53,619 nucleotides of DNA from a virus (taxonomy: Duplodnaviria; Caudoviricetes). The stretch spans positions 1 through 53,619 of IMG/VR virus record IMGVR_UViG_3300020183_000101; one strand, written 5' to 3'. Below the pieces are notes generated by a model, which was not told where the DNA came from, made no database searches, and saw nothing but the letters and a program-made list of their open reading frames with translations. Both the position numbers and the translations under genes were made by a program. Positions 1-53,619 of this stretch are shown here, piece after piece (the stretch's first letter is position 1; each line of letters starts with the position of its first letter).

Positions 1-214
1 ATCCACCAATATCAAGTTGATTCATAAAATCGTCCATCGCATCCATATCAGGATTTTCTGCTTTCCTTCTTGCTTGACGAAGTATTGTAGCAGCAGAACG
101 ATTTGCCTTGGAAAGCTTCTCTGCCCAAATCATTTCACTTAGCTCTACTGATTCTCCTTTGATAATTTTGTCACATATTGCCTCTAATCTTAATCTATAT
201 TGCGTGGAGAGCAT
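1..214 (-). CDS. Small hypothetical cyanophage protein, 3' end truncated by window edge
   Basis: Manually translated MLSTQYRLRLEAICDKIIKGESVELSEMIWAEKLSKANRSAATILRQARR...; open to position 1; ATAAATA late-promoter-like box upstream (~235-241). Confidence 0.75.
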   Translation of the reverse strand, partial: MLSTQYRLRLEAICDKIIKGESVELSEMIWAEKLSKANRSAATILRQARRKAENPDMDAMDDFMNQLDIGG

Positions 215-233
215 AAGATTTTCCAAATATAGT

Positions 234-473
234 TTATTTATTTTTAGATTGTAACTCATTCATCAACTCTTTTGCAAGTTGATTTGAGCGTCTCCACATT
301 ACATATTGTGCCCAGGGTGTTTTGGGATTGTTTATCACCCACCAACGAAATCTTGCAAGTTTATTATTTACAATCTTACCTGTAAAATAAACTGCCTTTG
401 CAATACTTTCATCGGTAACAATGAGGTATGTAACACAAGCAAAAATAATCAGATAAACATATTGAGCAGTCAT
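234..473 (-). CDS. Small hypothetical protein with N-terminal hydrophobic (membrane) segment
   Basis: 79-aa ORF, YVYLIIFACVTYLIV hydrophobic stretch; ATGA overlap with upstream ORF. Confidence 0.7.
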   Translation of the reverse strand: MTAQYVYLIIFACVTYLIVTDESIAKAVYFTGKIVNNKLARFRWWVINNPKTPWAQYVMWRRSNQLAKELMNELQSKNK

Positions 474-640
474 CGTCTTAAAGTTTTAAGATATTCTAGA
501 ACATTCTCTCTGACCCACATCAATTCGTGATAACACTTTTGATTGTGAGCGCACTGTCTTAATTCATTATCTGGTTTATACACAGACTCAATAAACAAAT
601 CTAAACCACGATTCCATTTAACATCAGGTGATTCATCCAT
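470..640 (-). CDS. Small hypothetical cyanophage protein
   Basis: ORF 470..679; preferred ATG at 640 (MDESPDVKWNRGLDLFIESV...CAHNQKCY) because it overlaps the stop of the upstream gene. Confidence 0.7.
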   Translation of the reverse strand: MDESPDVKWNRGLDLFIESVYKPDNELRQCAHNQKCYHELMWVRENVLEYLKTLRR

Positions 641-800
641 CTTTTTTAACAATCGCAGGACAGGTTGGAATAGTTTCACGAATTGTTTGAATAAGTTCGT
701 TTTTTAAACTTGTCGATATGGAACCATTAGATTCAATATTACGAATAACACTTGCTGCTTGATTACAACTAATGATAGTTGTGAGAAACAGAGCAACCAT
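633..800 (-). CDS. Small hypothetical protein (55 aa, not in ORF track)
   Basis: Manual translation MVALFLTTIISCNQAASVIRNIESNGSISTSLKNELIQTIRETIPTCPAIVKKDG; AGGAG Shine-Dalgarno upstream; fills the gap between neighbours. Confidence 0.7.
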   Translation of the reverse strand: MVALFLTTIISCNQAASVIRNIESNGSISTSLKNELIQTIRETIPTCPAIVKKDG

Positions 801-836
801 TGGCTTTCTCCTATTCTTCTACTATTTAATCAAGTT

Positions 837-1235
837 TCAGTCCCAACTCACATTCTGAAGTAGAAATCCAGGCATCACCATTGACCAGGAACCCTGATCT
901 GCCACACCTGAAACTCTATATTGCCACTTGTAGGCAAACTTATTATGACTATCCCAAGTCATAAAACCTTTCTCCTTATCAAACCAGGACTTAATTGTCA
1001 GTCCAAAGCGATTAGAGTAAATGTTGCGAGTGCGAAGTGCTCCACCAGTCTCACGAGTTTCTACCACTTTACAGGTATCAAACTGCGTCTGCAGACTCAC
1101 ATCCAGAGCACACGGAGTTTCATAGGTGAATGTGCGATATACCTTTGGTTTTGTCGGTGTTTTGATAGTGACATCGTGATTATGTGCGAGTGCTGGTGTA
1201 GTTAGCAGTGCAGCAGTAAGTAATAGTGATTTCAT
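837..1235 (-). CDS. Hypothetical protein with signal peptide (exported)
   Basis: N-terminus MKSLLLTAALLTTPALA is a typical Sec signal peptide with AxA cleavage site. Confidence 0.75.
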   Translation of the reverse strand: MKSLLLTAALLTTPALAHNHDVTIKTPTKPKVYRTFTYETPCALDVSLQTQFDTCKVVETRETGGALRTRNIYSNRFGLTIKSWFDKEKGFMTWDSHNKFAYKWQYRVSGVADQGSWSMVMPGFLLQNVSWD

Positions 1236-1450
1236 TTTTCAATCTTCCAGTGTTCGTTACCAGTTTTTTGTACCCAAAAGCAGTACTGACGATTTAGAGA
1301 AACAAGAAAGAGTTTATCATCAGTCTCCTGCTCTACTTCACAGGAGTGAAAAGAACCCATGATATTCACAAAGCGGTTCTTCGCTTTCGAACTCAGAGGA
1401 GTTACATTCACAAATTTCTTTTTGGTTTTTGGAGCTTTCATAGTGATCAT
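1232..1450 (-). CDS. Small hypothetical cyanophage protein
   Basis: 72-aa ORF, GGAGG SD upstream, ATGA overlap with next gene. Confidence 0.75.
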   Translation of the reverse strand: MITMKAPKTKKKFVNVTPLSSKAKNRFVNIMGSFHSCEVEQETDDKLFLVSLNRQYCFWVQKTGNEHWKIEK

Positions 1451-1477
1451 AGTTTTTCAACCTCCACAAAGGTTATT

Positions 1478-1915
1478 TTACAGTGTTTGATTGGTCAGTG
1501 TCAAGTAGTGTAAATATTCTTCATAAAGCACTTCTTCCATTTGGTGTGCTTGTTGTTCCCAGGGTTGATCCTGATAGTCTAGTTCAGAGCAATCAATACC
1601 CCTCCAGTGTCTTTTACCATAACGGTCCTTAAGTGCCCCTTTAACGTGCTGATAGACGTGCCAGAGTTCATGTAAAAGAGTCTTGGTATAATGCTCATGA
1701 GTCATGAAATTATGCATTTCAATCTCAAAAGAACGAGGTCTGTAGTCACAGTCAGTTGCCCAGACCCACCCATAAACCCCCTCACGGTACAATCCACGGT
1801 GATGAATGGAAATGTCTAGTTTGTGTCTGGGAAGGTGCTTAGAGACGAACCAATGGACTATACGCTCGCAGCGTTTTTTGCTATAATTGTATCCAGAAGT
1901 TTCAAGAGAGAGCAT
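1478..1915 (-). CDS. Zincin-like metallopeptidase-domain protein
   Basis: HExxH motif (LLHELWHVYQ) plus downstream QPWEQQA third-ligand motif. Confidence 0.7.
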   Translation of the reverse strand: MLSLETSGYNYSKKRCERIVHWFVSKHLPRHKLDISIHHRGLYREGVYGWVWATDCDYRPRSFEIEMHNFMTHEHYTKTLLHELWHVYQHVKGALKDRYGKRHWRGIDCSELDYQDQPWEQQAHQMEEVLYEEYLHYLTLTNQTL

Positions 1916-2009
1916 AGTTCAAAACAGATTGGGTCAAACGAACGCCCCAGTTCATTAGAGCCATGAAGGACGCAACAAAGATCAGTCTGTCAAGATTTGA
2001 GTACCTCAT
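1902..2009 (-). CDS. Very small hydrophobic protein (35 aa)
   Basis: Manual translation MRYSNLDRLIFVASFMALMNWGVRLTQSVLNYALS; first ORF after the promoter element at 2032-2090. Confidence 0.5.
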   Translation of the reverse strand: MRYSNLDRLIFVASFMALMNWGVRLTQSVLNYALS

Positions 2010-2031
2010 TGGGTGCCTTGCGTATGTAACC

Positions 2032-2090
2032 ACTATAAAACCCCCCAGGTCGGTTCTGGGGGGTTAGTGTGCCAGTTTTTGAACTGTCCC
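2032..2090 (-). promoter_or_regulatory. Composite junction element: imperfect palindrome, GC hairpin terminator with U tract, and TATAGT -10 box for the downstream early block
   Basis: GTGCCAGTT-N4-AACTGTCCC (2069-2090); perfect 10-bp stem AACCCCCCAG/CTGGGGGGTT (2039-2065) ending in TTTT on minus; TATAGT at 2037-2032. Confidence 0.6.
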
Positions 2091-2986
2091 TATGCGCCAG
2101 TGATTGCCTTATAATATCCACTAACTTCACCGAGAACAATATAGTTTGTCATTGTAGATGCGTTTCCTACAGTGTTAATTCCAACAAAGTCAAATACAGT
2201 ATAACCGATTGATGTGGTTAATGTTGGTCCAAGGTTGGAATTGAGACCACCATTTCTCCAGTGAATTGGTCTGCTAACTCCATTCAATGAAACTGCAGTA
2301 CAAGTTCTTGCTGTACCAGTTTGATGGACAATAACCTTAAATGGGATTGTGAAGTTATTGAAACTAGTTCCTGTTGGAATATCATTTACTTCCACAGAAA
2401 TGTCACCTGTTGGACCTGTTGCAAATCCAATATTTCCAGTTGTTCCCCCATAAGAAATAGTTACTCCAGTACCAGTAACTACTCTGATTAGTTTTTCTGC
2501 TCTATTAGTAATTCTTAAATCTGTTGCAGCAAATGCAACATTAGTTTCAAATGCGTCCCTGGTTAAATTATAAGTTAGAGTTCTATTTGTAATACCGTAA
2601 ACAAGAAGTCCAGCACCATCAACATCAGCGGTAATAGAAGACCAACCTACACCAATATAATTACTCTTTGTGTAAGTATTTGTTGTATCTAATTCAGTGG
2701 TAGATCCATGAACAATAATTCCATCATTTACAGTAGCAGCACTTACAACAATTGATGGTTCTTCACTTAAACCAGTGGAATTTCCAGTAACATTACCAGT
2801 AAGAACCCCAACAAATCCAGTAGCAGTTACAATTCCAACTTCACCTAGGAAAATGTTATTGCCAACTTGAACTGTTGATTTGGGATTACCTGTACCAAAA
2901 CCAATAGCACTCTTCTCAGTATTATATGAAATGGGTAAAGAACCAATACCAGATGTATAATCTGCTAATTGTGCTGCTCTAGTCAT
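2090..2986 (-). CDS. Tail-fibre module (connector), paralog of 12497..13249
   Basis: GIVTATGF/IGFGT fibre motifs; C-terminal ~170 aa align by eye with 12497..13249 (GxLxYGxTNxTxTYN...AFETN...AEK...PTGDI...ARTCTA). Confidence 0.75.
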   Translation of the reverse strand: MTRAAQLADYTSGIGSLPISYNTEKSAIGFGTGNPKSTVQVGNNIFLGEVGIVTATGFVGVLTGNVTGNSTGLSEEPSIVVSAATVNDGIIVHGSTTELDTTNTYTKSNYIGVGWSSITADVDGAGLLVYGITNRTLTYNLTRDAFETNVAFAATDLRITNRAEKLIRVVTGTGVTISYGGTTGNIGFATGPTGDISVEVNDIPTGTSFNNFTIPFKVIVHQTGTARTCTAVSLNGVSRPIHWRNGGLNSNLGPTLTTSIGYTVFDFVGINTVGNASTMTNYIVLGEVSGYYKAITGA

Positions 2987-2991
2987 TATCG

Positions 2992-3007
2992 TTTTTTAGT
3001 TATTTAT
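2992..3007 (-). promoter_or_regulatory. T4-type late promoter, ATAAATAACTAAAAAA copy 1
   Basis: Matches gp55 late consensus (T)ATAAATA; identical 16-mer at 5942, 10934, 17314. Confidence 0.75.
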
Positions 3008-3024
3008 GATTAGATTAGATTGAT

Positions 3025-5934
3025 TTACGTAACGATATTAAAAGTTCCAACCATAGCTGCGTGAATGGTGCATTGATAAACTAAAGTATTTGGGGCATCA
3101 AAAGGAACTGTAAATATTTGCGTTCCAGTTTGAGATCCACTCAAGAATGCAGAAGTATATGCAGATCCTCCACTGCTTGTGCGAATCGCAAATGGGTGAC
3201 TGCCTCCAGTAGAGTTTTCAAAAATGTAAGTAAATCCTCTGTGTAAATAAAGAGTTGGATTATCGGTGCTATTCAATACTCCAGGACCAGCGAGTCTATA
3301 TGCAGAAGCTCCACTTGAGGTTATATAGTATTTGAGAGCAAATCCAATATCTGTTCCATCACCAGTTGTAGTAGTGGATCTGAAAGAGGTTGCTGTTGTA
3401 ATACCAGAAACATTCAGTTGTTTAGCAAATAGTGTCGTCCCAGTGACCGTTGTAATACCAGCAAAGGTTGAAACACCAGAAACTGAAAGTCCACCAAGAG
3501 TGTTGATGTTATATGGAGTATTGATAAAGTTTGAATTCGTTTGAACCGAATTACCCATATAACCGTGATTGACACACTGATAATGTAAGACAATCGGTGT
3601 TGTGTCAGTGACAGTAATTTCTGTATAAGCACCAGCACTTCCAGCGGTTCCGTTTGGTGTTACATTAGTAGTGTATTGAGTTGTTTTATCTGCTTCTAGG
3701 TAAAAACGAAGTGGATGAGAACTATTACTACCGTCTGCTTGGTCAAAACGATATGTTTTTCCAGGTAACAGTGTAATAAATGGAGACTCTCTACCATCAA
3801 TAAGATATCCACTAGCAGATCCAGTTCCATAATAACGGTGATTTGTCGTCTTTGTAGCAACAGTGACAACAAATGTTTCTGTTGCAGAACTTGCAGCACC
3901 TACAAGTGCCTTGTAGTCAGAAAGTTGTCTAACGGTAGCAATACCAGTTACACTTAGATTATTAAATGTAGAAGTTCCTGATGTATTAATACCAGGAATA
4001 CCACCACCACCGCCAGGAAGATTAGTTAATCCTGATCCATCACCAACGAATGATGATGCTGTAACTACACCAGAAACTCTTACATTACCTTGAACAGTGA
4101 GTTTTGATGTTGGTTGTGTGCTACCAATACCCACATTTCCATTTGTATTATCACCACCAGTTACAGTAATTCTTTCAACAGCATTAAAGTCTGGAGTCCC
4201 AGTTCCAGAGAAAATTCTTACACTACTTTGTGCTGAAGTTGTTTGTGGTGCAATATAAAGATCTCCTGTTGCACTTGGAGAAATCTGAGAGTATGACTTG
4301 TCATCCAGAGATGCAACAATACTCGTATATTCATGGAACTCAAGTGGATTTGCTGCACTGACAAGTTCAAATCTCAGACCATCATTTAAAGATCCACCAC
4401 TAATATATGCTCCAGTTGTGCTGATGAATCTATTTGCTGTGGTAAGTCCTACGTTGATGTTAGTTCCTTGAATGTTAGAAATAGTTGCAACACCAGTAAC
4501 AGGTGAATCAATATTTCCAAAAAAACTTCCCGTCGCATGTCCCGATAAAGTTCCATAGAAAGTCGTGGCAGTAATTACACCACTTACATATTGATCACCC
4601 TCTATGCTCAAAGGTGATGATGGATATAAAGATCCGATACCAACTTTTGTGCTGGGATTAACTGCAAAGGTTCCAATTGCTGCGCCATCAGTTGGTCCAA
4701 CAATAATATTTGTAAGGGATCCAGATGCTCCACCCTCACCAATTAGAATGGTCTTTTGATAATCTGTACCATGAGCAGCAGTTGCAATTCCCACAAAAGG
4801 ATTTACGCTACCACTAGCATCTGCAATGACTGCAGTTGCATTTGCATGTGTAAATGCACCAGCAACACTCAGAGATCCTTGAAGAGTTGTAGATCCTGAG
4901 ATTGTTGCAGCACCAGATACTTGAGTTGATCCTTCAACCCATAGATTTGCTTTTGGATCTACAGTTCCAATTCCAACTTCAGATGAAATATATGCACTAC
5001 CAGTTACCTGAAGTCTTTGCTCAGGAACTAAAGTGGATGTTCCCGATCCTATTAGAACAGGACCGTCGATGAATGATGAAATTCCAGTTACTTCAATGGA
5101 TGGGAAGTTCTGAGTTGCCTGAGAAATTGCAGCGTTAATTGATGCTGCGGTTGTGCCATCAACAGAAGTGATATTTTTAAGTTCTCTTATTGAACTTAAA
5201 ACTTCAGTTGCACCAATGCTAATAGAATTTACCGTAGCAATTCCACTTACATTTAGTTTTTGTGTAGAAAGATCAGTTGTTGAAGTTACTCCAAGAGTTG
5301 TAATTCCAGTTACTCTGAGTTCTGTGAATAAGTTTGGAGAACTCTGAATTGCCGCTTCGATTGTTGCTGTTGTAGTAGCATCAAGTGAAGCAATATTTTG
5401 AAGTTGTCTAGCAGCAGTCAGGACAGTTGCTGCACCTATTGCAAAAGATCCTGTGGTAGTTACACCATTGATAGTCACATTGCCTAGAACTGATAATGTC
5501 GAACTTGCGGTTGTTGTCCCAATTCCAACATTACCAAGAGTATGAATACCAGTATTGTTCTGTGTCCATTTTGAAGAAGGACCAGTTGTTACAGTAACGA
5601 TACCTGAAGATACTGGAGTAACAAAGAAATTCTCTCCACCAAAATCTATGGTTCCCGCAACACCAACCAGAGAACCGCCATCGAGCACAACTACACCAGC
5701 ACCTTGTCCAACAATACCCGTGAGACCAGATCCGTCTCCAAAGAAAGCTCCTGTTGCTTTAAAGGAAGTTGCCGATACAATTCCAGTAAATTCACCATCA
5801 CCTTCTACACTAAGAGGAGATGTTGGAATTGTCGTTCCAATACCGACTTTTCCACTTTGAGTTATGGCAAAAGGAGATCCATCTCTGACCTCCAGTATAT
5901 TCACTAGTTTAGATAAGTCTCTAGCTCTAGACAT
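3025..5934 (-). CDS. Tail fibre protein with two C-terminal cupredoxin-like domains
   Basis: Repeated VGIGT / GIVSATSF / GDGSGLT fibre motifs; C-terminal HPLRF...YQCVNHGYM and HPFAI...YQCTIHAAM. Confidence 0.8.
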   Translation of the reverse strand: MSRARDLSKLVNILEVRDGSPFAITQSGKVGIGTTIPTSPLSVEGDGEFTGIVSATSFKATGAFFGDGSGLTGIVGQGAGVVVLDGGSLVGVAGTIDFGGENFFVTPVSSGIVTVTTGPSSKWTQNNTGIHTLGNVGIGTTTASSTLSVLGNVTINGVTTTGSFAIGAATVLTAARQLQNIASLDATTTATIEAAIQSSPNLFTELRVTGITTLGVTSTTDLSTQKLNVSGIATVNSISIGATEVLSSIRELKNITSVDGTTAASINAAISQATQNFPSIEVTGISSFIDGPVLIGSGTSTLVPEQRLQVTGSAYISSEVGIGTVDPKANLWVEGSTQVSGAATISGSTTLQGSLSVAGAFTHANATAVIADASGSVNPFVGIATAAHGTDYQKTILIGEGGASGSLTNIIVGPTDGAAIGTFAVNPSTKVGIGSLYPSSPLSIEGDQYVSGVITATTFYGTLSGHATGSFFGNIDSPVTGVATISNIQGTNINVGLTTANRFISTTGAYISGGSLNDGLRFELVSAANPLEFHEYTSIVASLDDKSYSQISPSATGDLYIAPQTTSAQSSVRIFSGTGTPDFNAVERITVTGGDNTNGNVGIGSTQPTSKLTVQGNVRVSGVVTASSFVGDGSGLTNLPGGGGGIPGINTSGTSTFNNLSVTGIATVRQLSDYKALVGAASSATETFVVTVATKTTNHRYYGTGSASGYLIDGRESPFITLLPGKTYRFDQADGSNSSHPLRFYLEADKTTQYTTNVTPNGTAGSAGAYTEITVTDTTPIVLHYQCVNHGYMGNSVQTNSNFINTPYNINTLGGLSVSGVSTFAGITTVTGTTLFAKQLNVSGITTATSFRSTTTTGDGTDIGFALKYYITSSGASAYRLAGPGVLNSTDNPTLYLHRGFTYIFENSTGGSHPFAIRTSSGGSAYTSAFLSGSQTGTQIFTVPFDAPNTLVYQCTIHAAMVGTFNIVT

Positions 5935-5941
5935 CTTATTG

Positions 5942-5957
5942 TTTTTTAGTTATTTAT
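5942..5957 (-). promoter_or_regulatory. T4-type late promoter, ATAAATAACTAAAAAA copy 2
   Basis: Identical 16-mer immediately upstream of fibre gene start at 5934. Confidence 0.75.
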
Positions 5958-5963
5958 TCTCTT

Positions 5964-6638
5964 TTATCTCGCAGCATCCCAAGCACACTGAGCACGAATA
6001 CCATCTTGAAGAACATAGTGAAAAAAGATCTGATGATAATATAGACCTTCTTTTTCCACTCTTTTCCCATACCAAGTTTTTTCGTATTCTGTTGGCATTG
6101 GATCACGCCAATGCGGACGTTCGCACCCTTTATAAATCATACCGTCACCAGGTTCAAGATCTACAGATCTATGCTCACCATTTGGAGTTTTAATCCAAAT
6201 CGACCAAGGTTCTTGTAAATTAGTGCTGATATGAACAGTTACAGAGATTTCACACGCAGCTCTATCAGTATGTTTTGTTAATTCTTGTCCAGGAAAATAA
6301 AATCTATCGTAATAATAAGTATCGTATAATTTTCTTCCAATTATTTTTTCAAGTTTGATTCTAATCTGAGAATGAATTTCTCTGTATTGTGGATGATGGT
6401 ACCTGGCAAGAGATCCCTCCACTTGTTGTTCTACTGGGTCGTGATAAAATTTATCAATAGATCCAAAGTAATTTATTTGACCTCTTTCCATTGGGACTGG
6501 ATGATACAGTTCCTCAGGATCCCATAAATTTTTTACAACAAAGTATCCATCCCTATCAAAATCTTCATTTCTAGTCCATGAAGTTCCAGTGTTAATTCTC
6601 TCTTGAAAGAGAAGATCTTCTTCTGTCATTACATCCAT
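5964..6638 (-). CDS. 2OG-Fe(II) oxygenase-family protein
   Basis: LTKHTDR (HxD), CEISVT, GDGMIYKGCERPHWR, QIFFHYV; start moved to ATG 6638 with GAGGTG SD. Confidence 0.8.
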   Translation of the reverse strand: MDVMTEEDLLFQERINTGTSWTRNEDFDRDGYFVVKNLWDPEELYHPVPMERGQINYFGSIDKFYHDPVEQQVEGSLARYHHPQYREIHSQIRIKLEKIIGRKLYDTYYYDRFYFPGQELTKHTDRAACEISVTVHISTNLQEPWSIWIKTPNGEHRSVDLEPGDGMIYKGCERPHWRDPMPTEYEKTWYGKRVEKEGLYYHQIFFHYVLQDGIRAQCAWDAAR

Positions 6639-6645
6639 ATTCACC

Positions 6646-7266
6646 TCACTTCCAACGTGGTCCAACTGTCCATCCAACGATAGACTTTCTAATTCCTTTA
6701 GTTACTTTAAGAACCCTATGTTGTGTTCTTGAATCAAAAAGAATAATTGTTCCTTTCTTTCTGGGTGCAATATAAGATCTTCCAGATTCATCCAGAAGTT
6801 GAAGATTTCCTCCTTCATAATCATCTGGATCTGACAATTGAATTACAAAGGATAATTTGCGGACAAGTTCAATGTTTTCATTCAGAAAATCATTTGCAAT
6901 ACCTTGCTCTCTGTTGCCAACAGATTGTGGTTTATACATGCCAGCAACACCTGCATCATTATGCCAACCATAAAACTCCCCTTCACGATAGCGAGTAAAT
7001 TGAAGACTCTCGCCATCAATGTTCCTTAGATCATATAAAAAGTTTTCACGATTTGCTCTCTGTATATAATGCCAGAGGAATCCAGCAACCCAATGATTGG
7101 TTGGAATCCAGGCGTTTTGTGAATTTCTTCTATCTTTATTCAGTGCATCTCCATGAAGTTTGGAGTCTGCCATTTGATTTTCAAAGTTGTTGCTAACATC
7201 ACTTTCAATAACATCAACGATTTCTTTGGGAATGTCTGTATAGTACCAAATAGATTGAAATGCCAT
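6646..7266 (-). CDS. 2OG-Fe(II) oxygenase (PKHD/prolyl-4-hydroxylase-like)
   Basis: QFTRY..GEFYGWHND, RKLSFVIQLSDPDDYEGGNL, FDSRTQHRV, RKSIVGW motifs. Confidence 0.9.
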   Translation of the reverse strand: MAFQSIWYYTDIPKEIVDVIESDVSNNFENQMADSKLHGDALNKDRRNSQNAWIPTNHWVAGFLWHYIQRANRENFLYDLRNIDGESLQFTRYREGEFYGWHNDAGVAGMYKPQSVGNREQGIANDFLNENIELVRKLSFVIQLSDPDDYEGGNLQLLDESGRSYIAPRKKGTIILFDSRTQHRVLKVTKGIRKSIVGWTVGPRWK

Positions 7267-7291
7267 ACTATTTTAATTACACCTATAATTT

Positions 7292-7320
7292 ATTGTAAGA
7301 TACTTTTTTTGAATAGTCAA
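7292..7320 (-). promoter_or_regulatory. Sigma70-type (early) promoter
   Basis: TTGACT-N17-TACAAT upstream of 6646..7266. Confidence 0.65.
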
Positions 7321-7862
7321 TTTTTGTAATGAAAGTTACCTGCAAGCACTGATCTCCCTTCGCACTTATTTTTAGGGACGCTATGGTAAATTCTACCAGG
7401 CATGATGATTGCCTGACCAGATTCCGCTTTAATTTTCTTTCTACTAGTATCTAGCACAAGAGGAGAGGAACCTTTTGGCGTATTTACATAGTAAATGAAA
7501 GAATAGGAAACATCATGTAAGTGTGAATATGTATAGTCTCCTTTATTATACACAACTCCCCAACAATCACAGAGAGATAATTTGAGAACTGCATCTGTAT
7601 TTACTTTATGAATATAATGGTGTTTGTAGATTAAAGTTTCAATCCAACCCACAACTTGTGCAATATATTCATCCATAATGAACCAATCAGTCATGTTAGC
7701 TTGAACATTTGTAGTTCTTTTTTGGGGATCATTCTTTGAAAGATTGACTATCCTCTCATGTATGAAAGGATTTAATAAAGATGCTCCAGGATGGTTATAA
7801 ATTCCTATTTTGTGATATTCTTTTACTAGGAAATCTAATTTATTAAAATTCAGCATATGCAC
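7317..7862 (-). CDS. 2OG-Fe(II) oxygenase-family protein (HxH type)
   Basis: WGVVYNKGDYTYSHLH, SFIYYV, MPGRIYHSV, RSVLAGN. Confidence 0.85.
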   Translation of the reverse strand: MHMLNFNKLDFLVKEYHKIGIYNHPGASLLNPFIHERIVNLSKNDPQKRTTNVQANMTDWFIMDEYIAQVVGWIETLIYKHHYIHKVNTDAVLKLSLCDCWGVVYNKGDYTYSHLHDVSYSFIYYVNTPKGSSPLVLDTSRKKIKAESGQAIIMPGRIYHSVPKNKCEGRSVLAGNFHYKN

Positions 7863-8472
7863 TCTTCAGACCAAATTTTCCAGTCAAGAAATAATTAAAG
7901 GAGATACAACGTCTTTTCTCTTTAGATTTAGAAACAGGAACAGAATGAAGAACATGTGAAGGGAATAAGACCATTGTTCCATCTGACACTTCTACTCCCC
8001 AATTTTTTGCATTAAAGATATTAAACTCTGATACGTTTGGTTCTAATGTGCAAGGTGCCCAGGTGGGAGATGATTGTGGGCAACTAAAATTTAATACTTC
8101 ACCGCTACCTTCAGGAACTCTGACATAAAAAACGCCACTAAAAAGACTATTGCTATGCAGATGATTAAAACACCAATCTTCTTTTTGATGATAGATTGCC
8201 CATGAACATGCGTGTTTTAAACCATAACTTTTATCAACTTTTAGAATTTCATACAAATAAAATTTTAGATGTGATTCCACAACATCTCTAATATCCGTAT
8301 AATCTTCTCTCAACAAAAGTGCCTGCTCCTTGGACATATATCCGTCCTGGTTATCAGTTCTTTCATATTCTAATTTATCAAGTCTCTCTACAAGTTCAGT
8401 TGGATCAAAGTGATCCAACTTTTTCTTATACACGGGAGAAGAAAATAAAGTATAAACTTCGGGGTGATTCAT
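7843..8472 (-). CDS. 2OG-Fe(II) oxygenase-family protein (TIGR02466-like, HxH type)
   Basis: LFSSPVY start, HLHSNSLFSGVFYV, VLFPSHVLHSV, RRCISFN. Confidence 0.9.
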   Translation of the reverse strand: MNHPEVYTLFSSPVYKKKLDHFDPTELVERLDKLEYERTDNQDGYMSKEQALLLREDYTDIRDVVESHLKFYLYEILKVDKSYGLKHACSWAIYHQKEDWCFNHLHSNSLFSGVFYVRVPEGSGEVLNFSCPQSSPTWAPCTLEPNVSEFNIFNAKNWGVEVSDGTMVLFPSHVLHSVPVSKSKEKRRCISFNYFLTGKFGLKSAYAEF

Positions 8473-8493
8473 GATTCAAAGATATTCAAATAA

Positions 8494-8502
8494 ATTATAG
8501 CA
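8494..8502 (-). promoter_or_regulatory. Extended -10 sigma70-type promoter
   Basis: TGCTATAAT ending ~21 nt upstream of the 8472 start; -35 poor. Confidence 0.5.
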
Positions 8503-8511
8503 CAAATTTTA

Positions 8512-9309
8512 TCAGACAGTAACTGAAGTATTGTTAGTGTAAGTTGTGGGAGATCCATTGATAGATACGACAACTCTTTGCGGTTGTCCAGAATTTCCAC
8601 CATTACTATATGAGGGACTTTGTGCATTTTGTAAAGATGCTGGAACTGGAGATGTCAAGATAAAACCAGATCCTCCCCCTCCACCACCGCCAGTATTGCT
8701 ATCGAAATTAGATCCACCAGAACCTCCACCATAGTATCCACCACCACCTCCAGAATTAGAGTAACAAGTAGGAGCACCTTGCAAGAAACTTCCAGCAGAT
8801 CCTTGACACCCTCTTCCACTATGCCTACCAGCAGCACCGCCAGATCCACTTAAATAACCTGAAGTTGTTCCTCCACCTCCACCAGTTACGTTTGATCTGG
8901 GATTTCCTGCTACACCATTTAACCCCCCACCAGGACCACCACCTCCACCTGATTGAGAACCAAAAGCTCCACCACCACCTGCAATCAGGATAATGTTTCC
9001 TGGAGATACTGGACCAACATAAACTGCAGCATAGTTTCCACCAGGACCATCACCACCACCAAAACGAATATTAAAAGTAGTCCCAGGAGAAACTTGTCCC
9101 CAAGTAATAGAATTTAATCCACCAGCGCCAGAACTTCCAGGTCCACCACCAGCAGTTAATGCTACCGAAGTTCCTGATGTATGAAAGGTTCTCCAAGTAC
9201 CAGCATCATTAATATAACCAGTGTTTATAGTTCTCCAAGTCCCACCGTCATTTACATAAATTGCAGTTGCTGTTCTCCAACTTCCATTATCATTAACGTA
9301 AGCAGTCAT
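8512..9309 (-). CDS. Glycine-rich fibre-tip / adhesin protein
   Basis: Three N-terminal Y(V/I)NDxG(S/T)WRT repeats, then ILIAGGGG and GGGGGYYGGG polyglycine motifs reminiscent of T-even gp38 adhesins. Confidence 0.7.
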   Translation of the reverse strand: MTAYVNDNGSWRTATAIYVNDGGTWRTINTGYINDAGTWRTFHTSGTSVALTAGGGPGSSGAGGLNSITWGQVSPGTTFNIRFGGGDGPGGNYAAVYVGPVSPGNIILIAGGGGAFGSQSGGGGGPGGGLNGVAGNPRSNVTGGGGGTTSGYLSGSGGAAGRHSGRGCQGSAGSFLQGAPTCYSNSGGGGGYYGGGSGGSNFDSNTGGGGGGGSGFILTSPVPASLQNAQSPSYSNGGNSGQPQRVVVSINGSPTTYTNNTSVTV

Positions 9310-9321
9310 TATGTTCCTCCA

Positions 9322-10023
9322 TTATTCGTAATATTCTGTGAGTTTTGGTTTAGTTGGCCATGATTTTTCGTCAAAGAAATCAAATGTTCTAATGTTGGAT
9401 ACATTATCAGGTAAATCACGAAGAGCTTGTCTATAATCTTTTATTTTTTGACTTACTTTAACACCTTTCTCAAGGGCATAAGCAAAAACAAAGTCGGTTT
9501 GTTGAAGTTTTTTATCTCTTTCATATTTAAGATCTAACCAAATTTCAAAGTCTTTTACTTTTAATTCTTCTGGAGTTAAATCACGAACTTCATACTTAGC
9601 ATAGATTTTTTTGTTCTCTTTGTCAATCTCCCACTCTTTTTCAGAAAGAGTTGTATATGTCTGTTCGTAGGTTACTTTTGGTTCGTTGTAAATGTATTCG
9701 TAAATTGTGTAAGTTACGGTTACTTCTTCATCACCATGATCCCACTCTTCAGGTAGATTAGTATGAACTACATGATTGTGTGGTACTGTTTCTGGATAGT
9801 TTTCATGAAGTAGTTTCCATCCATCATTAACAAGAAGATACTCGTCAGATACGAGAGCACCGTTTAAAAAATACCAATTAGGATGAACTCTTGTAGTCCA
9901 ATCTGGAAGTAAATATCTTTTATTCCTCTGTTGTTCATTCCATTCAGCAGTTGGCTCTGGAATTTCATCAGGAATCCAATAATGCTTTTCTTCAGTTTGA
10001 GTTTCTTGTTTATGCCAACCCAT
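9322..10023 (-). CDS. Tail fibre assembly chaperone
   Basis: C-terminal ERDKKLQQTDF...YRQALRDLP...WPTKP signature of phage tail assembly chaperones. Confidence 0.8.
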   Translation of the reverse strand: MGWHKQETQTEEKHYWIPDEIPEPTAEWNEQQRNKRYLLPDWTTRVHPNWYFLNGALVSDEYLLVNDGWKLLHENYPETVPHNHVVHTNLPEEWDHGDEEVTVTYTIYEYIYNEPKVTYEQTYTTLSEKEWEIDKENKKIYAKYEVRDLTPEELKVKDFEIWLDLKYERDKKLQQTDFVFAYALEKGVKVSQKIKDYRQALRDLPDNVSNIRTFDFFDEKSWPTKPKLTEYYE

Positions 10024-10058
10024 TAGAATATTCCCTAAAATAACTAACTAAGATATAT

Positions 10059-10919
10059 TTAGTATTTGTACCAGATGTCTCCATTAGATCCACCAGCTGG
10101 GTTGCCACTAGAAAGTGTTCTATTTCCAAAGGCATTTTGAGAACTGGATCCAAAAGTAGTTGCAGTAATTGCACCAGCACTAAAGTTGCCAGATCCATCA
10201 CGAGCAACAATTGCTGATGCGGTGTTAGCACTCGTAGCAGTTGTAGCACTATTAGGAATAGATGTTAATGAAGCACCAGATCCAGAGAACGTAGTGGCAG
10301 TTACTGTACCATTTACATCTAATGCTGTTGATGGATTTACTTTTCCTACTCCAAGATTGCCACTTACATAAGCCCCACCAGTAACTTGAAGATTTTGATT
10401 TGCGGTTCCAGTTGCTGAAGTTGCTCCAATTAAAAACTCCCCAGTGGGGGCAAGTGTATATCTATATGAAGTTCCATCAAAGACACCAAATCCAGTAAAT
10501 CCATTAGATGTTGGATCTGCGTTAAAAAAGGTATAATTATTATTTGTCGTACTATTAGTGATTCTTAATGCAGCAGCTGCAGAATTTCTAATATGAACTC
10601 CATTAACTGCTGGAGATGGAGTACCAACACCCAAAACTCCTGTTACGAAAGCGCCTCCAGTAACCTGAAGTTTTGCTCCTCCAGTAATACCACTGGCACC
10701 GATGAGAACTGGACCATTACTAAATGTTCCAATTCCAGCGGTATTTACATCTCCAGAAAAACCTCCAGAAAAAGATGTTGCAGTTACAACTCCAGCAATA
10801 GTAACGTTGGTCACTGCAATTCCAAGTGCAGTAATATTACCAGTTACTGTGAGAGATGGAGTTGTTGGACCTGCCGTACCAACTCTGTTTTTTATAGTAT
10901 CAACATTAATCTGTGACAT
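10059..10919 (-). CDS. Tail fibre stalk module
   Basis: MSQINVDTI start, LQVTGGA / LGVG / TATTFSGSGASLT repeats, C-terminal GGSNGDIWYKY. Confidence 0.8.
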   Translation of the reverse strand: MSQINVDTIKNRVGTAGPTTPSLTVTGNITALGIAVTNVTIAGVVTATSFSGGFSGDVNTAGIGTFSNGPVLIGASGITGGAKLQVTGGAFVTGVLGVGTPSPAVNGVHIRNSAAAALRITNSTTNNNYTFFNADPTSNGFTGFGVFDGTSYRYTLAPTGEFLIGATSATGTANQNLQVTGGAYVSGNLGVGKVNPSTALDVNGTVTATTFSGSGASLTSIPNSATTATSANTASAIVARDGSGNFSAGAITATTFGSSSQNAFGNRTLSSGNPAGGSNGDIWYKY

Positions 10920-10933
10920 ATCCTGGATACTAC

Positions 10934-10949
10934 TTTTTTAGTTATTTAT
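10934..10949 (-). promoter_or_regulatory. T4-type late promoter, ATAAATAACTAAAAAA copy 3
   Basis: Identical 16-mer upstream of 10919. Confidence 0.75.
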
Positions 10950-10951
10950 CC

Positions 10952-11560
10952 TCATTTTAAATTCAAATTCAATGATACAGTTATTCTCCTCTTATCTGAG
11001 GTATTTTTTTCAACTAGATGTGGGACAAATGATGGGAAAAATATAATATCTCCTTCTTCTATATCATCAAACTGTTGAATAGGTTGATACATTCTATTAT
11101 TAATTTGATTTGTCACAAATGTTCTTGTGACAACATGAGGATTAAAAAACTTAGGAGATTTATGCACTTGAGGATTATATTCAAGGAAATGAATCATTGA
11201 GAAATGATCTGGATAATGATCATGCCTTTCCTGATAATCGTTTTTATCATAGGCGTTATACCATATAGATCCAATTTCATAATTGGGAAGTTTATTCGTA
11301 TTCACTTGCATTACATGTAAAAATTCGCATATGATATCATGATAGAAATGTTTGTAAGCATTCATGACATTCCTATCAAGATGGTAACTTGTTTTTACAT
11401 CACAATCCCAGTTACTATTTTTACATTTTTCTCCAATATCTTTTTCAATGATCGGCACTAATTGTTTTTTTGCCCAATCATTGAAGTGTCTCTGCCTATA
11501 CTGATATTTTGTCGTATAAAAAGTGGTGGGAAAAAATTCCCATTTCATATTAACTGTCAT
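10952..11560 (-). CDS. 2OG-Fe(II) oxygenase-family protein (HxH type)
   Basis: WYNAY...QERHDH, FSMIHF, EGDIIFFPSFVPHLV, RITVSLN. Confidence 0.9.
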   Translation of the reverse strand: MTVNMKWEFFPTTFYTTKYQYRQRHFNDWAKKQLVPIIEKDIGEKCKNSNWDCDVKTSYHLDRNVMNAYKHFYHDIICEFLHVMQVNTNKLPNYEIGSIWYNAYDKNDYQERHDHYPDHFSMIHFLEYNPQVHKSPKFFNPHVVTRTFVTNQINNRMYQPIQQFDDIEEGDIIFFPSFVPHLVEKNTSDKRRITVSLNLNLK

Positions 11561-11570
11561 AATAATTAAA

Positions 11571-12494
11571 TCAAACTTTTTTTATTCTAATTGCGCCTGG
11601 TTGTACTGCCGATCCCCAAGAACTTGGATCACCTGGGAATGTTCCACCCACACCAAAAGATCTATTTGTCACACTACTTGGATCTGCATATCCATTTGCA
11701 CCTGCGGCACTAAATCCACCAGAAGTATTGTTACCTCCAGCCCCACCAGCCCATCCGCCGCCTCCTCCACCGCCTGAACTATCTCCAGGAGCTACTCCTC
11801 CATATCCACCACGAGCATATCCAGATAATCCTGCGGATGGAGTATTTCCAGCTCCACCTCCACCATATCCACCAATTCCTCTTGGTGCATTTCCTCCAGG
11901 TGAGGTAGTTTGTCTTCCACCACCAGCAGCTCCTCCAGTATTTCCACTGGCACCTTGAGCACCTGCTCCATCAGGTCCAGGGTTACCTGTTGGACCTCCA
12001 CCACCTGCTCCACCAGCAGATCCAGGAGCTGCTTGCCCTCCTCCACCGCCAGCAACAAGAATTTCTGTTCCTGCGGCGCTTGGTGTGAGAGTTAATGCAG
12101 ATCCACCTCCACCACCATAACCAATTGGAGACCCACCAGATTTACCACCTTGCCCCAGATGTATCCAATAGGTTACACCAGGAGAAAATGTATATGTTCC
12201 TTGATTATTTCCACCTCTTCCACCAGCTCCACCACCACCGCCAGCACCATAGACACTAACTTGAGCAGTTAAAGAACCAGAAACCTGAAAACTTCTTGTA
12301 GAATACTCAAAAATTGTAAGATCTCCACTTGCAGTTAGATCCCAAGAAGTTTGACCTCCAGGTAAAGCTGGAGAAATATTAGTTAGTGTTGCCGAAGGAG
12401 GAGGTGGTGGTGGAGCTGGAGGGATGGGTCTTTTTCTAAATCCTTGACCAACTCTAACACCACCAAGAGATGCAATTCTTCCTAAAAAAGGCAT
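11571..12494 (-). CDS. Glycine-rich fibre-tip / adhesin protein with polyproline linker
   Basis: PIPPAPPPPPPS linker; YGAGGGG, ILVAGGGGG, GGGGGWAGG motifs. Confidence 0.7.
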   Translation of the reverse strand: MPFLGRIASLGGVRVGQGFRKRPIPPAPPPPPPSATLTNISPALPGGQTSWDLTASGDLTIFEYSTRSFQVSGSLTAQVSVYGAGGGGGAGGRGGNNQGTYTFSPGVTYWIHLGQGGKSGGSPIGYGGGGGSALTLTPSAAGTEILVAGGGGGQAAPGSAGGAGGGGPTGNPGPDGAGAQGASGNTGGAAGGGRQTTSPGGNAPRGIGGYGGGGAGNTPSAGLSGYARGGYGGVAPGDSSGGGGGGGWAGGAGGNNTSGGFSAAGANGYADPSSVTNRSFGVGGTFPGDPSSWGSAVQPGAIRIKKV

Positions 12495-12496
12495 AA

Positions 12497-13249
12497 TTAC
12501 CAGAAACCTCCGCTTACCGATCCAAAAACTTCATAATTTGTCGCTGTACTTGCCGACCCTGTTACATTAATGATTGAAAAATTAAAAAATGCATATCCTG
12601 TCGTTGTTGTAACGCCAGATACTGCAGCACCTAATGATCCTCCAATCCACCTAATTGTTCTTGATGTATCATTAAGTGTAATTGCAGTGCAAGTTCTTGC
12701 TACTCCTGAAGAACTTACTGCTAAAGTCAATGCTATTGAATGACCATTAAAATCTGATGATGTAGGAATTCCACGAAGATTTACAGTAATGTCTCCAGTT
12801 GGATTAGTGCAAATACCAATATTACCACTACTTGAATTATACGTCAAATCCGCAGTGTTTCCATTAATTAAAACAACCTTCTCAGCGCCAGTTATAACTC
12901 TAAGTTCATTTGGAGCAATTGGAATATTTGTTTCAAATGCCTTCTTTGTATCATTGTAAGTAAATGTTTTATTTGTTTCCCCATAAATTAGAATTCCATC
13001 ACCACTAGCACCAGCATCAGTTGGAGTTGAAGTTGATCCAATACCAACTGACGAAGATCTAAGGTTTAGAACTGGTGTATCAATAGTAACTACACTTGAT
13101 CCAATACTTAATTGATTATTTCTGCCGCTGTAATTAGATGCACTTAAAACAGTGGCTGTAATAATTCCAGTGATGTTGGCTCCTAACGGAAACGAAGGAG
13201 CCCCAGTTCCTGCCTTATTTACAATTGTATCAACTTGTACTTTAGACAT
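12497..13249 (-). CDS. Tail-fibre connector module, paralog of 2090..2986
   Basis: MSKVQVDTIVNKAGTGAP start shared with other modules; C-terminal domain shared with 2090..2986; ATAAATA at 13268-13274. Confidence 0.75.
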   Translation of the reverse strand: MSKVQVDTIVNKAGTGAPSFPLGANITGIITATVLSASNYSGRNNQLSIGSSVVTIDTPVLNLRSSSVGIGSTSTPTDAGASGDGILIYGETNKTFTYNDTKKAFETNIPIAPNELRVITGAEKVVLINGNTADLTYNSSSGNIGICTNPTGDITVNLRGIPTSSDFNGHSIALTLAVSSSGVARTCTAITLNDTSRTIRWIGGSLGAAVSGVTTTTGYAFFNFSIINVTGSASTATNYEVFGSVSGGFW

Positions 13250-13273
13250 TTATTTACACTTTTTGAGTATTTA

Positions 13274-16264
13274 TTATGCCTGAGCTTCCGTCCAGGAAAG
13301 ACGACCAAATACAGTAACTGTATTAGCACCAAGATTAGTAACAATAATTGATAATGTATCTGGACCATCTGGGAAAATACCAGTATTTGCCGTAGATCCT
13401 CCACCACCAATAATAGAGTTTCCTAAATCTCTAACTCTATCAAGATCAACTGATTGGGCACCCGCACCAACGAAGAATCCAGCGGTAACTTCGCCACCAG
13501 TGATGGTTGTGGATCCACCAGCATAAGATGCAATTTGCGCCAAACTGGAATTAACTTCTGTTAAAGACCCACCAACAGCATTTGTCCAAGTAGTTGCTGT
13601 GCTAGGAATTCCGTTAAGAATTGCTTGTACAAGTAGGTTTGTTGAAGCCCCTCCAGTTGAAGTAATATCCAATGCACGAAGAACCAACTGCATTCGGTTA
13701 ATCAGTTCTCTTTGACCAATGTTTGCACCAATACCATTATCACAAGAAGGTGCTACACGAATTGCTAAAAGTGCTCTTGTTGCTCCTGATGTAATTGAAG
13801 TTGCTGTTCTCTGTCCAAATGTGAAAACCAGAGATTTATCATCGTCAAATCTACCATCCATAATGACAGAAGTTCCCCAGTGTGAAATAGATGGCGCAAA
13901 TGTTGGATATGCAAGTTCTATAGCAACTGGATCTAAAGCAGAAAAAGTGAATGTTTGTCCAGTTGATGCTCCCATAGAAACAATGGTAACAGATGGGTTA
14001 CCTGTAGTAACTGCTTTACTTAGTACAAGTTCTCCAGGTCTAATGGCAGTTACAAAAGTGTTATCTGGAACACCAGATCCAATTACTCTCATTCCAACTT
14101 GAACGTTTGTAGTGCTACCTGTAGCGACGTTTGTATTCGATGACATAGTAAGAGTTTGTGTGTTTCCAGGAAGTCCTCTAGTTAAACCAGTAAAAGTATT
14201 TCCAGAAATACCATTATAATTTACGTATTCATACGTCGATGCATTTCTGATTACAACGGTTCCTCTTGGAGGGAAACCTCCAGTAGATGTTACACCAACT
14301 GTAGTATCTCCCGAATTTAAAGTTGAGGTAATTCTAGTGGTTGGAGGAATACTTTCAACCTCATATCTTGCTGGTAGGTTACCAGATCTCATGTAAGCTT
14401 CGCTATTGACATTATTATTGACAAGTTTGTGGCAATATTTTACACTGCCATTGTCTGCCCTATATCCCCAACGAATGTATCCAGCACCATACCATGAGTA
14501 GTCAATATAGAACATCTGCATCTTATTGAAGTCTATACTATATCCAGATGGACCAGATCCGTCCATTTTATCAAGATTCCACTCACTCTGAGGAATTCTC
14601 AAATCAACAGTTCTTGATGCAATAACAAATTCAGCATTAGCACCTCTGTAAGAAGGGCTGATTGTCATGCTAGTGTCACTTGCAATATCAATAACTCTGT
14701 ATGACATTCCACGAATAACAATAAAGTCTCCAATGTTTAACTGTTTTGCAAAATATGTTGGGAATGAAGAGTTGGTTTGAGATACAGTATTTGAGTTTTG
14801 TACTACACTAATTCTTCCAGAAAGTTGGAATGTTGAACTTCTACGGCAAACATATGCTTGCTGACCATCATGTTCAAAGAAGATACCATTTTGCGAATCA
14901 AATAAACCAAGTCTTGTCTTAGATCCATACCAAGAATTAACAGAGATTACAAAGTTGCCAGAAGCAATGGTTGTTGTTGGGGTTGATCCTGCAGTATATT
15001 GGAATGTATTAAATCCAGTTACATTTGTAATTTCAAATGTTCCATTATATGCAGTTTCATTTGCTCCACTAACAGTAATTGTAGAACCTGGGAGAATATT
15101 ATGTTGCTCTTTTGTTTGAACTGTAACTATAGTTCCAGATGAAGTAAGTGAATCTATCTGATAATTTGGTTTTAAGATAGTACCAGAACTGACTTGAATA
15201 CCTTTACCAGACTGATAGCGGAAGTATCTTCTAGTTTGACGCACTCCCTGTTCAAAGTTACCACTTGCATTATTTGAGAAGAGAGTTCCGCCATCAAAGG
15301 GTCTATGTAAGAATTGTGCTTGAGGGAGAACATAAACAGATCCACTACTTACTGCTCCTGTAGGTGCTGCATTTGCAAATACTCTAAATGTCGTACTATT
15401 TACAATGCACGATACTGGGAAAGATCCGTTTGGTGCGTTTGATGATGCTGTAGTTCCAACGATTGCTACCTCATTTCCAATTGCAAGTCCGTGAGGGACT
15501 GATGTTACTACTGTAATATCAGTTCCAGAGTAAGTAATTGTTGGTGTTCCTCCGATTGCTGCCCCAGTATATAAAGTTCCTCTAAAAATTTGTGTTTTAT
15601 TTACATCAAATAAAGACGTTACGTTAGAGGTATTAACTGATTTACCTGTATATGTGATTGTATTAGATCCACCACCAGATTCAATAGTAAAGTTTCCGTT
15701 AGCAATGTTTAAAAAAGTATCATAAACGAAGATTGGTGTTCCATCAGCAGGGAATGTTCCAGAGGACAGAACAACTGTCACTGTTCTGGAGTTTGTATTC
15801 ATCGTGATGGTACTAATATTAGGAATAGACTCCTCGGATGGGAAAGCAAAGGGTCTATTATTAACTAGTCCAATATTTTCCCACTTGGTTGTCTGAAGCC
15901 CATACTCAAAGTCAGTGTCAATCAGAGCTTGTGGTTGAGTAACTCTAAATTTATCAACAGGATCTAGAAGAGGTTCAACTGGTTGAATATATGTAGAATC
16001 ATTTTCATAAAAAATCTGCAAGTCATCAGTTGCAGACATTGATGAAGTGTTTGTTTCAAGTGTTATCGTGGTTTTTCCTGTCGTAGCGTTATAGGAAACA
16101 CTAGCACCTTTAGTGGGATCTGCAAAATTATATAATAAGGTGCCACTAGTAACATTTGTGATGATCAGTAGTCTCTTTAGAGAGACTGCACCATCAAATA
16201 CAATCGTTCCAGCGTTAGCAGCTCCTGGAGTAAATACATAATTAAACTGTAATCTCTTTGCCAT
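13274..16264 (-). CDS. Large beta-rich virion structural / fibre-associated protein
   Basis: 996 aa, Thr/Ser/Gly-rich; repeated VTV...HGL..G..V.I.G....NG.F beta domains; QALIDTDFEYG motif; ATAAATA at 16289-16295. Confidence 0.75.
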   Translation of the reverse strand: MAKRLQFNYVFTPGAANAGTIVFDGAVSLKRLLIITNVTSGTLLYNFADPTKGASVSYNATTGKTTITLETNTSSMSATDDLQIFYENDSTYIQPVEPLLDPVDKFRVTQPQALIDTDFEYGLQTTKWENIGLVNNRPFAFPSEESIPNISTITMNTNSRTVTVVLSSGTFPADGTPIFVYDTFLNIANGNFTIESGGGSNTITYTGKSVNTSNVTSLFDVNKTQIFRGTLYTGAAIGGTPTITYSGTDITVVTSVPHGLAIGNEVAIVGTTASSNAPNGSFPVSCIVNSTTFRVFANAAPTGAVSSGSVYVLPQAQFLHRPFDGGTLFSNNASGNFEQGVRQTRRYFRYQSGKGIQVSSGTILKPNYQIDSLTSSGTIVTVQTKEQHNILPGSTITVSGANETAYNGTFEITNVTGFNTFQYTAGSTPTTTIASGNFVISVNSWYGSKTRLGLFDSQNGIFFEHDGQQAYVCRRSSTFQLSGRISVVQNSNTVSQTNSSFPTYFAKQLNIGDFIVIRGMSYRVIDIASDTSMTISPSYRGANAEFVIASRTVDLRIPQSEWNLDKMDGSGPSGYSIDFNKMQMFYIDYSWYGAGYIRWGYRADNGSVKYCHKLVNNNVNSEAYMRSGNLPARYEVESIPPTTRITSTLNSGDTTVGVTSTGGFPPRGTVVIRNASTYEYVNYNGISGNTFTGLTRGLPGNTQTLTMSSNTNVATGSTTNVQVGMRVIGSGVPDNTFVTAIRPGELVLSKAVTTGNPSVTIVSMGASTGQTFTFSALDPVAIELAYPTFAPSISHWGTSVIMDGRFDDDKSLVFTFGQRTATSITSGATRALLAIRVAPSCDNGIGANIGQRELINRMQLVLRALDITSTGGASTNLLVQAILNGIPSTATTWTNAVGGSLTEVNSSLAQIASYAGGSTTITGGEVTAGFFVGAGAQSVDLDRVRDLGNSIIGGGGSTANTGIFPDGPDTLSIIVTNLGANTVTVFGRLSWTEAQA

Positions 16265-16302
16265 ATCCCTGGATAATTATCTTTAAGGTATTTATGATTT
16301 GA

Positions 16303-16518
16303 TCAACCACCAAGAGCGATACTGTACGCAATCGCTAAGGTGTCTATCGCAGTGCTGGAAACTGTCCCAGTTACAACTAAATTACTTGCAGTGAGAATTC
16401 CTGTAACGTTTCCATTATTATCAACATTCAAACTATGATTGATATCAACATCAGATTCTACGGTAATTTTTGAACCAGTTGTTCTTGCTGAAAGTTCGTC
16501 AGCAGCTATTCTAGACAT
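16303..16518 (-). CDS. Mini fibre adaptor (71 aa)
   Basis: GILTASNL fibre motif and C-terminal AIAYSIALGG like 25220..26449. Confidence 0.7.
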   Translation of the reverse strand: MSRIAADELSARTTGSKITVESDVDINHSLNVDNNGNVTGILTASNLVVTGTVSSTAIDTLAIAYSIALGG

Positions 16519-17305
16519 TTGGAATATCTCCTAATTGAAGGACATCAATAATTAAAGTTTTTCCAATACCAACAGTAACACCAACACCTGAAGCGACAGT
16601 TACGTTAGGAATAACTGTAAAAATGAATGTACTTCCATCACCAGCATTTGTAGTATCAAGTGTGATACTTTCGGAAACCGTTGATGCAGCAGAGATATAA
16701 CCAAATAGACCATCACGGTCTCCAACCTGCTCACCAATTACACCAACGGTTGGGAAAGAGATTGAAACTGTGCCACCAACTGATACTGCGGTAACACCTG
16801 TTCCAAGAATTTTAATATCGGTAATTGCGTATCCGACTCTAGCAGTACCAGATTGAATACCAACACCTCTTGGAAGATCATCTAAAAGTGCAGCACTTCC
16901 AGTGAAGGTAGTTGCATTGACACTGGAAGCGGTAATGATTCCAGTTGCTCTAATGTTTCCTGTAGCAGTAAGATCGGAAGTATTAGTTCTACCACCAACA
17001 GTCACATTATCCTGAAAAGTTACTGCAGACTTTGGATCTACTGTGTTTGATACATTATAATCTTCAAAAATTTGAAAGTCTAATACATCTCCACCAGCAG
17101 CAGGAGATTCTAATACAACGGTAACACCATCTCTTGCAGTATAATCAGAACCATCAACTAGATGAACACCATTTCTGAATACAGAAAGGAAGTTGATGTT
17201 ATAACCACCAGGAATAGTAAAAGATGTTTGTCCGTTAGTTGCAGTAAGGCTTATCGTCCTATTAACAATGTTGGACGTAAGCGTTACTGGATTTCCTATC
17301 GTCAT
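16511..17305 (-). CDS. Fibre hub/branch module, paralog of 24074..24664
   Basis: ATNGQTSF...YN...VFRNGVHL...DYTARDG...GDVLDF domain and C-terminal VTVASGVGVTVG motif shared with 24074..24664. Confidence 0.7.
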   Translation of the reverse strand: MTIGNPVTLTSNIVNRTISLTATNGQTSFTIPGGYNINFLSVFRNGVHLVDGSDYTARDGVTVVLESPAAGGDVLDFQIFEDYNVSNTVDPKSAVTFQDNVTVGGRTNTSDLTATGNIRATGIITASSVNATTFTGSAALLDDLPRGVGIQSGTARVGYAITDIKILGTGVTAVSVGGTVSISFPTVGVIGEQVGDRDGLFGYISAASTVSESITLDTTNAGDGSTFIFTVIPNVTVASGVGVTVGIGKTLIIDVLQLGDIPNV

Positions 17306-17313
17306 ATCGACCT

Positions 17314-17329
17314 TTTTTTAGTTATTTAT
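17314..17329 (-). promoter_or_regulatory. T4-type late promoter, ATAAATAACTAAAAAA copy 4
   Basis: Identical 16-mer upstream of 17305, overlapping the previous stop codon. Confidence 0.75.
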
Positions 17330-17985
17330 GTCTGATAGCAATTAACCTCACCCTTTGCCCAGAAAATAATCTGAAAAACTCTACGTGCAATATTAGATTT
17401 AACTTTAGTTACAGTATGCCAGTTCCTATAGTCTTTTGAGTTCTTGAAAAGAATACTAGAGTTATCCTTATATTTAATAGTCAATTTATTTTCAAATTCA
17501 TCAATCTCTGGATTCTTATCGTTATCATTACCGTCCAGAAAAATAAAGTCTCCACCTCCACCCCTCCAACAAAGATGTGGAAAGAAGAAAACGTGTGATG
17601 CTAATTTTCTGCAGCAATCACTATGAGGGCAAAGATCTGATCCATCTTCCATGATGGACCATTCAAAACCAATATCAAAATCATCTATATTTAATAGGTT
17701 CTTAACCTTGTTAATATAGTCTTCACTCTTAAAATAATCTATAAATCCTTCCCACTCAGAATTAATCGCAGAGGTCTCAAACAAATTATCTTTAATTTTT
17801 GAGTTAAAAGATAAAAACTTCTTCTTATGCTCTCTCTGATTGTTTCTACGATTATTGCCATCAAAATCCTCAAACTTAGAAGAACTAGGATATTGCTCCG
17901 TCAATCTATCAAATGTATGAGGATTAAAAGTTTTTTCAGAGAAATATCTATAGTTCCCAATATCTTCAAAATTGAAATTGATCAT
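17326..17985 (-). CDS. 2OG-Fe(II) oxygenase-family protein
   Basis: LCPHSD (HxD), WRGGGGDF, NWHTVTKV, RRVFQI. Confidence 0.8.
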   Translation of the reverse strand: MINFNFEDIGNYRYFSEKTFNPHTFDRLTEQYPSSSKFEDFDGNNRRNNQREHKKKFLSFNSKIKDNLFETSAINSEWEGFIDYFKSEDYINKVKNLLNIDDFDIGFEWSIMEDGSDLCPHSDCCRKLASHVFFFPHLCWRGGGGDFIFLDGNDNDKNPEIDEFENKLTIKYKDNSSILFKNSKDYRNWHTVTKVKSNIARRVFQIIFWAKGEVNCYQT

Positions 17986-18670
17986 AATTTAAATACGTTT
18001 GAACTACAGACAAATCAGCAGGAACATCAACTCCATGAGTAAAATGATCAATCGCATGACAATTGTATTCGTACCCGATTTCTATCCACTTCATCGGATG
18101 AATTTTTTCCAAAACTTCTAAATTAGTTTGTGGTATTGACATAAAATTTTTTAACTGATCTCTAGTGTAAGAATAAACACCAACATGCCTATAACCAGTA
18201 TTCAAGGGGTGACGAGTTATATAAACAATTTTTTTCTGGTAATCATCGGCAATTGCTTTACAGATGTTTTTATCTGCTATTTGAAATTGATCTAAAGGTG
18301 ATATCAAACAAGTTGGATTTTTAGTAATCAAACTTTTTTCGTATAGTCCAATCAAATCTTTTTTAGTAACCAGAGGTTCATCCGCTTGAAGTTCTACAAT
18401 CCTATTCGTTTTAATCTTAGAAATGTACTCGGATATTCTCTCAGTAGAATTATTATGATTACCCGTTATTTCAACAAATATTTTGTTCTTAATACATTCA
18501 TTCAAAATATCGTGATGATCTGTTAAAACGATAACATTATCCTTTCCAAAGGCATCAATTGCATTCCTTGCAGTATGAACAACCATGGATGTTCCGTTGA
18601 TCTTAGAAAGTGCTTTTCCAAAGAATCTAGTGCTACCAAGTCTTGCTGGAATTAAGCAAGTGACATCCAT
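17966..18670 (-). CDS. kdsB: KdsB-like CMP-Kdo synthetase (3-deoxy-manno-octulosonate cytidylyltransferase family)
   Basis: IPARLGSTRFFGKAL, QADEPL, RHVGVYSY, LEVLEK, GVDVPADL motifs collinear with KdsB. Confidence 0.8.
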   Translation of the reverse strand: MDVTCLIPARLGSTRFFGKALSKINGTSMVVHTARNAIDAFGKDNVIVLTDHHDILNECIKNKIFVEITGNHNNSTERISEYISKIKTNRIVELQADEPLVTKKDLIGLYEKSLITKNPTCLISPLDQFQIADKNICKAIADDYQKKIVYITRHPLNTGYRHVGVYSYTRDQLKNFMSIPQTNLEVLEKIHPMKWIEIGYEYNCHAIDHFTHGVDVPADLSVVQTYLNYDQFQF

Positions 18671-19437
18671 AGGTCTCTATAAGAATTACCATACATCGTA
18701 CCACAGGTATTACAGTTTTTGCAAGGAGAAATGTCTCTATTTTCTAAAAGAACTTTCCTATACTTTTGATAGGTCAAATCCTTCCAGACATCCATAAGAT
18801 GATTAGAGAATATATTTCCCAAGATATACTTTTTAGACCAGTCCTGAGGGCATAGGTAAGTGTCTCCGTTGTGATTAATGTACATGTAATATAATGGATA
18901 GTTACAAGGTTTTGTTACATCAATTTCTCCACCATAATTCACATATCCAGATCTATTTGTAAGAGTATCAAAAGACTGCCATCTTTCTCTTAGAGAATAA
19001 CTCAGACCATTCAATAAACTCTCAAATTTTTCTATTTGATGCGGACCATCATACATGCTAATAGAAACATGATCAGGTAGTTCCGCAATTTCTCTTGTCA
19101 GAAAATCACCATTCGTAACTAACTCTGCAGTCCATTTGGTACTTTTGACTGCTTTAATAATTTCCGAAACATTTGGATTTTGTAAGGGTTCGCCAAATCC
19201 ACAGAAACAAAGAATTCCTTCAAATCCAATTTCCTCCAGATCCTTTTTAATTTTCAGTGCCTGTTCAACAGACATGTATGATCCTTCATCTTTCCAACCA
19301 TGCGCTCTAGGGCAGAAATCACATTTACGATTACAAGTTGGACTGATGTTGATCTCAAGAAATGATGGAATAGGATGCCCATCAAATAAAATAACTTTAT
19401 CCGTTCTTTCTTTTTTCCAAGTTTTATAGTCCATCAA
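18652..19437 (-). CDS. Radical SAM protein with SPASM/twitch domain
   Basis: CNRKCDFC (CxxxCxxC), GFGEPL, TNG, and C-terminal PC...I..NGD.YLC...LGNI...PCKNC. Confidence 0.9.
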   Translation of the reverse strand: MMDYKTWKKERTDKVILFDGHPIPSFLEINISPTCNRKCDFCPRAHGWKDEGSYMSVEQALKIKKDLEEIGFEGILCFCGFGEPLQNPNVSEIIKAVKSTKWTAELVTNGDFLTREIAELPDHVSISMYDGPHQIEKFESLLNGLSYSLRERWQSFDTLTNRSGYVNYGGEIDVTKPCNYPLYYMYINHNGDTYLCPQDWSKKYILGNIFSNHLMDVWKDLTYQKYRKVLLENRDISPCKNCNTCGTMYGNSYRDLWMSLA

Positions 19438-19937
19438 AAATAATTAAAGTTGAGGGTAATTCTTCTCCAATCATCAGTACAGTTTGTGCTGTTATGAAGA
19501 ATGTTCGACTTAAATATTGCCAGACGATTTTCTACGCTTTCAATTTTTGCACCATCTTCAAGTGCGGTGTATCCATTATTGGAATTAACATAATAGACTG
19601 CAACAAAAAGATCATGAGGCGAATCATAATGCTTCCCATGAGTTACAAATTGATTTTGATTTACATATAAGTTTCCTTTCACCCTAGACAATGCTTTTGG
19701 TTTTAAAATATTTAAGATTGGAAGTAGAATTTGATAATCTCTAGAGACATGAACATTATAATCAGTATGATATTCAAAGAAAGTGTGATAGAAATAAGAA
19801 AATGGAAATGCCTTTTCCTCTATGTCCTCAGTGATATTTTCTTGAAAATACCAATCACAATGATTCATCATGTAATCTTTTAGTTGAAAAAAATGCTCTG
19901 GAGATAAAGCATTATCAATGACCTCATAATTTTTCAT
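19434..19937 (-). CDS. 2OG-Fe(II) oxygenase-family protein
   Basis: VIDNAL start, RVKGNLY, HYD, AVYYVNSNNGYT, SVENRLAIF...HNSTNCTD..RRITLNFNY. Confidence 0.85.
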   Translation of the reverse strand: MKNYEVIDNALSPEHFFQLKDYMMNHCDWYFQENITEDIEEKAFPFSYFYHTFFEYHTDYNVHVSRDYQILLPILNILKPKALSRVKGNLYVNQNQFVTHGKHYDSPHDLFVAVYYVNSNNGYTALEDGAKIESVENRLAIFKSNILHNSTNCTDDWRRITLNFNYF

Positions 19938-21009
19938 AAAAATCTTTTGCTTTCTGAGAAATAGTTACTGGTTTAAAATATTCACAATTTTCTTTTGTCT
20001 TTTCAAATAAATCATGAGGTTTGTTGAAAGGGAGTACCTCATAATCCTTATGCTTATCCCCTGTTAGTCTAACATAGTTTTCGTGCAACACCAATAGGTC
20101 ATCATACAGTTGTTCAGGTGGTTTAATTCTGTCAAGAGAGAGGAAGTTATAAATCCAGTAATTCTTGTCCTCAAGATCATTCACAAAAACATCCTGAGCA
20201 TAAGTCATAAAGTCTCGCCAAATCTGAGGTTTTCTATCCCAAGAAACAGTATATGTTTTTGAAGTTGCTTCATGAAATTTTCTCTGATTTTTTAAATCCC
20301 CAAGATCATCTGGTAGATCTGGTTGATAATGTATATCACTCTTGTATATTTTTACAGGTTTTTTACAGAAAGCAGCATATACCATACTAGAAGTCATCCC
20401 ATTAGTATAGACAACTTCTGATAATTCTAGAATATTTTTTTGTTTCTTTCTCCAATCAACATCAAATCCATTGAATCCTAAACAGTAAATCTTATCAACT
20501 ATTTCTCTCGGATAATGAGTCCAATAATATTCGTAGTCTTCTGGAAATGCAATATAAACTGGATTATCATGTCCCAACCCTTTAAGTTCATCAATTAAAT
20601 CTTTAATTTTTTGAGGATCTTTAGACAACCAAGTTTTAAATGGATTATCTCTCTTCGGTAAAAATACAGTTTGATATCTAGGAGTTGCTTTTATCGCATG
20701 AGAATCGTAAAGATACTCTGCATATGCAAAGGGAGAACAACCACCATAACGACCCCTCTTCTCTACTTTTTTATTACACTCATTACCCCAAAAATACTTA
20801 GCACTAGGGTATCCCATGATTTCACACCATGGAACTGGATTAAAAAAATTTTCTATACCAACACTATTATTTGTTAAAAACAAAAAATTAGATCCACACC
20901 AATCATTTAAGATTGTTTTTTGAGAAAAAGATGAATGTGGATCTAATTTTGTTTCTCTATTTACAAATATATTTCCGTTGATATCAAAATCAATTATTGG
21001 TAGATGCAT
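19924..21009 (-). CDS. Putative GT-B-fold glycosyltransferase-like protein
   Basis: SEVVYTNGMTSSMVYAAFCKKPVKIY resembles the GT-B donor-binding segment; clustered with kdsB. Confidence 0.45.
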   Translation of the reverse strand: MHLPIIDFDINGNIFVNRETKLDPHSSFSQKTILNDWCGSNFLFLTNNSVGIENFFNPVPWCEIMGYPSAKYFWGNECNKKVEKRGRYGGCSPFAYAEYLYDSHAIKATPRYQTVFLPKRDNPFKTWLSKDPQKIKDLIDELKGLGHDNPVYIAFPEDYEYYWTHYPREIVDKIYCLGFNGFDVDWRKKQKNILELSEVVYTNGMTSSMVYAAFCKKPVKIYKSDIHYQPDLPDDLGDLKNQRKFHEATSKTYTVSWDRKPQIWRDFMTYAQDVFVNDLEDKNYWIYNFLSLDRIKPPEQLYDDLLVLHENYVRLTGDKHKDYEVLPFNKPHDLFEKTKENCEYFKPVTISQKAKDFYEKL

Positions 21010-21041
21010 TAAAATTTCAAAACTCTATTTTATATATTTTA

Positions 21042-21452
21042 TTACTCTTCCAGTCCAACTACATTTCCATTTTCATCAATAACTAAACCTTGAGTTCCTT
21101 CTCCACCATTATTTGGTGGTCCTTCAACAGAAATCCAAATTTTGTGTCTATCGTCATAATAGTATTCTGATTCATTTCCTGGGCAAGGAACCGCTGGCAC
21201 CCACTTAAATGTTTCCAGATCAAGAGTTCTAGACCCTGCTACGTCAAGAGCATTTTTCTCTTCAAAAGCATCATACTCTGGATGATACTTTGCTCCGATG
21301 CAGGCAAAGTTTTTTCTAGAACCACCATCTCTCCAAGTTTGAATCCATTCTGTGGCGTTTGGGAAAGTATTGATTACCTCTTGAGAAGCAACGATAACTT
21401 CCTCAATAATATGATTGCCATTTACTCTTGCAAAATACGTTAAATCTTCCAT
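21042..21452 (-). CDS. Acidic fibre-tip-associated protein (putative chaperone)
   Basis: YFARV...VIVA...WIQT...RKNFACIG..Y....DAF...KW.P.VP.P pattern; directly follows the Gly-rich tip gene. Confidence 0.55.
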   Translation of the reverse strand: MEDLTYFARVNGNHIIEEVIVASQEVINTFPNATEWIQTWRDGGSRKNFACIGAKYHPEYDAFEEKNALDVAGSRTLDLETFKWVPAVPCPGNESEYYYDDRHKIWISVEGPPNNGGEGTQGLVIDENGNVVGLEE

Positions 21453-21461
21453 AATTCAATT

Positions 21462-22487
21462 TTATACGGGTACAGATATAATAACTAGACCATTTGATCC
21501 TGTTCCACCGCCAGAGTTGGATTCTCCACCACCTCCGCCACCACTACCATAATTAGATGCTGATCCAGCATTTCCAGGACCTCCACCACCAGGACCTCCT
21601 GGCGCACTTCCGTTGGGGTTCCATTGTCTAGATCCATGAGGAGGTCCAGGACCAGCTCCTCTACCACCTCCACCGCCACCAGCACCAAAACTATATGGAG
21701 TTCCTGCAATAGTTAAAGAGATTGCAGCTGTTCCAGTTGAACTATTCGTAGGAGAGGCTGCTAATCCACCACCTCCACCACCTTGTCCAAATCCTGGATT
21801 AGATGCATATGAGTTACCACTAAATCCTTCTGGTGGGTTAAATCCCCCTTCATTTCCAGACCCACCACTAGTTCCAGTGTTAAAAAATGGACCAGATCCA
21901 CCACCATTACCACCGTTTTGACCATTATTACCACCACCAACACCACCACGTCCTCCACCAGTTGCACTAAAACCAAATGCGCTGGATGGATTTCCTTTAG
22001 TGTTTGCACCACCCCCAGATCCAACAGTAACTGTTACAGGAACTCCTTGAATTTGAGGATTTTGTAATGCACCATTGATGGCATTAGGAATTGTTTCATT
22101 AAATGAAATTGCAGGTGCTCTAAAAGTGGCAGGAATACCAGGAAAACTTGCACGAATTCCTCCTCCTGCTCCACCGCCACCTTGACCAAGTTGAGTGCCA
22201 GGAGAACTTCCACCCCCTCCACCACCTGCAACTACAAGATAATCAACATAGGTTGAATTCGTTGAGACATCAGACCTAATAACTCTAGAGAATCCAGTAT
22301 TAGAATTTTTTGTTGGATTATAACTAGATCCAGATTTTACATTAACTGATCCAGTTGATGTAAATACAAAATAATTCCTAGTTCCATCAGTACTGGTACT
22401 GGCTGCTCCAGTTTGACCAGTAATTGTGATGGACTTAGTAATATTATCAGTAACTCTGATACTTGATCTTAATCTTTGAATTGGCAT
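21462..22487 (-). CDS. Glycine-rich fibre-tip / adhesin protein
   Basis: FTSTG...VDYLVVAGGGGGG...VTVGSGG...ATGGGRGG...GGTGSNGLVIIS Gly-rich domain. Confidence 0.75.
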   Translation of the reverse strand: MPIQRLRSSIRVTDNITKSITITGQTGAASTSTDGTRNYFVFTSTGSVNVKSGSSYNPTKNSNTGFSRVIRSDVSTNSTYVDYLVVAGGGGGGSSPGTQLGQGGGGAGGGIRASFPGIPATFRAPAISFNETIPNAINGALQNPQIQGVPVTVTVGSGGGANTKGNPSSAFGFSATGGGRGGVGGGNNGQNGGNGGGSGPFFNTGTSGGSGNEGGFNPPEGFSGNSYASNPGFGQGGGGGGLAASPTNSSTGTAAISLTIAGTPYSFGAGGGGGGRGAGPGPPHGSRQWNPNGSAPGGPGGGGPGNAGSASNYGSGGGGGGESNSGGGTGSNGLVIISVPV

Positions 22488-22500
22488 ATTAGTTACCTAA

Positions 22501-22875
22501 TCACTGAATTCTTTCGAAAGAACATGTAGCGTGAATAGTGTTAATTGGATTGACTTGAACAGTAATGGATCTACCTTCTTCAACATAGATTGAAGATGCT
22601 TTATCCATGAGAACCAAACTGGTTCCTGTCGCAATACCAATGTTACTAGAAAGTGAGAAACTTACTCCCAGACCAGCAGCAGCAGTATGAGTTCTTACTG
22701 TTGCATAACCAACTGTTGAGTTGGTTATATTTGAAAGGGTAAGGTTGTTGATTTTTAGAACAGCACCACTTCCAGCAGCATTTGAAACGAGAACTGTTGG
22801 AGCAGCAGTGTCTAAGTTGATTGCGGTTGTAAAACCGACAATTGTTGTTACACCTACAATATTTGGAGCAGCCAT
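22501..22875 (-). CDS. Small beta-sandwich fibre adaptor
   Basis: MAAPNIVGVTTI...KINNL.LSNI...SLVLMDK..SIYVEEG.SI; TATAAATA at 22904-22911. Confidence 0.65.
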   Translation of the reverse strand: MAAPNIVGVTTIVGFTTAINLDTAAPTVLVSNAAGSGAVLKINNLTLSNITNSTVGYATVRTHTAAAGLGVSFSLSSNIGIATGTSLVLMDKASSIYVEEGRSITVQVNPINTIHATCSFERIQ

Positions 22876-22919
22876 AGTTAAATTCTAATTTCTTGTCTTG
22901 TTGTATTTATATTTATAAT

Positions 22920-23195
22920 TTATGCCCTTAGTGGGGGGTCAGCAAGAATAAACTTAAGACCGACAATTCTACCACTATCAATAGGACTTAATCCAGTTAA
23001 TGACGCACCACTACCAACAAGAATTGCATTGGCACTTGAAACAGAAACTGCGCTTACGTTTATATTGCCAGTAGTGGTAACTCCACTAAAGTTTGCATCA
23101 CCCGTAGTAACCAAACCAACAATGGACAATCCATTCGTAAATTCTGTTGGTCCATCGCCAGTGGAGTTTAAAATTGCATTCGCTTTTATATCCAT
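22920..23195 (-). CDS. Mini fibre module 4 of tandem array
   Basis: Start moved to ATG 23195 (MDIKANAILNSTGDGPTEFTNG) to align with paralogs. Confidence 0.75.
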   Translation of the reverse strand: MDIKANAILNSTGDGPTEFTNGLSIVGLVTTGDANFSGVTTTGNINVSAVSVSSANAILVGSGASLTGLSPIDSGRIVGLKFILADPPLRA

Positions 23196-23196
23196 A

Positions 23197-23487
23197 TCAT
23201 GCTCTAAATGGTACAGGGTCAAGAATCATTCTTAATGCAACACTCTTTCCTCCAGTTATGACGGGAAGACCAACCATTTGAGATCCATCACCAGAAAAAG
23301 TTCCAGTTATGACCCCAACAACACTCACATTTGTTGCAATAACAGAGTTCGCAGTGCTAACACCAGTAATATTTACATTTCCAGCAACACTTAATACGCT
23401 ACTTGATCCAAAAGTAGCACCTTTTGTTAATTCAGGTGCGCCTTCATCAAGTTTGTTAGATATCGCATTAACTTTTATTTTAGACAT
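23197..23487 (-). CDS. Mini fibre module 3 of tandem array
   Basis: MSKIKVNAI...GAPELTKG...FSGDGSQM...KSVALRMILDPVPFRA. Confidence 0.8.
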   Translation of the reverse strand: MSKIKVNAISNKLDEGAPELTKGATFGSSSVLSVAGNVNITGVSTANSVIATNVSVVGVITGTFSGDGSQMVGLPVITGGKSVALRMILDPVPFRA

Positions 23488-23488
23488 T

Positions 23489-23770
23489 TTAACTAATTAG
23501 TGCGTATGCAATGACTTTTGCTTCTGAAACAACAGGTATATTTGTTAGTCCAGAACCATCACCAGAAAAACTTCCAGCGGTAATTGTTGTTGCGTTAATG
23601 CTTGTTCCAACAATATTAGATACTGTTGAGACACCAGAAACATTTACGTCTCCTTGTGCGATAAGTGTTTGCCCAGCAGGAACTGTAACACCATTTACAA
23701 ATTCAACTGGACCATCATTTGTTAAATTAACAATCGAATTAACTCTAATTGCAGACTGAAGTGCAGGCAT
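23489..23770 (-). CDS. Mini fibre module 2 of tandem array
   Basis: IRVNSIVN...GPVEFVNG...FSGDGSGLT...KVIAYALIS. Confidence 0.8.
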   Translation of the reverse strand: MPALQSAIRVNSIVNLTNDGPVEFVNGVTVPAGQTLIAQGDVNVSGVSTVSNIVGTSINATTITAGSFSGDGSGLTNIPVVSEAKVIAYALIS

Positions 23771-23781
23771 TTTTTATCCTC

Positions 23782-24051
23782 CTATGTTATTAAAGTTAAT
23801 GCAATTGCTTTTGAATTGGTGGTTCCTGATAAACCAGTTAGCCCAATCCCACTGCCAGAAAATGTAGTTGCAGTGCATACTCCAGACATTGTGATATTAG
23901 TTGCAGTCAAATTTGAGACTGTCATAATACCAGAACATGTTAAATTTTCAACGTTCAATGTTGAAGTAGAAGGAATAACTGCCCCCTTTGTAAATTCTAC
24001 TGGACCGCTTCCAGAGGCATCAGTGATTTTATTAACTCTAAGTGTCGACAT
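23782..24051 (-). CDS. Mini fibre module 1 of tandem array
   Basis: MSTLRVNKI...GPVEFTKG...FSGSGIGLT...KAIALTLIT. Confidence 0.8.
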   Translation of the reverse strand: MSTLRVNKITDASGSGPVEFTKGAVIPSTSTLNVENLTCSGIMTVSNLTATNITMSGVCTATTFSGSGIGLTGLSGTTNSKAIALTLIT

Positions 24052-24073
24052 AACTTATTCCTCTTTGACCTAT

Positions 24074-24664
24074 TTAGAGAATTGCATAAGAAACACCAGT
24101 GCCAACAGTAACAGTTGCTCCAACTGCAACTTGAATTGGTCCAATCATACCATAGTTAGTTCCTTCATTATAGAAGTCTGGCATGATAATGCTGTCAGTG
24201 ATTACAGAAGAGTTAGCAATTCCTCTACAGGTTAAGATACCAGTGGTGGAAACACCAGCTCCTCCACCTTGAATACTAATATCTACTGTGTTTCCATATG
24301 CTTTAAAAGTATTACCAGCACCAACAAAGTTCAGTGTAGTGATATTATTTGAAATTGGAAGACCAGCAGATGTAATACCTACAGTGGAAGGAACTGTTAG
24401 ATTGAATGCCTTATAAGCAACAATCTCAACAGCATCTCCATTTTGTGCTGCAACATTTAGATAAACATTGACACCATCTTGTGCGATGTAATCTGTTCTT
24501 TCAAAGAGTCTGGCACCATTCAGATAAACATCAACATAACCGATGTTATATCCCGCAGCAAAAACAAATTGAGTAGTATCTACAGTTGGTTCAAATAGTT
24601 GTCTAGCAATAACTACTGGTGAGTTATCTGGATTATTACCAACGTAACCGTACTTTGATGGCAT
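24074..24664 (-). CDS. Fibre hub/branch module, paralog of 16511..17305
   Basis: GYNIGYVDVYLNGARL...DYIAQDG...GDAVEIVAY; C-terminal GPIQVAVGATVTVGTG. Confidence 0.7.
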   Translation of the reverse strand: MPSKYGYVGNNPDNSPVVIARQLFEPTVDTTQFVFAAGYNIGYVDVYLNGARLFERTDYIAQDGVNVYLNVAAQNGDAVEIVAYKAFNLTVPSTVGITSAGLPISNNITTLNFVGAGNTFKAYGNTVDISIQGGGAGVSTTGILTCRGIANSSVITDSIIMPDFYNEGTNYGMIGPIQVAVGATVTVGTGVSYAIL

Positions 24665-24665
24665 A

Positions 24666-25193
24666 TCAATTTACCCCATCAAGAATACTGAGACTTAGAT
24701 CTGCACTATTGTTTGCATTAACCGCTAGGTTAATTCTATCACCTGGTTGAAGTAATGTTTTACCTGCATCACTTACAACCAAAGAGCTTCCTGCAGGAAC
24801 AGGAACACCATAAAGTAAATTATATGCAGTAGATCCACTTGCAACTTGAATAGTTGCTTCAATCTGACCTTGAGTAAGATTGGAAAGTGTTCCTCCAATC
24901 AGAACACTCTTGTTTGTGGCAACATAAGATGTTGTAACGCCCAAGAAACTTACGATTGTTCCAGTTACAGTAGAAGTGTTTGTTGATTGTATATCAACTG
25001 TTACTTCTCCTGTTCCAACTGCAGTTACTTTAGTTCCACCAATAAAATGAACATTATCAACTAGAGATCCAACTTGAATATTGGTAGTTGAAATACCAGT
25101 AATAGTTGTCGCAGCAGCGGCAAAAGATGCATTAGAACTGCTTGTAACAATTCCCGCTGCTCTAGTAAATGAATTGGTAAAAATTTCTGCCAT
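24666..25193 (-). CDS. Beta-sandwich fibre adaptor
   Basis: VPVPAGSSLVV...KTLLQPGDRI...DLSLSILD resembles 22501..22875; ATAAATA at 25214-25220. Confidence 0.6.
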   Translation of the reverse strand: MAEIFTNSFTRAAGIVTSSSNASFAAAATTITGISTTNIQVGSLVDNVHFIGGTKVTAVGTGEVTVDIQSTNTSTVTGTIVSFLGVTTSYVATNKSVLIGGTLSNLTQGQIEATIQVASGSTAYNLLYGVPVPAGSSLVVSDAGKTLLQPGDRINLAVNANNSADLSLSILDGVN

Positions 25194-25219
25194 TTTTCTT
25201 TATTTGTTGTGAGTATTTA

Positions 25220-26449
25220 TTAACCGCCTAGGGCGATAGCAAGACCAATTGAGATACCCGCAGGGGGAAGTGTCATGGTTGCAGCAGACCCAGATGCTGA
25301 GAATGTTGCGCCGCCACCGACAATATTAAATAACGTAATTCCATAACCAACCTGATTGTTATCAGAAGTAATTCCGATAGCAGCAGTTAAATTTGGAGAG
25401 ATACCATACAATCCAGATCCATCACCATAGAAGGTGACAACTCCAGATGTTGCAGTGACTACTCCAGCACCAATTTGAATATTATTAATTGTTGCAACAC
25501 CACTTACCAATGCATCACCAATAACTGTCAGTCGTGATGTCGCATTGGTTGTTGCAATACCAACTCTTCCAGAATTTATACTTGAACCAAGACTGATGTT
25601 ACCACCACCTTCGTTTAAGTGTAGATCTTGGAATACTCCATTATAAGCACCAATTCTACCCAAACGCTGAGTAGTATCGAAACCAACATAAACATGACCA
25701 GAGATATTACTACCAACTCTTAGTTGTTCGGTAGTTCCATCCCTAATCTCAGTTTTTACTTGTGGATTTGTTGTACCAATTCCAACAGATCCAGATACAT
25801 ATGCTCCATAAGGAGTTGCCGCACTACCAACTTGCAATCTCTGATTAGCAGTTCTAGTCGATGAACCAGTACCAATCAAAACATATCCAGAAGTTGCAAG
25901 AGTAGAAATACCAGTGTTTCTAAAGTTGGTATTTCGGATATTTGTAATAATACCAACACCGATTGTTGCTTCTGCAGGAACAAAAAGTGCTGTAATAGTT
26001 CCAAATCCAGTTACATTTAATCTGGTTGAGGTAGTAATACCAGGAACTAACAGGTTTGCAAATGACGCACCACCCGCGAAGTTAATTACCTGACCATTCA
26101 ATGTACCTGAAATATTTGCATCACCATAAATGTTAAGTGATGTGGTTCCAGAGGCAACAGGACCACGAACATCTAACAGAAATCCTGGTAAGTTTGTTCC
26201 AATACCAACAGATCCACCAATACCTGTTGCAAAAAGAATTGTCCCTGCAATACCAACGAAAAGTCTATCGTTGAAGGTTCCAATTCCCGAGACGGCAATA
26301 TCGGTTGCAGCGATACCACCTCTAACATCTAACTTAACCCTTGGGTTGGTACTACCGATACCAACCTTTTCACTAACAGTATCTGCGAGGATGAGGCTTG
26401 TAAAGACCTCAAGACCGTTCTTGACAACAAAATTCTTATTTACTGCCAT
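25220..26449 (-). CDS. Tail fibre stalk protein
   Basis: MAVNKNFVVKNGL start, four VGI(G/A)(S/T)(T/N) repeats, GDGSGL, C-terminal IGLAIALGG; ATAAATA at 26478-26484. Confidence 0.8.
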   Translation of the reverse strand: MAVNKNFVVKNGLEVFTSLILADTVSEKVGIGSTNPRVKLDVRGGIAATDIAVSGIGTFNDRLFVGIAGTILFATGIGGSVGIGTNLPGFLLDVRGPVASGTTSLNIYGDANISGTLNGQVINFAGGASFANLLVPGITTSTRLNVTGFGTITALFVPAEATIGVGIITNIRNTNFRNTGISTLATSGYVLIGTGSSTRTANQRLQVGSAATPYGAYVSGSVGIGTTNPQVKTEIRDGTTEQLRVGSNISGHVYVGFDTTQRLGRIGAYNGVFQDLHLNEGGGNISLGSSINSGRVGIATTNATSRLTVIGDALVSGVATINNIQIGAGVVTATSGVVTFYGDGSGLYGISPNLTAAIGITSDNNQVGYGITLFNIVGGGATFSASGSAATMTLPPAGISIGLAIALGG

Positions 26450-26490
26450 TCGGGTTCACTCTCCCCCTATTTTTTACTATTTATCTAGAA

Positions 26491-28986
26491 TCAAGTTACA
26501 AGTCTGACTCTGAAATTTCCAGGTCCAGGGTTTCCACCTTGACGTGTAGAAATAATGGTTACGGATCCATCAGTATATCCAGATCCTCCCCCACCTCCAC
26601 CGCCACCATTTCCACCATTTCCGCCAGTTGCACCATTACCACCTTGACCACCACCATTTAATCCAAGACCAGCAGTTTGTCTAATACCAAGACCCGCTTT
26701 AAATCCACGACTAATTACGTCACTATTGGTGACTATTCTGCCATCTGCAATTCTAAATTGAACATCGCCTAAATTTTGACATGGAGACAATCCTTGATTC
26801 CTATAATATCCTCCTCTTGGACATGGTAATACTCTTCCACCAAGAGGATTGGGAGCTGTTGCATCAGGGGATTGAGCAGCTCTACCGAAACTTGATCCAA
26901 AAACTCCATTTGGAGGTAGAGTCCCTGGTGCAAATAATACTCCACCAGCGCCGCCACCTGGACCAAACCCAGATCCGCCAGCAACATTTACACCACCAGC
27001 ATCACCACCATTACCCCTATTTCCAGCATTTCCACCACCACCCATTACAGCAATCAATGACGCTCTTCTATAAAAATAGATGGCATCGCCAACGTTTGCC
27101 TGACTAAATCCAGTAACAAGATATTCTTCATTTCTCCTCATCGTAAATCTAATAACAGAAATTCCACCTTGACCACCAACAAATCCACCATTACCATTTC
27201 CAGCAGGTCCTTGCATTTCTACAATAACATCAATATCTTTTTCTACAGCATGTAAAAGTGTCAATGCATAAAAATTATTACCAGGGAATACATAATCTCT
27301 TTCAAATAAATTAACATTTTCTATTGTAGCAATTGTCGAATCCTGGGGAACTGTAAGAACTCTAATAAGTTCTCTAGAAGGAACAGTCGTGAAGGTAGCA
27401 GAGTTTGTGATGACTGGAGAATTGCAAGCAGTAGGGTGACTAATAATACATTTAACAGATTGAGATCCTGCTTCTTCAGAAGAAATTGTCATTGTAGATG
27501 ACTGTGCTCCAGACACAGTATTTCTATACGTGGAAGTTCCACCACCAGTTCCAAAAATAATTTCAAAATTTCCGTCATTTCTATTATTAAATCCACCACC
27601 AGAGAAGTCTGCTGGAAATGTTCCCGAAACTTCTGTAACATAACTTCCATTAGTTACTAAAGTTGTATTAATAAATCCAGAACCACCACCACCTACTCCA
27701 ACAGGACCTCCGCCTCCTCCACCAAAATATCCACCTCCACCACCAGAAGAATACAGAGAAGCAACACCATCACCACCTTTTAAAGCAGTTCCAGCATTTC
27801 CACCATCTCCACCAGTTCCACCAGCGGTTTGAGTTGCGGATCCTCCAGATCTTCCTGGTCCCTGATTTGATCCATTGCTAACACCAGAAGATCCACCGCC
27901 AGAAGCACCTCTTCCAGGGTCTCTATTTGCTCCACCACCCCCACCAGCAATTAAAACTGCATTTGATTGTGCAATACTTGTTATGAATAGTCCAGTGTAT
28001 CCACCACCTTGAGCACCGCCACCAGTTCCAACAAATGTACCAGATCCACTTCCTCCGCCAGATGCAGTTGCTGCTGGGTTTTGTTGCGCTAAAGTATTAT
28101 CAGAATGAACTCCAGCACCCGCAACGATTAATTTATAAACTTGGTTTTGAACAAAAGTAAATGTGCCTTGTGCATATCCACCGAGTCCTCCAGTGTTTCC
28201 ACCTCTTTGTTCTGTTCCACCTCTTCCACCAACAGCACGAATTGTTGTAGAAAAAGTTCCTTGAGGAACTAAAGTATAAACAACACCTGGAGTAAATGAT
28301 GAATATCTTCCGACAGTGTTAAAATTTACAGATACTGTTTGACCTGTAGATTCATTTGTAATATTTAAAACGGTTAAAGATACTCCACCACAAGCAGGAG
28401 TATAAGTATTAGTTCCATTTACAGCATTAACACATCCTATTTGCCATTGATAATTAACAGGACTGCTATCAGTTGCTACTCCTTCAGCGGTAAATGTTGC
28501 GTTTCTTCTTTGTGCAGCAGTAGCATCTGATGGATTTTTTGTTATGCTGATATTGGGAAAAACATTTATAGTTGCAATATTAGTATCTGAAGGATCATTA
28601 AGAGCATTACCTGTAGATTTTGCTATTCCAACTTCTTCGTAAGCAGATGGAATATAATCAACTCTTAAGAAAAATTGTCTTCCAAAATCATTAGTTGATA
28701 AATTAGATATTGTTAGGGTTGTTGTAGAAGATCCAACAACATTTGGACCATCAGTTACAGGACCAACTCCAACTTCATACCATTCATATTTTATTTCACC
28801 ACTATTTTCTGCTGGATTTGTTGGAACTTGTGTGGGAAAAGTTGCCGTGGCAAGTCCAACAAAACTGACAGTAGATCCAGCACAAACTGAAACTGAACTT
28901 GGGTGTTGGAGGATAGTTATTACTGGACCGTTTAATTCGATCCTAGTTGGAATATCTTTAAAGACCTGTAAATCTATAGGGCTCAT
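26491..28986 (-). CDS. Ig-like-domain and double glycine-rich-domain fibre tip / adhesin
   Basis: ITILQHPSS...YEWYE...TLTISNL and ITKNPSD...NYQWQ Ig-like strands; two Gly-rich domains (VLIAGGGGG; IAVMGGGG). Confidence 0.75.
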   Translation of the reverse strand: MSPIDLQVFKDIPTRIELNGPVITILQHPSSVSVCAGSTVSFVGLATATFPTQVPTNPAENSGEIKYEWYEVGVGPVTDGPNVVGSSTTTLTISNLSTNDFGRQFFLRVDYIPSAYEEVGIAKSTGNALNDPSDTNIATINVFPNISITKNPSDATAAQRRNATFTAEGVATDSSPVNYQWQIGCVNAVNGTNTYTPACGGVSLTVLNITNESTGQTVSVNFNTVGRYSSFTPGVVYTLVPQGTFSTTIRAVGGRGGTEQRGGNTGGLGGYAQGTFTFVQNQVYKLIVAGAGVHSDNTLAQQNPAATASGGGSGSGTFVGTGGGAQGGGYTGLFITSIAQSNAVLIAGGGGGANRDPGRGASGGGSSGVSNGSNQGPGRSGGSATQTAGGTGGDGGNAGTALKGGDGVASLYSSGGGGGYFGGGGGGPVGVGGGGSGFINTTLVTNGSYVTEVSGTFPADFSGGGFNNRNDGNFEIIFGTGGGTSTYRNTVSGAQSSTMTISSEEAGSQSVKCIISHPTACNSPVITNSATFTTVPSRELIRVLTVPQDSTIATIENVNLFERDYVFPGNNFYALTLLHAVEKDIDVIVEMQGPAGNGNGGFVGGQGGISVIRFTMRRNEEYLVTGFSQANVGDAIYFYRRASLIAVMGGGGNAGNRGNGGDAGGVNVAGGSGFGPGGGAGGVLFAPGTLPPNGVFGSSFGRAAQSPDATAPNPLGGRVLPCPRGGYYRNQGLSPCQNLGDVQFRIADGRIVTNSDVISRGFKAGLGIRQTAGLGLNGGGQGGNGATGGNGGNGGGGGGGGSGYTDGSVTIISTRQGGNPGPGNFRVRLVT

Positions 28987-31900
28987 AAGAAGTTCTGTCC
29001 TCCAACAATACCATACATTCCATCACTAGTTAGGTTAGATCCATCAAAGATTTTGAATGAATAGATATCCGTTCTATCAGCAGTTGTAGTTACAATAGGT
29101 AGAACTCCACTTGGCCAGAAGATTGGAATTACGTTTCCACCAGATGTTCTGAATGTATCAATTCCAACACTATTACCACCAGTAGAATCTTGCTTCAACT
29201 TCAAAGTAAATGCTGTAGATCCAGGAGGTGCATTAACCAAAGTAAATTGATCAATTCTATCATTAACTGTGAGAGTAAATGTGAGTGCTCTACTAAGATC
29301 AAGAGTTACAACATTTGAATTGATAGTGACTGGTTCAACAACTTCATAGTATGTCTTAAATCTTACCGCACCATCAATATCTAATTTTTCTCTTGGAACG
29401 CTTGTACCAATTCCAACACTTCCAGATGCAACAGCGGAGAGTGTTAATGCTCCAGGTCCAACTGCCAGCGTAGTGGTGGTAACGAATCCTGCATTAATTT
29501 TACCTGTTCCGCCATTCAGATCATATTGATATGCAGTAAGCATTCCACCTACAGCAACATCAGATATAAATGTTACAAACCCAACAAAGATTGACTTGTT
29601 ATTCACATAGAGATCAGTTGTTCCCGCACCAGCAACACCAAGTTCAAGATTGTAGTTTGGTGTGGAATTACCAATACCTGTATTGTTCAGATATGTGTTG
29701 TAGATTCCTGTTCCAAGTCCAGCAGCAACATTAGACCAACCACTAGCAGCAATGTTGAGATTGGTTAGTCCAGATCCATCTCCACTGAAGTTGAGTGCAT
29801 AGCAAGTTCCAATAATATTGGTATTTCCATTGACATGTAACTTAAATGGACTTGCGCCAGTTCCAATTCCAACTCCAAATCCATCCACACAGAATACGCT
29901 AGATCCAGATCCAACTTTTAAAGTACAATCTCCAGGAGAAGTTGTTGCAATTCCAACCTGGTCATAGACCATAATATCAGATTCTTTGGACAAGCTAATT
30001 GCACCAAAGCGATACCAATCATTATTAGAAGTATAAACCCATCCAAGATAACCACCTTTATCTGGGTTATCTAGATAATTAACATCACCTGGGTTACCTG
30101 CAAGAATTGGAGTTGCAATACCTACAGTATATTTTCTAGCAACAGTAGCTTCACCTTGAACAAACAGAGATTGAGCTTCAATACCTTTAGGGGAACTAGA
30201 TGTTATTTTGTTGGTAAAGACAACAGGACCATTAAATTCAGAGAGAGTTTTGTTATCTGGACCACCTTGAACTTTAACAGATCTATCAAACGATCCCTCA
30301 AGAGCATTTGTAATATTGATTGATGGAAGACGGCCAATATCTTCACCAGTAACTGTTTGAACTGGGGTTTCAAAGATTTCTTGAACACCAGTGATTGTAC
30401 TGATCTTGGTATTTCCGTTAAAAGAAATACCTCTGTCGTTCATTCCAGTGTAGAAATTAACACCGCCATTTAGTTTAGTAGATTGTGAGAGAAGTTCCTC
30501 TGTTGAAGAAAGAGCACGATCTTGCTTTAGTGGTAATGCAGTAGAGTAGTTACCAGGACCATATCCAACATATTCAAAAGTATGTCCAGACGCTCTGTTG
30601 ATAGAATGTCTTCTAAATTCTATTGGATTTACAGAAATTTTTCTGACTACTGCATTATTGGCATGATTAACTGCTTTTGTTCCCAATACTCCACGGAAAA
30701 CATAAAGTGGGTTTGCTGGAGTGCTAGGAACAGTAGTCTTAACACGAATAATCTCATCATCAATTACAAGATAATCACCAATATTAATATCAAGGTTTTG
30801 AATATTTTGAATATTGATTTGATCTGTAGATGCATCTGGAATAAGAGCGGACAGAGTAGTTGTAATTCCAGCATAGTTTGGAACCATTCTACCATTCAAG
30901 TTTTCATTATCTGCAGTGATAATACCATCATTAGAAGTAATTCCTTCACGGAATATGAAGATCTTTCCAGTTGCAGATGGTGAAGAAACTCCAATACCAA
31001 GATTAAGAGTTAAAGAGTTTTGTCCGATAATCTCTCTTACAATGAAAGATCCATTATAAGTATTTTGATCAGCACCGACTACACGAACCTTAGCATCAAC
31101 TCTCAGTCCATGTCTGTTCTTAGTTGTTACTGTTGCAATTCCAGCAGAGAAATTGTAATCAATCGTATTTACTGAAATTGCTTGACCAGTATTATATGCA
31201 CTAGCACCTGTTACATATTCTTGAGTTACTCCAGTGCTATTAACACCAATTATAGGAGTTGCCGATGCAACAGTAAATGACTTTGCAGCACCTACATAAA
31301 CTTCACTAACTCTATAAAGATCATTGTACTTCAGATAAGTTTCTGATGTGACACCAGAAATACGAACAACATCACCAACGTTATTATAAATTTGCGTTAC
31401 AGTGACAACTGCTTGCTGGAAAGCAAGAGTTGTTGTAACTCCAACAACTGCAAGTGTGTTACCAATACCATATGCAGATCCACCATCCATGATCTTGATG
31501 TTGGTAATACCACCGCCAGCATCAACAGTGATCTTTGCAGTAGCACCTTGTCCTGTGGTTGATCCAGCAAATCCTACAAGTTTTGCGTTATAGATTTCTC
31601 CAGCGGACCCAGATCCGTATCCAAGACCACTATTTGCAATACTAACTCTAGTAATTCTATTAAATCCGTGATCAATTTCAGTCCAAACTATATGCGAAGT
31701 GCCTCCAGTTGCAACAGAAGTAACAAGATCTGTTAGTCCAACACCAACTTCAATATCATTTACAAACTTAGTAACAGTTTCTTTGGTTACACTCTTACGA
31801 ACATCATTGACAACAACCTCACCAATTGTTGAAGATAGAGCATATGATCTTGCAGCATCAGGATCAGACTGTGGATTATCTCTATTTGTTTGTGGATATA

Positions 31901-34847
31901 GTTCTTTTACTGGTTGAGAGAACTGTTGAGAAGTGAATGGAGATGCAGTTGGTGAATTAGATGCATTCAGAACAGTCAGATAATAAATGCCATCTTGCTC
32001 TCCAAAGATATAATTCTGCGCCTCTTCAGTTCTAAAGACGTAATATGTGTTTGTATAATTTTTTCTCTTAAAGTGAGGTAGATTGGTGTCTCTTGTATTA
32101 ATGTCATTCTGGAAACCACCAGGGCTTGTTACAATACCAACACTAAATTGCTTAGAACTAGAAATACCAGTAACAACAAAAGTTCCATTGTAACCATCAT
32201 TCATCACAGCTGCTACGTTTTCAGCACTCTTAATTTTGTTGAGTTCAACAACAGCGCCAACTGTCAAATTGTGAGGAAGTTCTGTTAGAATGTTTGCGGT
32301 TCCACCACTCCAGTTTGCATTAGCAATGAATCTATAATTTCTTTGCTGACCAACATTAGTGAGTGATCCAGATCCAAAATAAGTCTGAATCTCTGCAGTT
32401 GTTGATCCAATAGAAGTATTTGACTCTTGAATAATAAAAGCATCACTTGGCGGTCTTCCCAATGTTGGGGCAGCAGCAGGAAGAACATATCTGAAGCGAT
32501 AAGTTGTATCTGCAGCGTTTCTATTATCCTGCTTTCTCTTAATGAAAGTTCTGGGGGTTGCTTCTCCAAGAACAGTGCTTCCCAGACTTACAATAGCATT
32601 ATAAATCGTATTATCGGTTGCAGAGGTTGATACCTTAACATACCATTGAGATCTGGAAATATCATACTGAATTGGGTGCCCAATATCACCAGAGTTCTTA
32701 TCAGACACTCTACTGACAACAGACAAGATTCCACCATTACTATTAATACTCAACGTATTTCCGTTCAATGCATCAGTCAAAGTCTTTGCAACTTTGATTT
32801 GAGTATTCGTGGTTAATCCACTTAAAGCATTTGAGTTGGTGACTGCGAAATAAACTTGGTTTGGTGTTAAACCATCAGGAATTTGACCCGTATCACTTAA
32901 AACTCTGATCGTTTCTCCGTTAATGAAACTGTGTGCTTGTTGGAATGTAATAGCATTATTTGAGATACTATTGATACCCGTTACGCTTCTATTAACATAT
33001 AGGAATTTCTCAGAACTTGTCTGAGATCCTGGCATTACAATTCTAGAACTATATTCAGTTACATTTCCATTAGCAGAAAGGAGAACCTTGATAGCATCAC
33101 TTTCTCTTGCACCAACCCTGAAACCTTCCAATACGTTTTCTGGTGGAACGTCAACGTTCTTTTCATTATAAAGATAAAGATGACCCGTCGATGCAACTCC
33201 AACAGTAGAATCAACGTCAATAGCAGAAAATTCAATTGCAGACTCTGTTAGAGGAATTTCTTTGGGTGGAATGATGTGAGTAATGTATCCAACATCATCC
33301 TGTAAGAATGCATCTTTTCTGAATCCCTTTGCAATTAGAGACTTTGCACCAAAGTTAGAGTTGGAGTTGGTGATTGAAGCGTCACCACCATTTTCTACAA
33401 CAAAGTGCTCAGCAAATCCGATAGCAAAAATTGAAACAGCTTGAATAACAGAATTGTTTGTTGCTTTAATATGAAAGTTTGCGTATTCAGGTTTAAAGAC
33501 TGCTCTAGAATTATTACTTAGAGTTTCATTGCCTGGTGTGGTATTGTCATCAAAAACACCAGTATCTTCATTATAAATTACAAACGCTTGGTCATCTTTT
33601 TGAAGTCCAATACCCGTAAATTGAGCAACAACCATGGACTTGAATCCAGTTGCACGGGCTCCATCTGCATTAAGACCACACATTCCAAAAACAGAACGCA
33701 GAGAGCAGTTAAAGACATATGGAGATGCTGAAGTAACTGTATCAGACTGCAGTGAAAGTGTTGCACCAGTTACTGATGGGAGTGCAAGTAAAGGTGCGTT
33801 CTGAACTTGATAACTGATTTGAGTGTCATTGAGTTTCTCAGTTACAACAAATTGTCCATTATAACCAGAGGCAGTAATTCCTTCCACTCTGAATGGAGTA
33901 TCAACATCAAGACCTTCAATAGGAACTGCTGTAGTGACAGTAATTGTTTTGGATGGAAGTACACCATCACCAGATCTGATGCTGGTGATACCTACGGATT
34001 CTCCAATAGATCCTACAATTCTATATTCATCAACTTTTGGTTGAATATCAAGTCCTGACGAGGGATAGTCAGGTTCAATTGTTCTACCACTAGCTTCACC
34101 ATAGACAAGACCAACCTTTTCATAATACATATCCAGATCAGTTCTAGTTGTTGAGTAACTCATGAAGGCGTCATTAATCGTAACTGGATTAACGCCATCA
34201 GCGTATTCAAAACAAGCCAGTTTGTGATGAGAGAAATTGGGAACAAACTGGTTTGCAGTATAATCAATATATACCTGACCATTTGGATCACCATCAAACA
34301 TGGTGAATTGCCAGAAATAGCAGGCTCCTGTTACACGGAAAATAGAAGATCTTTCAATATCAGCGTTTGTTGGATCTGGAACATATTTTGGACGAATCTT
34401 TGTTTTACGAAGATCAAATCCAACAAGAGAAGTACCACGAGGAAGAATAACGCCCCCGTAAATACTATTCATCTTGTAAAGAGCATTATCTGGAGCAGTC
34501 AGGTCATAATTTGTAGTAAGATCCCAAGGTGGAAGATTACTAGAAGTTCCACCATTTCTTAGTCTAAAAAGGTTTTCTCCATCAGGAATCCATCCAGGTC
34601 TGTTATCAATAACGTGATCACCTGGATATACAAGAATTGTGGTTTTACCAAATCTATCGTTGTTAAGACCTTTTTGATATGAAAATCTTGCAGACTCAAT
34701 AAGTGCCCTTTGAATTGTTTTAAAAGGACGGGTTAATGAGTTGCCCTGATTTTCAATACTATCAGTCGCGTCTAGATCATTTGGATTGACGTAGAGAATA
34801 TTGCCACGAGCATTCTTTAGAAAATTATCTAATCTGGAGAGACCCAT
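28983..34847 (-). CDS. Long (proximal) tail fibre / major fibre structural protein
   Basis: 1954 aa; MGLSRLDNFLKN...PFKTIQRALIE N-terminus typical of cyanomyophage fibres; C-terminal VGIAT/GDGSGLT repeats; ATAAATA at 34877-34883. Confidence 0.8.
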   Translation of the reverse strand: MGLSRLDNFLKNARGNILYVNPNDLDATDSIENQGNSLTRPFKTIQRALIESARFSYQKGLNNDRFGKTTILVYPGDHVIDNRPGWIPDGENLFRLRNGGTSSNLPPWDLTTNYDLTAPDNALYKMNSIYGGVILPRGTSLVGFDLRKTKIRPKYVPDPTNADIERSSIFRVTGACYFWQFTMFDGDPNGQVYIDYTANQFVPNFSHHKLACFEYADGVNPVTINDAFMSYSTTRTDLDMYYEKVGLVYGEASGRTIEPDYPSSGLDIQPKVDEYRIVGSIGESVGITSIRSGDGVLPSKTITVTTAVPIEGLDVDTPFRVEGITASGYNGQFVVTEKLNDTQISYQVQNAPLLALPSVTGATLSLQSDTVTSASPYVFNCSLRSVFGMCGLNADGARATGFKSMVVAQFTGIGLQKDDQAFVIYNEDTGVFDDNTTPGNETLSNNSRAVFKPEYANFHIKATNNSVIQAVSIFAIGFAEHFVVENGGDASITNSNSNFGAKSLIAKGFRKDAFLQDDVGYITHIIPPKEIPLTESAIEFSAIDVDSTVGVASTGHLYLYNEKNVDVPPENVLEGFRVGARESDAIKVLLSANGNVTEYSSRIVMPGSQTSSEKFLYVNRSVTGINSISNNAITFQQAHSFINGETIRVLSDTGQIPDGLTPNQVYFAVTNSNALSGLTTNTQIKVAKTLTDALNGNTLSINSNGGILSVVSRVSDKNSGDIGHPIQYDISRSQWYVKVSTSATDNTIYNAIVSLGSTVLGEATPRTFIKRKQDNRNAADTTYRFRYVLPAAAPTLGRPPSDAFIIQESNTSIGSTTAEIQTYFGSGSLTNVGQQRNYRFIANANWSGGTANILTELPHNLTVGAVVELNKIKSAENVAAVMNDGYNGTFVVTGISSSKQFSVGIVTSPGGFQNDINTRDTNLPHFKRKNYTNTYYVFRTEEAQNYIFGEQDGIYYLTVLNASNSPTASPFTSQQFSQPVKELYPQTNRDNPQSDPDAARSYALSSTIGEVVVNDVRKSVTKETVTKFVNDIEVGVGLTDLVTSVATGGTSHIVWTEIDHGFNRITRVSIANSGLGYGSGSAGEIYNAKLVGFAGSTTGQGATAKITVDAGGGITNIKIMDGGSAYGIGNTLAVVGVTTTLAFQQAVVTVTQIYNNVGDVVRISGVTSETYLKYNDLYRVSEVYVGAAKSFTVASATPIIGVNSTGVTQEYVTGASAYNTGQAISVNTIDYNFSAGIATVTTKNRHGLRVDAKVRVVGADQNTYNGSFIVREIIGQNSLTLNLGIGVSSPSATGKIFIFREGITSNDGIITADNENLNGRMVPNYAGITTTLSALIPDASTDQINIQNIQNLDINIGDYLVIDDEIIRVKTTVPSTPANPLYVFRGVLGTKAVNHANNAVVRKISVNPIEFRRHSINRASGHTFEYVGYGPGNYSTALPLKQDRALSSTEELLSQSTKLNGGVNFYTGMNDRGISFNGNTKISTITGVQEIFETPVQTVTGEDIGRLPSINITNALEGSFDRSVKVQGGPDNKTLSEFNGPVVFTNKITSSSPKGIEAQSLFVQGEATVARKYTVGIATPILAGNPGDVNYLDNPDKGGYLGWVYTSNNDWYRFGAISLSKESDIMVYDQVGIATTSPGDCTLKVGSGSSVFCVDGFGVGIGTGASPFKLHVNGNTNIIGTCYALNFSGDGSGLTNLNIAASGWSNVAAGLGTGIYNTYLNNTGIGNSTPNYNLELGVAGAGTTDLYVNNKSIFVGFVTFISDVAVGGMLTAYQYDLNGGTGKINAGFVTTTTLAVGPGALTLSAVASGSVGIGTSVPREKLDIDGAVRFKTYYEVVEPVTINSNVVTLDLSRALTFTLTVNDRIDQFTLVNAPPGSTAFTLKLKQDSTGGNSVGIDTFRTSGGNVIPIFWPSGVLPIVTTTADRTDIYSFKIFDGSNLTSDGMYGIVGGQNFL

Positions 34848-34887
34848 CTTTATTCTTATAGATTTCCGTTATGAGTTATTTATCATA

Positions 34888-34913
34888 CAACAAAACCTCC
34901 CGAAGGAGGCTTT
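34888..34913 (-). terminator. Rho-independent terminator with cUUCGg tetraloop
   Basis: Minus strand AAAGCCTCC-TTCG-GGAGGTTTTGTT; T4-type UUCG hairpin. Confidence 0.85.
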
Positions 34914-34943
34914 GAAGCACACGGAAGGGGTTTGAGTATCGCC
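34888..34943 (-). ncRNA. Candidate ~56-nt small RNA
   Basis: ORF-less interval between a near-consensus sigma70 promoter and the UUCG terminator. Confidence 0.4.
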
Positions 34944-34949
34944 ACTTAT

Positions 34950-34978
34950 ATATTATGATACTTTCTTAAGCTTGTCAA
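34950..34978 (-). promoter_or_regulatory. Sigma70-type promoter
   Basis: TTGACA-N17-TAATAT. Confidence 0.65.
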
Positions 34979-35129
34979 GCATGTATTCTACAGTATTTGC
35001 AATATCATTCATTGCATCACGAAGATCTGGTTGCTGACCAGATTCTTGCTTTAAAACAGGTCTAGAATCATCAACCAAAGTCCATCGCCATTGACTCATA
35101 TCCTTACAATACCAGAGATTAATTTTCAT
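34953..35129 (-). CDS. Small hypothetical cyanophage protein
   Basis: MKINLWYCKDMSQWRWTL...QESGQQPDLRDAMNDIANTVEY; start moved to ATG 35129. Confidence 0.75.
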   Translation of the reverse strand: MKINLWYCKDMSQWRWTLVDDSRPVLKQESGQQPDLRDAMNDIANTVEYMLDKLKKVS

Positions 35130-35277
35130 TTTTGAAATGCTCCAGTCGCAACCAGTTGATAAGGGCATTGACTTCCATTCGGTCTTGTTCAGACCAGTCT
35201 AAGGCATCTTTAACTCTAGCATAACAGGTAAGCGCATCAATAGCAAGTTGCCGATCTCTTTGTGAAATTAATGACAT
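35119..35277 (-). CDS. Small hypothetical protein (52 aa, not in ORF track)
   Basis: Manual translation MSLISQRDRQLAIDALTCYARVKDALDWSEQDRMEVNALINWLRLEHFKNEN; stop overlaps next start. Confidence 0.65.
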   Translation of the reverse strand: MSLISQRDRQLAIDALTCYARVKDALDWSEQDRMEVNALINWLRLEHFKNEN

Positions 35278-35298
35278 TTTGGAGTTTATAGAACTCAG

Positions 35299-35370
35299 AG
35301 CCCCCGACAGGGATCAAACCTGCGACCTGAAATTTACAAAATTCCTGCTCTATCACTGAGCTACAGAGGC
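35299..35370 (-). tRNA. tRNA-Thr(UGU), no encoded CCA
   Basis: Cloverleaf GCCTCTG/CGGGGGC acceptor, GCTC/GAGC D stem, anticodon loop TTTGTAA, T arm GCAGG-TTTGATC-CCTGT. Confidence 0.85.
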
Positions 35371-35372
35371 GA

Positions 35373-35642
35373 TTAATCAACAGGCAACATTTCTGGATTT
35401 TCCAGTTCAACTTCAAACATGAGAGGATGACATAATTCATCAATTAAGTAAAAAGATGACTTATATAAGTCCTCTGGTTCAAACCTTCTTTCGTTGTCTG
35501 CTAGATGAATCACTTCCAAATCTTGCATTGCACAATCTGGAAGTTCGTCAAAAGTAAATGGAACTTGGTTTATGAAATATATTAGAACTATTTTTGTCCC
35601 TTTATTGTACCAACAATAAGCAGTATCAATACGATATTTCAT
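35373..35642 (-). CDS. Small acidic hypothetical cyanophage protein
   Basis: 89-aa ORF between the tRNAs with AGGAG SD and CTAAATA late-like box upstream. Confidence 0.75.
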   Translation of the reverse strand: MKYRIDTAYCWYNKGTKIVLIYFINQVPFTFDELPDCAMQDLEVIHLADNERRFEPEDLYKSSFYLIDELCHPLMFEVELENPEMLPVD

Positions 35643-35689
35643 AGGATTTGCTCCTACTTTTGACTATTTAGAGGTCAGTTAAATCATCA

Positions 35690-35773
35690 TAGGGCGAGAG
35701 GGACTTGAACCCTCACGGGATTACTCCCAACAGATTTTAAGTCTGGTGTGTCTACCACTTCCACCACCGCCCC
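35690..35773 (-). tRNA. tRNA-Leu(UAA), no encoded CCA, intronless
   Basis: GGGGCGG/TCGCCCT acceptor, anticodon arm CCAGA-CTTAAAA-TCTGT, long variable arm GGGAGTAATCCC, GTTCAAGTC T loop. Confidence 0.92.
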
Positions 35774-35779
35774 AGAAAA

Positions 35780-35986
35780 TCACACTTGGTACGTGATAGG
35801 ATTATACTTGAGATACTCCCAAAAAGTCAATTTCATCTCTTTTTGTGACATTCCGCAGTGTTTTGCTGCTTTTGGCAAATTCCACTTTACCGTAAAAAGT
35901 GCCTCATTTGCCTCTTTTACGTTTTCTGGAGTTGTCTTGACTGGTTCCTCTTTGAGGGATTTATATGAAATTTTATACAAATTCAT
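35780..35986 (-). CDS. Small hypothetical protein with HTH-like segment
   Basis: MNLYKISYK...WNLPKAAKHCGMSQKEMKLTF; start moved to ATG 35986. Confidence 0.65.
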   Translation of the reverse strand: MNLYKISYKSLKEEPVKTTPENVKEANEALFTVKWNLPKAAKHCGMSQKEMKLTFWEYLKYNPITYQV

Positions 35987-36010
35987 ATTTTGAAAAAAGT
36001 AAATGGGCAA

Positions 36011-36042
36011 ATTTTTGGCGGAATTTTTTTTGCGCCAAAAAT
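36011..36042. repeat. Perfect 10-bp inverted repeat within A/T-tract intergenic region
   Basis: ATTTTTGGCG-N12-CGCCAAAAAT. Confidence 0.7.
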
Positions 36043-36065
36043 GAAATTAAAGGTCAATTTTGGTT

Positions 36066-36257
36066 TCAGAGTGGATTTGCATACGAAAGTGTATCTTCAT
36101 CAAGCGTAGCACGAACGAACTCTAGCACGTTCATAAACTCCTCAACAGTATCACAAGACACTTGCTTTTCTGCACCTTCATTAGAATACAGATACACTGT
36201 GCGCTTAACTGGGTCAATTACGCATCGTGTCAGGTACTCGTCTTGCATTCGATTCAT
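36066..36257 (-). CDS. Small hypothetical cyanophage protein
   Basis: 63-aa ORF immediately after sigma70 promoter. Confidence 0.75.
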   Translation of the reverse strand: MNRMQDEYLTRCVIDPVKRTVYLYSNEGAEKQVSCDTVEEFMNVLEFVRATLDEDTLSYANPL

Positions 36258-36273
36258 TCCTGATTACTTGATC

Positions 36274-36303
36274 AGTATAGCAAGGCACAGTGCCCCCTGT
36301 CAA
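36274..36303 (-). promoter_or_regulatory. Sigma70-type early promoter heading the small-gene/tRNA island
   Basis: TTGACA-N18-TATACT with extended -10 TG. Confidence 0.7.
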
Positions 36304-36309
36304 GGGGTA

Positions 36310-37017
36310 TCAGTTTTCCTTGACATCATAGTGGTAACCAGCAACAGAGTACTCAGAATTATCTCCAGGGTAGTCTGCTGGCGTTTCACCCTCATATTCT
36401 ACAATCAAGTTTTCACCATCGGTGCGAGTTCCATGAATAAGATAGAAGCAATCAATTGCTGATGCATTACCAGACTTAATAATAATCTTTGATCCCCATT
36501 CAATCTTATCTACGATCAGATCTTGAGATGTTCCAATCTGAGTAAGAGATACCGTTATACTTTCAGGATCAACAAATCCCTTCCAATAATCTGGAAGATC
36601 AATTACATTTGCTCCTGTGAGTCTTCCCCTAAAATAAACAGCATTTTCTGGTCCCTCTAGACAAGTATGGCGAAGTCTCCATCCTGGTTTGTTTGGATGG
36701 GGAATATCAAAGTTTTTCTTATTAGAAAGGCTATGACCTGGGCAAGTAACATCAATACCAGATATAAGATTACCAGTTGCTCTAAAATTAACAACACCCG
36801 AAGAGTTACTTGCTACAAGAGCAGATGTGGCACCACCATCTAATGCAATATAAGCATAGTCTGCAGGAGAATCAGAGGTTTTTACAAGAGTCATGGCGAT
36901 TAAATTTAGATTAAAAGATCCACCATAAGTATCTGTTGAAAAGTCATTGTTATCTCTAAATTCAAATGGAGTTCCTGGTCCAGTAAATGTGCCGTAATTT
37001 TCAAATGTAAATGACAT
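36310..37017 (-). CDS. Virion protein with C-terminal intramolecular-chaperone-like domain
   Basis: KNFDIPHP...LRHTCLEGPENAVYFRGRL...LPDYWKGFVD..SITVSLT; paralog of 37017..37676. Confidence 0.7.
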   Translation of the reverse strand: MSFTFENYGTFTGPGTPFEFRDNNDFSTDTYGGSFNLNLIAMTLVKTSDSPADYAYIALDGGATSALVASNSSGVVNFRATGNLISGIDVTCPGHSLSNKKNFDIPHPNKPGWRLRHTCLEGPENAVYFRGRLTGANVIDLPDYWKGFVDPESITVSLTQIGTSQDLIVDKIEWGSKIIIKSGNASAIDCFYLIHGTRTDGENLIVEYEGETPADYPGDNSEYSVAGYHYDVKEN

Positions 37018-37676
37018 TATGCATTAATCTCCGTAATTAGTTTTGGAACGTCTTTTCTCTCAGCAAACACATGATAATAACAATTGATAGGAACTCCAGG
37101 TCTTGCTTGAAGATAGACTACGTTATCAACCACTCTCTTTACAATAATCTCCTGAAAAGCTCCAATAGGAGTAATTGAAACTGTAATTGTTTGAGAATCA
37201 ACAAGTCCTCTCCAATATTCTGGAAGAGCAATTTCATCTCTATTTAAAAGTCTCCCTCTGTAATAGACTCCATTTTCTGGTCCTTCAAGACAAGTATGGA
37301 CTAGTTTTTTACCTTTAATAGTTGGGTGATCAATTACAAAGTTTTTAATTGATGCCTGAAGAACTTTAGTGCGAACAATTTTTGCTTCAATGAATTTTAC
37401 CTTAAGCAAAGTGTCAATTCTAACAAAACTTTGGAAACGAGCATACATTTTACACCACAAAGAATAAAGTGGTGAAACTGTATCGGAATTTTGCAATTTC
37501 CCAACCATAAGTGTTGCTTCTGGAGCACCGTATTCTCCAGCAGCACCTGCTTGAAGGGGTCCCTCAATAAAAGCAGATCCTCTAATCTTTGAAGGACCAA
37601 CTCCTAAGGCAACTGGTCTTCCTGCGCCGACTAAAATTTGTCCGCCTGCGCCAATATCATCCATCAGGAACGACAT
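37017..37676 (-). CDS. Virion protein with C-terminal intramolecular-chaperone-like domain
   Basis: KNFVIDHP...LVHTCLEGPENGVYYRGRL...LPEYWRGLVD..TITVSIT. Confidence 0.7.
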   Translation of the reverse strand: MSFLMDDIGAGGQILVGAGRPVALGVGPSKIRGSAFIEGPLQAGAAGEYGAPEATLMVGKLQNSDTVSPLYSLWCKMYARFQSFVRIDTLLKVKFIEAKIVRTKVLQASIKNFVIDHPTIKGKKLVHTCLEGPENGVYYRGRLLNRDEIALPEYWRGLVDSQTITVSITPIGAFQEIIVKRVVDNVVYLQARPGVPINCYYHVFAERKDVPKLITEINA

Positions 37677-37688
37677 AATTTTTCCTCC

Positions 37689-38312
37689 TTATACTAATAA
37701 TTGTTGTGTTTGAAAGATTTTACCACCTACTTTAGAATCTCTGTTGGCTACAGCATCAGTTATACCCTGAATCATTGAACTATATATTTTCATGTTACTG
37801 TTTGCAACAATTTCTGCTTTACCAACAGATGACAGTCTGTAAAGTGATGTTGCAGACAGTAAAAATTTTTTACATTCCACCTTTATAGATTCAGTTGCAC
37901 TGATTTGAATGTTTCCCTTAGATCCCCCATCACCGACCGCAATAATTTCAATATCAGTTGCCTGAAGTCTTATTTTTCCATTTGTTGCAATAATATCTAT
38001 ATTACCATTCACTGCATGAAGCATCATTGAATCTTGCGATTCCTCGTTATCCTCTCCACAATCAACTTGAAAGTTTTTTGGAGCAACAATAGTAGTGAAA
38101 CCTTTTCTTGGTCCATCTTTATCCATGGACAGGTGATGTCGTCCATCTGATGCTTGAAGCATAACATCAGATCTAACGGCTCCATCTTTATGAAGATGCC
38201 CCAAACTCAAATGCCCATGGTCATTCCCATATCTAATTGTAGTGTAAGTCTGTTTTGCAGTGCTATTGCCATCACCTACTTTAGTATTACCAGTATTCGA
38301 GGGAGTTGCCAT
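37689..38312 (-). CDS. Putative gp5/VgrG C-terminal beta-helix-like spike protein
   Basis: Short alternating beta repeats NGNIDIIATNGKIRLQATDIEI..GNIQISATESIKVE; located downstream of gp5 N-domain gene. Confidence 0.5.
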   Translation of the reverse strand: MATPSNTGNTKVGDGNSTAKQTYTTIRYGNDHGHLSLGHLHKDGAVRSDVMLQASDGRHHLSMDKDGPRKGFTTIVAPKNFQVDCGEDNEESQDSMMLHAVNGNIDIIATNGKIRLQATDIEIIAVGDGGSKGNIQISATESIKVECKKFLLSATSLYRLSSVGKAEIVANSNMKIYSSMIQGITDAVANRDSKVGGKIFQTQQLLV

Positions 38313-38346
38313 TGTATTATTTTCTTATTATTTCTATTTAATGGGT

Positions 38347-41300
38347 CTATTGTTGTGGATTTCCAGGAGTTCCTGGAATATTAAGTCTGGGATCATTGCT
38401 AGTAATATCAGTACCAGATCTCTCGATTGCATTTGGAGCAGTAGTAACTCTGCCAGTAATGCTTTCTTGCAGAGTGTCATAGACTCTAATGAGTTGTCCA
38501 GGTGTTCTATAGTATCCAGCATATCTGGCGCCATCTTCATAGAAGACTGCGCCATAGTATGCTCTACCATCGACATATCCAGTCTGCTTAAGACCAGCAA
38601 GATCAGTTACTTGAATTAATCTTTCTGGTTCAACTTCAATAGGATCTCTAACAACCTCAAAAACTGGAACTGCTTCAAAATTAACCCCTGTTGGTTGTAA
38701 AGGTCTTCCCTCAGGATCAAAATCTGGAGTTTCTACAATGATTCTTGGATATGAAGTAAATCCTTCTCCAGGAACCTCAACTTTAACATTCGTTATTCTT
38801 CCAAAAGATTCGCAAGAATATGACAGCTTAGTTCCATTGTCTGGTACAACTTTAATAACATCTACTCCACAATTATAGTTTATTCCTGGATTTATTACAA
38901 CAACCTCTGTTAAACGAAGAAGAACTGGATATGTTTCTGCCTGTGGTGAAGGTTGTAGATAACCATTTCCAGGTTCTTCAACGATAACCTTCTCAATGAC
39001 ACCTCTTCCATTAATTTTTTTAGCGCAGGGTGGTGGAATTAAAATTGCAGAAATTCCCATTGGATTTTGATTCCAAGAGATATTATTTTGACTTCTCTTG
39101 GTAACAACTTTATCAATAAAGAGAGAAACTCCCATTGGATTATTCAAAAAGATATCAGTTCGATCCTTTACATTTGTTAGATCTATAGTGATATTATGTT
39201 TTCCAGCATTTACATTCACAACTTTATCAGTTGGTTCAGATGCAAAATCTGTAGTTTTAAAAACTTCCACACCATCAATTTTTAAAATAGCAATATTGTC
39301 TGCTTGGAATTTGAGACTATAATCACCAGTTTCTGGGAAAGGAACATTTTCCCAGTTAAGTATAAATGTGCCATTAATCTTTTCATCTGGTTCATCAATT
39401 TTATTGAAAACTTTAGGGGAAACAGAATACTTATTCATAAAATCACTCCATCCCTTTCCATTAGGACCACCAGTAGTTTGTTTGTGGCTGAAGAGTAGAG
39501 GACCATTATAAACTATCCCATTTTTAATATAAGGTTTTGGTTCTGCCTCAATGATAAAGTTGCATGTTGATCCATTTAAGTTATAGAACTTACCAGTGCT
39601 TGTAGAGCATTCCATGTCCCGCCAGTTAAAATCCTTGTGGTCTTCTACTTGCAGTACGTTATCTCCAGCAGTTCTGAGTTTAATACTACCGCTAGGACTT
39701 GTTGAAAGATTTACTGTATAAATTCTTCCAACCTCAACAGATTTAGTAATTTTTTCTTGTTTTGAGGGTCCATTATATTCCTTAGAAACAGAAATTCCAA
39801 GGTCTTTTATTTCAAACTTATTTGCAAAACTACCACTAACAGAAATAGAAAAATCAACATTAACAGTTTTATTTGAAGCATCTCCAAAATTTCTCCAATC
39901 TTGAGTGCTAAAAATTTTCTCTCTCTCCACAAAAGTCCTAAACTGTGCGGTATTAATCACTTCGGTTGTTATTGTATGAGACCCAGACTCAAGAAGAACT
40001 TTAGTGACCTTTGGATTTTCAGTATTGAACCCCTCAGATTTAGCAATTTCATTGCCATCAATTAATATTCTTCCTTTGTTATCAGCAAGAACTTGTACTC
40101 CATAAAATCCTCTGGAGGGAACATTTACATTCCAAGTATTACTATACTGAACACCTGCTTGATCGCTACCTGGAACATTTAAAGGTAATACTGGAGATAC
40201 AGCATACCTATTCATAAATTTACTCCAAGTCTTACTGGTGCTTGACTTAGTAACTGTACTAGTGCTCTGTACAGTTGCTCCTTTTATGATGACATTAAAA
40301 TCAATATTATCCTTTAAGTCACCATCTCTAAGATCTTTGGTGGATTTTTTATCTAAAGATCTTATTTGATAAGGATTTCTCAAATCAACTGAACTTCCAG
40401 AGTCTGCGCCCAAGAATTTTATAGGTCCATATAATTTTCCACCTGCGACTTTAAAAGATTTTGATCTAACAGCATCTGTCAAAGCTTTCCCCGACTGTTT
40501 AGATCTATCAAATTTAACATTAGTTCCTCCAATTTCAAAAGCAGTACCAGCAAATCCACCGCCACCTTTTTTAGTATCTTTGATCAAGAATTCCATATCT
40601 AAATTAACCTCGCCTTTATACTCTCTCAAATCCAGATAATACTTTCCATCCTTTTTATCTTTAATAAATTTTGGGCGAACACTTTCGTTTTGAGTTTTAG
40701 TTGATGTTGATGCAGTTACATTTTTTCCGCGCCTATCATATCTAACAGGATACCACTTTGAACTACCATTAGGAAATCTAGATGACCAAATTGGATTTGG
40801 TGGGCAAGGACCATCTTGAGGGGGTGGAGTTTCCTGTGGAATTGGTGGAGCAGGTGCCTCAATTGTCAATGCAACACCCATGGGATTTTCGCACCAAGAT
40901 TTGCTAGAGACAACAGTTTTTTCGATAAAGTCTGTTGTGATATCAATAGCAAGAGCCATCGGATTGATACCCTTTATGGAACTAAATCCAAACTTACCTC
41001 CAGGAATTTGTTCCAGTTCTGCGAGGATTCTATACTTTCCCTTTTTAAAGAATTTTGTATCAGAATAATTTGGAAGAGCCCTACTACTATTAGCTGGAAA
41101 TCCTTTATGATCTATTACAACTTCATCACCACCACCAGTAGCAGCATTACCAATAAAAAGTTTTACGTTATCATCAACAGCAATATTGATTCTGTAATTT
41201 CCATCTACAGGAAAATTAATATTTTCCCAAATAATAGTATGAACACCTGCATAAGGGTTGTCTTCAAGTTGAACTGTGGTATCAAATGGAGCGATTCCAA

Positions 41301-43110
41301 GTCTATGAATTAGACTATCGTTTGTAGATGCTGAAGGATTAATTCTCCAAAGTGTTCTGTTTGCTTTTGAAATATAATCAACAGTATTAAAAACATTTTT
41401 TGACTGAATATCAACATTCCCGTTTTGAGACGAAGATTGTGTGATAACATTTTCATAGATAGGAACATTAAGTAAATCAACCCTAATATTATGAACGCCA
41501 GCATTTACTGTTTTTGTGATTGCTTTGGGGGAATCAGCAAAAGATTTTAAATCCTCAACAAATTGATTATCCAGATATAATTTTGCTTTGTTATCTGCCA
41601 AACCTCTAAAAATATATTCACCATCATAAGGAAATTCTTCCTGCCACTCCATCGTAAATAATGTTCCTGCATTATCACTTCCAGGAACATTTGATTTATC
41701 AACTGGAGAAACAGCATACTTATTCATGAAGTCACCCCAAGTTTTATTTGGATTGGCAGCTTCAGTTGGTCTATATGCAGTGCTCTCGCTGGATTTAGTT
41801 TTTTGAGATGTTGAATTTTTGTTTGTTGGACCCGCTGGTTTTCCTGCTTGACCTTCAAAAATATAAAACAACTCATAAGTATTTCTGGTTTTGTCCCCAT
41901 CACTCACTTTGGTTTTATTTCCAGCAATAAATTTACCAGCACCCCTCGGAAGTGTAACTCTCAGATCATCATTATCATTATCAGATCCAAGAAAGTCAGT
42001 AAATATTCTATTTCCAGTCTCGTCTTTTCCAACCTCTTTATTTTTTTTATCAGATAAACCTTTCTCTAAAGTAGTTCGTGGTTGTGCTTTATCTAAGTCT
42101 GTAATTCTAGATTCTACAGTATATTTTACATTCTTCAGAACATTTTGTTTAATGTTATAGGTTTTTTTATTTTCATCCCCGCTAGTTAAAACAAAACGAT
42201 CTTTTCCATCTGAAGAAGAAAAGATAAACTCCAGGTACTTAGTGGGATCTCCCCCTTCACGTTTGACTTGAAACTCAACTTCAACTTTTTCAGACGTTGC
42301 ACTAGGTTGAGATGAACCATCTGATATTAATCTTACCCGTTCATTATTGCATGGATGAGAAACTGAATATGCTGTACTATAATTTTTCCCTCCTGCGCTG
42401 ATTTTAAGAGGTTGTTTTTTTCTGGTATCCCAGAAAGGTGTTTTAAGTTCTTTTAAAAACTTCTGATACTTCTCAATTTCTTTTTGAATAGGATCCTCAT
42501 CGGGAGAAGTTGAATAAATTTTTGGGTTCCACTTACCAACTGCTTTTCCATTTTTATCATACAAGTTACCATAGTCTTCATCGGAAATATCACAAAGTTC
42601 ATACTCTTCAAAGTCTGCCTCATTCTCATACGTTTGAATTTTTTCTGGAGTATCGCCAAGGATTGCAGTCATGACTGCACCATTTCCATTATAACAAAAA
42701 TCATCAACTTGAGTTATTGGAGGATACTGAAATGCAAAACCACTGGCGACTATATCTACTGCAAGAATAGCTCCATCAGTTCCAACAATTGGATTTGCTT
42801 TTGCGCCAACACCTCCGCCACCATAAAAACTTACTGTTGGCGGACCGCATTCACTTCTTTTTTTGACTCCACCACAAGTGCTTGCAGTTGATACAATATC
42901 CTTTGGAGTTAATCTATTAACCTCGTTTATTCTAAGATATTTTAGATCCCCATTACCATTCTTGAAAATAAAAACTGTACCTGGATTTTTCTTAGCATAT
43001 TCATTCGCCTGACATACACCAATCCCAGTAACATATCCCAAGGTTGGATCAATATAACCAACCTTAATATCGTCTTTAGTGGCGGCACCAAGTAAATTAA
43101 ATGTACTCAT
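38347..43110 (-). CDS. Large virion structural protein with repeated PA14-like domains
   Basis: Four (F/V)P..G.Y....(A/V)D(N/D)...(L/I).(L/I)(D/G) units, three W..FMN(K/R)Y.VSP motifs, several NPM(G/A) motifs; CTAAATA at 43151-43157. Confidence 0.7.
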   Translation of the reverse strand: MSTFNLLGAATKDDIKVGYIDPTLGYVTGIGVCQANEYAKKNPGTVFIFKNGNGDLKYLRINEVNRLTPKDIVSTASTCGGVKKRSECGPPTVSFYGGGGVGAKANPIVGTDGAILAVDIVASGFAFQYPPITQVDDFCYNGNGAVMTAILGDTPEKIQTYENEADFEEYELCDISDEDYGNLYDKNGKAVGKWNPKIYSTSPDEDPIQKEIEKYQKFLKELKTPFWDTRKKQPLKISAGGKNYSTAYSVSHPCNNERVRLISDGSSQPSATSEKVEVEFQVKREGGDPTKYLEFIFSSSDGKDRFVLTSGDENKKTYNIKQNVLKNVKYTVESRITDLDKAQPRTTLEKGLSDKKNKEVGKDETGNRIFTDFLGSDNDNDDLRVTLPRGAGKFIAGNKTKVSDGDKTRNTYELFYIFEGQAGKPAGPTNKNSTSQKTKSSESTAYRPTEAANPNKTWGDFMNKYAVSPVDKSNVPGSDNAGTLFTMEWQEEFPYDGEYIFRGLADNKAKLYLDNQFVEDLKSFADSPKAITKTVNAGVHNIRVDLLNVPIYENVITQSSSQNGNVDIQSKNVFNTVDYISKANRTLWRINPSASTNDSLIHRLGIAPFDTTVQLEDNPYAGVHTIIWENINFPVDGNYRINIAVDDNVKLFIGNAATGGGDEVVIDHKGFPANSSRALPNYSDTKFFKKGKYRILAELEQIPGGKFGFSSIKGINPMALAIDITTDFIEKTVVSSKSWCENPMGVALTIEAPAPPIPQETPPPQDGPCPPNPIWSSRFPNGSSKWYPVRYDRRGKNVTASTSTKTQNESVRPKFIKDKKDGKYYLDLREYKGEVNLDMEFLIKDTKKGGGGFAGTAFEIGGTNVKFDRSKQSGKALTDAVRSKSFKVAGGKLYGPIKFLGADSGSSVDLRNPYQIRSLDKKSTKDLRDGDLKDNIDFNVIIKGATVQSTSTVTKSSTSKTWSKFMNRYAVSPVLPLNVPGSDQAGVQYSNTWNVNVPSRGFYGVQVLADNKGRILIDGNEIAKSEGFNTENPKVTKVLLESGSHTITTEVINTAQFRTFVEREKIFSTQDWRNFGDASNKTVNVDFSISVSGSFANKFEIKDLGISVSKEYNGPSKQEKITKSVEVGRIYTVNLSTSPSGSIKLRTAGDNVLQVEDHKDFNWRDMECSTSTGKFYNLNGSTCNFIIEAEPKPYIKNGIVYNGPLLFSHKQTTGGPNGKGWSDFMNKYSVSPKVFNKIDEPDEKINGTFILNWENVPFPETGDYSLKFQADNIAILKIDGVEVFKTTDFASEPTDKVVNVNAGKHNITIDLTNVKDRTDIFLNNPMGVSLFIDKVVTKRSQNNISWNQNPMGISAILIPPPCAKKINGRGVIEKVIVEEPGNGYLQPSPQAETYPVLLRLTEVVVINPGINYNCGVDVIKVVPDNGTKLSYSCESFGRITNVKVEVPGEGFTSYPRIIVETPDFDPEGRPLQPTGVNFEAVPVFEVVRDPIEVEPERLIQVTDLAGLKQTGYVDGRAYYGAVFYEDGARYAGYYRTPGQLIRVYDTLQESITGRVTTAPNAIERSGTDITSNDPRLNIPGTPGNPQQ

Positions 43111-43163
43111 GCGTTTCTACTTAGTATTTCCATATTCCAGATGTTATTGATATTTAGTGTCAA

Positions 43164-45083
43164 TTAAAGGAAGGTGACTTGTCCGCTTTGTACAGCCTGG
43201 ATTGCTTCCTCTCTAGTACCAAAATCAACATCGGATTGAGTCGTTGCTGGTTGTGCAAATTGTTTTGGTTTAGTTGGAGTTGGAACTGGCGAAGAATTTT
43301 GAGCCGCATTTGCCACATTACCCATAGTTGGTTGAGATGCCTCTGGAGAAGCACCACCTCCATTTTGTAGTGTATAATAGTCCGATGTTGGGCAACTTGG
43401 ACTTAAATCGCAACCAAAAATAGAAATAGTGATGTTCTTAAAACTTAAAGCTGCTGTCAAACTTCCAGTTATTCCACTCAGTAAAGAACTAACTCCAGAA
43501 ATTGCACTAGAACCCGATCCCAACAGATCCTGAATGTTTGATAACTGACCAGTAGCAGTGTCTATAAATGAAGGTTCACTATCAATAGAAGTTGTGGAAG
43601 ATGTATTACTCTGATCGACAGAATTTTGAGTTAGAACGTCTTCTAGAAAATCATTAACTAAACCAACTGTACTATCAACTGTAGAGTTTATTTCTCCTAG
43701 ATTTGCTCCAAGAACATCTCCGCACAACTTTTCAACAGAACAAACTGGAACCTTAGGAGCTTTAACAGGTCTTCTTTTTCCAGTGGTTTCTGGAGTTTCT
43801 TGTTTTTTCTCTTCCGCTAATTTTTTTTCCTCTTCTTTAATAGATTCTGGATCTGTTTTTAGTGCGCTATTTAAAGCAGATTCTATTTGACCAGAAAGTT
43901 TATCAGTTATTTTACTGTAAAGACACTTAATTAACTCGGTAATAATATCTTTTAAGTCTAGATACTTATTTCTTTCATTTGGAAATAAAAGATCTACAGT
44001 TGGAGTGAGAGCCTTATTAAGTGTTTTAAGGATATATTCAAAAATTTTATCAAAAATAACTTTCATGTATTTTGAAATTTCACTTGCAGCATTTTTTATA
44101 ATTGTCTGCAACTGGGAGATGATACTTGAAGCGGCATCAATATATGATTGTGCTGCCTCAAGTATTTTATTAATGGCGTTGGTAAGATTTTCAAGAGCTG
44201 TCTGAATTCCTTTCATTGCAGAATCAGCAAGATCACAAGGACTCATGAGAACAATTTTTTTCAGATATTTGTCCTGCCTCTTGACATCAGATATTGTCAC
44301 CAAATGAACAGAAGTAACATCTTCTACAGTAGCACCTGGTTGAGCAGGAGATGTTGGAGAACTTGCTTGTTGGCAACGATTAGAAATACCTTCAGCAACT
44401 TTTGATTGAACAAAATCATCTCTGGCAGATCCAGTCAAACCCCTAGCATCTGCCTCTGCTCTTGCACTTTGAGCGTCTTTAAATTGAGTGCTTGAAAGAG
44501 CTTTATCTGGTCTAAGACCATACTTGTTAGTTTGAGTTCCTGGAGGTGCGGGAGAACACTCTGCAGACTGCTCAGCACTTTTTGGTTTCTCTGTACTTAA
44601 AGTATGATCTGGTGCTTTAATATTTGGATCTGGTTCTTTTCCTTTGGCAAATCCACTTGTTCCAGCAAAATTACTACTAGTTGTCCCTATTTTTGTACTT
44701 AAACCAGTTTGAGTATTGTTTCCAAGAACTCCCATGATGACAGGAACTTGCATGTCCTGACCATCTAAGAAGAAACCAAATACAAAATTACCTTGACGTA
44801 AATTGGGAATCGTTCCACCACCAGCTTGACCACCACCACCTGTGATGGGGTACATCACTTGAGCCCAAGGAAGTTGATCTGATGGTACAGTCTCTTCCTC
44901 TTTATCGTGAAGACCTATAATTCTAACTTTGTAACGATATCCCCATCCTTTTGGAGAATTTTTTCCTTCAAATTTTCCTGGGATGATATTATCTCGCCAG
45001 GTAGCATCGTCAGCAATCTGACCAACCCACCAGTTAAAACTAGCGCCAAGAAATCCAGGATTAAATAATGTTCCTTCAGTCAT
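43164..45083 (-). CDS. gp5-like baseplate hub protein (N-terminal OB fold)
   Basis: FNWWVGQI...RYKVRIIGLH...LPWAQV...GNFVFGFFLDGQDMQVPVIMGVL matches the T4 gp5 OB domain. Confidence 0.8.
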   Translation of the reverse strand: MTEGTLFNPGFLGASFNWWVGQIADDATWRDNIIPGKFEGKNSPKGWGYRYKVRIIGLHDKEEETVPSDQLPWAQVMYPITGGGGQAGGGTIPNLRQGNFVFGFFLDGQDMQVPVIMGVLGNNTQTGLSTKIGTTSSNFAGTSGFAKGKEPDPNIKAPDHTLSTEKPKSAEQSAECSPAPPGTQTNKYGLRPDKALSSTQFKDAQSARAEADARGLTGSARDDFVQSKVAEGISNRCQQASSPTSPAQPGATVEDVTSVHLVTISDVKRQDKYLKKIVLMSPCDLADSAMKGIQTALENLTNAINKILEAAQSYIDAASSIISQLQTIIKNAASEISKYMKVIFDKIFEYILKTLNKALTPTVDLLFPNERNKYLDLKDIITELIKCLYSKITDKLSGQIESALNSALKTDPESIKEEEKKLAEEKKQETPETTGKRRPVKAPKVPVCSVEKLCGDVLGANLGEINSTVDSTVGLVNDFLEDVLTQNSVDQSNTSSTTSIDSEPSFIDTATGQLSNIQDLLGSGSSAISGVSSLLSGITGSLTAALSFKNITISIFGCDLSPSCPTSDYYTLQNGGGASPEASQPTMGNVANAAQNSSPVPTPTKPKQFAQPATTQSDVDFGTREEAIQAVQSGQVTFL

Positions 45084-45295
45084 CAGTCTTCATACACTCT
45101 ACATTCTAGTGCATCGGGATTGTCATTACAAAAAAGTTCAAGACCAGTAGGGTCATGATGATCATTTGGATGATTATCAACCCATCTTTCTAGAGCTTCC
45201 AACTCTTCTTCGGTGTGTCTTCTTGCCTGAGCGGAGACCCTTGGATCATCCAACACATGTCTGTCATGTTCTATGTGCTTTTCTACGCTTTCCAT
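45083..45295 (-). CDS. cp12: CP12 Calvin-cycle inhibitor (auxiliary metabolic gene)
   Basis: C-terminal LELFCNDNPDALECRVYED CP12 signature; start moved to MESVEKHI (45295); TTAAATA late-like box at 45319-45325. Confidence 0.92.
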   Translation of the reverse strand: MESVEKHIEHDRHVLDDPRVSAQARRHTEEELEALERWVDNHPNDHHDPTGLELFCNDNPDALECRVYED

Positions 45296-45330
45296 AATCA
45301 TGCGTATAATAGTATTACTATTTAACAACT

Positions 45331-46713
45331 TTATGGCGCACTATATGCTGCACCCTTTTTACCAATAGAATCCCTAACCAAAGTTAATTTGGTATATCCA
45401 CCTCTTGAGGTATTAATATAATGGCAGAGATCTGCAACGACAAAAAATCCACCAAACTCTGGGTTCCATTCTGGATTATTTTTATTAGATAGTTCTGGAT
45501 AATCTATAAAGACCAAATCTCCAGCATGAATACTAAAGTCTGCAGTGATTGTTATAGTAGTTCTAGATGAAAACATTTGATTATATCTCATCGTAGATTG
45601 ATTCAAAATATTTTTTGGATCAAAATTTTGTTCTTTTGATTTGTTGAGTTGTTCTTGAGAATTTCCAACTCCACTTCCAGTAGGAAGAGAACCACAATCA
45701 ATTAGCATGTATTGAGTTCTAGAGAAGTCTTTGTCTTTACCCTCTCTATTAAATTCTTTATTTATTTTTGGAAGTTCTTTTCCAGCCAATTTTAAACTTT
45801 TCTCATTTTCAGAAGCAACTGGATTAACTATTTCATAATAACAATTAAATGGATTAAAGAGAATAGTTCTTGTTGAATAAGTTCCAATCTCTAGTTTAGA
45901 TTGAATATCTCCAGCTGAAGTATCTGTATTGTGTTCAATGATTTTTCCATCATAACCTTTAGGTATTGCACTACCACCACCATCTGGAGTTTGGTTATAC
46001 ACTAATTTTTTATATTTCTTTTTGCCACCGCTTAATTCAGTTTCAGAAAGTAATCCATCAATAGATTTAAATTTAAATCCATCAGAAGTTTCATAAAAGA
46101 AAAATCCTGCAGTCTTTCCTGGTTGGACTCCTTTTGGAACTGCTTTTTTAGCTAACCAAACACATGCATAAAAAGGTCTTCTATTATTCCCCATAAAATT
46201 ATAATTGTTATCAGTCTCTTCTATATCAAGTTCTTTTTTTGACTTTAAGTAATTTTGATCGGTCAATATTTTTTTAATATGATCAGAAATCTTACCGTCA
46301 AATCTAGTATTTAAGACTGTTTTATAATTTAATATTGCTTCATTGCTAGTAAGATCTAAAGCAACTAAAGATTTATTTTGATCTTGAGCCGCTCCTTTGA
46401 CTTTATTGATATAAAGAGTTAATGATAACTCTTTACCATTACCATCCGTCATTTTCAGAGATGTATTCTCTGTTCCAGTCAAAGGCATACCTTCAATTAA
46501 GGTTTTAAATCCACCATCTTTTTCAATACTCTTACCAGTATCAATATAGAATATACTTACTCTAACACATTCTTGCAGAATACTTTCATAATAATAAACA
46601 TCACTAATAATATCTACAATATCTTTTTTAGTCTTCTCATCGAGGGACGTGATAATACATTCTTTAATATCAACTTCTCTGTTGTCTATAGAGATTAATG
46701 GTTTGTCTGCCAT
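45331..46713 (-). CDS. Probable baseplate hub protein (gp27-like)
   Basis: YYESIL, FFFYETSDGFKFKSIDGL, ITITADFSIHAGDLV...G.F.V..LCH..TKLTLVRDS pattern of hub proteins; position just upstream of gp5. Confidence 0.55.
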   Translation of the reverse strand: MADKPLISIDNREVDIKECIITSLDEKTKKDIVDIISDVYYYESILQECVRVSIFYIDTGKSIEKDGGFKTLIEGMPLTGTENTSLKMTDGNGKELSLTLYINKVKGAAQDQNKSLVALDLTSNEAILNYKTVLNTRFDGKISDHIKKILTDQNYLKSKKELDIEETDNNYNFMGNNRRPFYACVWLAKKAVPKGVQPGKTAGFFFYETSDGFKFKSIDGLLSETELSGGKKKYKKLVYNQTPDGGGSAIPKGYDGKIIEHNTDTSAGDIQSKLEIGTYSTRTILFNPFNCYYEIVNPVASENEKSLKLAGKELPKINKEFNREGKDKDFSRTQYMLIDCGSLPTGSGVGNSQEQLNKSKEQNFDPKNILNQSTMRYNQMFSSRTTITITADFSIHAGDLVFIDYPELSNKNNPEWNPEFGGFFVVADLCHYINTSRGGYTKLTLVRDSIGKKGAAYSAP

Positions 46714-46741
46714 TTAAAAACTTATTGTTAATACTATTTAC

Positions 46742-49700
46742 TTACATGGCGAGCATGTCTTGAGAGGGATCAGATCCCGATGAAGATTTAGATTTAGAAT
46801 TCATACCCATATCAACCATAAGAGGAAGGGGGTAATAGATACTGTCTTCTTCTACTATGTATGTGAAATCATCTTCGCTTTCTGGGTAACCATCTTCAGT
46901 ATATTGACTGAGCATTGATATTAATGTTGCCGCAACATTTTTCCTTTGAGTTAAATTTTCAGCGTTGTTAATCATTTCAAAAAAATCTCTACCAAAAATT
47001 TTAACAGAATCAGCATCAATAACAAATTCTTGAGGATGGACTGTATATTTTCCCGTTTCGGATACGTACCTACCATGGAACATCTTACCTTTGATCATGG
47101 AGCGAATTTTATCTCCACCAGATCCCCTAGGATCGTTTTTGTATAAGTGAAATAAATCCCAACGTTCTCCAGTTCCACCCCATATTGCTGGACCATAATT
47201 GTCATGTTTTTTAGATCCATCTTTATTTGCACCCGCTTCAGCATGTGTCATCACATTTTTTATATTGATGTCAGATGCAGACCATTCCCATCCCTTTGCT
47301 ATTCTAGCAACTTCCTCTGCCATCTTTTCATATTGAATTGACTTAACAGGTATGGACCAAGGATCTGGACTTCCACCCATAGCAGCAACACTTATTCCAA
47401 CTGCATTTGAATTTCTGTTGTAAGTATGTGGAACTCCAGAACTAGTGTATGGAGTAGATCTATTAATTTTACCATCACCAGTAATAGTTGTATGATAGTT
47501 TCGAGAAACTCCACCATAAGATCCAGCAGTCCAATGCAAGTATATTTTTTTACCCTTTCCACTACCCAAGTCACCTAGACTACCATTGTCACTAGATGGA
47601 GCTGCTGCAGTAATATCACCCTCTCTTTTGTCTTTTAAAGACTTGTAGGTAGCAGCATCACCATGAACACCTAAGGCTTTATCACCGCTTGCATCAAATC
47701 CACCGTAAAAATAAAAACCATACTTCTTAACTATTTGTTCTAATTTTTCATTGACATTTCCATTTTTTGAGCTCCACTGCTTACCAACACCAAGAACTCT
47801 AACCTTCGCTCCTAAAGACTTTAGATGAGATAATTGAGCTTCAGCTGATGCCCAGTCTGTTGCTGAGTTTGCAATACCAGTCGATAGATCAATAAGTGCT
47901 CCCTTCAATGCATCTCCTTTAGACTTCAATATTTTTAAAACATCCGCAGCCTTTCGACCAACCATACTATCATCAGTATCTTTTCCATTACCACTTCTAC
48001 CCGCAAATCCATGGGCAATACTATCACCAATTACAAATTGAGCTTCCCCACCAAATCCATCTAAAGGATTTTCTGTAGCACCTGGTCCTTTCTGTGCAGA
48101 AGGATTTGGACCACCAGGACCCTGATTTCGTTTTAAGTTTAATTGTTTTGCCAGACTATTAATAATTTCATTTAATGGTCCAGATATTAAAGAAAAGATA
48201 GAATCTCTAGCCCATGTTCTAATATTCAATTCGCCAACTTCATCTAGTAAAGTTTTATCATTTTCAATCTTAATATCGGAAAAAATTTCATTCACAAAAG
48301 AATTGAATCCTAATCCAATATTTTGATAATCAATTGACGATGGTTTATCACCCAACAACCCCTTCATAGTAACTCCCAGCAATGGATGTAAGAAAGGAGC
48401 ATTCTCTATGTCAGAAAAAGATTTTTCAAATACTTTATAAGTATTCATATTTTTTGCATAACCTGGATTTGGGAAGAAAACTTCTATCTTTTTAGTATTA
48501 GTTTCAGGATAGAGAGCATCTCCTCCAACATCAGATCCTATTTTTAGAGTGGGTGGTTGAGGATCTAACTCACGGACTTTTACTTTCTGTACAGTTCTCG
48601 TATAAAGATTGGTGGGAATACCTCCCTCAGCATACCCCATGTTCTTAACTGCTTTATCCCCATATAGACTTCCAAATGCTCCTGGTTTATTGATTTGATT
48701 TGCCCAATCTTTCTTTCCAAGAAAACCAAAAATAGGACCTAAAAATGCTGCAAAGTATTCTCTTATGCCATCACGAATACGAGCATCAAATTTACCTAGA
48801 TTTTTCTTTTGCTCCTGAATTCCTTTTTGATCGTTCGATGCCAACATCAAAGCAAAACGAATTAATTCGATGGCATATCTAAATGGAGCGCCAATTATAT
48901 CAAGAGTAACACCGATGCCATTCAATAAGAAATTAGTAAATTTCATTCCAGGCATTGCTATAGCATTATAAAAACTAACTTTCAAAAATCTTGTAATTGG
49001 ATTTGGATCTTTCTTGGCATTTTTTAATCCACTTACAGTATCATTTTCAATTTTTTTTGTGAATTTTTTAAGTTGAAATGCACCTTCACCTAATGCTGAT
49101 GCAAGCAATCCAACACCAGAAACAATAGCAGCAGCTGCACCTACTCCCATAGCACCAGTTCTGGCGATGTTGGTGGCAACTGTTTGACCAACTCTCTTCG
49201 CACCCTGATCAATCGCAGTATCTACTATATCACTTACAGGACTTCCTTTCTGTTTTGCATCACTTTCAGCCAGATCTGAAAATAGCATACCAGCGATCAA
49301 CATTGAGTTGATTACCTTGTTTGCAACTCCCATTGTTTTATCAAACAACTGGAGACCATTTTCACCACCAACTGTCTTTATAAATCCACGAGTTGCATCA
49401 TATGCTTTATAACCCCAATCAATCATGCTGACTAAACCGTTCAAAAACATTCCACCAAAGTCAGTTACAACTTCACCTACCTGAAGTATTAGTTTAAAAA
49501 CACCTATGAGTTCAGGTAAATGCTTTACAAATCTAACAGCAAAATATCCAAGCACAACATTAAAAATAAAATCTTTAACTACACTCAAGAATCCAAGTTT
49601 GGGAGCACTTATTTTTTTACTTTCATTCTCCTCGTTTTTTTCTGGTTTTGATTCTAATTTTTTTTCTCTTTGTGCCCTAATATCCTTTTCTCTTTCTACT

Positions 49701-49876
49701 CTTTTTTTATCTCCAAGTTTTTTCTGAAAAACATTTCTACTCATTAAAAGTTTTTCAACTTTAATGACTTGAGTTCTCAAAACAAAAATACTGGAAGCAC
49801 TTCTAGGAGCACCCTTCACTTTCTCGGGTGATGACATCTTTGACGGTGACAAAAGTTTTGCTGTATTGATTGCCAT
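46742..49876 (-). CDS. Large baseplate/tape-measure-like protein with SGNH hydrolase and Zn N-acetylmuramoyl-L-alanine amidase domains
   Basis: Helical N-terminal scaffold paralogous to 49880..53254; VIGDSIAHG...LGVH; IYLHWTAG...YHTTITGDG...HTYNRNSNAVGI...VMTHAE. Confidence 0.7.
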   Translation of the reverse strand: MAINTAKLLSPSKMSSPEKVKGAPRSASSIFVLRTQVIKVEKLLMSRNVFQKKLGDKKRVEREKDIRAQREKKLESKPEKNEENESKKISAPKLGFLSVVKDFIFNVVLGYFAVRFVKHLPELIGVFKLILQVGEVVTDFGGMFLNGLVSMIDWGYKAYDATRGFIKTVGGENGLQLFDKTMGVANKVINSMLIAGMLFSDLAESDAKQKGSPVSDIVDTAIDQGAKRVGQTVATNIARTGAMGVGAAAAIVSGVGLLASALGEGAFQLKKFTKKIENDTVSGLKNAKKDPNPITRFLKVSFYNAIAMPGMKFTNFLLNGIGVTLDIIGAPFRYAIELIRFALMLASNDQKGIQEQKKNLGKFDARIRDGIREYFAAFLGPIFGFLGKKDWANQINKPGAFGSLYGDKAVKNMGYAEGGIPTNLYTRTVQKVKVRELDPQPPTLKIGSDVGGDALYPETNTKKIEVFFPNPGYAKNMNTYKVFEKSFSDIENAPFLHPLLGVTMKGLLGDKPSSIDYQNIGLGFNSFVNEIFSDIKIENDKTLLDEVGELNIRTWARDSIFSLISGPLNEIINSLAKQLNLKRNQGPGGPNPSAQKGPGATENPLDGFGGEAQFVIGDSIAHGFAGRSGNGKDTDDSMVGRKAADVLKILKSKGDALKGALIDLSTGIANSATDWASAEAQLSHLKSLGAKVRVLGVGKQWSSKNGNVNEKLEQIVKKYGFYFYGGFDASGDKALGVHGDAATYKSLKDKREGDITAAAPSSDNGSLGDLGSGKGKKIYLHWTAGSYGGVSRNYHTTITGDGKINRSTPYTSSGVPHTYNRNSNAVGISVAAMGGSPDPWSIPVKSIQYEKMAEEVARIAKGWEWSASDINIKNVMTHAEAGANKDGSKKHDNYGPAIWGGTGERWDLFHLYKNDPRGSGGDKIRSMIKGKMFHGRYVSETGKYTVHPQEFVIDADSVKIFGRDFFEMINNAENLTQRKNVAATLISMLSQYTEDGYPESEDDFTYIVEEDSIYYPLPLMVDMGMNSKSKSSSGSDPSQDMLAM

Positions 49877-49879
49877 GTT

Positions 49880-52800
49880 TTATCCCCTAGCAGCTAACAT
49901 GTCCTGTTCCCAATTAGGAGAGGATCCACCATCAGAACCTGAGGGAGATCCCTCACCCATAACTACGGGATATGGCATTGGAATATTTTCTCCTTCTTCA
50001 ACAATCAAATCTGGCATTACCTTTCTCCCCGTATATGATTCCAATAAACTAATCAATTTGGAAGAAGCTTCAGAAAGTTGTGAAACATTTTCTACATCAT
50101 TAATTATATCAAAAAATCTAATGCCACCAAATAACTTTACTGAGTCTTTATCAATTACATATTCACCCTTGTGCAAATATACATTACCACCTTTTTCTCC
50201 AGTAGAACCTCCCATGAATTTACTCATTCCAGTATCACGTACAGATCCTCCATGAAAATACATAGCTGCACCTTCTTGAGGAGCTTGCTTTCCTTTTTCA
50301 TCATATCTACCGTGAGCAACAGAAGCATTTGCTCCAACAACTTTAGCAACAACACCAAATCCACCTGGACGGTATTTCATATCTTCAACTTGTAGTGGAA
50401 ACTTAACTGCAGCACCTGGATAGTAAGCGCCACCAACCTGCAAATCAATACCACCCTGAGATCCCTTGGCAGTATGTGCTACCTGCTCCGATTGAATTTT
50501 ATTTTTGAGAGTAGAATCATCTTCTTTGCCAGAAATAGTTGCACCCGATCTTCCAAGATATATTGATTTCTTACCAGCAAATGCTTTTGCAACTTGGAAA
50601 GCAACAGTTCTAGCAGATGCATTATGAGTTGCAGAAGTTATATCACTAGTCTGATAACTACCTGGTGCAATGTGGAAGTGAATACCATATGATGCACCCG
50701 AGTTACCCTGGACAAAATTACTTGATCCGACTACTCCACCAGTACCATCTCCAGGATCTCCAGGATCTCCATTTGGTGTATCTGGATCACAAACACAATC
50801 ATCAACATTAGCAGCATCTGATCCAGGGGAAATTGAAGATGAAATCGAAGCCATTCCACCAGCACCAGATTTTATCCTCTTTAAAGATGCCATGTACTGA
50901 CCCCAAGAGATGTGTGCCTTATTTGGAGTTCCATCAGCATAAGTTCCAGCAGGACTATATGGAAGACCACGCCAAGTTTTAGCCATTTGTTTTCCAAAAG
51001 TTTCATCAGATACAGAACCACTTCTCCACTTGTCATAAGGGTGACTGGTTCTCAAAAAGTGTAAAGTAATTTTATCTTGATTGGCGGGGGTAAATTTCTC
51101 ATTTGAATTTACACCAGCGGCTTTTGCTCTACCAACAAGATACTGTGGCATATGTTGATAACGACCTGTAGCACCACGTCCTCTACGACCAATCTCTTCA
51201 ATGGTCATAGAAGTTGGTTTTCCTATTGATGATCCATAAGTAGTATTAACACTATCATAACCACCAGATTCCACAGATGCAATCAAATCTAATATTGCTT
51301 TATCGGTAGCATCACCAGATACAGCACTACCAGATCCACCACCACCGCTTTCTTCTGGACAAGGACATCCATCAGCAGAAGCTTCCTCAGCACCTTTGAC
51401 TGGTTGCAATCCAAGTTGAAACCTAAGTTCATTTTGAATAGATGTAAGTCTCTTGTCAAGGATTTTTAAAAGAGATCCTTCAATAATTTTGGCAAGTTCA
51501 TCCTCCCTAATAATATCAATCATATCTTTATCACTATTCTTTTGAACGCCTCTAATGACCCAGGAATTCAAAGCAACGCTGGCATCTTTAAAATCAGATT
51601 TATTAACATTGTCACCAAGAAGAACTCTGGTAACAAGTGACATTAAAGGACCAACAAATTTAATATCAGCGATTTTTTTATGAGATGACAACATATATCC
51701 ATAAGGATTCATCATCTCATCTTTTTTAATTTTTCCCCTATCCTCAGACGCTGGGAATAATTCTTGAATTTTTTCTACTCCGCCAACATCAGAACCTGGA
51801 TCAATCTTTCTGGGTTCTGGTGTTAGTATTCTGCTTGATGTAACTTTTTTCACCTGCCTCTTAACTGCAGTCTTGCTGATATCACCTGCATCAATCGTTG
51901 ATCCACCTTCAGCAAATTTTCTAACTACACCACCATTCATATAGCCCATGTCTTTAGTGGCTTTATTACCATAAAGACTTCCAAAAGACCCTTCTTTTTC
52001 AAGACCTTCTCCAACCTTTTTCATTCCCAATAGTTTAAATGCAGGAGCTAAGAATGCAAATTGCTCTCTTATACCATCACGAACTCTTGCATCAAATTTA
52101 CCAAGATTTTTTTTCTGCTCTTCCATTCCTTTCTGATCATTGGCAAGTTTCATGACACCAAAACGAATTAATTCAACGGCATATCTAAATGGAGCACCTA
52201 TGACATCAAGCACAGTTCCAATACCATTCAAAAACCACAAACCAACTTTGAATTGGTTTGAGATCATGGACCAAAAACCTTGCTTTAAAAATCTAGTGAT
52301 TGGATTCTTATCCTCCTTCGCCCCCTTTATCTTATCATCAAACCATTTCTGAGTTCCTTTTCCAGCTTTCTTAAGTTGAAAAGCGCCCTCACCTAAAGCG
52401 GATGAAAGGAGACCTACACCAGCAATAACAGCAGCAGCTGCGCCCGCGCCAACGCCAGCGGCACTACCTGCACCTCCTGCGGCAGATGATCCACCTGCTG
52501 CACCAGCTGCTTGAGATGCTCCAGTTGTGACTGCTTGTTGTGCTCCTCTTTGAAGTAACTTATCTTTTATAAAATCAGCTCCAGCATCTATCAATCCACC
52601 ACCCAATCCACCCTTACCAACACCACCAAAATCGGAGAACAATAGACCACCAATGATCAATGTTTGAATGGTCCTATTCATTAGACTAGTCAAACTATCC
52701 ATTTGTTCTACACAAAATTGTGCAGCGCCTTTTCCACCTATACCACAAATTTTTTCTAGACTGCTCCTAGCAAAGTCATAGGCTTTGTATCCAGCATCAA

Positions 52801-53254
52801 CAAAAGTAACTAAACCATTCAATAAAAATCCAGCAGTATCAAGTATAAACTCTTGCACCTGAAGAATCATTTTTAAAACACCAATAAGTTTTGGTAAATG
52901 TTTTACCAATCTCACTGCAATAAATCCAAGTATAACATTAACAATAAAGTTTTTGACCAAATCTAAAAATCCAAGTTTAGGAAGACTCGGAAGTTTAATA
53001 AGTGGTTTTATATTGAAAGAGGATTCTAATTTTTTCTCCCTCTGCCTAAAATTAGTTTGTTCTTCAGTTACTCTCTTCCTTTCTTTCTCTTTCTTTTGAA
53101 TACCAGCCAAACCAGATATTAAATTTTCAACTTTAATAACTTGCTTTTTAACGATCACATACTCTGGATTGACAGTCTTATTTGTTTTTGAAATTTGAGA
53201 TAGTGATTTATTATTAACTCTAGGTAAAAGTTTTGAACTACTTACTGCCATCAC
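49880..53254 (-). CDS. Large baseplate/tape-measure-like protein with lysozyme-like domain and M23-like HxH motif
   Basis: LDLIASVES..Y...ATGRYQHMP...FTPANQDKI...W.GLP muramidase pattern; QGNSGASYGIHFHI. Confidence 0.7.
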   Translation of the reverse strand: MMAVSSSKLLPRVNNKSLSQISKTNKTVNPEYVIVKKQVIKVENLISGLAGIQKKEKERKRVTEEQTNFRQREKKLESSFNIKPLIKLPSLPKLGFLDLVKNFIVNVILGFIAVRLVKHLPKLIGVLKMILQVQEFILDTAGFLLNGLVTFVDAGYKAYDFARSSLEKICGIGGKGAAQFCVEQMDSLTSLMNRTIQTLIIGGLLFSDFGGVGKGGLGGGLIDAGADFIKDKLLQRGAQQAVTTGASQAAGAAGGSSAAGGAGSAAGVGAGAAAAVIAGVGLLSSALGEGAFQLKKAGKGTQKWFDDKIKGAKEDKNPITRFLKQGFWSMISNQFKVGLWFLNGIGTVLDVIGAPFRYAVELIRFGVMKLANDQKGMEEQKKNLGKFDARVRDGIREQFAFLAPAFKLLGMKKVGEGLEKEGSFGSLYGNKATKDMGYMNGGVVRKFAEGGSTIDAGDISKTAVKRQVKKVTSSRILTPEPRKIDPGSDVGGVEKIQELFPASEDRGKIKKDEMMNPYGYMLSSHKKIADIKFVGPLMSLVTRVLLGDNVNKSDFKDASVALNSWVIRGVQKNSDKDMIDIIREDELAKIIEGSLLKILDKRLTSIQNELRFQLGLQPVKGAEEASADGCPCPEESGGGGSGSAVSGDATDKAILDLIASVESGGYDSVNTTYGSSIGKPTSMTIEEIGRRGRGATGRYQHMPQYLVGRAKAAGVNSNEKFTPANQDKITLHFLRTSHPYDKWRSGSVSDETFGKQMAKTWRGLPYSPAGTYADGTPNKAHISWGQYMASLKRIKSGAGGMASISSSISPGSDAANVDDCVCDPDTPNGDPGDPGDGTGGVVGSSNFVQGNSGASYGIHFHIAPGSYQTSDITSATHNASARTVAFQVAKAFAGKKSIYLGRSGATISGKEDDSTLKNKIQSEQVAHTAKGSQGGIDLQVGGAYYPGAAVKFPLQVEDMKYRPGGFGVVAKVVGANASVAHGRYDEKGKQAPQEGAAMYFHGGSVRDTGMSKFMGGSTGEKGGNVYLHKGEYVIDKDSVKLFGGIRFFDIINDVENVSQLSEASSKLISLLESYTGRKVMPDLIVEEGENIPMPYPVVMGEGSPSGSDGGSSPNWEQDMLAARG

Positions 53255-53619
53255 TTAATACCATATTGGTTTTTAGTTCTTCTTTGTGATGCCGAAGTAG
53301 CCTTAAATGAAGGTGGTTTTGAAGCTCCACCCCTTGCTCCACCCATACCACCTCCTGCTGGGTTGAACTTTTTAGTAATAACTTTTGGTTTTGGTTTTGG
53401 TGTTGGAGTTATTGCAGCACTTTTTTTCCTTTGATCGCTTGCAAGTTTTGCTGCATTATAATCTTTATAATACTTTCCATCTGAAGAGGAATAATATCTC
53501 CCGATGGAAGCAGCACCTGCTTGTTTTACTCTTGCATCAGAGGCTTTCTGTTGTGCATCTAATCTTTTTTGAGCCTCGGGTCCGCCAAACAATCTCTGCC
53601 CGAATCTACTAAAACCACC
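53251..53619 (-). CDS. C-terminal part of a tail/baseplate-region protein, 5' end outside window
   Basis: Frame stays open to the window end (GGFSRFGQRLFGGPEAQ...); GTGA overlap with next gene. Confidence 0.7.
   Translation of the reverse strand, partial: GGFSRFGQRLFGGPEAQKRLDAQQKASDARVKQAGAASIGRYYSSSDGKYYKDYNAAKLASDQRKKSAAITPTPKPKPKVITKKFNPAGGGMGGARGGASKPPSFKATSASQRRTKNQYGIK

Follow-up and report, generated by a model that had tools for sequence, protein, structure and literature searches.

Relative to shuffled gene orders, genes for oxygenases are strongly over-represented directly behind glycine-rich (Gly-rich) fibre tips or the chaperone-like genes of such tips, and on the downstream side only; two independently anchored samples of related phage loci show this bias. 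The window (the whole stretch of 53,619 nucleotides analysed) is best read as coming from a T4-like cyanomyovirus, uncultured and from freshwater, kin to Synechococcus phages Bellamy and S-SM2, and the cassettes described here as belonging to its fibre module. Its enzymes may tentatively be viewed as fibre-associated accessories serving Gly-rich tips in general, rather than as tip-specific matched sets. The reading draws on gene order, enzyme families, the recurrence and direction of the linkage, the conservation of one gene pair and a correlation with tip composition.

All window genes are on the minus strand. The module would be a row of cassettes, each combining a late-promoter word with a short gene for the fibre stem, a Gly-rich tip and, at times, a small chaperone-like gene; the tips would be receptor-binding, of the Pam3 gp24 / S16 gp38 kind. 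Accessory enzyme genes reside at the 3' ends of three cassettes, and no gap from 22875 down to 17326 exceeds 32 nt. The features are:

26491-28986, minus: Gly-rich tip, 831 aa, 21% Gly (PF12810, 45.9 bits, cut-off 24.5)
22501-22875, minus: first gene of cassette 1, 124 aa, probably fibre stem or adaptor; homologues precede Gly-rich genes at other loci
21462-22487, minus: Gly-rich tip, 341 aa, 28% Gly, 7.0% Pro (PF21722, 23.5 bits, just below the 24.3 cut-off)
21042-21452, minus: chaperone-like protein, 136 aa, of a family recurring directly behind Gly-rich tips
19924-21009, minus: transferase-like protein, 361 aa, GT-B-type predicted fold (pLDDT 94)
19434-19937, minus: probable Fe/2OG oxygenase, 167 aa, of a family that cyanophage records label 'denV'
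18652-19437, minus: BtrN-like radical SAM enzyme with SPASM/twitch-type domain (4m7t, E 2e-19, residues 24-248)
17966-18670, minus: KdsB/KpsU-like cytidylyltransferase (PF02348)
17326-17985, minus: probable Fe/2OG oxygenase, 219 aa, a weak call (PF13640)
17314-17329, minus: late-promoter-like 16-mer, opening 16511-17305 and overlapping the stop codon of 17326-17985
16511-17305, minus: gene of the cassette after block 17326-21009
12497-13249, minus: fibre stem or adaptor gene of cassette 2, 250 aa, behind ATAAATA at 13268
11571-12494, minus: Gly-rich tip by composition, 307 aa, 31% Gly, 8.8% Pro
10952-11560, minus: PF13759 oxygenase, starting 10 nt behind the tip gene at 11571
10934-10949, minus: late-promoter-like 16-mer, opening cassette 3
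10059-10919, minus: fibre protein of cassette 3, 286 aa
9322-10023, minus: 233-aa protein with C-terminal tail-assembly-chaperone domain (PF16778)
8512-9309, minus: Gly-rich tip, 265 aa, 28% Gly, 4.9% Pro, kin to Bellamy gp28 (phmmer E 2.4e-10)
8473-8511, minus: 39-nt spacer ahead of the oxygenase run, with an extended -10-like box (TGcTATAAT)
7843-8472, minus: PF13759/TIGR02466 oxygenase by profile match
7317-7862, minus: PF13759 oxygenase, covering the first half of the model only
7267-7316, minus: 50-nt spacer with a sigma-70-like promoter (TTGACT-17-TACAAT)
6646-7266, minus: O0, PF13640 oxygenase, prolyl-hydroxylase-like / PKHD-type, 82% identical to Bellamy gp46
5964-6677, minus: O1, conserved partner gene of O0, overlapping it by 32 nt; no Pfam match
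5942-5957, minus: late-promoter-like 16-mer, opening the next gene
3025-5934, minus: fibre gene, 969 aa

The order tip-then-enzymes, claimed in the original prediction, was confirmed, as enzyme blocks follow three of the four Gly-rich tip genes; the tip at 26491 has no enzyme genes behind it. This 831-aa protein is the only one of the four to pass a Pfam Gly-rich model cut-off. The tips at 11571-12494, which features a proline run close to the N-terminus, and 8512-9309 match no Pfam family, and the three enzyme-trailed tips match no solved structure by sequence. Two corrections concern chaperones: the 136-aa product has no Pfam family, though its own family recurs right behind Gly-rich genes, and the Pfam tail-assembly-chaperone gene 9322-10023 precedes the tip at 8512 instead of following it.

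The late-promoter-like 16-mer ATAAATAACTAAAAAA is found in exactly four copies, on the minus strand only (2992, 5942, 10934 and 17314), a number reached in 0/100 shuffles. Each of the three enzyme blocks has one copy right at its end, bearing out the claim that these blocks end at an identical late promoter; the fourth comes after the 969-aa fibre gene. The canonical T4 word TATAAATA occurs at 22904 and 22910 only, and the late-type ATAAATA words at these sites stand before the 124-aa gene 22501-22875. Oxygenase runs are mostly separate transcription units, and most have a sigma-70-type -10 box of their own. The exact TATAAT hexamer marks 17 of 25 gap-matched tip/chaperone-to-oxygenase junctions (median gap 49 nt) and 54 of 378 controls (p 9e-9). 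No promoter word is found between the tip at 11571 and the oxygenase 10952-11560. Outside the window the late word follows 4 of 31 oxygenase runs, against a background of 100/760, and therefore a preference for any operon end fails to explain the oxygenase sites.

Oxygenases were called by Pfam cut-offs (27 bits for PF13640). Four of the seven enzymes predicted to be oxygenases pass, 6646-7266 with PF13640, and 7317-7862, 7843-8472 and 10952-11560 with PF13759. Two stay below the PF13640 cut-off (17326-17985, 20.6 bits; 19434-19937, 21.8 bits) and one has no Pfam match. The 24 other window ORFs scanned gave no match to 2OG families. An H-x-D...H motif is invariant in O1 homologues; the PHROG label of O1, ferrochelatase, looks spurious.

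Block 17326-21009 reads as a sugar cassette, encoding a BtrN-like radical SAM protein, a KdsB-like cytidylyltransferase and a protein with TagF-like GT-B fold. The latter (19924-21009) belongs to no Pfam or NCBIfam family, and among solved chains it comes nearest to TagF, TarL and a capsule polymerase (222-235 residues aligned at Z 8.7-8.8). A CxxxCxxC motif is present in the translation of the radical SAM gene 18652-19437. The product of 17966-18670 matches a KpsU-type CMP-Kdo synthetase (E 8.7e-20) and misses the KdsB NCBIfam equivalog cut-off (149.6 vs 193). Locus L086 also keeps the transferase-like gene, the oxygenase and the radical SAM gene in this order, at 35% identity. The block looks recently inserted, because its non-Gly GC is lower than that of the adjoining tip (0.29-0.32 vs 0.34-0.35) and a counterpart is absent from the 239 viral loci examined. 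In lake metagenome contigs the depth is only about 1-7 over the block, against 50-160 over conserved parts.

In the oxygenase-anchored sample (70 non-redundant of 80 loci), the two genes upstream of the oxygenase include a Gly-rich ORF in 21/56 cases, and those downstream in 1/55 (Fisher p 1.3e-6). Upstream counts are 14/28 for oxygenases of at least 60% identity, and 5/10 at 40-59%. The chaperone-anchored sample (75 non-redundant of 79 loci) includes 39 oxygenases in 885 genes. Tips lie within two genes upstream of 24 of these (shuffle mean 7.4), and 24 are directly followed by a chaperone-like gene (3.5 expected; p <= 2e-4 for both), at a median gap of 1 nt. In 16 of the 75 loci a PF13759 oxygenase is squeezed in between the tip and its chaperone-like gene, leaving gaps of 0-5 nt, and the embedded type was PF13759 in 5 of 6 tested. 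Most tips lack enzymes: no oxygenase is found in 33 of 52 loci with tip and chaperone-like gene, and in Bellamy oxygenases reside behind one of seven Gly-rich tips, gp44 only. Among the closest kin of the window (59 non-redundant loci, not counting the window itself), a tip precedes 3 of 35 oxygenase runs (1.24 expected, p 0.11), and 13 loci have oxygenase runs and no tip. The complete genomes of Bellamy and S-SM2 carry additional 2OG matches distant from the fibre region. By hand arithmetic, the layout of the window would arise by chance at about 4e-4 if blocks were free among about 40 junctions, and at about 0.03 if only about 10 operon ends were open to them, tips closing 4 of these.

The idea that tip and enzymes form one unit is partly supported: the linkage is borne out, a matched set per tip is not. 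Own enzymes for each tip are not supported, as a conserved O0 and partner lie behind unalignable tips, most tips are enzyme-free, and the runs mostly have their own -10 boxes. Across six phages the O0-like oxygenase is 71-95% and the partner 62-81% identical. The pair is thus conserved (62-95% identity) behind tips that cannot be aligned: among the genes preceding it in the six phages, 210 to 1122 aa long, BLASTP yields nothing below E 0.05, and the one in S-SM2 is not Gly-rich. Partner genes sit directly behind the PF13640-like gene in 48 of 64 cases (median gap 2 nt).

Raised proline in tips at loci with PF13640-like oxygenases is a new, exploratory lead. Median tip proline is 6.4% with PF13640-like runs (n=35), 3.2% with PF13759 only (n=30), and 3.1% in unlinked tips (n=127; p 9e-10 and 1.5e-6). 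By locus the same classes measure 6.3% (52 loci), 3.1% (23) and 2.9% (47), other proteins providing backgrounds of 3.8, 4.3 and 4.1%. The enrichment persists in every oxygenase identity class. The correlation is confounded by locus sampling, since PF13640-holding loci come nearly all from the oxygenase-anchored set, and at locus level the first locus set alone gives no significant contrast (11 vs 11 loci, p 0.65). Adjacent and non-adjacent tips of the same loci do not differ (6.6% vs 6.4%; higher in 10/13, p 0.11), and Pro-Gly dipeptides do not rise beyond overall proline. In relatives of the window, an oxygenase run lies behind a tip in 5/6 high-Pro and 2/16 low-Pro loci (p 0.004; hand count); on the anchor-protein tree the loci with high proline are dispersed (6 rows, 6 changes).

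The enzymes could be morons, independently transcribed and gathered at the 3' ends of tip cassettes, which are permissive and prone to recombination, with functions unrelated to fibres. Candidate functions of this sort in the literature are draw-down of 2-oxoglutarate when nitrogen is short, repair of nucleic acids and the chemistry of secondary metabolites; a 2OG/NtcA role and DNA repair have been proposed (Sullivan et al. 2010, PMC3037559). The -10 boxes before the runs, in window spacers as elsewhere, fit this explanation, as do the differing gene content of relatives, the many tip-less arrays, the low GC and low depth of block 17326-21009, and the chance of about 0.03 when blocks are confined to operon ends. 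A metagenome joint seen in 4/4 runs skips 10950-13229, a whole promoter-to-promoter cassette, and is weak evidence because the flank measures just 22 letters. Morons are nevertheless judged rather unlikely, given the strong one-sided bias in two samples, the PF13759 genes tightly wedged in 16 loci, a proline correlation limited to the PF13640-like type, and a late word not especially frequent behind oxygenase runs outside the window.

An action on the host envelope, and not on the virion, is improbable. Surface glycan or receptor would be altered late in infection, blocking superinfection or sparing progeny from loss on cell debris, and the enzymes would adjoin adhesins because the same receptor selects both. 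PF13759 genes between tip and chaperone-like gene, and the tip proline content, are left unexplained, and the missed KdsB cut-off also counts against it. Yet KdsB/KpsU-like cytidylyltransferase, TagF-like fold and BtrN-like sugar dehydrogenase are envelope-glycan enzyme types, and the block, lying within a tightly packed operon led by a late promoter, shows the strain specificity common in receptor-linked genes. Lipopolysaccharide-related genes occur in cyanomyophages such as P-SSM2, and in some bacteria Kdo is hydroxylated by a 2OG dioxygenase, KdoO; both facts favour an envelope target.

Enzymes acting on own structural or proline-rich proteins are known from other viruses: mycobacteriophage virions are glycosylated by phage-encoded glycosyltransferases, and chlorella viruses encode prolyl 4-hydroxylases. 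Enzyme families, hosts and targets differ from those of the window. Similar arrangements are seen in Bellamy (gp44-gp48, MF351863) and S-SM2 (034-038, GU071095), which share the core of PF13640 oxygenase and partner (80-82% and 63-64% identity), bordered by PF13759-type genes in the corresponding position of the fibre module. The gene upstream of the core, 351-aa and Gly-rich in Bellamy, 919-aa and not Gly-rich in S-SM2, is unlike that of the window in both. Their regions (25-40 kb) hold no close match to the oxygenase cassette 10952-11560, and none to the sugar cassette.

Tandem arrays of distantly related Fe/2OG dioxygenases occur in T4-like cyanophages such as Syn9, where secondary-metabolite synthesis has been proposed (Iyer, Abhiman, de Souza, Aravind 2010, PMC2938197); the window has four in a row (5964-8472). 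Syn9-type arrays include a halogenase, whereas those of the window are short, with no halogenase or JmjC match (55 ORFs, Pfam), and trail tips, a linkage unmentioned in the part of that paper available. The same source predicts, for bacterial 2OG dioxygenases, that their targets are tail-collar or Gly-rich collagen-like proteins encoded alongside. As in the window, a Gly-rich or fibre-like neighbour is the proposed substrate; those operons are cellular and include sulfotransferases, whereas the window has a virion module with cytidylyltransferase and GT-B-like genes, and both cases are predictions only. Pam3 gp24/gp25 and S16 gp38 resemble the window tips in the Gly-rich distal domain, conserved glycine scaffold, hypervariable tip and small chaperone gene directly downstream. 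Pam3 gp24 forms a stable complex with its chaperone gp25, and the accessible text mentions no tailoring or accompanying enzymes for these tips (Yang et al. 2022, PMC9608196). The window tips, compared by sequence, match no solved chain. When S-TIM4 adapted to poorer hosts, 20 genes mutated, 6 of them non-virion, one a 2OG gene (Enav et al. 2018, PMC6224464).

Because enzyme placement recurs in many related phages, tailoring of fibre tips by accessory enzymes is a testable, if still unproven, idea. We infer every substrate, and that any modification takes place at all. PF13759 oxygenases would be the enzymes closest to the tip, lying elsewhere between tip gene and chaperone-like gene. With its putative products (the BtrN-like radical SAM enzyme as a dehydrogenase, the KdsB-like cytidylyltransferase, the TagF-like GT-B transferase and two small proteins resembling oxygenases), the low-GC, phage-specific block 17326-21009 would make a cytidine-nucleotide-activated sugar-like donor, then transfer it to an acceptor. 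The O0-O1-type pair would hydroxylate prolines in the proline-bearing Gly-rich tips of the phages that carry it.

The 53,619-base IMG/VR contig that forms the window, its completeness estimated at 26%, carries the fibre and baseplate region of a T4-like cyanomyovirus, as revealed by Pfam and PHROG scans. DNA nearly identical to the window is found in lake-water metagenome runs, and Synechococcus phages Bellamy and S-SM2 are its closest cultured relatives. The stretch holding the glycine-rich tail-fibre tips and the putative tailoring enzymes, all encoded on the minus strand, is made up of cassettes, each marked at the start by an ATAAATA-type word.

Cassettes of the stretch, in transcription order
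22904/22910, minus strand: ATAAATA at the start of cassette 1, then a 124-aa gene, the glycine-rich 341-aa tip (tip 21462) and a 136-aa chaperone-like gene
Rest of cassette 1, minus strand: a 361-aa transferase-like gene, a 167-aa oxygenase-like gene, a radical SAM gene, a KdsB-like gene, a 219-aa oxygenase-like gene
17314 and 16289, minus strand: words of two enzyme-free cassettes
13268, minus strand: word of cassette 2, with a 250-aa stem gene, the glycine-rich 307-aa tip and a PF13759 oxygenase
10934, minus strand: word of cassette 3, with a 286-aa fibre gene, a 233-aa assembly-chaperone gene, the glycine-rich 265-aa tip and four oxygenase-type genes
5942, minus strand: word in front of a 969-aa fibre gene

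The 16-mer ATAAATAACTAAAAAA occurs in exactly 4 copies in the window, a number reached in 0 of 100 shuffles. Three copies abut the ends of three enzyme blocks, which bears out the original observation that the blocks end at an identical late-promoter word. The same arrangement (late word NTAAATAACTA, small stem gene, glycine-rich tip) is repeated about 10 times at 5184-28643 of the Bellamy locus, whose fibre module includes seven glycine-rich tips of 338-821 aa. Contigs from all 4 lake runs join position 10949 of the window to 13230, omitting the cassette of 250-aa stem, 307-aa tip and oxygenase; the flank measures 22 letters only, and a relative, or a repeated promoter or N-terminus, may be the source. 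If the joint is real, cassettes are gained and lost promoter to promoter.

Other minus-strand genes of the window include a CP12-domain gene (45083-45328), a host-like Calvin cycle regulator flanked by the genes for the baseplate hub and for a tail protein, and a 1587-aa virion protein (38347-43110) with three stretches of PA14, a carbohydrate-binding type of domain. Adjacent paralogues of 235 and 219 aa, both assigned to PHROG 17490, lie beside the fibre module (36310-37676). Proteins of 1044 and 1124 aa (46742-49876 and 49880-53254) share an N-terminal PHROG 35997 region, and the former features an additional weak amidase_2-like stretch.

Tip 26491 (831 aa) scores above the PF12810 cut-off (45.9 vs 24.5 bits), and is the sole tip to pass a glycine-rich Pfam model. 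The 341-aa tip is slightly below the PF21722 cut-off (23.5 vs 24.3), and the 307- and 265-aa tips have no Pfam match. None of the latter three matched a solved structure in PDB sequence searches. All three contain 28-31% glycine and are located behind fibre stem genes, and the 265-aa protein is related to Bellamy gp28 (phmmer E 2.4e-10); their assignment as tips is based on composition, position and this one phmmer link. Glycine-rich tips are known in the Pam3 gp24 and S16 gp38 class, and the structure of a glycine-rich cyanophage tip bound to its chaperone is described in Yang et al. 2022 (PMC9608196); the three proteins of the window differ in being assigned by composition and position, with no match to a solved tip. 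Tip 21462 and the transferase-like protein had no tblastn match in 50,697 phage records, a search in which the low-complexity filter may hide tips.

Seven genes had been viewed as 2OG oxygenases. Four are above Pfam cut-offs for this superfamily; two are sub-threshold matches to PF13640, and one has no Pfam match.

Oxygenase and oxygenase-like genes
19434-19937, minus strand: oxygenase-like, 167 aa; PF13640 21.8 bits, under the cut-off of 27
17326-17985, minus strand: oxygenase-like, 219 aa; PF13640 20.6 bits, under the cut-off of 27
10952-11560, minus strand: PF13759 oxygenase; 48.3 bits, above the Pfam cut-off; TIGR02466 34.0, below 62.5
7843-8472, minus strand: PF13759 oxygenase; 63.7 bits, above the Pfam cut-off; TIGR02466 65.3, above 62.5
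7317-7862, minus strand: PF13759 oxygenase; 33.7 bits, above the Pfam cut-off; TIGR02466 29.6, below 62.5
6646-7266, minus strand: PF13640 oxygenase, hereafter O0; 56.8 bits, cut-off 27
5964-6677, minus strand: partner gene, hereafter O1; no Pfam match; labelled 'ferrochelatase' in PHROGs and in the S-SM2 record

Candidate iron-triad residues of O0 (H102, D104, H183) are invariant in 7 homologues, as is the H136-x-D138...H189 motif of O1 in 6 aligned homologues; in the remaining five proteins candidate H-x-D/E...H motifs were picked by eye from the translations. O0 matches the PKHD-type hydroxylases PiuC and Sbal_3634 (E 1e-5 over residues 137-200), and is far below the cut-offs of the NCBIfam PRK05467 models (58 vs 143). 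As judged from its sequence, O0 may be called prolyl 4-hydroxylase-like at the family level only. The closest solved chains to the 7843-8472 protein (2rg4 and 3bvc) are uncharacterised proteins.

The O1 family is not linked to the PF13640-type family in profile comparison (probability 0.7%), and an O1 profile found nothing in sequence searches of solved structures. The 'ferrochelatase' label attached to O1 and to S-SM2 036 (PHROG 2954/3531, GenBank) finds no support in Pfam, in NCBIfam or in sequence comparison with the PDB. An H-x-D...H-W-R motif is invariant throughout the family, whose genes mostly reside directly behind a PF13640 oxygenase gene; 48 of 64 do so, at a median distance of 2 nt. 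O0 and O1 probably work together. The family of the 167-aa protein is called 'denV, DNA endonuclease V' in GenBank cyanophage records (252 matched) and in PHROG 274. Pfam gives only a weak match to PF13640, a 2OG oxygenase family, so the denV label looks doubtful; it may be a propagated mis-annotation. The protein features a DSBH-like motif at its end, and had no match in sequence searches of solved structures.

The large block of cassette 1 (17326-21009) includes genes of a different sort. The radical SAM protein is above the cut-offs of PF04055 (45.9 vs 29.5) and PF13186 (52.9 vs 21.5), carries a cluster motif C-NRK-C-DF-C (CxxxCxxC, read in the translation), and matches BtrN, a radical SAM dehydrogenase of the sugar type, over nearly its full length (E 2e-19, residues 24-248). 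The KdsB-like protein is a cytidylyltransferase above the PF02348 cut-off (90.6 vs 22.6), similar to solved CMP-Kdo synthetases (KdsB/KpsU chains, E 8.7e-20) and under every NCBIfam KdsB cut-off (best 149.6 vs 193); it is a cytidylyltransferase family member and a candidate KdsB/KpsU-type enzyme. Even very large libraries yielded only 4 close relatives of the 361-aa transferase-like protein (19924-21009) and 32 at profile level; in viral_contigs none was confirmed. The protein belongs to no Pfam or NCBIfam family, no GT family is found among its 28 aligned relatives, and a profile search of PDB sequences gave no match at E <0.5. Its fold, predicted from the alignment of 28 sequences with pLDDT 94, was compared with known structures by VIA-align, in which best Z scores of 7-8 are common without kinship: 8a0c (Z 8.8, 235 aligned, rmsd 4.7), TarL (8.8) and TagF (8.7) head the list, aligning over 222-235 residues, and UDP-GlcNAc 2-epimerases come next (Z 7.4-7.8). 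The best neighbours are all GT-B-type, and include a capsule polymerase bound to CMP. Foldseek matches of the same model are weak (best E 1.4e-3, TM 0.29).

The block is absent from 239 fetched viral loci, its genes being labelled in the window only, and its GC content is below that of the surroundings, also when glycine codons are excluded. The sole find of a profile scan was a 2170-base metagenome contig, in which the order of a transferase-like gene, a 167-aa-type oxygenase and a radical SAM gene is kept at 35% identity; its radical SAM gene differs in type from that of the window. In our reading the block is a cassette of recent acquisition, which would use a cytidine nucleotide to activate a sugar-like donor and would then transfer it. 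The sugar cassette is also what best fits a rival explanation, in which the enzymes modify the host envelope. We regard that explanation as unlikely.

Each tip had been proposed to have its own set of enzymes. This is not supported, at least for the block 5964-8472, in which conserved enzymes lie behind tips that do not align. Among the window, the viral loci L018, L029 and L039, Bellamy and S-SM2, O0 proteins are 71-95% and O1 proteins 62-81% identical; the upstream tip or fibre proteins of the same six loci vary in length from 210 to 1122 aa and gave no hit below E 0.05 in BLASTP comparisons among themselves. In S-SM2 the gene upstream of the O0-O1 type block encodes a 919-aa protein with 13% glycine. 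In Bellamy oxygenases (gp45-gp48) reside behind one only of the seven glycine-rich tips, gp44. In lake metagenomes contig depth, a crude measure by which low cover proves nothing, is 50-110 in the O0-O1 region vs 1-19 in the adjoining tip, chaperone and PF13759 genes, which fits a common enzyme core behind private tips.

The association of oxygenases with tips was analyzed in three samples of viral loci. ORFs had ATG starts and a minimum of 60 aa, with overlaps removed greedily. Transitive phmmer searches begun from the seven proteins of the window served to label oxygenases, and a protein of 120 aa or more with 18% glycine or more counted as a glycine-rich tip. Loci that were near-duplicates were merged. 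Sample 1 was anchored on a 996-aa structural gene (80 loci, 59 non-redundant with the window), sample 2 on the PF13640-like oxygenase (80 loci, 70 non-redundant), and sample 3, blind to oxygenases, on the chaperone-like family (79 new loci, 75 non-redundant). In sample 1, 5 oxygenase runs lie directly behind a tip unit vs 1.6 expected (p 0.014) when the window is included, and 3 of 35 vs 1.24 expected (p 0.11) when it is left out; 13 loci have oxygenase runs and no tip, 11 have tips and no oxygenase. In sample 2 a glycine-rich ORF is found at most 2 genes upstream of the run in 21/56 cases, and downstream in 1/55 (p 1.3e-6). In sample 3 a tip lies at most 2 genes upstream of 24 of 39 oxygenases (shuffle mean 7.4) and downstream of 5 (shuffle mean 7.3). 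A chaperone-like gene follows 24 oxygenases directly, vs 3.5 in shuffles, and 33 loci have tip and chaperone-like gene without oxygenase. The order tip, ~83-aa gene, PF13759 oxygenase, chaperone-like gene recurs in 16 loci; PF13759 was confirmed in 5 of 6 embedded oxygenases tested. The four-gene module is conserved, with gaps near zero, at ~5100-6400 in L170, L177, L179, L184 and other loci; its ~83-aa protein belongs to no family, and features a shared motif LRPGAKWE...TRWDDPRP. From the counts in the three samples, which ignore kinship, so that many linked loci may share descent, the linkage of oxygenases to tips is real, one-sided and common, and far from universal.

Tips followed by an oxygenase run differ from others in proline content (6.7% vs 2.8%; 48 vs 62 non-redundant proteins, p 2e-8), a result of a post hoc test in which proline was among 17 features compared; the two groups are alike in glycine content and length. 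When runs were sorted by enzyme type with self-built HMMs, tip proline was 6.4% for runs with a PF13640-like member (n=35), 3.2% for PF13759-only runs (n=30), and 3.1% for unlinked tips (n=127). At the locus level (122 tip-holding loci among 202 non-redundant), values are 6.3% where the PF13640-like enzyme is present (52 loci), 3.1% with PF13759-like enzymes only (23) and 2.9% with neither (47), nearly all PF13640-holding loci coming from sample 2, in which that enzyme is the anchor. In sample 1 alone this contrast lacks significance (p 0.65). Proteins other than tips contain 3.8-4.3% proline in all three groups of loci. Tip proline stays at 6.3-6.7% for oxygenases ranging from 33% to 84% identity to that of the window, and enrichment covers all tips of a locus, adjacent or not (6.6% vs 6.4%), as in Bellamy, in which 6 of 7 tips contain 5.9-8.6% proline. 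Among the window's own relatives an oxygenase run follows the tip in 5/6 high-proline vs 2/16 low-proline loci (p 0.004, by our own count), and high-proline loci are scattered over the anchor-gene tree. A specific enrichment of X-Pro-Gly was considered and rejected, as Pro-Gly increases merely in proportion to proline. The relation between proline and enzyme type is a correlation, and shared descent of a mobile module made by a proline-rich tip plus oxygenase would give the same pattern without catalysis.

Signals of transcription, as read from the sequence, appear to cut both ways. The 10952-11560 oxygenase begins 10 nt behind its tip gene and gaps in cassette 1 measure at most 32 nt; such tight packing of cassettes 1 and 2 is consistent with read-through from the late words. 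The four-gene oxygenase block has TGcTATAAT in the 39-nt spacer that separates it from the tip, and the spacer after that carries TTGACT-17-TACAAT. Across all loci a median of 49 nt separates the first oxygenase from the tip or chaperone-like gene before it, and an exact TATAAT marks 17/25 such junctions vs 54/378 ordinary ones, gap-matched at 25-153 nt (p 9e-9). In T4-like cyanophages early genes are driven by sigma-70-type promoters. These boxes, present in two spacers of the window and enriched across loci, favor the view that the enzymes are morons (accessory genes with a promoter and a terminator of their own), independently transcribed at a recombination-prone site. No terminator-like site was seen at the ends of the enzyme blocks in a scan of the window, and promoters are not above chance window-wide (75 vs 63.1, sd 8.5). 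Morons seem rather unlikely. The late word was also tried as a general end mark of oxygenase runs, and rejected (4/31 vs 100/760).

The idea of tip tailoring, in its broad form, stays alive and is now sharper. That fibre-associated accessory enzymes act in general on glycine-rich tips, or on their folding intermediates, is a reading we hold tentatively, as quite possible; the most specific of its predictions is that the PF13640-like pair acts as a prolyl hydroxylase. The prolyl-hydroxylase-like oxygenase, with its dedicated partner subunit, would turn prolines of the polyglycine scaffold into hydroxyproline in every glycine-rich tip of a phage; PF13759 oxygenases would be active during chaperone-assisted folding of tips; the private cytidine-nucleotide sugar cassette of this phage would then decorate one tip. 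The whole scheme, in which cyanophage receptor-binding tips are tailored by hydroxyproline from O0-O1, by PF13759 enzymes at chaperone-assisted folding and by sugar on one tip, and host range is set partly by post-translational chemistry, is unlikely.

Substrates of the many Fe/2OG oxygenases of cyanomyophages are guesses in the parts of the two earlier surveys concerned with them. Sullivan et al. 2010 (PMC3037559) list 2OG oxygenases and a 'ferrochelatase-domain' gene across 16 cyanomyophages, and suggest that these take part in 2OG/NtcA signalling or in the repair of DNA. Iyer et al. 2010 (PMC2938197) describe tandem dioxygenase-halogenase arrays in cyanophages, for which secondary metabolites are proposed, and suggest tail-collar or collagen-like glycine-rich proteins as dioxygenase substrates in bacterial operons. 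In contrast to the Syn9-type array, which includes halogenase genes, none was found among 55 ORFs of the window scanned with Pfam. A literature search found no publication linking these enzymes to tips or assigning a function to PF13759/TIGR02466, and nothing on tip tailoring was found in a search on cyanophage prolyl 4-hydroxylase, PiuC and virion glycosylation.

Tailoring is testable on two grounds: oxygenases reside one-sidedly behind tips, or between tip and chaperone-like gene, and tips near the prolyl-hydroxylase-like type have twice the proline. If tips are not tailored, the result is a strong insertion hotspot behind tip cassettes. If they are, cyanophage 2OG oxygenases, many of them orphans, would have a first substrate, and tip sequence alone would predict host range only incompletely.
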